From NCBI GenBank assembly GCA_964643685.1, contig CAZXTN010000004.1, positions 1 to 40,576 of the forward strand: a stretch of 40,576 nucleotides of DNA, in the 5' to 3' direction. The notes under the pieces were generated by a model that worked only from the letters and a program-made list of their open reading frames with translations, ran no database searches and was not told the origin of the DNA. The translations under genes were made by a program, and so were the position numbers. This DNA is from Candidatus Micrarchaeota archaeon. Its GTDB lineage: Archaea; B1Sed10-29; JAJRYS01. Each line of letters opens with the position of its first letter. Positions within the stretch are counted from its first letter, which is position 1. Below, in pieces: positions 1 through 40,576 of this stretch.

Positions 1-20
1 CGAAACTCCCGTCGGGCCCG
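1..20 (+). tRNA. 3' fragment of a tRNA truncated by the window edge (acceptor GGGCCCG type, G73; Lys or Arg likely), apparently including the end of a 59/60 intron
   Basis: CGAA-AC|T-CCCGT-CGGGCCC-G reads as T60, T-stem 3' strand, acceptor 3' strand and discriminator. CGAAAC|T has the same form as the intron ends CGAAAA|T (803-809) and CGAAAT|T (40556-40562) and is too long for an uninterrupted 7-nt T-loop. Confidence 0.7.
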
Positions 21-24
21 CTAG

Positions 25-177
25 GAATTTGTTGAACAAATTCAATCGCAGTTAAACTGCTCAAACCTTTGCTTTAAAAAAGCAAAGTCCATTAAACAGA
101 CTGCATGCGCTTACGTTTAGCAGTCTTGTTCAAAAACCAAAGGTTTTTGAAAATGTTTTGCCTCTAACGAGGCAAAA
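25..177. repeat. tandem array of six short inverted repeats (hairpin cassette) downstream of the tRNA
   Basis: Hairpins at 25-43, 48-60, 67-87, 98-126, 129-151 and 156-177; parts resemble 33257-33313 and 2458-2483. Confidence 0.8.
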
Positions 178-263
178 GTTGTGATTACGTTACTCTTTTT
201 ATCTTTGCTTTCATCAATTGCTTTTTTAAATGAAAAAAGCCATAAAACAAAATACTCTAAAAT

Positions 264-427
264 GGGAAGGTAGCTCAGCCCGGGAGTATGCAACCCTGCT
301 TCAAAAAGCAGATGCAAACCGAAAGCGCCAGGCTGAAGAGAAAACCATTTTACTTTAAGTGGTTTTTCAGCGAAGAAAAAGCTTCGCAGAAACCTGGGTG
401 TCGCGGATTCAAATTCCGCCCTTCCCA
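264..427 (+). tRNA. tRNA-Phe(GAA) with two introns (22/23: 287-323; 37/38: 339-391)
   Basis: Acceptor GGGAAGG/CCTTCCC-A; D-arm GCTC...G|AGC; anticodon stem CCAGG/CCTGG with CTGAAG|A, anticodon 335-337; T-arm GCGGA-TTCAAAT-TCCGC. Relaxed BHB at both junctions. Confidence 0.92.
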
Positions 428-445
428 CTTCAACAACAAAAAAAT

Positions 446-668
446 GCACTCGTTGCCTAGCTCCCCTTTTCTTTTAAAAAAAGAAAAGGGTAAGTTTCCC
501 AAAAGAAAAAATACTGAGAAGAGAATATAATTATAAAAAAGAAAGTGGTGGTCGCCTAGCTCCCTCCCTTTTCTTTTTAGAAAAAAGAAAGTGGTAAGTG
601 TTGCAATTAACGAAGTTAATTGAACCGTCAAACAATCAAAGATTGTTTGCACGTTTCCAAAAGAAAAA
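446..668 (+). repeat. two tandem copies (446-511, 545-668) of a tRNA-5'-like hairpin element; the second carries a 55-bp double-hairpin insertion
   Basis: Both read GT(T/C)GCCTAGCTCCC, then a TTTTCTTTT/AAAAGAAA hairpin, GGTAAG and TTTCC(C)AAAAGAAAAA; 599-653 is present only in copy 2. Confidence 0.75.
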
Positions 669-708
669 CTTAAATTTGAAGTAATGTAATAGTTATATTG
701 AATTTAAT

Positions 709-822
709 GCGCTCGTTGTCTAGTGGTTATGATGGTAGATTGCCAATCTATCGGCCCGGGTTCAATTTTGCGCTAAAGTTCTTTCAACGAACTTTTCGCA
801 AGCGAAAATCCCGGCGAGCGCA
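709..822 (+). tRNA. tRNA-Gly(GCC) with T-loop (59/60) intron 767-808
   Basis: Acceptor GCGCTCG/CGAGCGC-A; anticodon arm GTAGA-TTGCCAA-TCTAT (GCC 742-744); T-stem CCGGG/CCCGG interrupted by a 42-nt hairpin. Confidence 0.92.
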
Positions 823-946
823 TTTAAAACAAGATGAAGGCAATTAAGAATTATAAGATGAAAAATGAGCACTTCAGCAAAGCTGAATGTGGTCACATTA
901 AATGCAATTTTTGTTAAAAATTGCCGATGATCCCGGCGAGCGCATT
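808..946 (+). mobile_element. tRNA-Gly(GCC) 3'-end duplication cassette
   Basis: 17-bp direct repeat ATCCCGGCGAGCGCATT at 808-824 and 930-946 encloses 105 bp with hairpins 866-895 and 904-924. Mobility is inferred. Confidence 0.6.
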
Positions 947-1033
947 CTGTTTCTAATTTTCTGTTAATTTAGTTTCAGCTTTCTAAACATTATATAAACC
1001 AAAAAAGACACAACATTAATCAGTGAAAGCAAA

Positions 1034-2302
1034 ATGATTGACATAAAAATAGTCAGGGAAAAACCAGAAGAAGTTAAAAAAATGCTTGAAAAAAGACACT
1101 CCAATTACCCCCTAGACAAGTTAATAAAAGCAGACAAAAAATGGAGGGAATTAAAAACAAAACTTGAAAACAAAAAGCATGAAAAAAACAAAGTAAGTCA
1201 AGAAATAGCTGAAACGAAGTCACAAGAACAAATACAGCAAATGAAAAAACTAAAAGAAGAAATCAAGCAAACAGAACAAGAAATAGATGCAGTGAAAAAA
1301 GAATTAGACAAGCTTATTTTAGCATGCCCAGCAATGCTTGATGAAACAGTGCCAGAAGGAAAAGATGAACAAGACAATGTAGAAATAAGAAAATGGGGAG
1401 AGCCGAAACAATTCAACTTTGAATTAAAAAACCATGCTGAATTAATAGAAGAACTGAACATTGGAAACTTTGAAAAAGCAGCTCAAGCAAGTGGAAGAGG
1501 ATTCAACTACTTATTCAATGACTTGGCTTTACTTGACTTAGCTCTTCAAAAATTCGCAATTGACTTCCTCATGAAAAAAGGGCACAGTTTAGTCACTCCT
1601 CCTCTAATGCTTAACAAAAAAGCATACGAAGGAATCGTTGACATGGAAGACTTTGAAAACGTCATGTACAAAATACAAGACGAAAACAATTACTTAATAG
1701 CAACAGCAGAACACCCATTAATAGCATTGTTCGCAAATGAAGTAATCCCAGAAGAACAACTCCCAATAAAACTTGTTGGAGTAAGCCCTGCTTTCAGAAA
1801 AGAAATAGGGGCACATGGAGTAGACACAAGAGGACTGTTCAGAATGCATCAATTCAACAAAGTAGAACAAATCATCCTAAGCAAGCCAGAAGACTCAAAA
1901 AAATACTTAGAAGAACTGCACGCAAACGCAGAAGAACTATACAAAGCACTTGAAATTCCATTCAGAACAATTGAAATCTGCGCAGGAGACTTGTCAATAA
2001 AAAATGCAAAACAATATGACATAGAAGCATGGTTCCCAAGGCAAAAGCAATACAAAGAAGTTGGAAGCAGTTCAAACTGCGTGGACTTCCAATCAAGAGC
2101 ACTTAACATAAAATATGGCAAAAGAGGAGGAAACAAAGAATATGTCCATACGCTCAACGCAACTGGAATCGCAACAAGCAGAGCACTCGTAGCGATACTT
2201 GAAAACAACCAGCAAGAAGACTGTTCAATAATAATACCAAAAGTGTTGGTTCCTTACATGAATGGCAAAACAAAAATACTTAAAAACAAAGAAATACTAT
2301 AA
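1034..2302 (+). CDS. serS: seryl-tRNA synthetase
   Basis: N-terminal coiled-coil arm; LIATAEHPL, FRKEIGAHG..RGLFRMHQFNKVEQ, SSSNCVDFQSR, HTLNAT motifs. Confidence 0.98.
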   Translation: MIDIKIVREKPEEVKKMLEKRHSNYPLDKLIKADKKWRELKTKLENKKHEKNKVSQEIAETKSQEQIQQMKKLKEEIKQTEQEIDAVKKELDKLILACPAMLDETVPEGKDEQDNVEIRKWGEPKQFNFELKNHAELIEELNIGNFEKAAQASGRGFNYLFNDLALLDLALQKFAIDFLMKKGHSLVTPPLMLNKKAYEGIVDMEDFENVMYKIQDENNYLIATAEHPLIALFANEVIPEEQLPIKLVGVSPAFRKEIGAHGVDTRGLFRMHQFNKVEQIILSKPEDSKKYLEELHANAEELYKALEIPFRTIEICAGDLSIKNAKQYDIEAWFPRQKQYKEVGSSSNCVDFQSRALNIKYGKRGGNKEYVHTLNATGIATSRALVAILENNQQEDCSIIIPKVLVPYMNGKTKILKNKEIL

Positions 2303-2321
2303 AACAACGCAACAACAACAC

Positions 2322-2444
2322 GGGCCCGTAGCTCAGTCAAAGCTCCACTTCTTATTGATTAAAAAAATGAGGAAGAGCTTCTGAAATGGTCAGAGCGTCG
2401 GACTCTTAATCCGAGTGCCGGGGGTTCGAATCCCCTCGGGCCCG
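2322..2444 (+). tRNA. tRNA-Lys(CTT) with D-loop intron (17/17a) 2339-2386
   Basis: Acceptor GGGCCCG/CGGGCCC-G; TCGGA-CTCTTAA-TCCGA; GGTTCGAATCC. Junction TCAG/CTGA helix with TC|A and AA|T bulges and outer helix AAGCTC/GAGCTT. Confidence 0.93.
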
Positions 2445-2457
2445 TTTACACAAAAAA

Positions 2458-2483
2458 GACCACTAAACGAAGCGCACGTGATC
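2458..2483 (+). repeat. GACCAC-type hairpin downstream of tRNA-Lys
   Basis: GACCAC-TAAACGAAGCGCAC-GTGATC; related copies at 98-126, 866-895 and 34043-34070. Confidence 0.7.
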
Positions 2484-2511
2484 GATTGATACAAACTTTT
2501 AACTGATTTTT

Positions 2512-4071
2512 ATGGCTGATGAAAAAAAAGCACTGCATTGGGCAGACAAGTATGCGGAGCAAATCATTGCACGCAATCCTGAAAAAAAAGAATACATAGT
2601 GGAAAGTGGAATCACTCCTTCTGGAACAGTGCATGCTGGAAACTTCAGAGAAACAATGACGCAAGAACTCGTCTACAAAGCGCTTTTAGACAAAGGAGTA
2701 AAAGCAAGGTACATTTATTATTGGGACGATTACGACAGGTTCAGGAAAGTGCCTAAAGGAGTTCCAAAAGAATGGGAGCAGTATATAGGGATGCCTTTGT
2801 TTAAAGTTCCTGACCCACATGGTTGTCATGATAATTATGCAGAACACCACGAAGCGCCAGTGCAACAAGAAAACGAAGCAGTAGGCATACACGTAGAGTA
2901 CTTGCATTCTTCAAAAGAGTATCCGAAAGGAATCTATGCTGACTACTTAAAAACAGCGTTAGAGAATAATGATAAAATAAGAGAAATTTTAAACAAGTTC
3001 AGAAAAGAACCTTTGCCTGAAAACTGGCTGTGCGTGGAGGTTTACTGTGAAAAATGCTGGAGGGATAAGACAACAGCTAAGTATGAGGGCGGTTATGAAG
3101 TTAGTTATAAATGCAATTACTGTGGGCATGAAGGAAGAATAAATTTTCAAAAAGGAGGAAGGGTTAAGCTTAGATGGAGAAGCGACTGGCCAATGAGATG
3201 GGCTTATTACGGAGTTGATTTTGAGTCATCTGGAAAAGAGCATAAAGCAGCAGGAGGAAGCTGGGATACTGGAATTAGGATAATGAAAGAAGTTTTCAAA
3301 AAAGAGCCACCAATAGGCCCAATGTATGAATTTATTTATTTCAAGGGACAGAAAGAAAAAATGAGTTCCTCAACAGGAAATGTCATAAAAGTAAGGCAGT
3401 TGTTAGAAGTTTATGAACCAGAAGTAGTCAGGTACTTGTATACTGCAAAAATAAACAAGTCATTTGAAATTTCATTTGATGCTGACCTATTAAATGATTA
3501 TAACTACTTTGACAAAGCAAAAAAAATGTACTACGGCAAAATAGAAGAAAAAGATGAAAATGAAATAAGAAAATATGAATTAGCTAAACTTACAGATGAG
3601 TACGTTGACTTGCCTCAATTTTCAGTATGCGTCAACGCAATACAAATAGCACTCGGAGACATTGAAAAGGCGAGGGAGATTTTGAAAAAAACAGGGCACC
3701 CTTACGAGCATGCAGATAAGAGGTTACAGTTAGCTTGGAACTGGGTTCAGAAATACGCTCCTGAACAATTCAAGTTCACAGTTAAACAGAATTTGAAAGA
3801 AATAGCAGAAGACATAAGATTGAATACGTGGAGCGATGAAATGAAAGAACTGCTGAAAGAAACAGCTGATGAAATTGAAAAAGGAGCAACAGGAGAGGAA
3901 CTTCAGCAGTTTATTTTCAACACTGCAAAAGCAAAAGAGATACCTGTAAAAATTGCTTTCATGACATTTTATCAATTGTTACTTGGAAAAAGCAGGGGGC
4001 CGAAACTAGGTCCTTTCCTAGCTTCTCTTGACAAGGATTTTGCAGTGAAAAGATTAAGGTTAGAAGCATGA
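2512..4071 (+). CDS. lysS: lysyl-tRNA synthetase, class I
   Basis: HWAD..A, SGITPSGTVHAGNFRE (HIGH-like), DWPMRW, KMSSS, RGPKLG. Confidence 0.97.
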   Translation: MADEKKALHWADKYAEQIIARNPEKKEYIVESGITPSGTVHAGNFRETMTQELVYKALLDKGVKARYIYYWDDYDRFRKVPKGVPKEWEQYIGMPLFKVPDPHGCHDNYAEHHEAPVQQENEAVGIHVEYLHSSKEYPKGIYADYLKTALENNDKIREILNKFRKEPLPENWLCVEVYCEKCWRDKTTAKYEGGYEVSYKCNYCGHEGRINFQKGGRVKLRWRSDWPMRWAYYGVDFESSGKEHKAAGGSWDTGIRIMKEVFKKEPPIGPMYEFIYFKGQKEKMSSSTGNVIKVRQLLEVYEPEVVRYLYTAKINKSFEISFDADLLNDYNYFDKAKKMYYGKIEEKDENEIRKYELAKLTDEYVDLPQFSVCVNAIQIALGDIEKAREILKKTGHPYEHADKRLQLAWNWVQKYAPEQFKFTVKQNLKEIAEDIRLNTWSDEMKELLKETADEIEKGATGEELQQFIFNTAKAKEIPVKIAFMTFYQLLLGKSRGPKLGPFLASLDKDFAVKRLRLEA

Positions 4072-4658
4072 CTTTTAAGCAATTAGAAAAGCAAGTGAAG
4101 GAAAAATTTGAGAAGGAAAAAAGAGGTTCAGCGCATGACTTCATGCACATTCAAAGAGTCATGAAAAACGCTGAGTTAATTGGAAGAGAAGAAAAAGCAA
4201 ATTTGAAAATTTTAAAATACTCTGCTTTACTGCATGATTATGTGAGAGAAACAGCGCATGAATTGAAAGGAAACCATGCTCTTGAATCAAGCAAAAAAGC
4301 ACGCAAACTACTTCTAAAAGAAAAATTGACAAAAAAAGAAATTAATGAAATCTGCCACGCAATAGAAGCACACAGCAGGCGTTCAGAAGTAAAACCAGAG
4401 ACACTTGAAGCAAAAGTTTTATTTGACGCTGACAAGCTTGATGCAGCTGGTTACTATGGTTTTTTAAGATGGATAGCTCAAGCAAGCGAATTAAACTGGA
4501 GCATAGACAAAGCAATTCAATTTTACTTGAAAGAAGCTGAAAAAACAATTAAAAAAGGATTCTATACTAAAACAGGAACAAAACTAATTAAAAAAAGGTC
4601 AACTGAAGCAATAAAATTAGCCAAGCAGATTCAAAAACAATTGAAAAAAGAACAGTAA
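4068..4658 (+). CDS. HD-domain phosphohydrolase
   Basis: AHDFMHIQRV, ALLHD, AIEAHS, DADKLDA. Confidence 0.9.
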   Translation: MTFKQLEKQVKEKFEKEKRGSAHDFMHIQRVMKNAELIGREEKANLKILKYSALLHDYVRETAHELKGNHALESSKKARKLLLKEKLTKKEINEICHAIEAHSRRSEVKPETLEAKVLFDADKLDAAGYYGFLRWIAQASELNWSIDKAIQFYLKEAEKTIKKGFYTKTGTKLIKKRSTEAIKLAKQIQKQLKKEQ

Positions 4659-4777
4659 GCAAAAGCAATACAAACAAAAAACAAAAAAATAATCGACTTG
4701 TGACGTGGAAAAGGTTAAATAAAGTCTAAATTATAATTTTTTTAACTATTTTAAAAAATTCAGGATGTGATTGTTAA

Positions 4778-5866
4778 ATGAATGCAATTGAAAAATTGAA
4801 ACAGCACAAGCAAGAAGTTGACAAAAGACTAAGCAAGTATTTTCATGAAAAGCTAGAGCATGCAGTAATGGAATCAGAAGCAATTGAATATATAAAAGAG
4901 TTATCAGAGCATATTAATGAATATAACTTAAGAGGAGGAAAGAGAATACGCCCTGCATTCGTAGTTGAAGGATACAGAGCAGTAGGGGGAAAAGACATCG
5001 ATTCTATTTATGATGCTGCCCTTGCAGTTGAAACAATGGAAGGTTATTTGTTAATACATGATGATGTGATGGACAGGGATGATTTAAGAAGAGGAGGAAA
5101 AACAGTACACAGGATATACAAAGAGTGGTTTGAAGAGAAACTTAAAGGAATGCCAGAAGAAGCAGAACATTTTGGTAATTCAATAGCAATAGATGCAGGG
5201 GACATAGTTGAAACATTCGGACCTGAATTAATAGCCTTGTCAAACTTTCCAGCTGAAAGAAAAATTGAAGCAATAAAAAAATATTCAAAAATAGCAAGGT
5301 ACACTGGTTATGGACAAGCACTTGATTTAATAGTTGAAAAACTTCCAGTTGAACAGGTAACAGAAAAGCATGTGCTGACAGTTCATAAATTCAAAACAAG
5401 CCTTTACACAATAACAGGCCCTCTGCAAATAGGAGTAATACTAGCAGGAGGCACAAAAGAACAACAGGAGCTAATGGAACAATATGGAGAAAATGTAGGC
5501 ATAGCATTCCAAATACAAGATGATATACTTGGAATTTATGCTGATGAAAAAAAATTAGGAAAACCAGTTGGAAGCGACTTAAAAGAAGGAAAAAGAACAC
5601 TTCTAATACTAAAAGCTCTTGAAAAAGGAACACCAGAACAAAATGAAAAATTAAAATCATTCCTAGGAAAGCAAGACATAACACCAGAAGACGTCAAAGA
5701 AGCGCAGAAAATAATTGAAGAAACAGGCTCTCTAGAATACTCGAAAAATCTTGCAATAGAATATGCTAAAAAAGGAATTTCTGCAATTGAAAACGCTGAA
5801 TTAGAACAAGAAGGAAAAGAATACCTGCTTGGAATAGCAGATTACCTGATAAATAGAGAATTTTAA
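4778..5866 (+). CDS. idsA: geranylgeranyl diphosphate synthase (polyprenyl synthase)
   Basis: GGKRIRP, LIHDDVMDRDDLRRG (FARM), GQALD, FQIQDD, GKPVGSDLKEGK. Confidence 0.95.
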   Translation: MNAIEKLKQHKQEVDKRLSKYFHEKLEHAVMESEAIEYIKELSEHINEYNLRGGKRIRPAFVVEGYRAVGGKDIDSIYDAALAVETMEGYLLIHDDVMDRDDLRRGGKTVHRIYKEWFEEKLKGMPEEAEHFGNSIAIDAGDIVETFGPELIALSNFPAERKIEAIKKYSKIARYTGYGQALDLIVEKLPVEQVTEKHVLTVHKFKTSLYTITGPLQIGVILAGGTKEQQELMEQYGENVGIAFQIQDDILGIYADEKKLGKPVGSDLKEGKRTLLILKALEKGTPEQNEKLKSFLGKQDITPEDVKEAQKIIEETGSLEYSKNLAIEYAKKGISAIENAELEQEGKEYLLGIADYLINREF

Positions 5867-5884
5867 AAGAGGCAAAAGGATCAA

Positions 5885-6673
5885 ATGAAAAGTTTAAAAA
5901 TACTTAAGATAGGCGGCAGCATAATCACTGATAGGAAAAGCAGCACACCTAAAGTGAATTATAAAGCACTTAAAAGAATTGCGAGAGAAGTAAGCAGTTA
6001 TAAAGGCGATTTAATTTTGATTCATGGAGCAGGGAGCTACGGGCACCAGATAGTGAAAAAAACAGGAATACACAAGGGCATTAAAAACAAAAAGCAAGTG
6101 CTGGCTTTTGCTGAAACTCAAAAACTTCAAAATGAGCTAAATGCAATAGTATGCAATGAATTAATAAAAGCAGGAGTTCCCGCCATTCCAGTGCAAGCAT
6201 CTGCAAGCGCGATCATGAGCAAAGGAAAAATGAAAAAAATGAACCATGAAATTGTGAAAAAAATGCTTGAAATTGGGCTTGTTCCTGTGCTTTATGGCGT
6301 GCCAGCTTATGATGAGAGCCAAAAATGTTCCATTTTATCAGGAGATGAAATTGCACCTTACCTTGCATTAAAACTAGGTGCTGAGAAAGTGATACATGCA
6401 ACAGATGTTGATGGGGTTTTCACAGCAGATCCTAAAAAAGATAAAAATGCAAAACTTATTCCTCTAATAACTGAAAAAAATTTGAAAGAAGTGAAAAAAG
6501 CAATAACAGGCTCGACTAATATAGATGTAACTGGGGGCATGATGAAAAAAATAAACGAGCTTATGAAATTAAGAAAAAAAGGAGTGGAAACAATTTTAAT
6601 TAATGCCAATGAAAAAGGCAGGGTAAGAAAGGCATTAGCAAACAAAAAAGTAATTGGCACCATTGTGAAATAA
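5885..6673 (+). CDS. ipk: isopentenyl phosphate kinase
   Basis: Amino-acid-kinase fold LKIGGSIIT, HGAGSYGH, SGDE, DVTGGM; sits between idsA and fni. Confidence 0.93.
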   Translation: MKSLKILKIGGSIITDRKSSTPKVNYKALKRIAREVSSYKGDLILIHGAGSYGHQIVKKTGIHKGIKNKKQVLAFAETQKLQNELNAIVCNELIKAGVPAIPVQASASAIMSKGKMKKMNHEIVKKMLEIGLVPVLYGVPAYDESQKCSILSGDEIAPYLALKLGAEKVIHATDVDGVFTADPKKDKNAKLIPLITEKNLKEVKKAITGSTNIDVTGGMMKKINELMKLRKKGVETILINANEKGRVRKALANKKVIGTIVK

Positions 6674-6689
6674 ATAGTCGGTTGGAAAA

Positions 6690-7727
6690 ATGGCAAATGA
6701 AAAAACGCTTACAAGAAAAGAAGAGCATTTAAGAATATGCTTAGAAGAAAAAGTTGAAACAAGTTCAACATTATTTGAAAGCGTGGTTCTTAAACATGAA
6801 GCTTTGCCTGAATTTGATTATTATAAAATTGACACTTCTGTTTCTTTCTTAGGCAAAAAATTCAAGTTCCCTTTGATGATAGCTGCGTGCACAGGAGGAA
6901 TACCAAAAGCAGAGGAGATAAACAGGGCTTTTGCAGAAGCAGCGCAGGAAAAAGGAATTGGAATGGGTTTCGGTTCACAGAGGGCAATGATTGAAAACCC
7001 TGAGAAAATAAATTCATATAAAGCAAGGGACATAGCTCCAGACATCTTCTTAGCTGGAAACATTGGAATAAGCCAGATAAAGCAGTTTAAAACAACCCAG
7101 ATTCAAGAAGCAATGGATGCAATAGAAGCAGATGCCCTGTGCGTGCACTTGAATCCTGCACAGGAATTCTTTCAAAAAGATGATGAAAGAGATGTTGACT
7201 TTTCAAACACATACGAAGCACTCGCAAACTTATGCGACACGCTAAGCATACCAGTTATTGCAAAAGAAGTTGGTAATGGCATATCCAAGGAGACTAGCTT
7301 GAAGCTTAAGCAAGCTGGAGTAAAAGCAATTGATGTCGGAGGCGCAGGTGGGACGAGCTGGGTTGTTGTAGACAGCCTGCGTTCAGGCAAAAACGCAGAC
7401 GAGTTTAAAAATTGGGGTATTCCAACAGCAGCTTCAATACTAGAAGCAAAAGAAGCTGAACTGCCTTTAATTGCAACAGGAGGAGTGAGAACAGGACTTG
7501 ATATTGCAAAATCAATAGCATTAGGGGCAGATTTGACAGGAATCGCTCTTCCTTTCTTGAAAAAATACCATGATAATGGTGTTAAGGGGTTAGTTGAGTA
7601 TATGGATCAGTTAGAAGATGAATTGAAAGCAGCAATGTTTTTCACAGGTTCTGAAAAGGTAAGGGAATTGAAAAAAGCAAATTATGTCCTGTTAGGGAAA
7701 TTAAGAGATTGGCAGATGCAGATTTGA
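6690..7727 (+). CDS. fni: type 2 isopentenyl-diphosphate delta-isomerase
   Basis: RKEEH, TGG, GSQR, HLNPAQE, KEVGNG, GAGGTSW. Confidence 0.96.
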   Translation: MANEKTLTRKEEHLRICLEEKVETSSTLFESVVLKHEALPEFDYYKIDTSVSFLGKKFKFPLMIAACTGGIPKAEEINRAFAEAAQEKGIGMGFGSQRAMIENPEKINSYKARDIAPDIFLAGNIGISQIKQFKTTQIQEAMDAIEADALCVHLNPAQEFFQKDDERDVDFSNTYEALANLCDTLSIPVIAKEVGNGISKETSLKLKQAGVKAIDVGGAGGTSWVVVDSLRSGKNADEFKNWGIPTAASILEAKEAELPLIATGGVRTGLDIAKSIALGADLTGIALPFLKKYHDNGVKGLVEYMDQLEDELKAAMFFTGSEKVRELKKANYVLLGKLRDWQMQI

Positions 7728-7757
7728 TGCTAAAACAATAAACACAATTATCGCTTT

Positions 7758-7816
7758 TTGTCGTGACAAGGTTTTTAAATAAACGTTTTAATAATTTATG
7801 TTACTTTTAAGGAGGT
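7758..7816 (+). promoter_or_regulatory. putative promoter with upstream palindrome, plus Shine-Dalgarno site
   Basis: Palindrome TTGTC-GT-GACAA 7758-7769; TATA-like TTTAAATA 7774-7781; GGAGGT 7811-7816. Confidence 0.5.
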
Positions 7817-7824
7817 AAATGTAA

Positions 7825-7875
7825 ATGGGTGTTGGACTTTTTGACGAGTCTCCTTTGACAGATCCAGATGAATAA
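7825..7875 (+). CDS. putative 16-aa peptide MGVGLFDESPLTDPDE
   Basis: GGAGGT 8 nt upstream of the ATG; first ORF after a TATA-like box; too short for the ORF track. Confidence 0.5.
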   Translation: MGVGLFDESPLTDPDE

Positions 7876-7891
7876 AAAGGGAGAGGGAGAC

Positions 7892-8206
7892 ATGAAAATT
7901 TTTAAAGGAGAGACAGCGTGCCCTGGTTTTGTCAGGGCGCGTCTTGTCCATAGTTTAGATGAAGAGGGAATTATTGTTTTGGACAAGCTTGATGCTAATG
8001 TTTTTAATTTAAACAAAATTAAAGGACTAGTTATTCGTAACGGAGGAGTTTTGAGTCACGGAGCTGTTTTGGCTCGTGAATTTAATATCCCTTGTGTTGT
8101 TGGTGTTGACGCGCCTAGTTTGGAAAAAGAGGTAATGGTTGAATTAAATGCGGACAAAGGAGAAGTTAGGTTTTTTGAAAAAGGAGAAGAGGGACACTTC
8201 AATTAA
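7892..8206 (+). CDS. stand-alone PEP-utilizing enzyme mobile (phosphohistidine swivel) domain
   Basis: KGETACPG and GGVLSHGAVLAREFNIPCVVG signature; alternative start at 7868. Confidence 0.88.
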   Translation: MKIFKGETACPGFVRARLVHSLDEEGIIVLDKLDANVFNLNKIKGLVIRNGGVLSHGAVLAREFNIPCVVGVDAPSLEKEVMVELNADKGEVRFFEKGEEGHFN

Positions 8207-9083
8207 GGCAATTGTTCAAAATTACTTCATTTTAACTTCTTTCAAGGCGTTGGAAAAAAAATTTAATTTTAAGAATAGCTTTTTTCCTTCTGCTGTTTCT
8301 CCTGATTACTTCTTTTTTTCTGAAAACAGTTACTCTTTTTTTAATGAGTTTAAGGAAGAAGTTGTGTTGAAAAAAGCTTACAGAAAAAATGGGTTTAAGA
8401 AATTAATTGATGAAAGCGTTAATGCATTCAAGTCTTTTGATAGGGATTATGAGGAGTATGCTGATTTTCTTAAAGCGCTTGAGCAGAAGGAAATTGCTTT
8501 GAGTGTACTTCATCTGATTGACAGGGGCGTGATGGAAATTGACAAGTTTGTTCCTTTCATTGATTTTTTGAAGTTAACTACTCCTGCAATTAGTTTAAAT
8601 AATGAAGAGAAGCTGAGGCTTTATGAAGAAGTTGAGGAATTGTCTGATTATGAACTTGGGGTGAATTATGGCTGGCTTTTTTATGATGAGTTGAAAGTCA
8701 GGGGTTATGAAAAAACAGGAGCTGTTATTAGAAAAAAAGCAAAGGAAATTGACGTTCAGAGAATTGTTGAAAACAAGAAGAGGAATGAGGAGTTTATTGA
8801 AAATTATCATTATCCTTCAGTGAAAGCAAGGAACTTGGTTGACAATTTTCGTCTTGTTAGGTATTGGGATTGCGGTTATTACAAGTTTATTTTCAATGGG
8901 ATTTATAAGGGAGCGAAAGCGAGGATAAGGGAAGAGAAAAAGCTTGGGCTTGAGTCAAGGGACTTGTTTTATTTAATGGGTTATGAAGAGGTAAATAAGA
9001 AAAAGATAGATCAGAGGAAAAAAGCAAAGAGTTATTTTATTTTTAATGAAGGTAATGGGATTGAATTAGTTTTAGAGGATTGA
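8148..9083 (+). CDS. hypothetical protein, probable helical substrate-binding partner of the PEP-utilizer
   Basis: 311-aa ORF; C-terminal DLFYL..EE....I.QRKK resembles the segment preceding the swivel domain in rifampin-phosphotransferase-like proteins. Start uncertain (59-nt overlap). Confidence 0.65.
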   Translation: MRTKEKLGFLKKEKRDTSIKAIVQNYFILTSFKALEKKFNFKNSFFPSAVSPDYFFFSENSYSFFNEFKEEVVLKKAYRKNGFKKLIDESVNAFKSFDRDYEEYADFLKALEQKEIALSVLHLIDRGVMEIDKFVPFIDFLKLTTPAISLNNEEKLRLYEEVEELSDYELGVNYGWLFYDELKVRGYEKTGAVIRKKAKEIDVQRIVENKKRNEEFIENYHYPSVKARNLVDNFRLVRYWDCGYYKFIFNGIYKGAKARIREEKKLGLESRDLFYLMGYEEVNKKKIDQRKKAKSYFIFNEGNGIELVLED

Positions 9084-9833
9084 TTCTGGTCTTTTTATTA
9101 CTATTCCTTTTGAAGTTATGTGCATTGGCATTATGCTTTCTTCGTGTCTTGTTGCTCTCATTTTTTCAATTGAAAGCGTCCTGTTCATTGTTGTTTCAGC
9201 TTGCTCGTAAGTTAAGAGAATTACTCCGTCTGCCATGAATTCAGATACGTGGTCAGCTGAAAGCCATTTTGATTCTTTTGGGATCTCACTGATTACAATT
9301 GAAGTCACTGGCATTTTTTTCAAAACCATTATAAGCCTGTGCACTTGGAACCTTGTCATAAGCTCTTGTGGTATTGTAGGCATGAAACTTGAAATGTCAG
9401 AAACTAAACCGTAACTCATTAACTCGTCAGGTGCAATTGGGATGTTAGCAAGGGGAGAGAGGGAGTCAACAACTACTCTTGAAGGGTTGAATGTTTGAAT
9501 TTCTCTCTTGATTAAGTCAATGTGTGTTTCTCCTTCAGCTAATTGCCTTTGTGAAATGTCAATGAAAATGAACTTAACTAATCCTTTTGCTTCTAGTTTA
9601 CGGAAATCCATTCCAAACTGTTCAGCTTGATTATACAAGTCTTCAATGTTTTGTTCAAAGCTTATGTATAATCCTTTCTGTCCGTATTCTGTTGCTCCTG
9701 TGTGTAGGAAATGCATTGAGAAAATGCTTTTTCCTGTTCCAGGTGCTCCTGTTATCAGCACGCTGTTTCCTTTTGGGAAGCCTCCTTCAATAAGCTTGTC
9801 AAATCCTTCAATTCCAACAGGTTCTCTTTCCAT
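9072..9833 (-). CDS. KaiC-like (RecA-superfamily) ATPase, single domain
   Basis: GFDKLIEGGFP, Walker A GAPGTGKS, RVVVDS, EFMADGVILL, IEKMRATRH. Confidence 0.92.
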   Translation of the reverse strand: MEREPVGIEGFDKLIEGGFPKGNSVLITGAPGTGKSIFSMHFLHTGATEYGQKGLYISFEQNIEDLYNQAEQFGMDFRKLEAKGLVKFIFIDISQRQLAEGETHIDLIKREIQTFNPSRVVVDSLSPLANIPIAPDELMSYGLVSDISSFMPTIPQELMTRFQVHRLIMVLKKMPVTSIVISEIPKESKWLSADHVSEFMADGVILLTYEQAETTMNRTLSIEKMRATRHEESIMPMHITSKGIVIKRPESIL

Positions 9834-9889
9834 GCTTTAAAACAATGCATTGAAGGTATAAAAATGTTAAACATGGTTGAAAATTGTTT

Positions 9890-10228
9890 TCAAGCAGCTG
9901 CAACTGAAAGCTGTTTGCTTATTACCTTTAATGCTTTTTTTGCTTCTTTTCTTAACTGAGTCAAGTCCTGTTTTTTTCTTTCAATAAGAGAATTGAAAAT
10001 TTCATCAACTCCTATGCTGAAGTATTTCTTAGGTCTTTCCAAGTTTGCTCTTATAAAACCCATGTATTCCAAGGACTGAAGCACTGAATAAACTTTTGTA
10101 ATTGGAATCCCTCCTTTTTCAGAAACAATTTCAGCTGAACAGCCTTCGTTTTCTAAAATAATGCTCAAAGCACTGCTCTGATACTGGGTTAAACCAAGTT
10201 TCATTAATCCATTTGAAACTTCATTCAT
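9890..10228 (-). CDS. TrmB-family HTH transcriptional regulator (N-terminal domain only)
   Basis: LGLTQYQS..., GIPITKVYSVLQSLEYMGFI...RPKKY; ATG at 10228 follows GAGGTG. Confidence 0.88.
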   Translation of the reverse strand: MNEVSNGLMKLGLTQYQSSALSIILENEGCSAEIVSEKGGIPITKVYSVLQSLEYMGFIRANLERPKKYFSIGVDEIFNSLIERKKQDLTQLRKEAKKALKVISKQLSVAAA

Positions 10229-10262
10229 TTCAAAACCACCTCTTTTTAACAAGTTATTAAAG

Positions 10263-10359
10263 AACAGTTGAAACTCAAATCAAACGCATTCCAACCATTC
10301 CAAGTATTCTTTTAACCAAACCCTTTAAAAAACCAGCAACAGTTGAAACAATAACTAGT
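10263..10359. promoter_or_regulatory. candidate operator sites in the divergent trmB / surface-protein promoter region
   Basis: 12-bp direct repeat AACAGTTGAAAC at 10263-10274 and 10338-10349 flanking TTTAAA (10324-10329). Confidence 0.45.
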
Positions 10360-10504
10360 TGTTTACTGAAACAAACCAAACTTAACGCAAAACAAAACAT
10401 TTATAAATTTAACTATTTCAATATAGTGTTACTATTAGTGAGTTACAAAGCATAGGGTTTTTTAAAGGAGGAAAATTAATTAAATTAAACAGTGATTTGT
10501 TAAA

Positions 10505-13500
10505 ATGAAATTAAATTTTAGCAAAACAATTTTTTTCATCACAGCAGTGATTCTCTTATCTTCCTCTATCCAAGCCCTTGACAACTTCAACTACAGAGTG
10601 CCTTTCAACTTAACTTCTTCTTCATCAACTTTAACTGATTTTCAAGTAATGATTGTGCTAAATAATTCCAACATTAACTATTCTCATACTAATGAGGATG
10701 GCTCAGATTTAAGATTCACTTGGTTAAATCAAACAAGTGGAGAAGAACAAGAAATACCTTATTGGATTGATGAAGATATAAATAAGGGGTGGGATAAGTT
10801 AGGGAATTCTTATGTTTGGGTAAAAGTACCAGTAATTGATAAGAATGGACAAATATTCTATTTTTATTATGGAAATAAAAGCAATATAAATTCTAAAAGT
10901 AATGCTTCAGAAGTTTTTATTTACCATAACCTTTTTGATAATTTGGATGGATTAATTGATGTTGGTGCTGGTTTTTCAACTTATAAAATTAATGAAGGAG
11001 AGTTGTACTATGAAACAAATCATATGAGTACAGATGAAGGGAATGGTAAAAGGACAATAAATTCTTTTGATTATACCAATTTAACATTGTATGCTAAAAT
11101 TAAAGGGACAGCTGATTATGATCATGTATCTTTGATTGCATTAGAAGAAACACCTTCAAAACTTATTGGTTTGGAGCATTATACATGGTTATATGATTCA
11201 ACAAGAACAATTATTGGTTTGAATAATGGCAAGACAGCCTATTCTTTATCTACAACTACCCAAAATGAAACTTCTACACAAGATTTAGATTGGTTAATTT
11301 TTAAAATAAATCTTATAAATGCGAATAAAGCCAAGTTTGAAACAATGGATCTAAGTTATAGTAAAAGATTTAGTTACTCCACTAATCTCTCTTATTCCAT
11401 AAAAAATCCACACATCATTATCCTAAATTGGAATGGTGGAGCAACAGGGATAAATAAAGCTTATATAGACATGATATTGCTAACAAAGTCCTCTCTTGAT
11501 AATATTACCCAATCTTTTGGAAAAGAGGAGGGAGCAAACGTTATTTCAATTTCTTTTAATCAGCAGTATAAATTAACTGAGCCTTTTATTGTATCTGTGA
11601 AAAATGAGGGAAATGAGAATTTAACTAATGTTTCTGTTTCAACGAGTTTTGGTGTATTGAATGAGTCTTTTTTTAATTTGCTTCAGCCAAATGAGGAGAA
11701 AAAGATTCAATTGACTTATGATAACTCACAACCTCAAATAAGCTTAGTGAGGATAAAAGTTGAGTCAGATCAAAAAAATAAAACTGACGAGAAAGTTGTT
11801 GTTTTTTATGATGAAGTTTTGAATAATTTGACAGCTGAAGTCAATAAAACAGATGCGCAGGAACTTGAAAACGTTTATCATAATTTTACTCTTGAATTTA
11901 AGAATCAAAATGCTGAGGACCATTCTCTTATTGAAAATTTCAAGTATTACTCTTCAAACCCTTCTTCAGTTTGCTATGAAAATGGAAACCCTCTGCAGAC
12001 AATTGATTATGCTAATTACTTTGTAATAAATAAGACATTAGCAGGTGCTTCAAATGCTTCAATCAACTGCGTTTTAACTTCCCATGAAAACATTTTCAAA
12101 GAACAAGCAGAAGAACAAGATGTTGAAAAGCAAAGCAATTCAACTTTTGCTTATACTAGAGTTCCTCTTGTTTTCAACAATCCATTTAACAGTCAAATGG
12201 TAATTGAATGGCATTTTAATAAAATTGAATATGAAAATAGAACGCGGTCAAATACAAGCGGAGAATTTGTTCTACAATCAGGTGAAACAAGAAAAGTTTA
12301 CTTGGAGATGAACAGAAGCGTAAACATTACTTTGCTTGGTATTTTGAATTACAGCGGAGGAGAAGTGGAACCTTCATTAAGTTATTTTAAAACTTATGCT
12401 TTAATGAACATAAGCAACAATGACTCAATCAATTACACTAACATTGTTTATTACTATGAAAATGAGTCTTATTATGAATCAGTTGAATACATCAACGCGT
12501 CAGCTGGAAACAATACAAACAAAATATTGGTTAAAATTAATTTAACTGCAACTGAAAAAGAAATAAGTTCTAATCCTTTGTTTGAATACTCCAAAAACAA
12601 GGAAATTAAAATGAGCCACTCAGGCGATTTTCATGTCAATGGGCTTGTTTTCAAATACAAGAAAGGAGACTGGAAGTCATATGTTTTATACAAATGTGTT
12701 TATGACAATTACTCAAAATGCAATTACTCAGATAACTCAAGCTGGGTAAAACAAGGAGCAATCGAAGAAAACGGTTTTATTAAAACCTCTGATAACAATA
12801 ACAGCATGAGCGATTTAACTTATGTAATTAGTTATGAAAACAATCCACCTTCTTCTTCCCCTTCCCCTAGTTCAAGTGGCGGAGGAGGCGGAGGAGGTGC
12901 AGGAGGTTATACCCCCTTTAATTTCACTTCAATTAACACAAGCCAAGAAGGCAGCTTGTTTACAGTGAACATTGTTTTAAACAGAAGAGGAGTTTGCAAT
13001 TACTCCATTAACAATGCTTCTGCTGTTGAAATGCAAGGAAAAGATTTTAATTGGACTGCAAGTATTCCTTTAATTAAAGGAAGTAATTTAATCAACGTCA
13101 CTTGCTTTTATTCCCTCCAAAAAGTTACAAAAACATTCAACATTTCTTTTGAGCCAACACAAGCTCCTTTGCAACAAAAGCAAGTTAAAAAACAGCAAGA
13201 GGACAACCTTGAAGAAGACAAGCCAATAGAAACTTCTTCTTCAACAGGCTTCATTATAGGTTCAGGCAACTTTAATTTAGGGTTAATCGTGCTTCTGCTT
13301 GCATTGTTTTCATATTACGCTTACTCTAAAAAAGAGGCTTTAACAAGCTTTAAACTTCCGAAAATAAAAACACCATCCAGTTTCATTAAAAAGAAAACCA
13401 AGAAACCAAAAAAAGAAATTACTGAAAAACAAGATAGAAAGGTTCTCCCAAAAGAATCTTCTTATGCCCTTCCACCTATCGCAAAAGTTGAAATTAAAAG

Positions 13501-13825
13501 AAAAGACATTGAAGCAAATGTTAACCAAAACAAGCCTCTTGCAGTTCAAAGAATATGCAAGTTCATTAAAGAAGATGGTAAAAAAATAAATTACACAGTA
13601 AGCGATTTAGCAAATGCCTTAAATCTCAGCTTGATTTCAACAAGGCAAGCAATCAACAGAGGACTTGCACTTGGAATCTTTGAAAAATACGAAAACGGAA
13701 AATTCAAAGCATACCGTCTTGGAAAATACGGAAGAATAATAGCAGACTTAGAAGTTGAAATAAAAACCTACTCAGAACTAGAAACAGTAGTCAGGCTGCT
13801 TAAAAAAAGAGAACAAGAAAACTAA
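10505..13825 (+). CDS. large membrane-anchored surface protein: signal peptide, DUF2341-like domain, Ig/CARDB-like repeats, S/P/G linker, TM helix, cytoplasmic winged HTH
   Basis: Hydrophobic N-terminus; DGSDLRF..EIPYWI..VWVKVP..FYYGN; many N-x-S/T sequons; PPSSSPSPSSSGGGGGGG; LGLIVLLLALFSYYAY; C-terminal YTVSDLANALNLSLISTRQAINRG..GIFEK..GKFKAYRL. Confidence 0.8.
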   Translation: MKLNFSKTIFFITAVILLSSSIQALDNFNYRVPFNLTSSSSTLTDFQVMIVLNNSNINYSHTNEDGSDLRFTWLNQTSGEEQEIPYWIDEDINKGWDKLGNSYVWVKVPVIDKNGQIFYFYYGNKSNINSKSNASEVFIYHNLFDNLDGLIDVGAGFSTYKINEGELYYETNHMSTDEGNGKRTINSFDYTNLTLYAKIKGTADYDHVSLIALEETPSKLIGLEHYTWLYDSTRTIIGLNNGKTAYSLSTTTQNETSTQDLDWLIFKINLINANKAKFETMDLSYSKRFSYSTNLSYSIKNPHIIILNWNGGATGINKAYIDMILLTKSSLDNITQSFGKEEGANVISISFNQQYKLTEPFIVSVKNEGNENLTNVSVSTSFGVLNESFFNLLQPNEEKKIQLTYDNSQPQISLVRIKVESDQKNKTDEKVVVFYDEVLNNLTAEVNKTDAQELENVYHNFTLEFKNQNAEDHSLIENFKYYSSNPSSVCYENGNPLQTIDYANYFVINKTLAGASNASINCVLTSHENIFKEQAEEQDVEKQSNSTFAYTRVPLVFNNPFNSQMVIEWHFNKIEYENRTRSNTSGEFVLQSGETRKVYLEMNRSVNITLLGILNYSGGEVEPSLSYFKTYALMNISNNDSINYTNIVYYYENESYYESVEYINASAGNNTNKILVKINLTATEKEISSNPLFEYSKNKEIKMSHSGDFHVNGLVFKYKKGDWKSYVLYKCVYDNYSKCNYSDNSSWVKQGAIEENGFIKTSDNNNSMSDLTYVISYENNPPSSSPSPSSSGGGGGGGAGGYTPFNFTSINTSQEGSLFTVNIVLNRRGVCNYSINNASAVEMQGKDFNWTASIPLIKGSNLINVTCFYSLQKVTKTFNISFEPTQAPLQQKQVKKQQEDNLEEDKPIETSSSTGFIIGSGNFNLGLIVLLLALFSYYAYSKKEALTSFKLPKIKTPSSFIKKKTKKPKKEITEKQDRKVLPKESSYALPPIAKVEIKRKDIEANVNQNKPLAVQRICKFIKEDGKKINYTVSDLANALNLSLISTRQAINRGLALGIFEKYENGKFKAYRLGKYGRIIADLEVEIKTYSELETVVRLLKKREQEN

Positions 13826-13830
13826 CTTTT

Positions 13831-14571
13831 TTAAAGCACGTCTTCTGGTCTTTTTACTACGAATCCTTTTGAAGTGAATTCAATTGGCAGAATCTGTTCA
13901 GAGTGGCTTGTGCCTCTCATTTTTTTAATGAAAAGAGTCCTGTTTGCCCCTTGCCCTGAATTTCCCAAGTAACTTAAGAGAATAACTCCGTCTGCTACGT
14001 ATTCTTCAACGCCGTACTTGGAGTACTTGTTTGTTCCTGATTCATCTATTTCAGAAGTGATTATAGTCGTAGCACCGTTTTTCATAAGCATGTAATTGAT
14101 TTTAAGAATTGCTCTTCTGACTTCGTTTTGGTTTGACAAGTGAAAACCAAGACCAGCAAGAGAGTCAATCACTACTCTTTTTGCTCCTATTTGGTCAATA
14201 ACCTGCATTATTCTAAGCAGTAGCCTGTCAACATCCACTCCCATTGCAGGCAAAGCGTATTTCTCATCGCTTTGATAACCAGCTTTAGCTGAAGAAGCGT
14301 CAATCAAGGCAAACACTCCTTTCTTCTCTGCTTTTTCAATGTCAAACCCGAATCTTTTCATATCCTCTCTTAGCATTTTAGGACGTTCATCAAGGGTTAC
14401 GTAAACAGCTGGCTCGCCGTATTCCATTGCACCACGGTAAGCGTATTGCATTGCAAAAATAGTCTTACCTGTACCTGCTTCTCCTGTGACAAGAATCGTC
14501 CTGCCTTCAGGAAAGCCGCCTTCAATCAATTCATCTAACCCGTAAATTCCTGTTTTTACTCTGCCATCCAT
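13831..14571 (-). CDS. KaiC-like ATPase, single domain (second paralog)
   Basis: RVKTGIYGLDELIEGGFP, GEAGTGKT, RVVIDS, GVEEYVADGVILL, KKMRGTSH. Confidence 0.93.
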   Translation of the reverse strand: MDGRVKTGIYGLDELIEGGFPEGRTILVTGEAGTGKTIFAMQYAYRGAMEYGEPAVYVTLDERPKMLREDMKRFGFDIEKAEKKGVFALIDASSAKAGYQSDEKYALPAMGVDVDRLLLRIMQVIDQIGAKRVVIDSLAGLGFHLSNQNEVRRAILKINYMLMKNGATTIITSEIDESGTNKYSKYGVEEYVADGVILLSYLGNSGQGANRTLFIKKMRGTSHSEQILPIEFTSKGFVVKRPEDVL

Positions 14572-14704
14572 TAATACGAAATAAAACAAAAAGAGTATAT
14601 AAACTTTTTACCTTCTTTCTGTCTTGAACAGGCAAGCATTTAAAACAATTAAGTTATTAAATAACAAACACAACAACTTTTCAATAAACAATTAAGCAAA
14701 GGAA

Positions 14705-16003
14705 GTGATGAAGAAAATGGTTGAAGTTAAAGGATTAAGGTATCATAAAAACGCTGACAAAGTCACAGGCACAAAATTAACTTTTCCAAACAACGTTACT
14801 CAAAGCGGTTTATGCTCAACATGTATAAAATGCGGAGAATGTGAAATAGGCAAAAAAGCAAAGACAGGGCAAACCCTGTTCCCACAGCCATTCGGCGCAG
14901 CTCAATTCGGAGCAGAAAAAAGAACACCAAACCTAGAGGACTTGCAGATACTTCCAGAATTATACGGCGAAGAAGTAGTGTTCAGAAAAGTAAAAACAGA
15001 AACAACAATCGGAAAATTCAAAGTAAAAGCACCGCTAGCAATAGCAGCAATGGGCTCAACAATAGTCGCGCATTCGCTTGGAAAAGAATTAGCTGAAGGA
15101 GCAGCCCGCGCTGGAATTTTAATGAGCATAGGTGAAAACGTCATAGCAACTTACGGCAAAGAAGGGTTAAAAAACAGGATACAGCCTTTCCTAGATAATT
15201 ACAATGGCTATGGAGCAGTAATAGTGCAGGGAAACGGACATGACATCAAAATGGGAGCATACGAGTTGGCCAAGGAATACGGAGCGCATGCAATTGAAGT
15301 CAAGTTCGGGCAAGGAGCCAAGCAGGGACTCGGTGGAGAAATAAAAGTGCAAACAAAAGAAGAAGCTGAAAAATACAGGCAATACGGTTACCACATTGAA
15401 GAAAACCCAGACGGCACTTTCCAAAGGCACTCAATGCCAGGAGCGCTAACACCAGAAAAACTAAAAGAAAACATGCTGAAATACGCGGAACTAGACATGC
15501 CGATATTTACAAAAACAGGAAACGGAAAAGGAATAATCAGGTTAATAAAAGCGCTTGATGAATTGAAAAAAGAAAACGGCGTGCCAATTCAATCCCTGAC
15601 AATAGATGGTTTCGGAGGAGGAACAGGAATGAGCCCATGGCTTATCATGAATGAAATGAACATCGACTCAGCAAGCGTATTCAACGCCTTGGATGAAAAA
15701 CCAAGCTTTGATATCCTATTAGCAGGGGGGCATAACACAGGCTTTGACGTGGCAAAAGGAATGATGCTTGGCTCCAAAGGAAGCGCAATGGGACGCCCGT
15801 TCCTAATAGCAGCTAATGCAGACAAAGAACAAGGAGTTGAAAACTTTGTTTCAGCTTTAATAGAAGAGCTTCAAATGATAACAGCTACTCTTCACTTAAC
15901 AAGCGTCGATGAATTAGTTGACAGGAAGCAAAATTTAATTGCTTTAAACAACGAAGCTTCAACAATGTTCGGCGTGCCTCAAAACCCAAAAGCGCTTTTA
16001 TAA
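14705..16003 (+). CDS. FMN-binding glutamate synthase family protein with N-terminal Cys cluster
   Basis: CSTCIKCGEC, AAMGS, GEN, IEVKFGQGAKQGLGG, TIDGFGGGTG. Confidence 0.88.
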   Translation: MMKKMVEVKGLRYHKNADKVTGTKLTFPNNVTQSGLCSTCIKCGECEIGKKAKTGQTLFPQPFGAAQFGAEKRTPNLEDLQILPELYGEEVVFRKVKTETTIGKFKVKAPLAIAAMGSTIVAHSLGKELAEGAARAGILMSIGENVIATYGKEGLKNRIQPFLDNYNGYGAVIVQGNGHDIKMGAYELAKEYGAHAIEVKFGQGAKQGLGGEIKVQTKEEAEKYRQYGYHIEENPDGTFQRHSMPGALTPEKLKENMLKYAELDMPIFTKTGNGKGIIRLIKALDELKKENGVPIQSLTIDGFGGGTGMSPWLIMNEMNIDSASVFNALDEKPSFDILLAGGHNTGFDVAKGMMLGSKGSAMGRPFLIAANADKEQGVENFVSALIEELQMITATLHLTSVDELVDRKQNLIALNNEASTMFGVPQNPKALL

Positions 16004-16057
16004 AGCGCTTTATTCATAATTAAAAATGAAAAAAAATTAAAGGAGTTGAGAGTAAAA

Positions 16058-16237
16058 ATGGTTAGTGTTGACAAGGAAAAATGCATTGGATGTGGAGCAT
16101 GCGTTGCTTTATGCGGAGCAGTTTTTGAAATGGGAAGCGACGGCAAGTCACAAGTAAAACAAGGAGCAGACACTGAAGCACCTTGCGTGGAACAAGCAAT
16201 AAGCACATGCCCAGTTCAAGCAATAAGCAAAGATTAA
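16058..16237 (+). CDS. monocluster ferredoxin
   Basis: CIGCGACVALC ... AISTCPVQAI. Confidence 0.92.
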   Translation: MVSVDKEKCIGCGACVALCGAVFEMGSDGKSQVKQGADTEAPCVEQAISTCPVQAISKD

Positions 16238-16245
16238 TTTTTTCT

Positions 16246-16806
16246 TTAAACTGAAGCTTTTGCTTCTTCAAATATTTTTTCAAACTCTTTTTCATACTCA
16301 GAAGCAATTTCTTCACTGTAAATGATAATCAAGTTTTCATTGTTTCTTTCAGTAGCTTGCCTGCTCCAATTATAACTTCCAGTAAGCACTATTTTGCCGT
16401 CAATAACTGCAAACTTGTCATGCATAAAAGCTGAATTAGAGTCATTAAAAACTTCAATTCCTTCATTCAATAACTTCCAATATTCAGAGTACTGTGATAC
16501 TTGCTGCTTTTCAGTCACGACCCTTACCTTCACTCCTCTTTTTTTGGCTCTTATAACAGCATCGCCTATTGAATCCAAAGTAAAGGAGTAAACTGCAATG
16601 TCAATTGATTCATTTGCAGAGTCAATTAATTGAATTACTTTCAAGTCGCAGTTGTCTTCAGGTGAAAAAAACACTTGAGTTGAATCAGGTTGAATTGACT
16701 GAGTTTGGTTTTGAAAAGGAATTAAGTTGAAGAAGTAAGCAAAGCTGAATATTATTACTAGGGTTAGAATTGATGTCAAGTGAATTGATTTTTTTCTGCG
16801 CGCCAT
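16246..16806 (-). CDS. membrane-anchored phospholipase D family (Nuc-like) protein, single HKD motif
   Basis: N-terminal TM helix; FFSP, IDIAVYSFT, MHDKFAVIDG, TGSYNWS, NNEN. Confidence 0.9.
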   Translation of the reverse strand: MARRKKSIHLTSILTLVIIFSFAYFFNLIPFQNQTQSIQPDSTQVFFSPEDNCDLKVIQLIDSANESIDIAVYSFTLDSIGDAVIRAKKRGVKVRVVTEKQQVSQYSEYWKLLNEGIEVFNDSNSAFMHDKFAVIDGKIVLTGSYNWSRQATERNNENLIIIYSEEIASEYEKEFEKIFEEAKASV

Positions 16807-16868
16807 TGAATAAAAAATAAAGAAAAAGGAGTATAAAAAACAAGAGAAAAAAGTTGAAGGAGTAACCT

Positions 16869-17816
16869 TCAGTCTGTTATTCCTTTTGAGGTTACTCTGA
16901 ATACTGCTTCTCCGTCTGGCATGCTTGGTGAGTCAACTAACCTTGCTATTCTCTTGTCATCTTTTCCTTTGCGAAGGTAAATCCTGTAAGTTGATTGGTG
17001 TCCTACTATGTGTCCTCCTATTGGAGTTGTCGGGTCACCGAACAATAAACCTGGGTTAGCCATTACTTGGTTAGTGACAAAAACAGGGATGTTGTACAAG
17101 TCAGCCCATTTTTTCAAAGCATGCATGTGCTGGTTTAGTTTCTGTTGCCTGCCTGCAAGAGTTCCTCTTCCCATGAAATCGCTTCTGAATCTTGAAGTAA
17201 GTGAATCCACTATAATTAGTTTAATGTTGTTGGCTTCAATGATTTCATTTGCTTTTTCAGCTAATAGCATCTGATGGTCAGCGTTGAATGCTTTTGCCAC
17301 GAAAATATTTTTTAAAACTTCATCGACATCCATTTCGTTTGCTTCTGCTATTTGCTGTATTCTTTCAGGGCGGAAAGTTGATTCAGTGTCAATGAACAAG
17401 CATGCTCCTCCAAGCCCTCCTTCTGATTCAGGTTTCTGCACGTTAACAGCTAGTTGAAATGCAAGTTGTGATTTTCCGCTTCCGAATCTGCCGTAAACTT
17501 CTGTGATTGACTGTGTTTCAATCCCCCCTCCTAATAAGCTGTCTAGTTCTTCGCTTCCTGTTGAAAGTTTTGCAATTTGTTTTCTTCTTTCAAGAATCTT
17601 GTCAGCTGACTCGAATCCTATTTCAAGAGCGTCTCTTGCAGCGTTTATTATTTTGATTGAAGTTGCTTCTCCTAATCCAGCTGCGTCCATTAATTCTCCT
17701 GGCGCTGCTACTGAAATTGACTCCAGTGTTGTGAAGCCAGCGTCTCTTAGTTTTTCAGCTGTTGTTGTGCCTACTCCTGGAAGGTCTTCAATTTCTTCGA
17801 TTACTTTTTTAGCCAT
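16869..17816 (-). CDS. radA: DNA repair and recombination protein RadA
   Basis: HhH N-domain LPGVG, GFESA oligomerisation motif, [32 protein letters not shown]. Confidence 0.98.
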
Positions 17817-17846
17817 TTTACATCATCTCCTCGTTCAGTTTCTTTT

Positions 17847-17869
17847 AGTTTCAAATTCTCGTCCAAGCT
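17847..17869 (-). promoter_or_regulatory. motif shared with the rpa leader
   Basis: Exact 12-mer AATTCTCGTCCA at 17854-17865 and 19179-19190, each just upstream of the SD site. Confidence 0.55.
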
Positions 17870-17884
17870 TGTTGTGGAAAAAGT

Positions 17885-19156
17885 TTAGTCAATGTTTAGC
17901 TTGTTGAAATTTTTTATTATTATTTCACGTCTGTTGTATTCAGGAACTTCTCTTACTTTTCCGAATACGATGTATTCTTCTCCAAGAAGCTGCTTTTTTT
18001 TCAATTCAAACAATGAACTGTCTGCTTTGTATTCAGTTGCTTTGAATCCAAGGAATTTTTCAGCAGCGTCCCTGTAAAAAGTTCCTCTTATCACTCCTGT
18101 GCCGTCGTCAAGTTCAGCGTTTACTATAAGGGAAGGGATCATTTCAGTTGAACCGCATTTAGGGCATACCCCTTCTCTTGTCATTGTTTTGCATTTAGCG
18201 CATAAGTTGATTACAGTAGGCTCGTAAATTTCAACCACGTCTGCTTTTACTTCAGCTTCTTCGCCATTTGAAAGCTGGTTTATCACTGTTCTTTTTCTTT
18301 TAATTTCAGGAATTTGTTCACTTGTTTCAGGGTTTAAAACAATTCTTCCTCTCCAGCCTAAATGAATTTCAAGCTCATCATTGTTTGTTCTCGTATAAGC
18401 TCCTTCTACTTTTATCAAGTCATTAGGTTTAAGGGTCTCCACTAGTTTTGCATGGTCATCCCATAAGACAAGTCTTTTAGAAGAAGAACCGTCGTTTACT
18501 AAGACGCTTGCTACTTTTCCCTGCGAACCGTCTTTTTTTATGAATTCATAAACAGGATATGCTTTTTCAATTCTTGCATAAAAGCACACGTCGCTTAATC
18601 CAGAAGAAAGCTGGCTTAATTTCATCAGGTTTTCAACAGCAAAAGGAATTTCATCATCTTTTTCAACGAGTTCCACAGTTCCTTTAGAAGAAGAATGAAT
18701 TTCTATCCTGTCCCTGTTTTTTTTCACATAGCCATTGATTATTTTAATAACTGAATTTCTTTCAATTTTCTCAGCTAATTCAACATTGTTCCACAACACG
18801 AACCTTGCTTCGCCTGTTTCGTCAAAAACGTCAAAGTTAGTTACATTCCCTGTCTTGCCGTTTTTTTCAAAAAAACGAGGGGCATAAGCGTTTTTAACCC
18901 TTGCTTTTAAAGTCACTGAATTCAAGCCCTCTTCCAAGTCGCTTATCTTCAAATCATTGAAAGTCTTTGTTTCTTTGCCAATGTCAACTCCTAAATCTTT
19001 TGACACTGCAAAAACAGCACCAGCTTCATTTAAAAGCCCTTCATATTCTTTTTTCTTCTGCTCTATTTTTTCATTTAACTCTTTTTCAGAAATAGTTGTT
19101 TTTTCAAGAATCTGTTTCTTGATGCCTTCTGCATCATTCAAAATTTCATTTACCAT
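17885..19156 (-). CDS. rpa: replication protein A (multi-OB-fold ssDNA-binding protein with Zn finger)
   Basis: Repeated OB folds (DETGEARFVLW, DGSSSKRLVLW, DDGTGVIR); CAKC...CPKC; directly upstream of radA. Confidence 0.9.
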   Translation of the reverse strand: MVNEILNDAEGIKKQILEKTTISEKELNEKIEQKKKEYEGLLNEAGAVFAVSKDLGVDIGKETKTFNDLKISDLEEGLNSVTLKARVKNAYAPRFFEKNGKTGNVTNFDVFDETGEARFVLWNNVELAEKIERNSVIKIINGYVKKNRDRIEIHSSSKGTVELVEKDDEIPFAVENLMKLSQLSSGLSDVCFYARIEKAYPVYEFIKKDGSQGKVASVLVNDGSSSKRLVLWDDHAKLVETLKPNDLIKVEGAYTRTNNDELEIHLGWRGRIVLNPETSEQIPEIKRKRTVINQLSNGEEAEVKADVVEIYEPTVINLCAKCKTMTREGVCPKCGSTEMIPSLIVNAELDDGTGVIRGTFYRDAAEKFLGFKATEYKADSSLFELKKKQLLGEEYIVFGKVREVPEYNRREIIIKNFNKLNID

Positions 19157-19171
19157 AGTTCCAACCTCCTA

Positions 19172-19300
19172 AGTTTTCAATTCTCGTCCAGCTAATTTTT
19201 AAAATTAAACCAGTAGCAGTCACTTAAAAAAATTAGTTGTTCCAGCTTCTTTAATCAAGTTCCAGCCACTAGTTTCAATTTAACTTTAAGAATAACTAGT
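19172..19300 (-). promoter_or_regulatory. rpa-radA promoter/leader with shared motifs
   Basis: Leader motif 19172-19193; TATA-like run at ~19197-19204; AAACCAGTAGCAGT 19207-19220; AATAACTAGT 19291-19300. Confidence 0.45.
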
Positions 19301-19305
19301 ATAAA

Positions 19306-19563
19306 TTAATGTATGTTTTCAATGAAGTCTCTGAAGTTTTTTACAAATTTACTTGACAACCTGCCGTTTTCGCTTATTTCTCTCCTACCTTGCTGTATGA
19401 ACCTTATCAACTCAAGCTTTTGTTCATGTGAAAGATTCTTCTCTTTCATTTCCTTAGTAACAGCTTCAGTCCACTTATTTGCCTTGCTAAACTTATCCCC
19501 TCTTATTTCCACTTCTTTCTTCTCTGCTTTCTCCTCTTTCTCTCTTAAAATTCTAAAGCCCAT
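19306..19563 (-). CDS. hypothetical charged protein
   Basis: 85-aa ORF fills the intergenic gap with K/E-rich coding bias; no motif recognised. Confidence 0.55.
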   Translation of the reverse strand: MGFRILREKEEKAEKKEVEIRGDKFSKANKWTEAVTKEMKEKNLSHEQKLELIRFIQQGRREISENGRLSSKFVKNFRDFIENIH

Positions 19564-19622
19564 TAACTCTATTTATGAAAAAACAATTATTTAAAACAGT
19601 CAAACGCGTTAATAATTAAACA

Positions 19623-20207
19623 ATGTTGAAAATAACAACTGTTCAAGGAAAGAACTATGGATGCAACTCTTATGTTGTTTTTGATAAAAAAATCTGCGTA
19701 ATTGACCCTGGCTTCAACACCGAATTCGGAGTGGATTATGAAAAAGTTGATGTAGTAATCAACACCCATTGCCACTACGACCACGTCGCCAACAATCACC
19801 TGTTCACAAACGCTGTCTTCTACATGCATGAAAAAGAAATTCCCTACGCGAAAACAACATTAGGCACAGCTGAATTATTCAAAGCAAAATACAAGCCACA
19901 GGATTTCAAGCCAATCCCTGAAAAAATCAATTTAGGCGAAACTGTTTTTGAAGTCATCCACACTCCAGGACATACTCCAGGAAGCATCTGCTTATATGAA
20001 AAAGATTCAAAAACGCTTATCAGCGGAGACACTGTTTTTTCAGACGGCATAGGCAGAATCGATTTAGAGCAAGGCAATGCAAAACAGCTTAAAAAATCAA
20101 TTGAAAAACTCAGCAACCTTGAAATAAAACACTTGCTTCCAGGACACGGGTTTCCAGGCGACTACTCTTCAATTAAATTAGCTCTTGAAATAATAAAGCA
20201 GATTTAA
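19623..20207 (+). CDS. MBL-fold metallo-hydrolase (glyoxalase II family)
   Basis: THCHYDH, HTPGHTPGS, SGD, LPGHG. Confidence 0.93.
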   Translation: MLKITTVQGKNYGCNSYVVFDKKICVIDPGFNTEFGVDYEKVDVVINTHCHYDHVANNHLFTNAVFYMHEKEIPYAKTTLGTAELFKAKYKPQDFKPIPEKINLGETVFEVIHTPGHTPGSICLYEKDSKTLISGDTVFSDGIGRIDLEQGNAKQLKKSIEKLSNLEIKHLLPGHGFPGDYSSIKLALEIIKQI

Positions 20208-20279
20208 CAGAGTTTTTTCAACAATTGACGTCAAGACACAAAAGGGTTTATATTCCCTTGTTTCAATTAATTAAAGTTA

Positions 20280-21326
20280 ATGTTCAAATTCAAGAAAAAG
20301 CAAAGCATATTCAAGAAAATAGAACTGCCTAAAACTGTTTACCTAGGAGAAAAAACACTCCTTAAAGTAAAAGAAGCTGCTATTGACTACCAAAACCCCT
20401 TGATAGTCACAGGAAAAAAAACAGCTAAAATAGCGGGAAACAAAGTCAAGAAATTTACAGACGGAGACCTGCTTGTTGTGAAAAAAAGCGATGCTGAAAA
20501 CATTGAAAAAGCAGTTTCTGAAATAAAACAAGGGTATGACACAGTGATAGGAGTAGGAGGAGGCAATGTAATGGACACTGCCAAGTACTCAGCGTACTTG
20601 ACAGGAATTGATTACATAGCAGTTCCAACAAACTCATCAAATGACGGAATAGCATCCCCCATAGCCTCCTTGAAACTAAATGGAAAAAAGCAATCACTTA
20701 AAGCAAAACCACCTGTTGCAATAGTTGCTGACACGAGAATAATCAAAAAATCCCCTAAAATGTTCATAAGAGCAGGTTTCGGCGACGCCATAGCAAAATA
20801 CACAGCAGTCAAAGACTGGAACCTTGGAAAAATAATAAAAAAAGAATACTACGGAGACTACGCTTCCTCCTTATCTGTAATGATTTCAAAAATAGTAATG
20901 GACAATTCAATAGAAATAGGAAAAGCAACAGACAGGGGAATAAGCATTTTAATGGAAGCGCTTATTTCATCAGGAGCAGCAATGGGAATAGCAGGCTCTT
21001 CCCGCCCAGCTTCAGGTTCAGAGCACAAGTTTTCACACGCGCTTGACGCCATTGCAGAAAAGCCGTCACTTCACGGCTTCCAAGTCGGAGTAGGGACAAT
21101 AATAATGAGCTACTTACACGGAGCAAACTGGAGAAAAATAAAACAAGCTCTTGAATCAGCAAAATGCCCGACAACAGCAAAGCAATTAGGCATGGACTCA
21201 GATACAGTTCTGAAAGCGCTTATGAAAGCAAAAGAAATAAGACCAGAAAGATACACAATAATAGAGCACATAAATTTTGACAAAAGAATAGCAAGAAACG
21301 CGTTAGAAACAACAGGCGTGATTTGA
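20280..21326 (+). CDS. egsA: sn-glycerol-1-phosphate dehydrogenase
   Basis: GVGGG, NDGIASP, AGFGD, SSRPASGSEHKFSHALD, HGFQVG, RPERYTI. Confidence 0.96.
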   Translation: MFKFKKKQSIFKKIELPKTVYLGEKTLLKVKEAAIDYQNPLIVTGKKTAKIAGNKVKKFTDGDLLVVKKSDAENIEKAVSEIKQGYDTVIGVGGGNVMDTAKYSAYLTGIDYIAVPTNSSNDGIASPIASLKLNGKKQSLKAKPPVAIVADTRIIKKSPKMFIRAGFGDAIAKYTAVKDWNLGKIIKKEYYGDYASSLSVMISKIVMDNSIEIGKATDRGISILMEALISSGAAMGIAGSSRPASGSEHKFSHALDAIAEKPSLHGFQVGVGTIIMSYLHGANWRKIKQALESAKCPTTAKQLGMDSDTVLKALMKAKEIRPERYTIIEHINFDKRIARNALETTGVI

Positions 21327-21330
21327 AAAA

Positions 21331-22179
21331 ATGAATTCAAAAATCAAGGCATGGTACGAGCTTCTTAATCCAGCACACGCTTTAATAGTCCTGCTTGGAA
21401 TCGTCACAGGAATAAAAACAGCAGGAGGCTCTCTTGAATCAACACAGCTCTTTTTTTCAGCTGTTCTAAGCTTTTCAATAATAGCAGCTGCTTTCATTTT
21501 AAACGATTACTGGGACCTTGAAGCAGATAAGGAAAACAAAAGAAAAGACAAGCCGCTAGTGACAGGAGAAATAAGCAAAACCCATGCACTATTCTCTGCA
21601 CTTGCTTTCTTAGCAATAGGCAATTACGCCTCTTACTTGCTTAATGAAAAAGTTTTCATCATCTCAATTATTTTCACAGCAATCCTGCTTGCATACAATT
21701 ACTACTTGAAAAAAGTAGCATTTATTGGAAATGCAACAATAGGCTTGACAATGGCAATTCCCTTCATTTACGGAAATTACCTCTGCTGCAGCAACTTATC
21801 TTCATTTGTACTTATCCTATCTTCAATGGCTTTCTTAATGGGCACAGGCAGGGAATTAATAGCATCAATAAGAGACAAAAAAGGAGATGAAAAACAAGGC
21901 AGAAAAACACTTCCTTCAATAATAGGAGATGAAAAAACAGCATGGCTCTCTTCATTTTTCATACTAACAGCAGTTTTCCTCTCTCCCCTCCCTCTGGTTA
22001 TGAAAGGCCCTTTCAACATGAATCCAGCTTACTTAATCTTCATAACAATCACAGATGTCCTTCTAATCCTTTCAATAAAAAACACTTTACTGCTGTCAAA
22101 CTACAAGCAAACAAGAAAACTAACATTGCTTGCGCAATTGACAGGCGTGCTTGGGTTTCTGCTAGCAACACTTATTTAA
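21331..22179 (+). CDS. digeranylgeranylglyceryl phosphate synthase (UbiA family)
   Basis: NDYWDLEADKEN, YNYYLK, GRELIASIRDKKGD; multiple TM helices; between egsA and GGGPS. Confidence 0.9.
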   Translation: MNSKIKAWYELLNPAHALIVLLGIVTGIKTAGGSLESTQLFFSAVLSFSIIAAAFILNDYWDLEADKENKRKDKPLVTGEISKTHALFSALAFLAIGNYASYLLNEKVFIISIIFTAILLAYNYYLKKVAFIGNATIGLTMAIPFIYGNYLCCSNLSSFVLILSSMAFLMGTGRELIASIRDKKGDEKQGRKTLPSIIGDEKTAWLSSFFILTAVFLSPLPLVMKGPFNMNPAYLIFITITDVLLILSIKNTLLLSNYKQTRKLTLLAQLTGVLGFLLATLI

Positions 22180-22226
22180 ACCAATAAAAACTAATAAAAA
22201 AAGAAGTAAGGAGAAGTGAATTTAAA

Positions 22227-22994
22227 ATGAAAGTATATGACTATTTAAAAACTCAGTTGAAAAAAGACGGAGCAGTGCATTTAATACTAATAGACCCAGA
22301 TGAACAAGAACCTGAAAAAGCAGGAGAAATAGCGAAACTCAGCGAAAAAGCAGGAGCAGACGGCATAATGGTTGGAGGCTCAGGAGGAGACAGGTCAATG
22401 CTTGACAACTGCATAAGGCACATAAAAGCAAACACCAAGTTACCTGTAATCCTGTTCCCTGGGAACGTGAATGACATTTCAAAATACGCCGACGCTGTTT
22501 ATTTCATGAGCTTAATGAACTCCCGTTCAAGATACTGGCTTGCTCAAGCCCAAGCACTAGCTGCTTTTTCAGTAAAAGCAAGCGAACTTGAGCCAATTGG
22601 AATGGGTTACATGATAGTTGAGTCAGATGTCAGGACTTCAGTTGAATTCTTCGGAGACGCCAACCCAATACCAAGACAGAAGCCGAAAATAGCAGCTGCA
22701 TATGCATTAGCAGCTGAGTACATGGGCATGAAGCTAGTTTACCTTGAAGGAGGAAGCGGCGCAAGCAAACCAGTGCCAAATGAAATGATATCAGTAACTA
22801 AAAAATTAATCAGCATCCCCTTAATTGTAGGAGGAGGCATAAGAGACGGCAAAACTGCTTATGAAAAAGTAAAAGCAGGAGCAGATATCATAGTTACAGG
22901 AACAGCTGTTGAAGAATCAAAAGACACCTACAGCACGCTTAAAGACCTTATTAAAGGAACTAAAAAAGCAGGCAAGGAGAAGCTAAATGAGTAA
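22227..22994 (+). CDS. geranylgeranylglyceryl phosphate synthase
   Basis: LIDPD, MVGGS, ILFPG, SLMNS, YLEGGSG, VGGGIR, VTGT. Confidence 0.95.
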   Translation: MKVYDYLKTQLKKDGAVHLILIDPDEQEPEKAGEIAKLSEKAGADGIMVGGSGGDRSMLDNCIRHIKANTKLPVILFPGNVNDISKYADAVYFMSLMNSRSRYWLAQAQALAAFSVKASELEPIGMGYMIVESDVRTSVEFFGDANPIPRQKPKIAAAYALAAEYMGMKLVYLEGGSGASKPVPNEMISVTKKLISIPLIVGGGIRDGKTAYEKVKAGADIIVTGTAVEESKDTYSTLKDLIKGTKKAGKEKLNE

Positions 22995-24234
22995 CTTAAT
23001 ATTCTTTCAAGAGATTATACTCTCTTTTTTTGTAGGAGCCCTTCTTGGAATGGAAAGGCAGTACTCCAAGAAAAAAATAAGCTTAGGCATGCGCACTTTT
23101 TCACTCACTTCAATACTCGCCACTTTAACTGTAGTGATAGGTGCTCAGATGAATGGAGTGCAGTGGGTAAACTTAATTGGCTTGCTTACAATCACACTCT
23201 TTTCAATAGCCCTGTATATGGAAGATTTTAGAAAAAAGAGAAAAAGAGGGTTTACAACCAACATCTCTTTAATTATAAGTTACTTGCTTGGAACAATGAT
23301 TGGATATAACTTGAGAGTAGAAGCTGTTTTCTTAAGCGTTGTAGTGGTAGTCATACTTTTTTCAAAAGAAAAACTCCATGAACTCACAGTGCATTTAACT
23401 GAAAAAGAAATAGGAGACCTGCTTGAATTCCTTATTCTCTTTGGGATTATTTACCCTCTTCTTCCAAAAGAAATGCAGTTCCTTGGAGTAACTGTTCCAC
23501 TTGTTGAAATGTGGGCTCTTATTCTTTTGATTTCAGCAATAAACTTCGCAGCTTTCATCATGTCAAGAAAACTAAGCTCAAGAAAAGAAGTCGAGCTCCT
23601 TAGTTTCTTAGGGGGCTTGATTTCAGCAGTAGCAACAATAACCACTCTTGTTAACTTGTTCAAAAACAAAGGCAAGAAAGGGCAAGAAGCTATTGCAGGG
23701 GGTTTCTTGATAATGGCAGCTTCCTCGACAATAAGAAATTTCATAGTAATCCTTGCAATAATTCCAAAATCCCTGCTTGTAGTTGGCATTCCCTTCTCAT
23801 TCTTAATTCTCCTTCTAGCCACAACAGGAGTTGAAAAAATAAAACAACTTAAGACACCTTCAATTAGGATAGAATCTCCTTTTAATGTGCTTGAAGGAAT
23901 AAAACTTGTTTTGATTATCTTCATCATTTACATCATATTAAGTTCCATCGGAGTTAAAGCAGGCGCAAGCGTGTTATTCCTTTTTGCTTTAATAAGCGGG
24001 CTGATTAACACGACAGCAGCTTCTATTTCACTAGCTTCAATGGCTGTCACTGGAATAATAACCCTGCCTGAAATGGCAATAGCAGTTACAATTGCACAAA
24101 TAGGAGGTTATCTAGCTCAAACAGCAATGCTGTCAATCTTCAACCAAGCAAAAGTCATAAAAAAAGTATACAAGCAAGTGATACTTGCCACAACAGTTGC
24201 TTTCCTTTCCCTGCTTATCCTAATATACCTATGA
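22987..24234 (+). CDS. MgtC/SapB plus DUF4010 membrane protein
   Basis: GALLGMER, GMRTF, GFTT, YPLLP, GGLISAVATI; polytopic. Confidence 0.85.
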   Translation: MSNLIFFQEIILSFFVGALLGMERQYSKKKISLGMRTFSLTSILATLTVVIGAQMNGVQWVNLIGLLTITLFSIALYMEDFRKKRKRGFTTNISLIISYLLGTMIGYNLRVEAVFLSVVVVVILFSKEKLHELTVHLTEKEIGDLLEFLILFGIIYPLLPKEMQFLGVTVPLVEMWALILLISAINFAAFIMSRKLSSRKEVELLSFLGGLISAVATITTLVNLFKNKGKKGQEAIAGGFLIMAASSTIRNFIVILAIIPKSLLVVGIPFSFLILLLATTGVEKIKQLKTPSIRIESPFNVLEGIKLVLIIFIIYIILSSIGVKAGASVLFLFALISGLINTTAASISLASMAVTGIITLPEMAIAVTIAQIGGYLAQTAMLSIFNQAKVIKKVYKQVILATTVAFLSLLILIYL

Positions 24235-24315
24235 CTGTGAATTAAACAAGCACACTTTTACTCCTTAACCTGTTTTTTAAAATTAGTTTATCTTGTCAAT
24301 TAGGAAAATAAGCAA

Positions 24316-24999
24316 TTATCTTCTTCTTCCTCTGTTGTTTCTTCTTTCTTCAATTTTTCTCCTATGGGCTCTTATTGCTTCAGCTTGCCTGGCATTTCTC
24401 TCTGATATGTCTTTTGCAAGAGCATATGCTTTTTCATAACCTTCTATTTTGTAAATTCTTTGAAGAAGTTCATATTCTTGTTCTTCGCCTACTTTTTTTT
24501 CATTCACTACCCTCTGCAGTTCTCTTTTTTCATTTTGAAGCAAGTTCATTGCTTCATCCATGCTTTTAGGAGTCAATAAAGTTATCTTGAAATTTTTGCT
24601 TTTCTCGTTGAACCTCTGCACTTTATCAATGACTTTTTCAGGAACATCTGAGTAGGATACAATAACCAAGTGCTTTGCTTTCTTGTTCTCATAACTTGTA
24701 TACCTGTATTTTGCAACCAAGTCATCTATCTTTTTAGTGACATTCATGCTGCTTTTGACTTCTACAATAACAGGCCTTTTTTCTTTTTCTATTATTGCAA
24801 AATCAGGTTCTTTCTTTTTCTTGCCTGTTGAAACAGGGTGCTTTATAATCCTTGTTTTTTCACCAAGAGGCTTCAGGGGGCCAATTGGATGAGTAATTAA
24901 GTGAATCATCTCCTCAAAAGCTCCTTCTTGCTCGCCTGCTTTAAGCTGATTCAAACTCTTGTTATTCCTATTAGTGCTTCTTTTATCCTGTTCAATCAT
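24316..24999 (-). CDS. hypothetical PD-(D/E)XK nuclease-fold protein
   Basis: G..FEE...EPDFAII...VIVEVKS; C-terminal charged coiled coil. Confidence 0.65.
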   Translation of the reverse strand: MIEQDKRSTNRNNKSLNQLKAGEQEGAFEEMIHLITHPIGPLKPLGEKTRIIKHPVSTGKKKKEPDFAIIEKEKRPVIVEVKSSMNVTKKIDDLVAKYRYTSYENKKAKHLVIVSYSDVPEKVIDKVQRFNEKSKNFKITLLTPKSMDEAMNLLQNEKRELQRVVNEKKVGEEQEYELLQRIYKIEGYEKAYALAKDISERNARQAEAIRAHRRKIEERRNNRGRRR

Positions 25000-25896
25000 T
25001 TACACTCCCGCCATCATCAAGTAAATAATAAAGTTACCTATTACCAAGTTTATAATCAATGAAATTAATATGAATGGCCCGAATTGAGGCAAGTAATCAT
25101 AAACTTTTATTTCCTTTATCCCAAGCTTTCTTGCTTTTGCTTTTATCTTCTTCAATTCAGGAGAAGTGAAAGTCTTTCTCCACAGCCCCAGTTTTTTCTT
25201 TTTTGCTTCTGAAATGAATTCAAGAGCAAGCACGTCATCGTCATCCAAGTCCTTGATTCTTTTCTTTTTCATTGAAAAATGCTTCAGCACATCGTTTTTG
25301 AAAGGAAGTATCAAAAGGCTTGTGATTATTGGAATGAAAATGAAAGCAAATCCAGGTGAAAACAAGCAGAAGTAATGAATGAAAGGAAGCGAAAGCAAAG
25401 CCATCGCAACTGCTTTGAACAGCTTTTTTTCATAATCCTCAACTTTCTTCCTTACTTTATAGAGCTTGTAAAAATACCAAGCAGAAATGAAGAACATCGG
25501 GCCTATCAACCCAGCTAACAAGAAGACATTGAAAATAAATGGAATAGGAGAGGAAGAAACAGGATTTATTCCAATTGATTCAATGAAGGGAATTAAAACT
25601 TTAGGATAGCTTGGCAGAAGCAAAGCAAGAGCAGTGAATAACTTAACATCTCCTCCTCCAATCTGGCCAAATAGGTACATTAAAAAAAGTACTGCAAAAG
25701 TAACAACTGCAATTACCAAGCCATGTGCTTTGTTTGGGTTGAACAGCACAAGCCAAGCTAACCCAATTAACAGCATTGAATGAGTGTACTTGTCAGGCAT
25801 GTATGTCGTCTTGTAATCAGTGTAAGCAAGCAAAGCAGTTCCAGCAACTGCTGTTATAACTGGTATCAATTCAATCAAAGTATTCAAGTCACTCAT
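25000..25896 (-). CDS. A24 prepilin/preflagellin peptidase
   Basis: AYTDYKT and IGGGDVKL catalytic aspartates; C-terminal PQFGPFI. Confidence 0.9.
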   Translation of the reverse strand: MSDLNTLIELIPVITAVAGTALLAYTDYKTTYMPDKYTHSMLLIGLAWLVLFNPNKAHGLVIAVVTFAVLFLMYLFGQIGGGDVKLFTALALLLPSYPKVLIPFIESIGINPVSSSPIPFIFNVFLLAGLIGPMFFISAWYFYKLYKVRKKVEDYEKKLFKAVAMALLSLPFIHYFCLFSPGFAFIFIPIITSLLILPFKNDVLKHFSMKKKRIKDLDDDDVLALEFISEAKKKKLGLWRKTFTSPELKKIKAKARKLGIKEIKVYDYLPQFGPFILISLIINLVIGNFIIYLMMAGV

Positions 25897-27181
25897 TTTT
25901 CAATTCATCTCCTTCTGCCGGCTTTTTGTCAATTATCTCAAGCACATTCAATTCCTTGCAAATGCAAGGCACTCCAAGCACTTCAGCAAAACTCGGTTTT
26001 GTCCTGTTAAAGTCGCCTGAAATCAATTCTTTAATGTAAGTGCCTGACTCTGCTTTTATCAACGCTTTGAAATGAGTGTCGTCAATCTTTTCTGTTTTCA
26101 CTGAATAAACTTTTCTTTTCCTTACCTTGTCTTTTCTCCTGTGAGCCACTCTTGTCGGAGTCCTCTGCTTCAATTCCTTGTCTTTAAAGAACTCCTCAAG
26201 TTTTTCAAGGCTTTCAAACGGCTTTTCTGTTTCAACCACTGCTTCATACAACTTGTCATGAAGCGCTTTCTTCAGCTCAATCACCTCTTCTTTTGATGAT
26301 TTCCTCAGGGAATTTACTTTTACCTTTCCTTCACAGTAAGCATTTATTTCTTCTTCTAGTTTTTTGTAGTCAAGGTTTCTTTTTTTCGGCTCTTTTAATT
26401 CCAGCACGAACGGGCGCCCGTTTCCAAGCATTAAAGCATCCCTGTCTTCTCTTCCGCTGCCATGGAAGCTTTCTCCGCTTGCCTGCGCTGCTTCAACTGC
26501 TTTAGGCGCAATTAACTCCTCCACTGTTTCTTGAAACTGTTTTCCAGTTCCATGGCAGTTAGGGCATTCTTCTCCTTTGTATACTCCTGTGCCTTTGCAT
26601 AACCTGCATGGCCACTTTGTTTGAGGCAATCCTCTTTTCAGCTTGTTGTACCTGCCGTAAATATACAAGTCATTTATCTGAGGCTCAACTTCCCCTGACT
26701 CGTAGTTTATTATAAACACTACCTCTGGTTTTTTGAAATCTGTCTTCTTGTTTTTAAGCTGCTTTGCCAGGAATTCTCCGAATAGCTTGTTCAATTCCCT
26801 TTTAATTGGCTCGCAGTACTCGCATCCTGTTTCTGCCCATAGCTTGTCCTGGTTTTCAAGAACCTGCTGTGGCAGCACGTTGCCGACTAAGAAGGAATCA
26901 AATTCCAATTCTCTTGCTTTTTGCATCAATTTTTTTTCAAATTCTTTTGTTCTTATGAAAACATCTCCACATAATTCGCAATTACTCAATTCAATTACAG
27001 GCAATTGTTTTTCCAGCAGCTTTTCTATTTCCTTAAATGACTCTGCTTTTCTAACAGCTGCTCCTACTTGTGCTTCTTTTTTTCCTTTGAATAATTGTAT
27101 GAACTGCCTTCCTATGCAGTGGTCGCATAAGTTTTTTTCAGTTAAAATTTTTTTAAGTTCTTTGAATTTTTCTTCGTCCAT
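25889..27181 (-). CDS. pus10: tRNA pseudouridine(54/55) synthase Pus10
   Basis: LCDHCIGR, GRYNKLKRGLPQTKW, FHGSGREDRDALMLGNGRPF, QRTPTRV, GTYIKE. Confidence 0.96.
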   Translation of the reverse strand: MDEEKFKELKKILTEKNLCDHCIGRQFIQLFKGKKEAQVGAAVRKAESFKEIEKLLEKQLPVIELSNCELCGDVFIRTKEFEKKLMQKARELEFDSFLVGNVLPQQVLENQDKLWAETGCEYCEPIKRELNKLFGEFLAKQLKNKKTDFKKPEVVFIINYESGEVEPQINDLYIYGRYNKLKRGLPQTKWPCRLCKGTGVYKGEECPNCHGTGKQFQETVEELIAPKAVEAAQASGESFHGSGREDRDALMLGNGRPFVLELKEPKKRNLDYKKLEEEINAYCEGKVKVNSLRKSSKEEVIELKKALHDKLYEAVVETEKPFESLEKLEEFFKDKELKQRTPTRVAHRRKDKVRKRKVYSVKTEKIDDTHFKALIKAESGTYIKELISGDFNRTKPSFAEVLGVPCICKELNVLEIIDKKPAEGDELKNE

Positions 27182-27188
27182 TTTTCAA

Positions 27189-27707
27189 TCAACCGTCCAA
27201 ATAAATGTTTAAGAAAGCTATGCAGTGGCTTGCTATGTATGATTTTGAGCCTATGTTTGCTTTTTTTACGCTTTCAGGCAAGGAATAATCTCCGTATCCC
27301 TTGTCATCTCCTATTATGAAAACAGGGTTTTCAGGCAGTTTCATTTCAGTTATTTTTTCTCCGCTTGCATCTAAGAAAATTTTATCCTCTTCTTTGAATT
27401 GGCTAAGAATGTCCTGAAACCCTTGCTCTAATAATCTTATTCCTGGAAACTTTCTGCCTGCGAGAGTGTGTTTGATAAATGAAGCTACGTTTCTCTCATC
27501 AATGTTCATGTTTCTGAAAGGAGGCTTGTAATGAAGCACTTTGTTGTTATTGAAGCACAGGTAAAGCTGTGCATCTTCTCTTATTTCATGGTCAATCCAG
27601 AACACAGTGCTGATTATTCTCGCAACCATGTCTATCCTGTTTTGAGTCAAGTTGTTCAGTTCAAAATCTTCTAAAGGATGATTGATTTTTAGAATGAATG
27701 TCCTCAT
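27189..27707 (-). CDS. trmY: tRNA (pseudouridine54-N1)-methyltransferase (SPOUT)
   Basis: MRTFI, RIDMVAR, DERN, FIIGDDKG, IGSKSYIASHCI; adjacent to pus10. Confidence 0.88.
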   Translation of the reverse strand: MRTFILKINHPLEDFELNNLTQNRIDMVARIISTVFWIDHEIREDAQLYLCFNNNKVLHYKPPFRNMNIDERNVASFIKHTLAGRKFPGIRLLEQGFQDILSQFKEEDKIFLDASGEKITEMKLPENPVFIIGDDKGYGDYSLPESVKKANIGSKSYIASHCIAFLNIYLDG

Positions 27708-29020
27708 AACTTAAATCCACCTGCTTGGAATTTTTTCATCAACTGATTCATGTTCCTTAACTTGCCTTTCTTGAATTTTTTAATCATCTTCTTTCCTGCT
27801 TCAAACTGTTTCAGTAATTCTTTAACTTCTTTTTCAGTAGTGCCTGAACCCCTTGCTATTCTCTTTACTCTTGATGACTTGATTTCATTTGGGTTCTCTT
27901 TTTCATATTTAGTCATTGAATCCATGATTACTTTGAATTTTTTCATCTTCTCCTCGCTTTGCTCTGCCAAGCCCACTGTCGCTGCGCCACCTAGCCCCAT
28001 CATTTCAAGTATTTTCTTCATTGAACCCATTTTCTTAGTTGCTTCCAGCTGCTTATAGAAAGCGTTCAAGTCATAATCGCCGCTCATTAAGTCCTCTGGA
28101 TTGAAGTCAGTTTCTTCAACTGCTTCTTTCATCTTCTCAACTAAGGAGCCTATGTCAGGAACTCCTAGCAAGCGCCCTATGAATTTTTCAGCATTGAATA
28201 CTTCAAAGTCATCTACTTTTTCCCCTGTTCCAATGAATGCAACTGGCACTTTTGCAACATGGCATGCTGAAAGAGCACCTCCTGCTTTTCCACTTGCATC
28301 TGCTTTAGTGGCAATGACTCCTGTCAAGCCAACTGCTTCATTAAATTCGGTTGCCTGCTTCACTGCTGTCTGTCCAATGTCAGAGGAAATAACTAAGAAC
28401 ACTTCATCTGGCTTCAATTCTTGCTTTATTCTTCTTATTTCGTCAATCAATTCTTCATTTAAAGAATCCCTTCCAGCAGAGTCAACTATTATCAAGTTTG
28501 CATTTTTTGCTTTTTCTAACCCTTGTTTTAAAATTTTCAAAGCATCTTTTTCCTCCGGATTCCCGTATGCAGGCACGTTAATTTGACTGCCTATCTGCTT
28601 CAATTGCTCGTATGCAGCTGGACGCCAAGTGTCAGTTGTTATCATTGCCGGCTTCAAGCCTCTTTTTGAATAGAACTTTGCCAACTTACCTGCTGTTGTT
28701 GTTTTACCGCTTCCATACAACCCAACTAGGAGTATCTTATGCGGTTCTATTCTTGGAACATACTGCTGTTCACCAAGTATTTCAACTAACGCGTCGTATA
28801 CTGTTTTTGTCAAATGCTCTTTCCTGGATATTCCAGGAGGAAGCTCTTGGCTTAATGCTTCTTTTTTTATCTTGTTTGAAATTTCCTGCACTAACTTTAT
28901 ATTTACATCTGAAGAAATAAGGACTCTTTGAAGTTCCTTGATTATTTCTTTGACTGCTTTTTCGTCTATTACTGAAGCCCCTGTTATTTTTCCAAACACT
29001 TCTTTTATTTTACCGAACAT
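27704..29020 (-). CDS. srp54: signal recognition particle 54 kDa protein
   Basis: GLYGSGKTTT, DTWRPAA, DSAGR, TKAD, M-domain IMDSMT..SRVKRIARGSG; ATG at 29020 avoids overlap with ftsY. Confidence 0.96.
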   Translation of the reverse strand: MFGKIKEVFGKITGASVIDEKAVKEIIKELQRVLISSDVNIKLVQEISNKIKKEALSQELPPGISRKEHLTKTVYDALVEILGEQQYVPRIEPHKILLVGLYGSGKTTTAGKLAKFYSKRGLKPAMITTDTWRPAAYEQLKQIGSQINVPAYGNPEEKDALKILKQGLEKAKNANLIIVDSAGRDSLNEELIDEIRRIKQELKPDEVFLVISSDIGQTAVKQATEFNEAVGLTGVIATKADASGKAGGALSACHVAKVPVAFIGTGEKVDDFEVFNAEKFIGRLLGVPDIGSLVEKMKEAVEETDFNPEDLMSGDYDLNAFYKQLEATKKMGSMKKILEMMGLGGAATVGLAEQSEEKMKKFKVIMDSMTKYEKENPNEIKSSRVKRIARGSGTTEKEVKELLKQFEAGKKMIKKFKKGKLRNMNQLMKKFQAGGFKL

Positions 29021-29028
29021 TTTAGTTT

Positions 29029-30261
29029 TCACTCTTCTTCGAATAGTTTTTTCATGAACCATTTCTTGTTGAATTTTGTCAAGTCGCTTAATTCCTGCCC
29101 TGTGCCCATGAACAGAATTGGCTTTTTGGTTTCATATGAAATTGACAAGATGCTTCCTCCTTTCACGTCAGCATCTGTTTTAGTCATTATTATGCCGTCA
29201 ATGTCAATGATTTCATTGAATCTTTTTGCTTCTTCAACTGCAGCGTTTCCAGCAAGAGCTTCGCCTACATAAATTTTCAAGTCAGGCTTAGCAACTCGCA
29301 CTATTTTTTTCAGCTGCTCCATTAAGTTGGTATTCAACTCGCTTCTGCCAGCAGTGTCTATTAACACGACGTCTATTTGCTTTGCCTGCGCGTGCTTTAC
29401 TGCGTCGAAGCATACTGCTGCTGGGTCTGCTCCGTACTGGTGTTTTATAACTTTTGTTTCTAGTTTCTCTCCCCATTTTTCAAGCTGTTCAATTGAAGCT
29501 GCTCTGAAAGTGTCAGCTGCTGCTAAGACAGTTGAAAAATTGCTCTGCTTCAAGTAATAAGTGAGTTTTGCTATGCTTGTTGTTTTCCCATGCCCGTTCG
29601 GGCCTACAAACATTATTACAAAAGGCCTTTCTTGCTTTGATTTTATTTTTTCAATCAATTCAAATGAAGGTTGTATTAAGATGTTTTCAACTGATTCTTT
29701 CAATGCGTTTAGGGTTAGTTGTCTTACATCCTGCGATGAAGTGATTTCTTTCCCAACTAGTTTTTCCTTTATTTCTTGCGTGATTTTTTCAGCTACGTTG
29801 ACTGATACGTCTGCTTCAAGCAGTTCAAGGTAAAAATCCCATAAAAGGGATTCAACATCTTCTTCTTTTATGACTGCTTTTCTGAGAATTGCTTTTTTCA
29901 ATTTAGTGGATAAAGTTAGTTTTGGAGCGAGTTTTTTCTTTGGCTCTTCTTTTTTTTGTTGCTTGTTCTTTTCCTTTTTTTCTTTATGCTCTTCTTTTTT
30001 TTCAGGTTCTTGTTTTTCTTGCTGTTCTTTTTTTACTTCTTCAGTTATTTCAAGAAGAGCTTTGCTTTCGCTTCTTTGAATTGCCTCTTCTGCTGCTTCT
30101 TTTTCCTCTGTTGTTGGCTGCGTCTCTTTTTTTATTTCTTGTAGGGCTTCAGTTGAGCTTGTTTCTTGCTGCACTTGTTCTGATTGCTGTAATTTTTTTT
30201 CTATTTTCTCTTCTTCTTTTTGGAAGAAGTTGTTTAACTTTTTTTTGAGAAAATCAAAGAT
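29029..30261 (-). CDS. ftsY: SRP receptor FtsY (probable non-AUG start at 30261; track start GTG 30174)
   Basis: GPNGHGKTT, DTFRAA, DTAGR, TKTDAD.KGG; in-frame upstream extension (I)FDFLKKKLNNFF follows SD AGGTGA. Confidence 0.93.
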   Translation of the reverse strand: MFDFLKKKLNNFFQKEEEKIEKKLQQSEQVQQETSSTEALQEIKKETQPTTEEKEAAEEAIQRSESKALLEITEEVKKEQQEKQEPEKKEEHKEKKEKNKQQKKEEPKKKLAPKLTLSTKLKKAILRKAVIKEEDVESLLWDFYLELLEADVSVNVAEKITQEIKEKLVGKEITSSQDVRQLTLNALKESVENILIQPSFELIEKIKSKQERPFVIMFVGPNGHGKTTSIAKLTYYLKQSNFSTVLAAADTFRAASIEQLEKWGEKLETKVIKHQYGADPAAVCFDAVKHAQAKQIDVVLIDTAGRSELNTNLMEQLKKIVRVAKPDLKIYVGEALAGNAAVEEAKRFNEIIDIDGIIMTKTDADVKGGSILSISYETKKPILFMGTGQELSDLTKFNKKWFMKKLFEEE

Positions 30262-30273
30262 AATTAATCACCT

Positions 30274-30687
30274 TTAATTTGTTTGCCTGTATTCCTGCAC
30301 TTTTTTAGCCAGCTCGTAGTAGTCTTTTTCCATTTGTTCTATTGTTTGCGTAAGCTTTTCAATGTTTTCTTGTATGTCTTTTTCTCTTGCTTCAAGTGTT
30401 TGCATTATTTCTTTAATGGGCTTTTCAACTATTACTCCTTCTCCTACTTCTATTAACGCGTTTTCCTGCTTGTTTATCTTTGTAGTTATGAACACTCCTG
30501 AGCCTATTGGTGTTTTTGTCTGCGTTTCTTTTTCAAGCTTTGATGTTTCTTTTAGTGTGTTTATTGCTGTTGCTGTTTCTATGAGTATCTTGTTTAGTGA
30601 TTGTATGTTTTGCTGTATTGCTGGAAGTTGCTGTTCTATTGCCCTTATTTTAATAACTGCTTCTTGTATTTCTTTTTCTTTGCTCAT
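30274..30687 (-). CDS. pfdA: prefoldin subunit alpha
   Basis: Coiled coils flanking PIGSGVF..IEVGEGVIVEK; conserved position before ftsY. Confidence 0.92.
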   Translation of the reverse strand: MSKEKEIQEAVIKIRAIEQQLPAIQQNIQSLNKILIETATAINTLKETSKLEKETQTKTPIGSGVFITTKINKQENALIEVGEGVIVEKPIKEIMQTLEAREKDIQENIEKLTQTIEQMEKDYYELAKKVQEYRQTN

Positions 30688-30711
30688 TTTTTTAACACCT
30701 CTTCCTTTTTT

Positions 30712-31344
30712 TTAATCGTATATGAATATGTCGTCTATTCTGTTTAGTTCAGGTCCTGTTGTCTGCGTGCTGACTATCAATCCTTTTTTGTTTCCAATTA
30801 TTGCTGATTTTACGAAAGGGTCTCCCATGTTTACTGTTCCTATTCCTCCAGGCACTTTGAAAATTTTTTCAAGTTTTTTGATTTCGTTTTCTTCAGCGTC
30901 TCTGTGGGCTATGAATGCAATGTTGTTGACATAGACAGCGCTTCCTATCAAGTCAGTTCCTGCTATTTTCAGGCCTTCTTTTTTCAATTCTTCTGAAAGG
31001 GCTGTTGAAATTGCCATTCCCCTGTCATTCATTGCTATTAGGTTTCCAACTGCTGTGCTTTTTTTGCTTATTACAATGACTTCTGAGAAAAAATCTTCTA
31101 TTCTTTTTTTCTCTTCTTTTTCTATTATTGAAGGGAGTATTGCTTTTTTGTTGTTTGCAGCCATTAAGACTCCTATGAGTCCTGACTGGGCGATTGTTGT
31201 TTTTATCACGTCAACTTCTAGTTTTTCTTTTATTTCTTTTTCTAATTTTTTTGAAATTGATGGTGAAACAAAAGCGTGATTGTCATTCACTAGGCAAAAT
31301 ACTCCTATATGAGGGGAACCATTGTAATCTGCTCTTGTTATCAT
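30712..31344 (-). CDS. eif6: translation initiation factor 6
   Basis: GSPHIGVF, GTVNMG, TTGPELNRI. Confidence 0.94.
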   Translation of the reverse strand: MITRADYNGSPHIGVFCLVNDNHAFVSPSISKKLEKEIKEKLEVDVIKTTIAQSGLIGVLMAANNKKAILPSIIEKEEKKRIEDFFSEVIVISKKSTAVGNLIAMNDRGMAISTALSEELKKEGLKIAGTDLIGSAVYVNNIAFIAHRDAEENEIKKLEKIFKVPGGIGTVNMGDPFVKSAIIGNKKGLIVSTQTTGPELNRIDDIFIYD

Positions 31345-31389
31345 ATTTTATCAGCACCTTTTGTTTAGAATTAGGTTTTTAATTAAATT

Positions 31390-31463
31390 AAAACTCTTTG
31401 GTTTTAAAAGAAGCTTCTTGCTTCCTCTTTAAAAAAAGCAAGGGAAAAAAGCGAGGCGAACCC
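31390..31463 (-). repeat. intergenic hairpin element related to 446-511 / 545-598
   Basis: Minus strand TTCGCCTCGC-TTTTTTCCC-TTGCTT...AAGCAAG, then TTTTAAAACCAAAGAGTTTT (compare 129-151). Confidence 0.45.
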
Positions 31464-31477
31464 TATTCCTGTAGGCA

Positions 31478-31900
31478 TTAGTTCTTGACAGGGTAAGCTG
31501 TTGCTTTTGTCTCTGTTATTTTTACTTTTATTTTCACTTTCCTAGGTGGGTTTCTTGCGCTGTTTTTCCACATTTCCTGGTTCATTGTTTCATGCAGTTT
31601 TGGCTCTTTTTTAGTGTGTCTTTTTATTAAGCTCTTTAGCACTTTGACAGCTGTTCTTGTTCTTTTCTGTCTTGGCGCTTTCCATGCTTCTTTTAAGTTG
31701 AAAGTGTAAATTTTTTCTTCGATTACTTTTTCTTCTTTTTTCTGCTTTTGCTTCTTCTCCTGTTTTTCCACTTCTTTCTTAGTGTCCTCTGCTTTCTTTT
31801 CAGCAGGGGTTTTTGCTTCTTCTGCTTTTTTTTTCTCAGCTTCTTTCTGTTCTTTCATTATTGCTTTTGCTTCTTTTGTTACTTCTGCATCTTTTGCCAT
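31478..31900 (-). CDS. rpl31e: 50S ribosomal protein L31e with charged N-terminal extension
   Basis: EKIYTFNL, KRTRTAVK, MNQEMW, NPPRKVKIK. Confidence 0.93.
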   Translation of the reverse strand: MAKDAEVTKEAKAIMKEQKEAEKKKAEEAKTPAEKKAEDTKKEVEKQEKKQKQKKEEKVIEEKIYTFNLKEAWKAPRQKRTRTAVKVLKSLIKRHTKKEPKLHETMNQEMWKNSARNPPRKVKIKVKITETKATAYPVKN

Positions 31901-31925
31901 TTTTTAATCACCTTTGAATGAAGAA

Positions 31926-32174
31926 TTAGTACTTCTTTTTTTTGGTTTTTACTTTTGGCTTGCGTAGCGGTTTTGTTGACTTCACGTATTTTTCTGACAT
32001 TTTTTGCTTTTTCTTTATTTTCTTGCCTAACTTTCCGCTTCTCCAGTGCCTTGTTCTGCCTTGTATCCAGTCTCTTGTCTTGGTTTTTAAATAAACCCAG
32101 ACCGGTGCTCTTTCGTTCTTGTTAATTTCTCTTGATAAGTATTTCTTTTTTTCACTTGTTTTGTTTTTAGCCAT
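31926..32174 (-). CDS. rpl39e: 50S ribosomal protein L39e with Lys-rich C-terminal extension
   Basis: MAKNKT..KK, N.RAPVWVYLKT, RHWR. Confidence 0.92.
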   Translation of the reverse strand: MAKNKTSEKKKYLSREINKNERAPVWVYLKTKTRDWIQGRTRHWRSGKLGKKIKKKQKMSEKYVKSTKPLRKPKVKTKKKKY

Positions 32175-32187
32175 TGTTTACAACTCC

Positions 32188-32613
32188 TTACTCTTTTTTG
32201 TTTTTTTTGATTTCAAGAACTGTTTTGTGTATTAATGACTGTCCTTTTGAAGTTATGCTTCTTCCTGTCTTGTCTTTTTTAACTAATCCTGCTGATTCAA
32301 GCTGCTGCAATGCTTTTCTTATGATGTTTGTTGAAGCGTCTGCATGATGTTCTGGTTTTGAGCCTCTGTTTTTTCTACCACCATACCATGTTGCTAGTTT
32401 GCCTACTCCTACTTTTCCTTCTATGTAAACTTTTCTTAGCACTGAAGCTGTTCTTGTGTACCACCAGTCTTTTTGAGATGGCTTTCTTTCAACATGAGCT
32501 CCTGTTTTCACATGCTCGCTCCATTGAGGTGGATTTATCTTTTCATTTTGCTTCAGCTTCTCAGCTAGTTTTTTAATAAGCGTTTGTGCTGGAACATCTT
32601 GTGCTGATACCAT
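32188..32613 (-). CDS. rps19e: 30S ribosomal protein S19e
   Basis: PQWSEHVKTG, DWWYTRTASVLRK, YGG, IIRKALQQLE. Confidence 0.97.
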   Translation of the reverse strand: MVSAQDVPAQTLIKKLAEKLKQNEKINPPQWSEHVKTGAHVERKPSQKDWWYTRTASVLRKVYIEGKVGVGKLATWYGGRKNRGSKPEHHADASTNIIRKALQQLESAGLVKKDKTGRSITSKGQSLIHKTVLEIKKNKKE

Positions 32614-32617
32614 TTGC

Positions 32618-32881
32618 TTAATCCTCCTTTTTCTTGGCTAAAATAAATGTTAATCCTTTTTTTTCAATTAACTTTGAATTTGTTTCTTTAAGAATTTGAT
32701 TAAGTGTCTGTTCAAATTCGTCGCGTATGATTTTTAGAATTTTAACCTTTATATACCCTTTTGTTTTAAGCTGCGCTTTCACTTCTTTAATTAAAGCCTG
32801 AGTTGTTTTGTTTTTACCAACCCAAATGCTTGGCTTCAGCTCATTCAACTCTTTTTTTGTAATCTCATTGCTTTTTTTCAT
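32618..32881 (-). CDS. YhbY/CRM RNA-binding protein
   Basis: LKPSIWVGKN, EVKAQLK...IKVKIL; conserved position between rnp4 and rps19e. Confidence 0.88.
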   Translation of the reverse strand: MKKSNEITKKELNELKPSIWVGKNKTTQALIKEVKAQLKTKGYIKVKILKIIRDEFEQTLNQILKETNSKLIEKKGLTFILAKKKED

Positions 32882-33207
32882 TTTCTTTCCTTCTTTTTTT
32901 CACCTGCTCCTATCACTGTTTGGTTTCCGCAATGCAAGCAAGTTATTTTAAACAAGGGTTTTTTCGGAATCTTCCTTATTTTCATGTTCTCTGAAGTGAA
33001 GTAAGTGAAGCAGTTCCTGCAGAACCTGTGCTTGTGCTTGCCTAGCCTTACTTTGTATTTCCTGCTTATTTTAAAAGCTAGTTCAGAGTACCTTCTGCTT
33101 CTTTCAGGATGGCTTAGCTTGTTTTCTTCAGCCAAGCTCATTAACTCATCTATTCTTTCTTGGGCGTATTTTTTCACCCAGTTTGGTTTTTTCTTTTTTT
33201 TAGCCAT
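32878..33207 (-). CDS. rnp4: ribonuclease P protein subunit Rpp21
   Basis: AQERIDEL, RRY, FCRNC...CLHCG zinc ribbon. Confidence 0.92.
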   Translation of the reverse strand: MAKKKKKPNWVKKYAQERIDELMSLAEENKLSHPERSRRYSELAFKISRKYKVRLGKHKHRFCRNCFTYFTSENMKIRKIPKKPLFKITCLHCGNQTVIGAGEKKKERK

Positions 33208-33225
33208 AAAAATCAAGAAGAAGCA

Positions 33226-33377
33226 AATAAAGTGCGCCGACGGGGACCTTCAGCAAACTTTGAAAAAAGTCAATCGCAATCTGCGATTGCTCAAACCTTT
33301 GCTAACGCAAAGTTTGCATCAAACCCAACGGCATAAAGCCGTAAACCCTCAACGCGAATAAAGTGCGCCGACGGGGA
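33226..33377 (-). mobile_element. tRNA-Gly(TCC) 3'-end duplication cassette
   Basis: 21-bp direct repeat AATAAAGTGCGCCGACGGGGA at 33226-33246 and 33357-33377 encloses 110 bp of hairpins. Mobility is inferred. Confidence 0.6.
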
Positions 33378-33467
33378 TTCGAACCCCGGCCATTGGCTTT
33401 TTTCACGCAACAGCGAACAAACCGAAGCGCTTGGAAGGCCAAGATCATACCACTAGACTATCGGCGC
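33364..33467 (-). tRNA. tRNA-Gly(TCC) with canonical 37/38 intron 33399-33431
   Basis: Minus strand GCGCCGATAGTCTAGTGGTATGATC-TTGGC-CTTCCA|33 nt|A-GCCAA..CGGGGTTCGAATCCCCG-TCGGCGC-A. Confidence 0.93.
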
Positions 33468-33477
33468 ATTTTAAATT

Positions 33478-33933
33478 TTACCTGAACCTTTTTAATTTCT
33501 TTGCTTTTTCTTCCTCTTCTTTTTTTCTTTCAAGGTAATTAATAGTTGTTATTATTGTATCTGCTGTTTGGAAAGGAGCTTCTCTTGCATCCCTCTCGCT
33601 TACTCTTATTACCTCAGCTCCTCTTTTTTCTATCTCTTCTCTTCTTTTTTTATCATACTCTTGTCTTGAATCATGGCTTCTTCCTTCTACTTCTATAACA
33701 TATGTCCTTCCATTTTTGGTTATGACAATATCAGTTACATAAGGACCTACATTTACCTGCTTGTAATGTTTTATCCCTTTTTTTTCAAGTGCTTTTGATA
33801 ACCTCTTTTCTCCTTCTGTAACTATTGCTTTTCCTCTTTTTTCTGCATTAATCCTTCTTCTCTTTTCTTCTTCTCTTCTTCTCCATTCATCTTCTTTCTG
33901 TTGTTTTTTCCTAAGCCATGCTGGTTTTGACAT
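33478..33933 (-). CDS. DUF559 / Vsr-like endonuclease-domain protein
   Basis: TEGEKRL..L...G...Q...GPYVTD...IEVEG.SH...YD..R...G.EVIR pattern. Confidence 0.85.
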   Translation of the reverse strand: MSKPAWLRKKQQKEDEWRRREEEKRRRINAEKRGKAIVTEGEKRLSKALEKKGIKHYKQVNVGPYVTDIVITKNGRTYVIEVEGRSHDSRQEYDKKRREEIEKRGAEVIRVSERDAREAPFQTADTIITTINYLERKKEEEEKAKKLKRFR

Positions 33934-33961
33934 TTTTTCACTTCTTTTAAATTTTAATCAA

Positions 33962-34095
33962 AGTGGGTCTGCCCAGATCTTCACCGAACCGCGGGGGACT
34001 TGGCTGTCCCCCTCAGTTTTAGGGAATTCCGGATCCCCCTGCTGACCACATGCGCTTTGCTTAGTGGTCATTTTTTTGAGTGGGTCTGCCCAGAT
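33962..34095 (-). mobile_element. tRNA-Val(TAC) 3'-end duplication cassette
   Basis: 17-bp direct repeat AGTGGGTCTGCCCAGAT at 33962-33978 and 34079-34095 encloses 100 GC-rich bp with three hairpins. Mobility is inferred. Confidence 0.6.
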
Positions 34096-34223
34096 TTTCT
34101 CTTGCAAGAGAAAAGCTCAAACGAGCTTAACTCATTTGCAGATTTGAACTGGGGATCTTCGCCTTTCCCACAGCTTTTGCAGCTGTTGTAAGGGCGACGT
34201 CCTAACCACTAGACCACAGACCC
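34081..34223 (-). tRNA. tRNA-Val(TAC) with two introns (37/38: 34165-34186; 59/60: 34095-34142)
   Basis: Minus strand GGGTCTG..TCGCC-CTTACA|22 nt|A-GGCGA..CCCAG-TTCAAA|48 nt|T-CTGGG-CAGACCC-A. Confidence 0.92.
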
Positions 34224-34253
34224 AATTAAAAAAGCCCATAGGGCTTTGGTTTT

Positions 34254-35531
34254 TTAACGCGTGTAAATCTTCAATCCTTTGCTGTCTATCTTGCTTTGTT
34301 TTATGCCTACAATTGTTTTTATACCTGCTTTTTCAGCTGTGTCAACAATTTTCTGCGTTATTATGCCGTCAAAGACAAGAGTCTCTGCTTTTTTAGCTTT
34401 TTCCATTTCTTTTATTAAATCTTTTACTCCTGTTTTTATTAAAACTTTTTTGTCCTTGTCTAATAAAATTCCTTCAAGAGTTCCTTCAAGTTCTTTAAGC
34501 TCGTTTAAGAAAGGATTCAGTTCTGCCTGCGGTTTCTCGTAACTTTTTCTCTCATAACTTCTTCCTGAATTTCTTGAAGTTCTTGTGCTTTGACTGTTGT
34601 ATCTGCTGTGGCTGTTTCTGCCGTTTCCCCTGTATTCATGATTGTTGTGGTTGTTTGAGTGGTTGTTTGTTGAGCTGTGTTCTTTTGGAGTGTATCCTTT
34701 GAATGTTTTGCTCATGAACTGCTCGAAAGGCAGCTTGTTTCTAAGCGCTTTCAGTATCTCTTTTTTTGTAAGTTCTTCAACTTCTTTTCCGTCAGGTGCT
34801 TTTGCTACATAATCAACTTCTGCGCAGTCTGCCAGTTGCTTTATTATGAGGTCTCCGCCTCTGTCTCCGTCTACGAATACTGTGACTGTCTTTTTCTTAG
34901 ATAGTTCCTGCACTGTTTTTGGAATTACTTTTCCCTGCAAGCATATTACATTTCTTATGTCTGCTTTAAGCATTGTCAGCACGTCTGCTCTTCCTTCAAC
35001 TACTATTATGTGGTCTGCTTCATCTATGTTCGGCCCTGCTGCTAGTTTTTCAGGCCCGTATTGCTGTACGTCTGCTAGTTTTACTTTGTCTCTGACTAGT
35101 TCTGATATTTCTTTTCTTTCTGGTAGCATGTCTGCCATGACTCCTTTTAGGAGCTGTTTTGCTCTGTCTACTACCTGGTTTCTTTTCATTGTTCTTGTGT
35201 CTTCTATTTTTTTGACTTTTATGTGGGCTTCGCATGGCCCTACTCTGTCTACTGTTTCAAGGGCTGCTGCTAGTATTGCTGTTTCTACCCTGTCGAGTGA
35301 TGAAGGCAGAATTATTTCGCCTACTGATTTTCCGTGTTTTGTTTCTATGTTTGCTTCTATTCTGCCTATTCTTCCTGATTTTTGAAGTTCTCTTAGGTCC
35401 AGCTCGTCTCCTAGGAGTCCTTCTGTTTGTCCGAATATTGCTCCTACTACGTCTGGTTTTTCAACTATTCCGTCGATTGTAACGTCAGCGTAAACTACGT
35501 ATTTGACTGTGTCTATGTATGTTTTTCCCAT
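34254..35531 (-). CDS. dnaG: archaeal DnaG (exosome-associated TOPRIM protein)
   Basis: DVVGAIFGQTEGLLG, GRIGRI, VVEGRADV, DGDRGG, FDGIITQ. Confidence 0.97.
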   Translation of the reverse strand: MGKTYIDTVKYVVYADVTIDGIVEKPDVVGAIFGQTEGLLGDELDLRELQKSGRIGRIEANIETKHGKSVGEIILPSSLDRVETAILAAALETVDRVGPCEAHIKVKKIEDTRTMKRNQVVDRAKQLLKGVMADMLPERKEISELVRDKVKLADVQQYGPEKLAAGPNIDEADHIIVVEGRADVLTMLKADIRNVICLQGKVIPKTVQELSKKKTVTVFVDGDRGGDLIIKQLADCAEVDYVAKAPDGKEVEELTKKEILKALRNKLPFEQFMSKTFKGYTPKEHSSTNNHSNNHNNHEYRGNGRNSHSRYNSQSTRTSRNSGRSYERKSYEKPQAELNPFLNELKELEGTLEGILLDKDKKVLIKTGVKDLIKEMEKAKKAETLVFDGIITQKIVDTAEKAGIKTIVGIKQSKIDSKGLKIYTR

Positions 35532-35549
35532 TTTGGGTTACACCTCTTT

Positions 35550-35921
35550 TTATTTTGTTTTTTCATATTGTTTTTTGATTTTGTTGTATCGAGGCACTAG
35601 TTCTTCAAAAATCCGAATTTTCATCAACTGCTTTATCTTTTTTCTGTAGTAGGTGTTTGTTTTTACACCTTGGTTGTGATAAAGTTCTTCTAGTCTTTTC
35701 AGGATTAATTCTCCTGTCCTGTCATAGTCAGTCAGGAGGATTACTTCTTTTTCTTTTGTTTCTTCAACTGTTTTTTGAAGTGATGAGTTTTGTATTAATC
35801 GGATATTTTGAATGTTTAGTGCTTCTAAATTTTGCTTGTCTTTTTTTCCTTCAACAAGTTTTGGGTTTTTGTCTTCTCTTAATTGTTTCAGGATTTTTTC
35901 AATTTCTTGTATTCTGTTCAT
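35550..35921 (-). CDS. small TOPRIM-domain protein
   Basis: LVEGKKD...VILLTDYDRTGE; upstream of dnaG. Confidence 0.88.
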   Translation of the reverse strand: MNRIQEIEKILKQLREDKNPKLVEGKKDKQNLEALNIQNIRLIQNSSLQKTVEETKEKEVILLTDYDRTGELILKRLEELYHNQGVKTNTYYRKKIKQLMKIRIFEELVPRYNKIKKQYEKTK

Positions 35922-36162
35922 TTTTTTGAATCATTTCAAGCAGTTTTTCTTCGTTTTCAATGAACAAGGTTTTTTCTTTGCTTGTTTTTCCTTTGATTAT
36001 TTCAACCTTGCTTTTGAGTATTTTTTTAAGCATTGAAGTGATTTCTTTGTTTGCTTTTCCTTCTGTTGCTGGTGATTTTGTTTCTATTACCAGCTTGTTT
36101 TTTGACATGCTTGTGATTTTGAATTGTTTTTTGTTTGGCTTTACTTCTATTTTTATTTGCAT
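35899..36162 (-). CDS. DUF167 (YggU-like) protein
   Basis: VKPN, SPATEGKANKE, IIKGKTSKEK. Confidence 0.88.
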   Translation of the reverse strand: MQIKIEVKPNKKQFKITSMSKNKLVIETKSPATEGKANKEITSMLKKILKSKVEIIKGKTSKEKTLFIENEEKLLEMIQKNEQNTRN

Positions 36163-36182
36163 TTTGAAAGCCTTTTTTTGAG

Positions 36183-36240
36183 TGTTAGGTGCAGTGTTGT
36201 AAGCACTTCATGCTTTTCAGTGCTTTTCACCCCTGCACCG
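36183..36240 (-). ncRNA. box H/ACA guide sRNA (single hairpin with K-loop)
   Basis: Minus strand GGTGCAG-GGGTGAA-AAGCACT-GA-AAAGCAT-GA-AGTGCTT-ACAACA-CTGCACC-TA-ACA: lower stem, pocket, upper stem, tandem G.A K-loop, 3' ACA; TTTTAAA ~25 nt upstream (36265-36271). Confidence 0.82.
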
Positions 36241-36275
36241 TGATATTGTTTTTAATTAATTGCCTTTAAAAGCTT

Positions 36276-36674
36276 TTAGGTTATTATCATGGAATTGTCG
36301 TAATCTTTGTTTTGTTCTATCTCCTTTATTTCCAAGTATTTTTTCAAAGTAGTGTTTTTTGCTTTTTTATCCAAGCTTATTTTATCATCTGTAATTTCCT
36401 GTGCGTAGACTGGTGTTCTTTGGAAGGAGTAGGCGATTAAGGGAGTGGCTTTGTATTCTCTGGCTTGTTTTATTATTTCTTTTAATCCTGTTATGTATGT
36501 CTTGTCTTTTGTTGTTTTTTTGCATTGCACGAATAGGTTTTCGCCGTTTTTTGTAGCGTAGATGTCAGTGGGTGTTTTTGAAGCTGGGCTTCTGACTACG
36601 AACCATCCTTTTTCTTCCAGTATTTTTTTTGTCTTGTGTTCCAAGGCATAGCCTCTTTTGTAATTAGTGACCAT
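36276..36674 (-). CDS. hjc: archaeal Holliday junction resolvase Hjc-like
   Basis: YKRGYALE...LEEKGWFVVRSPAS..PTDIYA...FVQCK. Confidence 0.8.
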   Translation of the reverse strand: MVTNYKRGYALEHKTKKILEEKGWFVVRSPASKTPTDIYATKNGENLFVQCKKTTKDKTYITGLKEIIKQAREYKATPLIAYSFQRTPVYAQEITDDKISLDKKAKNTTLKKYLEIKEIEQNKDYDNSMIIT

Positions 36675-36692
36675 TTTTCAAAAACCTTCTTT

Positions 36693-37046
36693 TTAGTCAA
36701 CTAGTTTCAAGTCCCCTGTTATGTTGTCTAGTTCTTCTTCTTCCCATGGGCCTATTCCAAGGCAGGTTATTGTGCCTGGTTCTAAGTGTGTTTTGCCAGC
36801 GTCTATTATGAGCTTGTAGGGGATTTCGCTTGGTATTTTCTGCATTAATTCCAGCAGTTCTTTTTTGTTTTCAATGTAAAGCACGACTTTTTTTGCTCCT
36901 GTTTTTATCCACTGTTTTGTTTTGGTTGGGTATAAGTCGATTGCTTTCCTGTATGCTTCTAAGCTGGCGTGCGCTGCTTGCGCGCTCATTTTGCCTTTTG
37001 TGAGTTTTAAGTCTTTTCTGACAATTATTACTTGTTTGAGTTCCAT
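36693..37046 (-). CDS. pth2: peptidyl-tRNA hydrolase Pth2
   Basis: KQVIIVRKDL..GKMSAQAAHA, KKVVL, DAGKT, TCLGIGP. Confidence 0.96.
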   Translation of the reverse strand: MELKQVIIVRKDLKLTKGKMSAQAAHASLEAYRKAIDLYPTKTKQWIKTGAKKVVLYIENKKELLELMQKIPSEIPYKLIIDAGKTHLEPGTITCLGIGPWEEEELDNITGDLKLVD

Positions 37047-37147
37047 TAATTTATTCAACTCTTTTGTTGTTAATTAATGTTTAGAGTTAGGTTTATAAAT
37101 GAATTGATTTACAATTATTAACACTCATTTTAAAGGTGATTGTTTAA

Positions 37148-37357
37148 ATGTTAACTCGTTTTGAAATGACAAGGATTGTTTCTGCAAGGGCGTTGCAGCT
37201 TTCTTTAGGGGCTCCTGCGCTTGTTAAAATTTCAAAAAATGTTTTAAGGGCAGAGGATGTTGCAAACATTGAGTTGGAGAAGAAGGTTCTTCCAATTTCT
37301 GTTATAAGGGAAATGCCTGATGGCTCTGTTAAGGTTTTTGATATAAACAAGGAATGA
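37148..37357 (+). CDS. rpoK: RNA polymerase subunit K (Rpo6)
   Basis: LTRFEMTRIVSARALQLSLGAP. Confidence 0.95.
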   Translation: MLTRFEMTRIVSARALQLSLGAPALVKISKNVLRAEDVANIELEKKVLPISVIREMPDGSVKVFDINKE

Positions 37358-37378
37358 ATTTTAAAGGAGATTGGTTGA

Positions 37379-37570
37379 ATGGGTAAATTGTCTAACAAGG
37401 TTTTGAGAAGAAAAGCAGCTGAAATTTATGAATTGTATTCTGATAAGATTTCAACTGATTTTGAAAACAATAAGAGGTTTTTAGACAGTTTAGGTGTTTT
37501 TTCAAGCAAGACAAGCAGGAACGTAGTTGCAGGCTTGCTTGTTAAAATGGCTTCTGAAAAAATACTCTGA
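37379..37570 (+). CDS. rps17e: 30S ribosomal protein S17e
   Basis: MGK..., DFENNK, SKTSRNVVAG. Confidence 0.92.
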   Translation: MGKLSNKVLRRKAAEIYELYSDKISTDFENNKRFLDSLGVFSSKTSRNVVAGLLVKMASEKIL

Positions 37571-37578
37571 GCTTTTTT

Positions 37579-39879
37579 TTAATTTTCTGTGACAGGTTCT
37601 GTAATCACTTTTGTTTCTTCTTCTGTTTCTTTATTTCTTTCTAATTTGTAAATGTTTCTAGTTGCTGCTTTTTCAAGTCCTGTTTCATGGGTAATTAGGA
37701 AAATCTGCTCTACCAAGGAAGGCAAATGTTTTTTCAGGGTCTTTGCAAGTTCTTCAACTGCTTTTTTATCAAGGTTGTGTGTTGGTTCGTCAAGCACTAG
37801 CCATGATAAGTTTTTTGTCAACACTAATGAAAAAGCTATTCTTAAGGCAAGGGAAGCAGAGCTTCTTTCTCCACCGCTTGTTATGCCCTCTGCATTTACC
37901 CATTTGTTGTTCACTGTCCTTAATTTGAGCACGTAGTCTCCTGATTCGTCAACGTCTAATTTTAATTCAACATAGTCTCCGTAAGGGTAAATTCTTTCCC
38001 ATATGTCAGTTAAGGCAGCGTTTGTTTCTTCAATGAACTCTTCTCTTAATTTTGTTTGCGTTGCATTCAGCACGTTTTGAAGAGATTGGAATGACTCTAT
38101 CTGCTTTTTTAAGTATGCTGATTGCATGGCGTTTATTTCAGCTTCTTTTTCAAGCTTTTTTAAGTTTTCAAGCCTTGCTTTTTTTTCTTTTAGTATCTCT
38201 TCAATGCTTTTTATTTTCTGATGAGAAACTAGTATTTCAGATTCAAGGTTTTTTAATTCTTCAAATGCTTTTCTTTCCTCTTTTTCGCTGTAGTTGATTT
38301 TTTCTTTTTTTTCCTGGAGTGATTTGATTGAAGAGTTCAGTTCATCAATTTCTTTTTTCAGTTTGAAGTAATCTAACTGTTTTTTCAACGACTGCTCTTT
38401 TTCAACAAGTTCCTCAATGCTTTTTTCAATCTTAAGCTCCTTTAATTTCTCTTCAGCTTGTTTAAACCTGTTCTCTGAATCTTTAAGTGCTTCCTCTGCT
38501 TTTGTTTTCTCTTCTTCATACAACTTTTTCTCGTTTGCTTTTCTTTCTTCTTTTTCAATTTGCTCTATTTCATTGTTAAGTTCTTGGATTTCTTTTTTTA
38601 TCTTCTCCTTTTTCTCCTGCAGTTTCTTTATCTCTCCTTCTATTGTTTTTATCCTCTCTTTTTTTACTGAGACAACTTCGTTCTTTTTTTTAGGAGTTAA
38701 TTTGGCTTCGCATACAGGGCATTTGTCATTTTCACCGACTTGATGTATTGTTTCTTCAACTTCGCTTATGCTTGTTTTTTTAGATGAAATTTCCCCTTCT
38801 ATCTTGTTTAGTTCTTCTTGGTAGTTTTTTACCGCTTGCTTTTTTTCTTCTTTTAATTTGCTGATGTTTTCAGGTAATAATATCTGGGCTATTTTTAAGG
38901 ACAATTCTTCTATCCTTTTTTTATTCAAGTTGATTTCTGCTTCAGCCTGTTCCTTTTGCCTTTCAATTTTTTCTTTCTCTTCTTTTTTTGCTTTTACTTC
39001 GAGTTTTTCTTTTAGAACTTCGTCATATTCTTTTTTAATCTCTTCTTCTGTTTTCAAAGGAAGTTGTTTTTCTTTAAACTGTTTTTCAACATACTCTTTT
39101 TTTCCCAGCAATTGCTTCAGGGAGTCAGTGATTTTTTCATATTCTTCTTTTTTCTTTTTTTCTTCATCGTGCCTTTTTTCTGCTTCTTTTTTCACTTCTT
39201 CAAGTTGCTCCTGCTGCTTTTTTTCATTTTCATGTTCTTCTTTTTTTTCTGTTAGCTCTTTTTCAAGTTCAGGTATCTGCTTTGTTTCCTCTGATGCGGT
39301 TGTTCTCTTTTCTTTTTCTTTCACTCTTTCTTTCAGCCTGTTTGTTATCTGGCTTAAGGTTTTTTTTGCTTTTTCAAATTTTGAAATTTGCAGGAGCTCG
39401 TCTATTTTTTGCTTTCTTTCTGATTTTGTTATTTGCAGGAAGTAGTCTATGTTGTTTTGCTCTGCATAAACTGCTCTTGAATATAATTCGTAGTTTACTT
39501 GAAGTATTCTTGTCACTTCTTCTGTTACTCTTTGGCTCTGCGGCCCGGCAATTATTAACCCGTTTTTTCTAAGTTCTGCTGTAGCTGTTTTTCCAAGCTC
39601 TATTTCTCTTTTAATTTCATAGTTTTCACCATTGATGTCAAAGAAAAGAGTTACTTTTGCTTTTTTTTCCTGAACTGGCTTGTTTTTAATCACTTCATCT
39701 AATTTGACTTTTCTTGCTTTAAGTGAAGGGAAGGTGCCGTAGAAAGCGAAGCAGATTGCGTCCATTAAGCTTGTTTTACCTGAGCCCATTTGCCCGATGA
39801 TGACGTTTGTTCCTTTAGTGAATTCAATTTCACTGCGTTTATGCGAACGCCAGTTTTCAAGAATTAGTTTTTGAATCAT
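37579..39879 (-). CDS. rad50: Rad50/SbcC-like SMC ATPase
   Basis: LENWRSH, GQMGSGKTS, Q-loop AEQ, coiled coil with CPVC zinc hook, SGGE, LDEPT, ITH. Confidence 0.9.
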   Translation of the reverse strand: MIQKLILENWRSHKRSEIEFTKGTNVIIGQMGSGKTSLMDAICFAFYGTFPSLKARKVKLDEVIKNKPVQEKKAKVTLFFDINGENYEIKREIELGKTATAELRKNGLIIAGPQSQRVTEEVTRILQVNYELYSRAVYAEQNNIDYFLQITKSERKQKIDELLQISKFEKAKKTLSQITNRLKERVKEKEKRTTASEETKQIPELEKELTEKKEEHENEKKQQEQLEEVKKEAEKRHDEEKKKKEEYEKITDSLKQLLGKKEYVEKQFKEKQLPLKTEEEIKKEYDEVLKEKLEVKAKKEEKEKIERQKEQAEAEINLNKKRIEELSLKIAQILLPENISKLKEEKKQAVKNYQEELNKIEGEISSKKTSISEVEETIHQVGENDKCPVCEAKLTPKKKNEVVSVKKERIKTIEGEIKKLQEKKEKIKKEIQELNNEIEQIEKEERKANEKKLYEEEKTKAEEALKDSENRFKQAEEKLKELKIEKSIEELVEKEQSLKKQLDYFKLKKEIDELNSSIKSLQEKKEKINYSEKEERKAFEELKNLESEILVSHQKIKSIEEILKEKKARLENLKKLEKEAEINAMQSAYLKKQIESFQSLQNVLNATQTKLREEFIEETNAALTDIWERIYPYGDYVELKLDVDESGDYVLKLRTVNNKWVNAEGITSGGERSSASLALRIAFSLVLTKNLSWLVLDEPTHNLDKKAVEELAKTLKKHLPSLVEQIFLITHETGLEKAATRNIYKLERNKETEEETKVITEPVTEN

Positions 39880-39928
39880 GGTTTTATTTTATGTGTGTTG
39901 TATTATAAAAAAACAAGAGGAGGGGTTT

Positions 39929-40183
39929 TTATGAAATGAGTGTAACTCCTTCAGATTCCATTTCTTTTATTCCAGGTGTTTTTCTTATTTCTTTTTCTAT
40001 TTCTTCTGGATTGTCTTTTTTGTCGTCCATTACTACTCCTATTTTGATTACTTCTAATCCAAAGGCAATTGGTTCTTTTTTAATTGATTTTATTCTTTCG
40101 TTTTTCTGAAGCTCTTCCATTAATTCATTTATGTCTTTGCCTTCTTCTGGGTAGATCTTGTATACTGCCATTGCCATTCCCAT
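39929..40183 (-). CDS. ef1b: translation elongation factor 1-beta
   Basis: KIYPE, EPIAFGL; ATG at 40183 follows SD GGAGGT (40192-40197). Confidence 0.92.
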   Translation of the reverse strand: MGMAMAVYKIYPEEGKDINELMEELQKNERIKSIKKEPIAFGLEVIKIGVVMDDKKDNPEEIEKEIRKTPGIKEMESEGVTLIS

Positions 40184-40205
40184 TGAGCATAACCTCCGAT
40201 TTGTT

Positions 40206-40361
40206 TCAAGGACCTGTGAATCCGCATTCTTCACAAGTGTAAGGTAATACATTTTCTCTGCATTTTTTGCATCTGACTATTGTTGTTTTTCCGCATGAAG
40301 GGCATTTGAATTCGACGTAGTCGTCAGTTACTTCCCTTTTGCATGATGAGCATATTTTCAT
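40206..40361 (-). CDS. small Zn-ribbon protein (DUF1610-like), 51 aa, missing from the ORF track
   Basis: MKICSSCKREVTDDYVEFKCPSCGKTTIVRCKKCRENVLPYTCEECGFTGP; four CxxC; conserved position upstream of aEF1B; SD GGAGTGA. Confidence 0.92.
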   Translation of the reverse strand: MKICSSCKREVTDDYVEFKCPSCGKTTIVRCKKCRENVLPYTCEECGFTGP

Positions 40362-40456
40362 TTTGCATTCACTCCTTTTATTGTCTAAAGCCTAAAAGTA
40401 TTATATTTTAGTAAAAATAACCCTATATATACCTTGTGATGTATTTTTTTTAAGAT

Positions 40457-40575
40457 GCCCCTGTAGTTTAGTCTGGATAGAATGTGGGCTTGCGGAGCCT
40501 AAGACCGGAGTTCAAATTTGCGTTAAAAAGTTCTTCAATTGAACTTTTTCGCAAGCGAAATTCTCCGCAGGGGCG
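40457..40575 (+). tRNA. tRNA-Arg(GCG) with T-loop (59/60) intron 40517-40561
   Basis: Acceptor GCCCCTG/CAGGGGC-G; TGGGC-TTGCGGA-GCCTA; CGGAG-TTCAAA|45 nt|T-CTCCG. Confidence 0.92.
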
Positions 40576-40576
40576 T

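Follow-up and report, generated by a model that had tools for sequence, protein, structure and literature searches.

The window analysed here, a stretch of 40,576 nt from the genome of a DPANN-type archaeon (G000), contains three tRNA genes, those for Gly(GCC), Gly(TCC) and Val(TAC), each of which is followed by a hairpin-rich cassette and then by a second copy of its own 3' end. These cassettes are probably small, non-autonomous, non-coding elements that were inserted behind the tRNAs and re-copied the end of their target, the distal exon being mainly a by-product that could be spliced. The insertion process is genome-wide, recent and recurrent, with presence/absence differences among relatives. 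It also acts at the D loop, where it leaves 5'-exon duplicates, and at the 3' ends of protein genes.

The three repeat pairs are exact and were reproduced at the positions, lengths and periods given by an earlier sequence-only reading of the window: 808-824 and 930-946 for Gly(GCC) (17 nt, period 122), 33226-33246 and 33357-33377 for Gly(TCC) (21 nt, period 131), 33962-33978 and 34079-34095 for Val(TAC) (17 nt, period 117). As also proposed there, each repeat starts at T60, the last base of the T loop, or one base earlier, and the hexamers preceding the distal T60 are TGAA-GA (Val), TGAA-GG (Gly(TCC)) and CGAT-GA (Gly(GCC)). On the plus strand, tRNA-Gly(GCC) (709..822) comprises a T-loop intron of 42 nt (767-808) and the proximal 3' exon (809-822). 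Its cassette (823..930), of family F2/F3, closes with a perfect A/T-rich hairpin and then CGATGA, and the distal 3' exon (931..946) runs from T60 to A73 plus two trailer bases. This cassette is 87% identical over 69 nt to that of a tRNA-Glu and 97% identical over 31 nt to that of a tRNA-Leu.

The other two loci lie on the minus strand. tRNA-Gly(TCC) (33364..33467) has an anticodon-loop intron, its T loop being intact; it is followed by a cassette of four hairpins ending in TGAAGG (33247..33363), which is weakly F2-like (matches of 16-23 nt to the Glu cassette), and by a distal exon (33226..33246) extending from T60 to A73 and seven trailer bases. tRNA-Val(TAC) (34081..34223) is interrupted by an anticodon-side intron and by a T-loop intron of 48 nt (34095-34142). 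Its cassette (33979..34080), a member of family F1, consists of an A run, hairpin a, hairpin H1, a long hairpin H2 and then TGAAGA, and its distal exon (33962..33978) spans T60 to A73 with two trailer bases. Between the two genes, also on the minus strand, an ORF of 151 aa (33481..33933) encodes a DUF559 (Vsr-like PD-(D/E)XK nuclease) domain; it is single-copy genome-wide, and its ortholog in the close relative L014 does not have the domain.

Further traces were found on the plus strand. At 445..536, a fragment resembling a 5' exon in decayed form (445-463; some 15 of its 19 bases are like the Gly(GCC) 5' end) is followed by a hairpin cassette. Hairpins of this type are found elsewhere in the genome behind exact duplicates of the 5' exons of tRNA-Met and tRNA-Pro. 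A second 5'-exon-like fragment (545-563) is joined to a three-hairpin cassette (545..655), near-identical to one located between two tRNA-Pro 5'-exon copies (G000:C1:166267). tRNA-Lys(CTT), with a D-loop intron, and a degenerate first hairpin of F1 (2449-2483; 83% identical over 35 nt to the Val cassette) occupy 2322..2483, with no distal exon copy. Finally, tRNA-Arg(GCG) (40457..40576), cut by a scaffold gap, has a T-loop intron that belongs, with that of Gly(GCC), to one small family. The number of window tRNAs counted with a 59/60 intron is three (Gly(GCC), Val(TAC) and the Arg(GCG) at 40457), one fewer than claimed previously. These loci matter for annotation: ARAGORN detected none of the six window tRNAs, including the three repeat-bearing ones, and Rfam placed two above threshold, Gly(TCC) being the only repeat-bearing one among them.

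The genome is a 92%-complete MAG of 695 kb with about 45 tRNA genes, 16 of which have their 3' end repeated once or twice further downstream. A census of exact repeats (at least 14 nt, GC at least 45%, spacing 30-600) returned 26 genome-wide versus 0-2 in each of 10 block shuffles, and 18 of the 26 were situated at tRNA gene ends when the lists were read by eye. Chance is therefore excluded as the origin of the three window repeats. The possibility that they are assembly artefacts of a metagenome-assembled genome, which is raised by scaffold gaps with flanking duplicated 55-mers in this assembly, is negligible. The repeats (14-58 nt) are below or about the assembler word, the 58-nt Ile repeat slightly exceeding 55, and unique cassettes lie between them. 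Moreover, the same architecture recurs in four other assemblies (G001 and G004 among them), and two Logan run assemblies, possibly of the source sample itself, contain 100% of the sampled 31-mers of 33150-34250.

The duplicated stretch, about 14-60 nt long, runs from T60 to 0-45 nt beyond the tRNA end, and the proximal and distal copies match the local tRNA in every case. Fifteen of the 18 distal copies, at 13 tRNAs, pair fully; the remaining three, at three tRNAs, are defective and unable to form the T stem, which is why the distal exon is taken to be mostly a by-product. Another two of the 18 begin at T54. Extra copies of the 5' end with a breakpoint in the D loop are present at no fewer than four tRNAs and are exact at Met, Pro, His and the tRNA at C6:17127. 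T-loop (59/60) introns, among which three families were recognised, interrupt 22 tRNAs.

The half-site preceding the distal exon was compared with that of these introns. A BHB 3' half-site (four bases facing T-loop 54-57, a three-base bulge containing the cut, and a T-stem strand) was found at 13 of the 18 distal copies. The intron-like half-site noted by the sequence-only reading proved strongly enriched genome-wide: the pattern [A/C/T]GA[A/G]NN was present at 13/18 distal sites against 2.1% of the background, defined as all six-base sites preceding TC, and 20 of the 22 genuine T-loop introns fit it. All four half-site bases pair with T-loop 54-57 at Val and Gly(TCC), and two of four do so at Gly(GCC). 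An EndA gene is present in the genome, and some EndA types are described as accepting relaxed BHB motifs (PMC5829648). Because a half-site of the type seen in the 22 T-loop introns stands before most distal copies, splicing of a read-through precursor to the distal exon is conceivable.

From these data, one might imagine programmed alternative 3' exons: transcription of the tRNA would continue through the cassette, EndA would cut at 59/60 and before the distal T60, a ligase would join the tRNA body to the distal exon, and the released proximal exon and cassette, probably circular, would be a stable structured small RNA and the real product. In addition to the 13 half-sites, the full four-base pairing at Val and Gly(TCC) and the presence of EndA, this is favoured by the lack of runs of five or more T in nine of the 18 cassettes; six of the 22 genuine introns have such runs anyway. 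On the opposite side, no T stem can form with three of the 18 distal copies, and the two that begin at T54 have neither an intron-like end nor a half-site. Furthermore, the intron-side helix that closes the 5' bulge in a full hBHBh' motif, paired by eye, amounts to five pairs at Val (three of them G-U) and to none at the two Gly loci. Finally, a comparison of the cassettes with the covariance models of Rfam 15 gave no family match, only tRNA matches and sub-threshold chance ones elsewhere. Judged from the sequence, such a programme is unlikely.

The cassettes themselves (58-260 nt, repeat spacing 72-273 nt) are rich in hairpins and hold no ORF. Family F1 comprises eight cassettes, including that of Val, with at least 14 copies or parts in G000, and F2/F3 about ten. 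Over 82 nt, the F1 cores of tRNA-Leu (C9) and tRNA-Pro (C1) share 98.8% identity; the repeats flanking each core match its own tRNA, the fillers differ on both sides, and the terminal heptamers are different. More generally, cassette ends, filler bases and duplication lengths all vary. F1 is structured, with compensatory changes at seven of 14 predicted pairs and an invariant U-G pair consistent with a sense-strand RNA. Both features count in favour of alternative exons, as does the co-orientation of every G000 copy of F1 with its upstream gene. F1 also forms part of a genuine intron, in the T loop of tRNA-Pro. To that extent the proposed link between T-loop insertion and intron gain or loss finds partial support; the six-base half-site lies outside the copied core, and a comparison with the variable loop of the same tRNA gave no derivation for it.

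F1 is not confined to tRNAs. At protein-gene 3' ends, it is placed between 26-38-nt repeats of the gene end, which match at 38 of 38 nt at C3:44261, at about 24 of 26 nt at C3:66377, and are diverged at C6:631. Differences in these distal copies are mostly synonymous, and the periods (120, 150 and 210) are all multiples of 3, although numbers are small. Thus, of the suggested class of non-autonomous tRNA-targeting elements, membership in two dispersed repeat families was recovered and tRNA specificity was not. The occurrence of the same elements behind protein genes also weighs against alternative tRNA exons.

Empty sites were found in relatives, at Val(TAC), Gly(GCC) and the Glu-L39e locus, which identifies the cassettes as insertion polymorphisms. 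In L014 (SerRS 78% identical), Val(TAC) and Gly(GCC) have T-loop introns without a cassette or a distal copy; relatives thus manage without cassettes, another argument against alternative exons. The Gly(GCC) intron is kept at the same position in L014 and G004, and the Val(TAC) T-loop intron in L014, with family members in G001, G002 and G004. At the Glu-L39e locus, G010 and G011 have an empty site and G001 has an unrelated cassette. In G004, which belongs to another genus, F1-type cassettes with a distal copy occur at Gly(GCC) and Ala, and F1 is found in reverse orientation between tRNA-Leu 5'-exon duplicates at two loci. Such antisense copies upstream of tRNAs are again not what alternative 3' exons require.

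There is precedent for integration at the 3' ends of protein genes in which the replacement end differs at synonymous sites, and the F1 insertions described above fit it. They could accordingly be viewed, together with the tRNA loci, as classical att duplications, left by miniature derivatives of integrative plasmids or viruses and mobilised in trans by a tyrosine integrase encoded elsewhere (virus, plasmid, host cell), outside the assembly. Archaeal integrases characteristically leave direct repeats that reach from the T loop to the 3' end of a tRNA (PMC3293823, PMC9897764), and the T loop does form part of some distal copies (Thr, C1:220563, G001 Glu, G004 Ala/Gly). The absence of an integrase, claimed for the window, extends to the whole 92%-complete genome: PF00589 had no match there, with 14 of 14 controls positive, and neither had PF00078 (reverse transcriptase), PF01797 (Y1 transposase) and PF01867 (Cas1). 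F1 motifs were likewise unmatched in the viral contigs searched. Repeats 72-273 nt apart with no ORF between them contrast with the 9-23 kb of the cases described in PMC9897764, variable ends, fillers and repeat lengths contrast with the precise junctions of site-specific recombination, and one family would need more than 15 different att sequences. We consider this origin rather unlikely.

A very unlikely route is spread at the RNA level, in which an excised circular cassette RNA would re-enter tRNA transcripts by reverse splicing and be fixed in DNA via reverse transcription or RNA-templated repair. The repeat period equals the size of the circle expected from splicing to the distal exon, and repeats often reach the T run of the trailer, like a transcript end (Ile and Arg). 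The lack of a reverse transcriptase match in the genome counts against it. Furthermore, a moving circle would bring the 3' exon of its former tRNA, yet the copies always match the local one.

We return to small elements inserted behind their targets. In this scheme, an element copy would land just behind the tRNA with the stretch re-copied from T60. The proximal copy would then give the working tRNA, and the distal copy, contiguous with the original downstream flank, would be a by-product prone to decay. At His and Asn, the last distal copy is taken as the original 3' end since it is followed by the four-hairpin trailer also found directly after many other tRNAs. Loss of the proximal copy would convert the cassette into a new 59/60 intron. 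For the insertion itself, a plausible though tentative proposal is that another element copy would serve as the source, through template switching or illegitimate recombination, and that the short T60-C61-C62 homology common to tRNAs would guide the return. This proposal is favoured because core ends, fillers and duplication lengths vary and no recombinase was seen. Almost as likely is an enzyme acting in trans that was unsampled or unrecognised; a recombinase may have been missed since the genome is a 92%-complete MAG.

Some observations fit this explanation poorly. Random template switching does not account for the sharp left boundary at T60 or for the intron-type hexamer, and fully pairing distal copies are retained in 13 of the 16 affected tRNAs. 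Synonymous differences and multiple-of-3 periods, in small numbers, are unexpected of simple neutral by-products. The distal exon could be under selection, as suggested by the retained pairing, by the single substitution of the Met copy (G63 to A, which betters a pair), and by the three identical His copies separated by cassettes that are only 76% alike.

MITEs, bacterial REP elements and Rickettsia palindromic elements are non-autonomous palindromic repeats. The cassettes resemble them in being small, structured, non-coding, dispersed in many copies and often placed at gene 3' ends. They differ in that F1, read directly, shows no visible terminal inverted repeats, its ends not being complementary, in that the target duplication is long and of no constant length (14-58 nt), theirs being short and fixed, and in that no cognate transposase was found in the genome. 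As in the split and permuted tRNA genes of Nanoarchaeum, Caldivirga and Thermofilum, tRNA pieces lie beside a leader or trailer able to form half of a BHB; here every locus has an intact gene, the additional piece is redundant, and there is no sign of a separate promoter.

Partial tRNA duplicates are known from integrase-mediated integration of archaeal viruses and plasmids, and a model based on Caldiarchaeum derives intron gain from integration (PMC3293823). As described there and for SSV-type and pNOB8-type integration, foreign DNA is bordered by a direct repeat of a terminal tRNA segment, with the tRNA rebuilt beside the insert; 5'-fragment duplicates occur as well, and a link to intron gain was proposed (PMC3293823). 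The tRNA-segment repeat of an att scar is thus present here, whereas an integrase or its remnant and precise, reproducible ends were not found; the inserts are short non-coding hairpin modules, 16 of about 45 tRNAs are affected, and the same elements occur behind protein genes. In Thermoproteales, families of similar introns at different positions led to the notion of 'intron transposition' (Fujishima et al. 2010, via PMC4090602), with sequence common to the intervening sequences of different tRNA genes and insertion restricted to BHB-capable sites. In contrast, related elements are found here also outside the gene, with a duplicated exon, as a possible intermediate of which no description was found in the literature searched.

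These loci bear on how archaeal (BHB) tRNA introns enter genes. Candidate intermediates are densely represented here: duplicated exons lie beside intron-like cassettes at 16 loci, one cassette family recurs in a genuine intron, different tRNAs carry near-identical copies, and relatives have empty sites. It is possible, if tentative, that the cassettes are tRNA introns in the course of arrival: a structured element of about 80-100 nt would re-copy the exon, either from T60 onwards or as far as the D loop, leaving two interchangeable exons, the distal one with a half-site, and loss of the proximal one would create a 59/60 or D-loop intron. If so, this would account for the T-loop introns in half of the tRNA genes of this organism and would represent a general, enzyme-poor route of BHB-intron gain, whose traces are short-lived.

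The three direct repeats described in the sequence-only reading were reproduced exactly in position, length and period. They lie at the 3' ends of tRNA-Gly(GCC) (808-824/930-946; 17 nt, period 122), tRNA-Gly(TCC) (33226-33246/33357-33377; 21 nt, period 131) and tRNA-Val(TAC) (33962-33978/34079-34095; 17 nt, period 117). As had been claimed, each starts at T60, the last base of the T loop, and its two copies, proximal and distal, enclose a short hairpin-rich insert, the cassette. That reading had also counted four T-loop (59/60) introns in the window; we counted three. The gene for an RNase P subunit of the Rpr2/Rpp21 type (32881-33216, minus strand) begins right after the distal Gly(TCC) copy.

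ARAGORN reported zero tRNAs across the window and Rfam placed two above threshold, because many of the genes contain non-canonical introns. For the whole genome (G000; 695 kb, 12 contigs, 36% G+C, 92% complete; contig coordinates C1-C12 below refer to it, and the window is C4:1-40576), tRNA genes were listed with a script that combined an acceptor 5' strand and a T-stem/T-loop start with all downstream sites supplying the T-stem and acceptor 3' strands, and the loci were read by eye, giving about 45 genes. Of the 58 script rows, 42 were accepted (one, C3:30590, is doubtful), one was set aside for lying on C8, a duplicate contig, and a further 15 were judged to be A/T-rich matches by chance; three genes were added by eye only. 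On this basis, 22 of about 45 genes carry an intron at 59/60. Seven or eight different tRNAs share a large T-loop intron family, 80-115 nt long and 81-94% identical over full-length members (C1:32400-32508, C1:112255-112360, C6:17228-17394, C9:5955-6055, C6:36287, C2:13282 and C2:39873). With regard to the assembly, contig C8 mostly duplicates part of C1 (e.g. C1:98900-99400 = C8:23100-23600), and the 100-N scaffold gaps are bordered by identical 55-mers (window 40522-40576 and C4:40677-40731; also C1:199881 and C5:27105), which are assembler word overlap. On the minus strand, 21991-22047 also matched the C/D-box sRNA family sR14, with an Rfam score of 21 bits that falls below the cut-off of 38.

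Exact repeats of this kind exceed chance by far in this genome (26, against 0-2 in each of ten shuffles), and a genome-wide search for downstream 3' repeats showed that 16 of the about 45 genes are affected. Thirteen carry one or two fully pairing copies of the 3' exon (15 in total), located 72-176 nt downstream. The three others carry defective distal copies: that of Asn has one mismatch, which breaks a T-stem pair, that of Asp has two mismatches, and that of the Leu gene on C9 (Leu-C9) has no T-stem strand. On the left, nearly all repeats begin at T60; on the right, they extend 0-45 nt beyond the discriminator, and the repeats of Ile and Arg measure 58 and 33 nt, respectively. Met, Pro, His and the tRNA at C6:17127 are preceded by exact duplicates of their 5' end, which begin at position 1 or as much as 17 nt before it. 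Those of Met and Pro break in the D loop, the former exactly at the gene's own D-loop intron site. Furthermore, Gly(GCC) is preceded by two fragments that resemble decayed 5' exons and carry the same hairpin cassette (window 445-655).

When the 18 cassettes and 22 T-loop introns were compared all against all by BLAST, two cassette groups were obtained. The first, F1, comprises the cassettes of Val, Pro, Thr, Ile, His (twice), Asp and Leu-C9; the second, F2/F3, those of Gly(GCC), Glu, Met, two Leu genes, C1:220563, Arg and Asn. The Gly(TCC) cassette is weakly linked to this second group. No cassette matches an Rfam family. In F1, an A run precedes three hairpins, of which the first has a conserved loop and the third is long and interrupted. 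For this long hairpin RNAalifold predicted 14 pairs; compensatory changes occur in 7 of these, and there is an invariant U-G pair, workable on the sense strand only. As the GCGGTTCGG end of F1 is placed by RNAalifold in this long helix with compensatory changes, its reading as a T-arm relic was not relied on; in G004, a genome of another genus of the family, this end abuts the distal copy in a T-loop-like manner. The cores of the Leu-C9 and Pro cassettes are 98.8% identical over 82 nt, with different fillers on either side and different flanking repeats, which points to recent copying between loci. The T-loop intron of tRNA-Pro itself contains F1, whose spacing to the 3' splice site is unchanged there. 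In addition, a four-hairpin trailer, whose first hairpin is reverse-complementary to the one that ends F2 cassettes, lies directly 3' of many tRNA genes or of their last distal copy (window 100-200; C1:113937-114030, C6:17365-17460, C6:36630-36720, C7:12220-12300, C3:54773-54872, C2:39935-40049 and C1:65974-66254; also positions 4060-4140 of L014, a metagenome contig of a close relative).

F1 is not tRNA-specific. Three protein genes, namely a 786-aa aminoacyl-tRNA-synthetase-like ORF, a 229-aa ORF and a ScpB-like ORF, carry it immediately 3' of the stop codon, flanked in each case by repeats of the gene's last 26-38 nt; a fourth copy at a protein gene is without repeat. The A/T-rich protein-gene cases, dropped by the complexity filter of the first imperfect-repeat scan, were recovered by BLAST. 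In all copies of this genome, F1 and the upstream gene share orientation. The periods of the F1-flanking repeats at C3:66377, C3:44261 and C6:631 (120, 210 and 150 nt) are each divisible by 3, and the differences between protein-gene copies are mostly synonymous or stop-to-stop; based on 3 loci and about 11 differences, this pattern is reported as unexplained only and was not taken as evidence. Another repeat family, a palindromic element, was observed at gene starts: its beginning duplicates the start codon and first codons (ATGAAAATC...), and it ends some 70 nt further on, immediately before the real, identical start (C2:4959-5035, C4:69425-69497, C5:14421-14495 on the minus strand, and C5:42119-42254, two in tandem).

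In BHB, the archaeal splice motif cut by the endonuclease EndA, four bases at the 3' end of a 59/60 intron pair with T-loop positions 54-57 and are followed by two bulged bases together with T60, then by the T-stem strand. The corresponding 3' half-site requirement was derived here from this established motif. The six bases preceding the distal T60 are those given in the sequence-only reading, namely CGATGA for Gly(GCC), TGAAGG for Gly(TCC) and TGAAGA for Val. Genuine T-loop introns end in NGAAAN in 20 of 22 cases; genome-wide, [A/C/T]GA[A/G]NN precedes T60 at 13 of 18 distal sites, against a background of 2.1% over all sites preceding TC, although the copies are related and a P value therefore overstates the enrichment. 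The motif is absent from three of the four F1 copies at protein genes; in the fourth (C3:44261), a truncated TGA stands directly before the repeat. As the motif differs between two near-identical cores, the half-site is not part of the copied unit. Its origin as a heptamer from the tRNA's own variable loop, via deletion of positions 49-60, was rejected: Val fits at 8/9, and the mean over 18 sites is 4.4/9 with the own tRNA versus 4.1 with other tRNAs. A helix closing the 5' bulge is convincing for Val only. Half of the cassettes (9/18) are without any T run of five or more and genuine introns sometimes hold such runs, which makes transcript read-through to the distal copy plausible. When the three long precursors were folded without constraint, the distal copy became the partner of the acceptor 5' strand; this outcome was given no weight, because the copies are identical and the model favours the outermost helix.

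Empty sites were found among relatives. On L014 (SerRS 78% identical), Val(TAC), a small ORF, Gly(GCC), SerRS and Lys follow in a row, and both tRNAs keep their T-loop introns without cassette or distal copy. The model in which the cassette is an old intron, displaced by an inserted proximal exon, was rejected for Val and Gly(GCC), since this cassette-free contig has orthologs of their short T-loop introns. The Glu-L39e locus, filled in G000, is empty in the related genomes G010 and G011 and filled with an unrelated cassette in G001. G004 carries F1-type cassettes with a distal copy at Gly(GCC), which also has a 5' duplicate, and at Ala(GGC); at two loci, once in tandem, a reverse-oriented F1 lies between 5'-exon duplicates of tRNA-Leu. 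In these G004 cases the truncated tRNA piece is always faced by the same F1 end. Among the 31 genomes of the class searched, the F1 motif was found in G000, G004 and G002, two further hits looking like coding-sequence chance. From this distribution it was concluded that the cassettes are not inherited fixtures but have been inserted recurrently, at sites of like kind. Half of the 31-mers sampled from 33150-34250 of the window occur in runs X3 and X4, which come from vent samples.

Two side observations concern gene order and assembly. In G000 the Val-ORF-Gly(TCC) and Gly(GCC)-SerRS-Lys groups lie 32 kb apart on opposite strands, and L014 has Val, the small ORF, Gly(GCC), SerRS and Lys in one uninterrupted series (window 709-2444 versus 33233-34223; L014:1800-4060), suggesting that an inversion occurred whose breakpoints were at tRNA-Gly genes. 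In G001, many contigs (C14, C20, C26, C27, C30 and C31) have a tRNA gene 50-170 nt from their start, as though the assembly had broken at tRNA-adjacent repeats.

Concerning the enzymes, the sequence-only reading had noted no integrase in the window, and searches of the whole 92%-complete genome gave no hit to a tyrosine integrase, a reverse transcriptase, a Y1 transposase or Cas1; the sole match to a TnpB-type zinc-ribbon is below threshold. A viral or plasmid origin was rejected, two scans of viral contigs having given no match to the F1 motif; a contig scan of genomes gave a single match, in an unrelated bacterial MAG, taken as chance. Between the Val and Gly(TCC) loci, a small basic protein (33481-33933, minus strand) contains the only DUF559 (Vsr-like nuclease) domain of the genome; the L014 ortholog keeps the N- and C-termini without the nuclease domain, and this ORF is a lead only. 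EndA, encoded in the C1:21078 region, is a single 170-aa protein with both N- and C-terminal domains, 91% identical to one relative (P0001), and its closest named relatives belong to Micrarchaeota, Diapherotrites and 'DPANN group' MAGs.

Our reading is that the cassettes are small non-autonomous elements whose insertion re-copies the end of the target. Variability in core ends, fillers and duplication lengths speaks against a classical mechanism, whether site-specific recombination or transposition. It fits a putative mechanism of copy-choice or illegitimate recombination in which homology at T60-C61-C62 guides the return, and the truncated Leu-C9 copy would fit a return in the wrong register. 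The nearest known precedents are the att duplicates left by integrases, together with the model of intron gain proposed for Caldiarchaeum, and the Thermoproteales tRNA intron families, of unknown mechanism; no description of miniature cassettes with duplicated exons was found in the literature searched. The distal exon is dispensable, as shown by relatives that lack it and by copies that are broken. Even so, the majority of distal copies are intact and preceded by an intron-type half-site, so that the long precursor reaching the distal exon could be spliced. If the proximal copy were lost, the cassette would become a T-loop intron.

Follow-up and report, generated by a model that had tools for sequence, protein, structure and literature searches.

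Four short introns that interrupt the T-loop of four different tRNA genes in a Woesearchaeota-type DPANN archaeon with a genome of about 0.7 Mb are likely to be paralogues, descended from one intron that spread to new tRNA genes within the lineage. The introns (family A) are 42-45 nt long, all lie at T-loop nt 59/60, and are carried by tRNA-Gly(GCC), tRNA-Arg(GCG), tRNA-Ser(GGA) and tRNA-Arg(CCU). The first two hosts are located in the window, by which the whole stretch of 40,576 nt analysed here is meant, and the last two on other contigs. Family A is a new example of the already known archaeal tRNA intron transposition of the Thermoproteales type. The two genes of the window were read as follows.

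709..766, forward strand: 5' exon of tRNA-Gly(GCC), acceptor GCGCTCG, anticodon loop TTGCCAA (sequence reading, T-arm/acceptor pairing scan and ARAGORN)
756-760 and 761-766, forward strand: T-stem CCGGG and T-loop nt 54-59 of tRNA-Gly(GCC)
767..808, forward strand: family A intron of 42 nt in tRNA-Gly(GCC), T-loop 59/60, 84.3 bits with model R1
809..822, forward strand: 3' exon of tRNA-Gly(GCC) with T60, T-stem CCCGG, acceptor CGAGCGC and discriminator A
40457..40516, forward strand: 5' exon of tRNA-Arg(GCG), acceptor GCCCCTG, anticodon loop TTGCGGA, T-stem CGGAG at 40506-40510
40517..40561, forward strand: family A intron of 45 nt in tRNA-Arg(GCG), T-loop 59/60, 83.7 bits with model R1
40562..40575, forward strand: 3' exon of tRNA-Arg(GCG) with T60, CTCCG, CAGGGGC and discriminator G

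The T-loop is split as CCGGG-TTCAA..AT-CCCGG in tRNA-Gly(GCC) and as CGGAG-TTCAA..TT-CTCCG in tRNA-Arg(GCG), and the intron sequences given in a preliminary description of this DNA were found at 767-808 and 40517-40561. The Gly junction was set by the bulge-helix-bulge rule, with a slide of 1 nt being possible. When the introns are cut out in silico, ARAGORN names a tRNA-Gly(gcc) and a tRNA-Arg(gcg); in the raw window it reports no tRNA and Rfam reports two, while at least six complete tRNA genes and one 3' fragment could be read. Two orphan 5'-like tRNA fragments are present at 446-670, and a search for their 3' partners found none. Genome-wide, an intron at T-loop 59/60 occurs in 21 of 43 tRNA gene candidates, about half; after in silico splicing ARAGORN accepts 34 of the 43, and none of 15 candidates that had been discarded earlier. 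Misassembly of the Gly copy, considered in the preliminary description, is excluded by Logan contigs assembled independently from runs X1, X2 and X4, which cover the intron with zero differences; the runs listed as matching the sequence number seven, all of them DNA contigs. An N gap follows directly after the window end, and since the 55 nt preceding it recur behind it, the gap is regarded as an artefact and tRNA-Arg(GCG) as one gene.

In a search of the own genome with model R1, the four copies score 82-84 bits and the next match 50.5 bits. The Gly and Arg introns are identical in 38 of 46 aligned columns (83%), with three indels, and none of 2000 shuffles reached this value, the top shuffle giving 31. 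They had been described as near-identical; it was found that they are homologous beyond chance, but the degree of identity was overstated. Likewise, the stem had been credited with a paired gain of A and T, and it does lengthen from 7 to 9 bp, though by two A on one side and one T on the other. That the exons are unrelated while the introns are alike holds: the mature Gly and Arg tRNAs agree in 46 of 76 columns (61%), whereas pairwise identity among the family A introns is 76-84% (16-24% difference), with a star-like pattern.

Folded with its exons, a family A intron is predicted to form a relaxed bulge-helix-bulge, and taking the intron out gives a standard cloverleaf. The modelled structure has these parts: the T-stem; one bulge of 3 nt (AAU or AUU); a UUC:GAA helix with an A.C mismatch; a second bulge, of 2-3 nt; an intron helix of 6 bp (UUUGCG:CGCAAG); and a hairpin at the apex. 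It departs from the strict motif of two 3-nt bulges and a 4-bp helix in having a 3-bp helix plus A.C and a 5' bulge of 2-3 nt; the relaxed variant fits the family and is conserved with covariation. The MFE folds of the four copies have z-scores of -2.2 to -5.0 (Gly, -21.3 kcal/mol, z = -3.6; Arg, -20.6 kcal/mol, z = -3.9). In an alignment of 26 superfamily sequences, pairing is seen in 94% of cells and two-sided changes in 17 of 21 pairs, values matched by none of 500 shuffles; having been fitted to the model, this alignment is biased towards structure. Alternatively, the C of CGAA can pair within the intron, with the G of UUUUCG, and the 3' hairpin so formed is found repeatedly in the superfamily. 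The window holds a further superfamily member, which groups with family A at 62-67% identity:

34087..34156, reverse strand: family C T-loop intron in a putative tRNA-Val(UAC), 33.8 bits with model R1

The genome encodes EndA, as one ORF of 170 aa (PF01974, 115.8 bits), and RtcB (PF01139, 559.7 bits). On the modelled fold the intron is a putative substrate that EndA would cut in the two bulges, the exons then being joined by RtcB. A self-splicing group I/II intron was rejected, as no Rfam intron family matched at the gathering score or, at four loci, at E <= 1, and as 42-45 nt is far below the length needed. Rfam contains no family that matches either the introns or the downstream elements described below. 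In Euryarchaeota a C/D box sRNA is housed inside the tRNA-Trp intron; such an intron-borne sRNA was rejected here, since the four family A sequences contain neither a C box (RUGAUGA) nor a D box (CUGA).

Family A was not found in the 100 relatives searched, where the best match reaches 44.4 bits; with the host genome counted, 8 of 101 genomes give any model R1 match at E <= 0.1. At the orthologous sites, tRNA-Arg(GCG) has no T-loop intron in three of four same-family genomes (G001, G002 and G003), while the one in G004 is unrelated. The T-loop intron of tRNA-Ser(GGA) is missing in both orthologues (G003 and G004), and that of tRNA-Gly(GCC) in one of two, the gene beside serS in G003, G004 again carrying an unrelated intron. 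Only tRNA-Arg(CCU) has a related orthologous intron, a superfamily member being present in both G001 and G004. The Arg(CCU) intron of any one genome is closer to the other introns found there than to its orthologues. The lack of the family in the relatives searched and the mostly empty state of three orthologous sites support a lineage-specific spread; as the closest sampled genome is distant (SerRS at most 67% identical), gain in the lineage is not fully separable from loss in the relatives. The proposal that the intron was transposed between tRNAs of different isotype is supported by four copies and three largely intron-free sets of orthologues. A second family of this genome, family B, comprising four copies of 111-115 nt with 83-92% identity in four other tRNAs, behaves in the same way and adds to this support. 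One intron would have been copied into new tRNA genes after the split from the nearest sampled relatives, with tRNA-Arg(CCU) most likely the older resident site, and the intron-moving step was probably a DNA-level event. By analogy, the process would correspond to intron transposition in the sense used for Thermoproteales.

It is unlikely that T-loop introns were instead old residents of all four tRNAs, homogenised by gene conversion (concerted evolution) with no movement into new genes. Such a history would agree with the abundance of 59/60 introns (21/43 candidates) and their presence in relatives, with the greater likeness of copies within each genome than between orthologous introns, and with the unrelated T-loop introns of Arg(GCG) and Gly(GCC) in G004; the state of Arg(CCU) also fits replacement or gene conversion. 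Three of these hosts, however, have orthologues that are mostly free of such an intron in the same-family genomes examined (absent in 3/4 for Arg(GCG), 2/2 for Ser(GGA) and 1/2 for Gly(GCC)), and star-like copies at 76-84% identity are unlike the outcome of continuing conversion.

Less probable still is the origin first put forward, in which the intron came from a donor with TTCG in its T-loop, to which CGAA would pair without a mismatch, and is still spreading, with the fragment at position 1 as another copy. The fragment was read as follows.

1..20, forward strand: tRNA-Lys(UUU) fragment, comprising the last 5-6 nt of a T-loop intron and the 3' exon (T-stem CCCGT, acceptor CGGGCCC, discriminator G)

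In the two window hosts CGAA does stand opposite TTCA, leaving an A.C mismatch, and the base that an intron places opposite nt 57 mostly suits the host (A:T in 9 and G:C in 4 of the 21 T-loop introns), four of the five A.C mismatches in the genome coming from family A. Host-matched ends do occur in family B, which ends in TGAA in TTCA hosts and in CGAA or CGGG in TTCG hosts. Yet family A has no TTCG host; a perfect CGAA helix is seen in some TTCG hosts, whose introns belong to other families. Arg(CCU), the only host with related orthologous introns, has TTCA both here and in the two relatives, which lends no support to a TTCG-type donor. Moreover, position 57 is paired in just 11 of 25 superfamily sequences, A.C is also found in relatives, and the C of CGAA may pair inside the intron, in the recurring UUUUCG hairpin. 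As to the fragment, its CGAAA is only 5 nt long and an end of this kind is general to the T-loop introns of the genome, so it is no sign of the family. The 5' part of tRNA-Lys(UUU) forms the end of contig C1, which reads TTCGAAA, where family A has T in place of the last A in 4/4 copies; no public contig listed spans window positions 1-22 to bridge the two. A whole tRNA-Lys(UUU) gene on L168, a contig of a related metagenome, has an unrelated 83-nt T-loop intron scoring 11 bits, against 82-84 for members. Divergence of 16-24% in a star-like pattern argues against very recent movement, and continued spreading is not supported. No joint skipping 767-808, as expected of an intron-less Gly allele, was present in the contigs of four runs, a search that carries little weight because contigs lose rare variants.

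Convergence from bulge-helix-bulge/T-loop pairing rules, chance or an assembly artefact is very improbable as the source of the resemblance: pairing with the T-loop UUC does impose the site and the GAA(A) end (21/21 T-loop introns of the genome have NGAA or CGGG, then 3 nt, as 3' end), but identity extends to TTTGCG, GAACTTTTCGCAAG and the apical stem, none imposed by the splice-site motif, T-loop introns outside the family, though bound by those rules, reach no more than about 50 bits, the shuffles never equalled the observed identity, and independent contigs confirm the Gly copy.

Small structured elements and repeated tRNA 3' ends were observed downstream of two of the T-loop introns in the window.

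866..929, forward strand: type-1 element, hairpin GAGCAC..GTGGTC followed by a K-turn-like hairpin (AATGCAATTTTTGTTAAAAATTGCCGA)
930..946, forward strand: orphan second Gly 3' exon (ATCCCGGCGAGCGCATT), equal to 808-824 in 17/17 nt
33981..34071, reverse strand: type-2 three-hairpin element, 104.7 bits with model R2
about 33958-33980, reverse strand: second 3'-exon copy of the putative Val(UAC) tRNA, after the type-2 element

A motif scan gave nine type-1 elements adjoining tRNA 3'-exon copies; the second hairpin of this element resembles, by eye only, a K-turn (C/D-like). The three-hairpin element is about 90 nt long, and in most cases the 3' end of the upstream gene is repeated behind it. After tRNAs the repeat is a second 3'-exon copy and after protein genes a copy of the last 7-30 codons, with synonymous differences only. 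The element was also seen within true tRNA introns and in frame within ORFs of distant archaea. A pattern search of IMG/VR returned two matches, which are attributed to chance because neither has the hairpins. A search of the genome, which is only 92% complete, for mobility enzymes found no reverse transcriptase or tyrosine integrase, and for TnpB the sole trace was a sub-threshold zinc ribbon of 23.6 bits; within the limit set by that completeness, this result counts against the spread of the introns. The duplicates were rejected as repeats of a diversity-generating retroelement, as there is no reverse transcriptase and as they differ by synonymous changes of all kinds and not at adenines. 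It is conceivable, as a tentative proposal, that the T-loop introns are one face of small structured DNA elements that enter genes, as DNA, together with a duplicate of the target 3' end. Loss of the upstream copy after insertion of an element and its 3' duplicate would leave an intron, and family A could have used the same route.

Rickettsia palindromic elements are short structured repeats that occur in intergenic regions, beside RNA genes and in frame within protein genes. The three-hairpin element is like them in its settings (intergenic, by RNA genes, in-frame), but it is archaeal, is usually accompanied by a duplicate of the upstream 3' end and is also found inside tRNA introns. In Caldiarchaeum subterraneum, intron gain in tRNA-Thr(GGU) was ascribed to integration of a mobile element (Sugahara et al. 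2012, PMC3293823). That case connects tRNA introns with orphan pieces of tRNA and with insertion at the DNA level, and the present genome likewise has orphan 3'-exon copies, here by small repeats; the element described there is 1.8 kb long and encodes a recombinase, whereas those found here are 60-170 nt with no recombinase found.

For Thermoproteales, transposed tRNA introns were reported by Fujishima et al. (2010), as cited in PMC4090602, PMC4033280 and PMC10714607. As far as these citing papers describe it, the two cases share near-alike short endonuclease-type introns in different isotypes with unrelated tRNA bodies, and a gain inferred to be lineage-specific. They differ in that the present host is a Woesearchaeota-type DPANN archaeon with an alpha4-sized EndA, the crenarchaeal enzyme being (alpha-beta)2, and in that all four copies lie at T-loop 59/60, a site occupied in about half of the tRNA genes. 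For DPANN archaea, Kaneta et al. (2018, PMC5829648) reported non-canonical tRNA introns and EndA of broad specificity (epsilon2 in ARMAN-2; alpha4 with an L3 loop), and gave the share of each type of gene disruption in a single Woesearchaeota genome. As in those cases, many disrupted tRNA genes are missed by standard finders and the bulge-helix-bulge motifs are relaxed; the intron families and their spread described here do not figure in the accessible text of that paper. No description of such a spread of T-loop introns was found in the literature on DPANN, supplements aside.

Large-scale spread of protein-spliced tRNA introns to new genes is well described only in Thermoproteales. The same pattern is now seen in a genome-reduced and very different archaeal lineage, in which at least two multi-copy intron families occur together with one favoured site. 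The T-loop introns partly explain the incomplete tRNA sets that standard finders give for such genomes. The orphan 3'-exon copies beside small repeats offer a lead on intron gain or loss at the DNA level, and the three-hairpin element with its 3' duplicate may deserve more attention than the intron finding itself. If the proposal made for these elements is true, their insertion would account for how endonuclease-type introns are gained, for which a mechanism has been missing.

Both introns quoted in the preliminary description are present in the window, and each interrupts a T-loop between its fifth-to-sixth and last nucleotides. They belong to family A, a set of 42-45-nt introns at T-loop position 59/60, of which a motif search and a covariance model of the family (R1) found exactly four copies in the genome, at 82-84 bits:
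767-808 (+), intron of tRNA-Gly(GCC), context CCGGG TTCAA[T] / intron / [A]T CCCGG CGAGCGC A
40517-40561 (+), intron of tRNA-Arg(GCG), context CGGAG TTCAA[A] / intron / [T]T CTCCG CAGGGGC G
C1:146434, copy in tRNA-Ser(GGA), found by motif search and R1
C6:15407, copy in tRNA-Arg(CCU), found by motif search and R1

ARAGORN called no tRNA in the raw window, and Rfam reported only two above cut-off there, neither of them Gly(GCC) or Arg(GCG); after in-script intron removal, tRNA-Gly(gcc) and tRNA-Arg(gcg) were called by ARAGORN. The anticodons of Ser(GGA) and Arg(CCU) were read by eye; these genes carry additional non-canonical introns and are left uncalled by ARAGORN even after T-loop splicing. 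The Gly and Arg introns agree in 38 of 46 aligned columns (83%), a level reached by 0 of 2000 shuffles, and the mature tRNAs in 46 of 76. The introns had been called near-identical; homology is clear, near-identity is not upheld. Their apical stem is longer in Arg (9 bp) than in Gly (7 bp), with two additional A in one strand and one T in the other. Across the family, pairwise identity is 76-84% in a star-like pattern, which does not bear out the suggestion that the transposition is recent and the intron still spreading.

The genome comprises 695,104 bases in 12 contigs and is 92% complete; the window is the opening 40,576 bases of its contig C4. Its seryl-tRNA synthetase is nearest to those of Woesearchaeota, Nanoarchaeia and Pacearchaeota genomes (top match 67% identity), so the host is taken, from this protein, to be a DPANN archaeon to which no sequenced genome in the collection searched is close. 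Several contig ends share 55-nt overlaps, and the same 55 nt stand on either side of the 100-N gap that closes the window (C4:40577-40676). The gap is thus an assembly artefact and tRNA-Arg(GCG) at the window end a single intact gene. In public contigs from three runs, one from a different sample, the Gly(GCC) intron is unchanged. A second artefact was noticed in contig C8, which duplicates C1:75876-101373 at 99.95% identity.

The next matches of R1, at 50.5 bits in tRNA-Thr(GGU) and at 26-34 bits in three further tRNAs, are likewise T-loop introns and form a looser superfamily with family A. D-loop introns at C6:15420-15470, C1:239270-239320 and window 2340-2385 resemble this superfamily in architecture when compared by eye, sharing TCTGCG, a hairpin, GAGCTTTCAGC, GCAG and CTGAAA, but with a 3' end that complements the D-loop exon and not the T-loop. 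A single intron stock retargeted to two sites may lie behind this resemblance. A genome-wide scan for a T-stem, a TTCRA loop and 7-bp acceptor pairing, from which 15 coding-sequence hits were discarded by hand, left 43 tRNA candidates, 21 with an insertion at 59/60 and 22 without; after T-loop splicing, ARAGORN accepted 34 of the 43 but not one of the discarded hits. Seven of the 21 introns make up the superfamily and four a family B; the others are two pairs and six singletons. Family B introns are 111-115 nt long, share 83-92% identity and occupy four other tRNAs (C1:112165, C1(-):32602, C6:17127 and C9(-):6147); the family's base opposite nucleotide 57 fits the host, being TGAA in TTCA hosts and CGAA/CGGG in TTCG hosts. 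Two shorter relatives of 80-84 nt were also seen. Since several groups occur among the 21, paralogous introns are a general trait of this genome.

The four family A copies and their T-arms take one common fold, in the order T-stem, 3-nt bulge in the 3' strand, UUC:GAA, 5'-strand bulge, 6-bp helix UUUGCG:CGCAAG and apical hairpin; the 5' bulge is 2 nt if A57 and C are counted as a fourth pair of the central helix. The predicted motif is a relaxed, not a strict, bulge-helix-bulge. In a superfamily alignment of 26 distinct sequences from this genome and its relatives, which was fitted to the model and so favours structure, 94% of cells were paired, both sides changed in 17 of 21 pairs, and UUC:GAA was invariant; no shuffle or slid control came close. 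One 170-aa EndA and RtcB are encoded, and from the established archaeal pathway we infer that they cut at these introns and join the exons, respectively. The last 20-25 nt of superfamily introns (e.g. window 793-808) hold a hairpin, UUUUCNN-loop-NNGAAAA, that competes with the splice-competent fold and recurs with differing NN in several genomes; within family A it is weak (about -2.5 kcal/mol).

Searching 100 relatives with R1 gave matches at E <= 0.1 in 7 (top 44 bits) and no close family A match; the matches were superfamily T-loop introns, with several alike copies in different tRNAs per genome. Orthologous tRNAs were sought in four same-family genomes (G001-G004). Arg(GCG) is without a T-loop intron in G001, G002 and G003, Gly(GCC) in G003, where it adjoins serS, and Ser(GGA) in G003 and G004; in G004, Arg(GCG) and Gly(GCC) hold unrelated T-loop introns. 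Arg(CCU) carries a superfamily T-loop intron in G001 and G004. On the simplest reading, Arg(CCU) would have held a superfamily intron before this lineage split off, and a descendant copy would later have entered Gly(GCC), Arg(GCG) and Ser(GGA). The core of the preliminary description, that one intron spread between unrelated tRNAs, is thus borne out by the four-copy family and the intron-less orthologues. Because the sampled relatives are distant, losses on their side may explain the pattern instead of gain in this lineage. Gene conversion among older introns is a minority alternative.

A donor with a TTCG loop had been proposed from the A.C mismatch at nucleotide 57. The mismatch is indeed unusual in this genome: the opposite intron base is usually paired among the 21 T-loop introns (A:T in 9, G:C in 4), and family A accounts for 4 of the 5 A.C cases. 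The donor proposal is weakened because family A occurs in no TTCG host, because Arg(CCU), the probable older host, has a TTCA loop here and in both relatives, and because no more than 11 of 25 superfamily sequences have a pair at position 57. A.C also occurs in other genomes, and the C of CGAA has an alternative partner in the G of an upstream intron-internal UUUUCG, within the 3' hairpin described above. The fragment at position 1, read earlier as a third copy, proved to be the 3' exon of tRNA-Lys(UUU), the 5' part of which ends contig C1. A related metagenome contig (L168, 130-380) holds the whole gene, whose two introns lie in the D-loop and the T-loop. The T-loop intron is 83 nt long and forms, together with the TTCG loop, the strict motif, a 4-bp UUCG:CGAA helix between two 3-nt bulges. 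Since this intron scores 11 bits under R1 and the C1 end TTCGAAA does not match the family A start xTTTGCG, the fragment shares only the end obligatory in T-loop introns.

The window contains three more intron-bearing tRNAs, none of them detected by ARAGORN and only two of them, in part, by Rfam:
264-430 (+), intron-bearing tRNA
2322-2450 (+), intron-bearing tRNA
33364-33467 (-), intron-bearing tRNA
Two were read as Phe(GAA), interrupted by two non-canonical introns, and Lys(CUU), interrupted in the D-loop. The third is Gly(UCC), whose canonical intron measures 35 nt and whose 3' exon recurs downstream. Window 446-670 (+) holds two orphan fragments like tRNA 5' ends, GCACTCGTTGCCTAGC (Gly-like) and GTGGTGGTCGCCTAGC (Ser-like), each followed by a TTTTCTTTT/AAAAGAAAA hairpin and TTTCC(C)AAAAGAAAA; no 3' halves for them were found in the genome. 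In the distant genome G044, this hairpin-plus-motif module stands before the three-hairpin element (type-2, below).

Behind many tRNA genes, at a distance of 70-170 nt, the gene's own 3' exon recurs, in some cases together with as much as 50 nt of trailer. Immediately before this copy stands a small structured element of one of two types. The loci of the elements, and those of a trailer module, are as follows:
866-929 (+), element behind Gly(GCC) in the window
930-946 (+), its 3'-exon copy
Type-1 elements: window 866-946 (+), C1:110304, C1:112516, C1:220447, C2:16085, C2:16523, C2:73605, C4(-):33467
Type-2 elements: window 33958-34071 (-), C3:66383, C3(-):44350, C1:166698, C9(-):5909, C6:36396, C6:36514, C3:79720, loci L142-L164
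Four-hairpin trailer module: window 23-177 (+), C6:15570-15680, C6:36610-36740, C6(-):17400-17590, C1:113880-114060

Type-1 consists of a hairpin and a K-turn-like hairpin (GATGC-stem-GCTGA), followed by a 7-nt loop-like stretch and the exon copy, which reproduces the 3' strands of the T-stem and acceptor stem and the discriminator of the same tRNA. After 9 of 10 type-1 motif hits, 16-34 nt of upstream sequence are repeated, starting within 0-7 nt. The trailer module, found behind several tRNAs, is built of a palindromic hairpin (ATTAAACA or ATCAAACA) followed by three more hairpins; on the opposite strand it resembles a type-1 element abutting a tRNA 3' end.

Type-2 has three hairpins in about 90 nt and no match in Rfam. 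In most cases a duplicated 3' end of the upstream gene, tRNA or protein-coding, comes after it. Its model (R2) gave 14 hits in this genome, 9 in G004 and 3-9 in each of four archaea classed only as 'same domain'. In this genome the element also flanks duplicated protein-gene 3' ends with only synonymous differences and is a component of two T-loop introns. Nine foreign loci were inspected. In four, a copied upstream tRNA 3' end comes after the element; at two, the following sequence matches the upstream tRNA 3' end and trailer only partly; one element lies within the canonical intron of a tRNA-Ile. Behind the PEP synthase gene of G044, it precedes a second copy of the final 30 codons, which encodes identical amino acids despite about 17 synonymous differences. 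In G074, two elements form in-frame parts of ORFs; one of these ORFs is an archaeal D-aminoacyl-tRNA deacylase that exceeds PH0006 by about 11 residues at the element. Duplicates of this kind would be expected if a small circle had integrated by a single crossover or an att-type event, and would link the downstream elements with the introns; both points are offered as a novel case and not as a result.

No reverse transcriptase, tyrosine integrase or TnpB was found above cut-off in the genome. For the intron spread in Thermoproteales, the mechanism is likewise unknown according to reviews and is assumed to act on DNA (PMC4090602). Many disrupted tRNA genes have been described in DPANN (Kaneta et al. 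2018, PMC5829648), and a 2026 preprint reports that tRNAscan-SE yields incomplete tRNA sets in Nanobdellota. The literature searched held no published description of tRNA intron transposition in this lineage; family A is a genuine new instance of the process, in a DPANN lineage.
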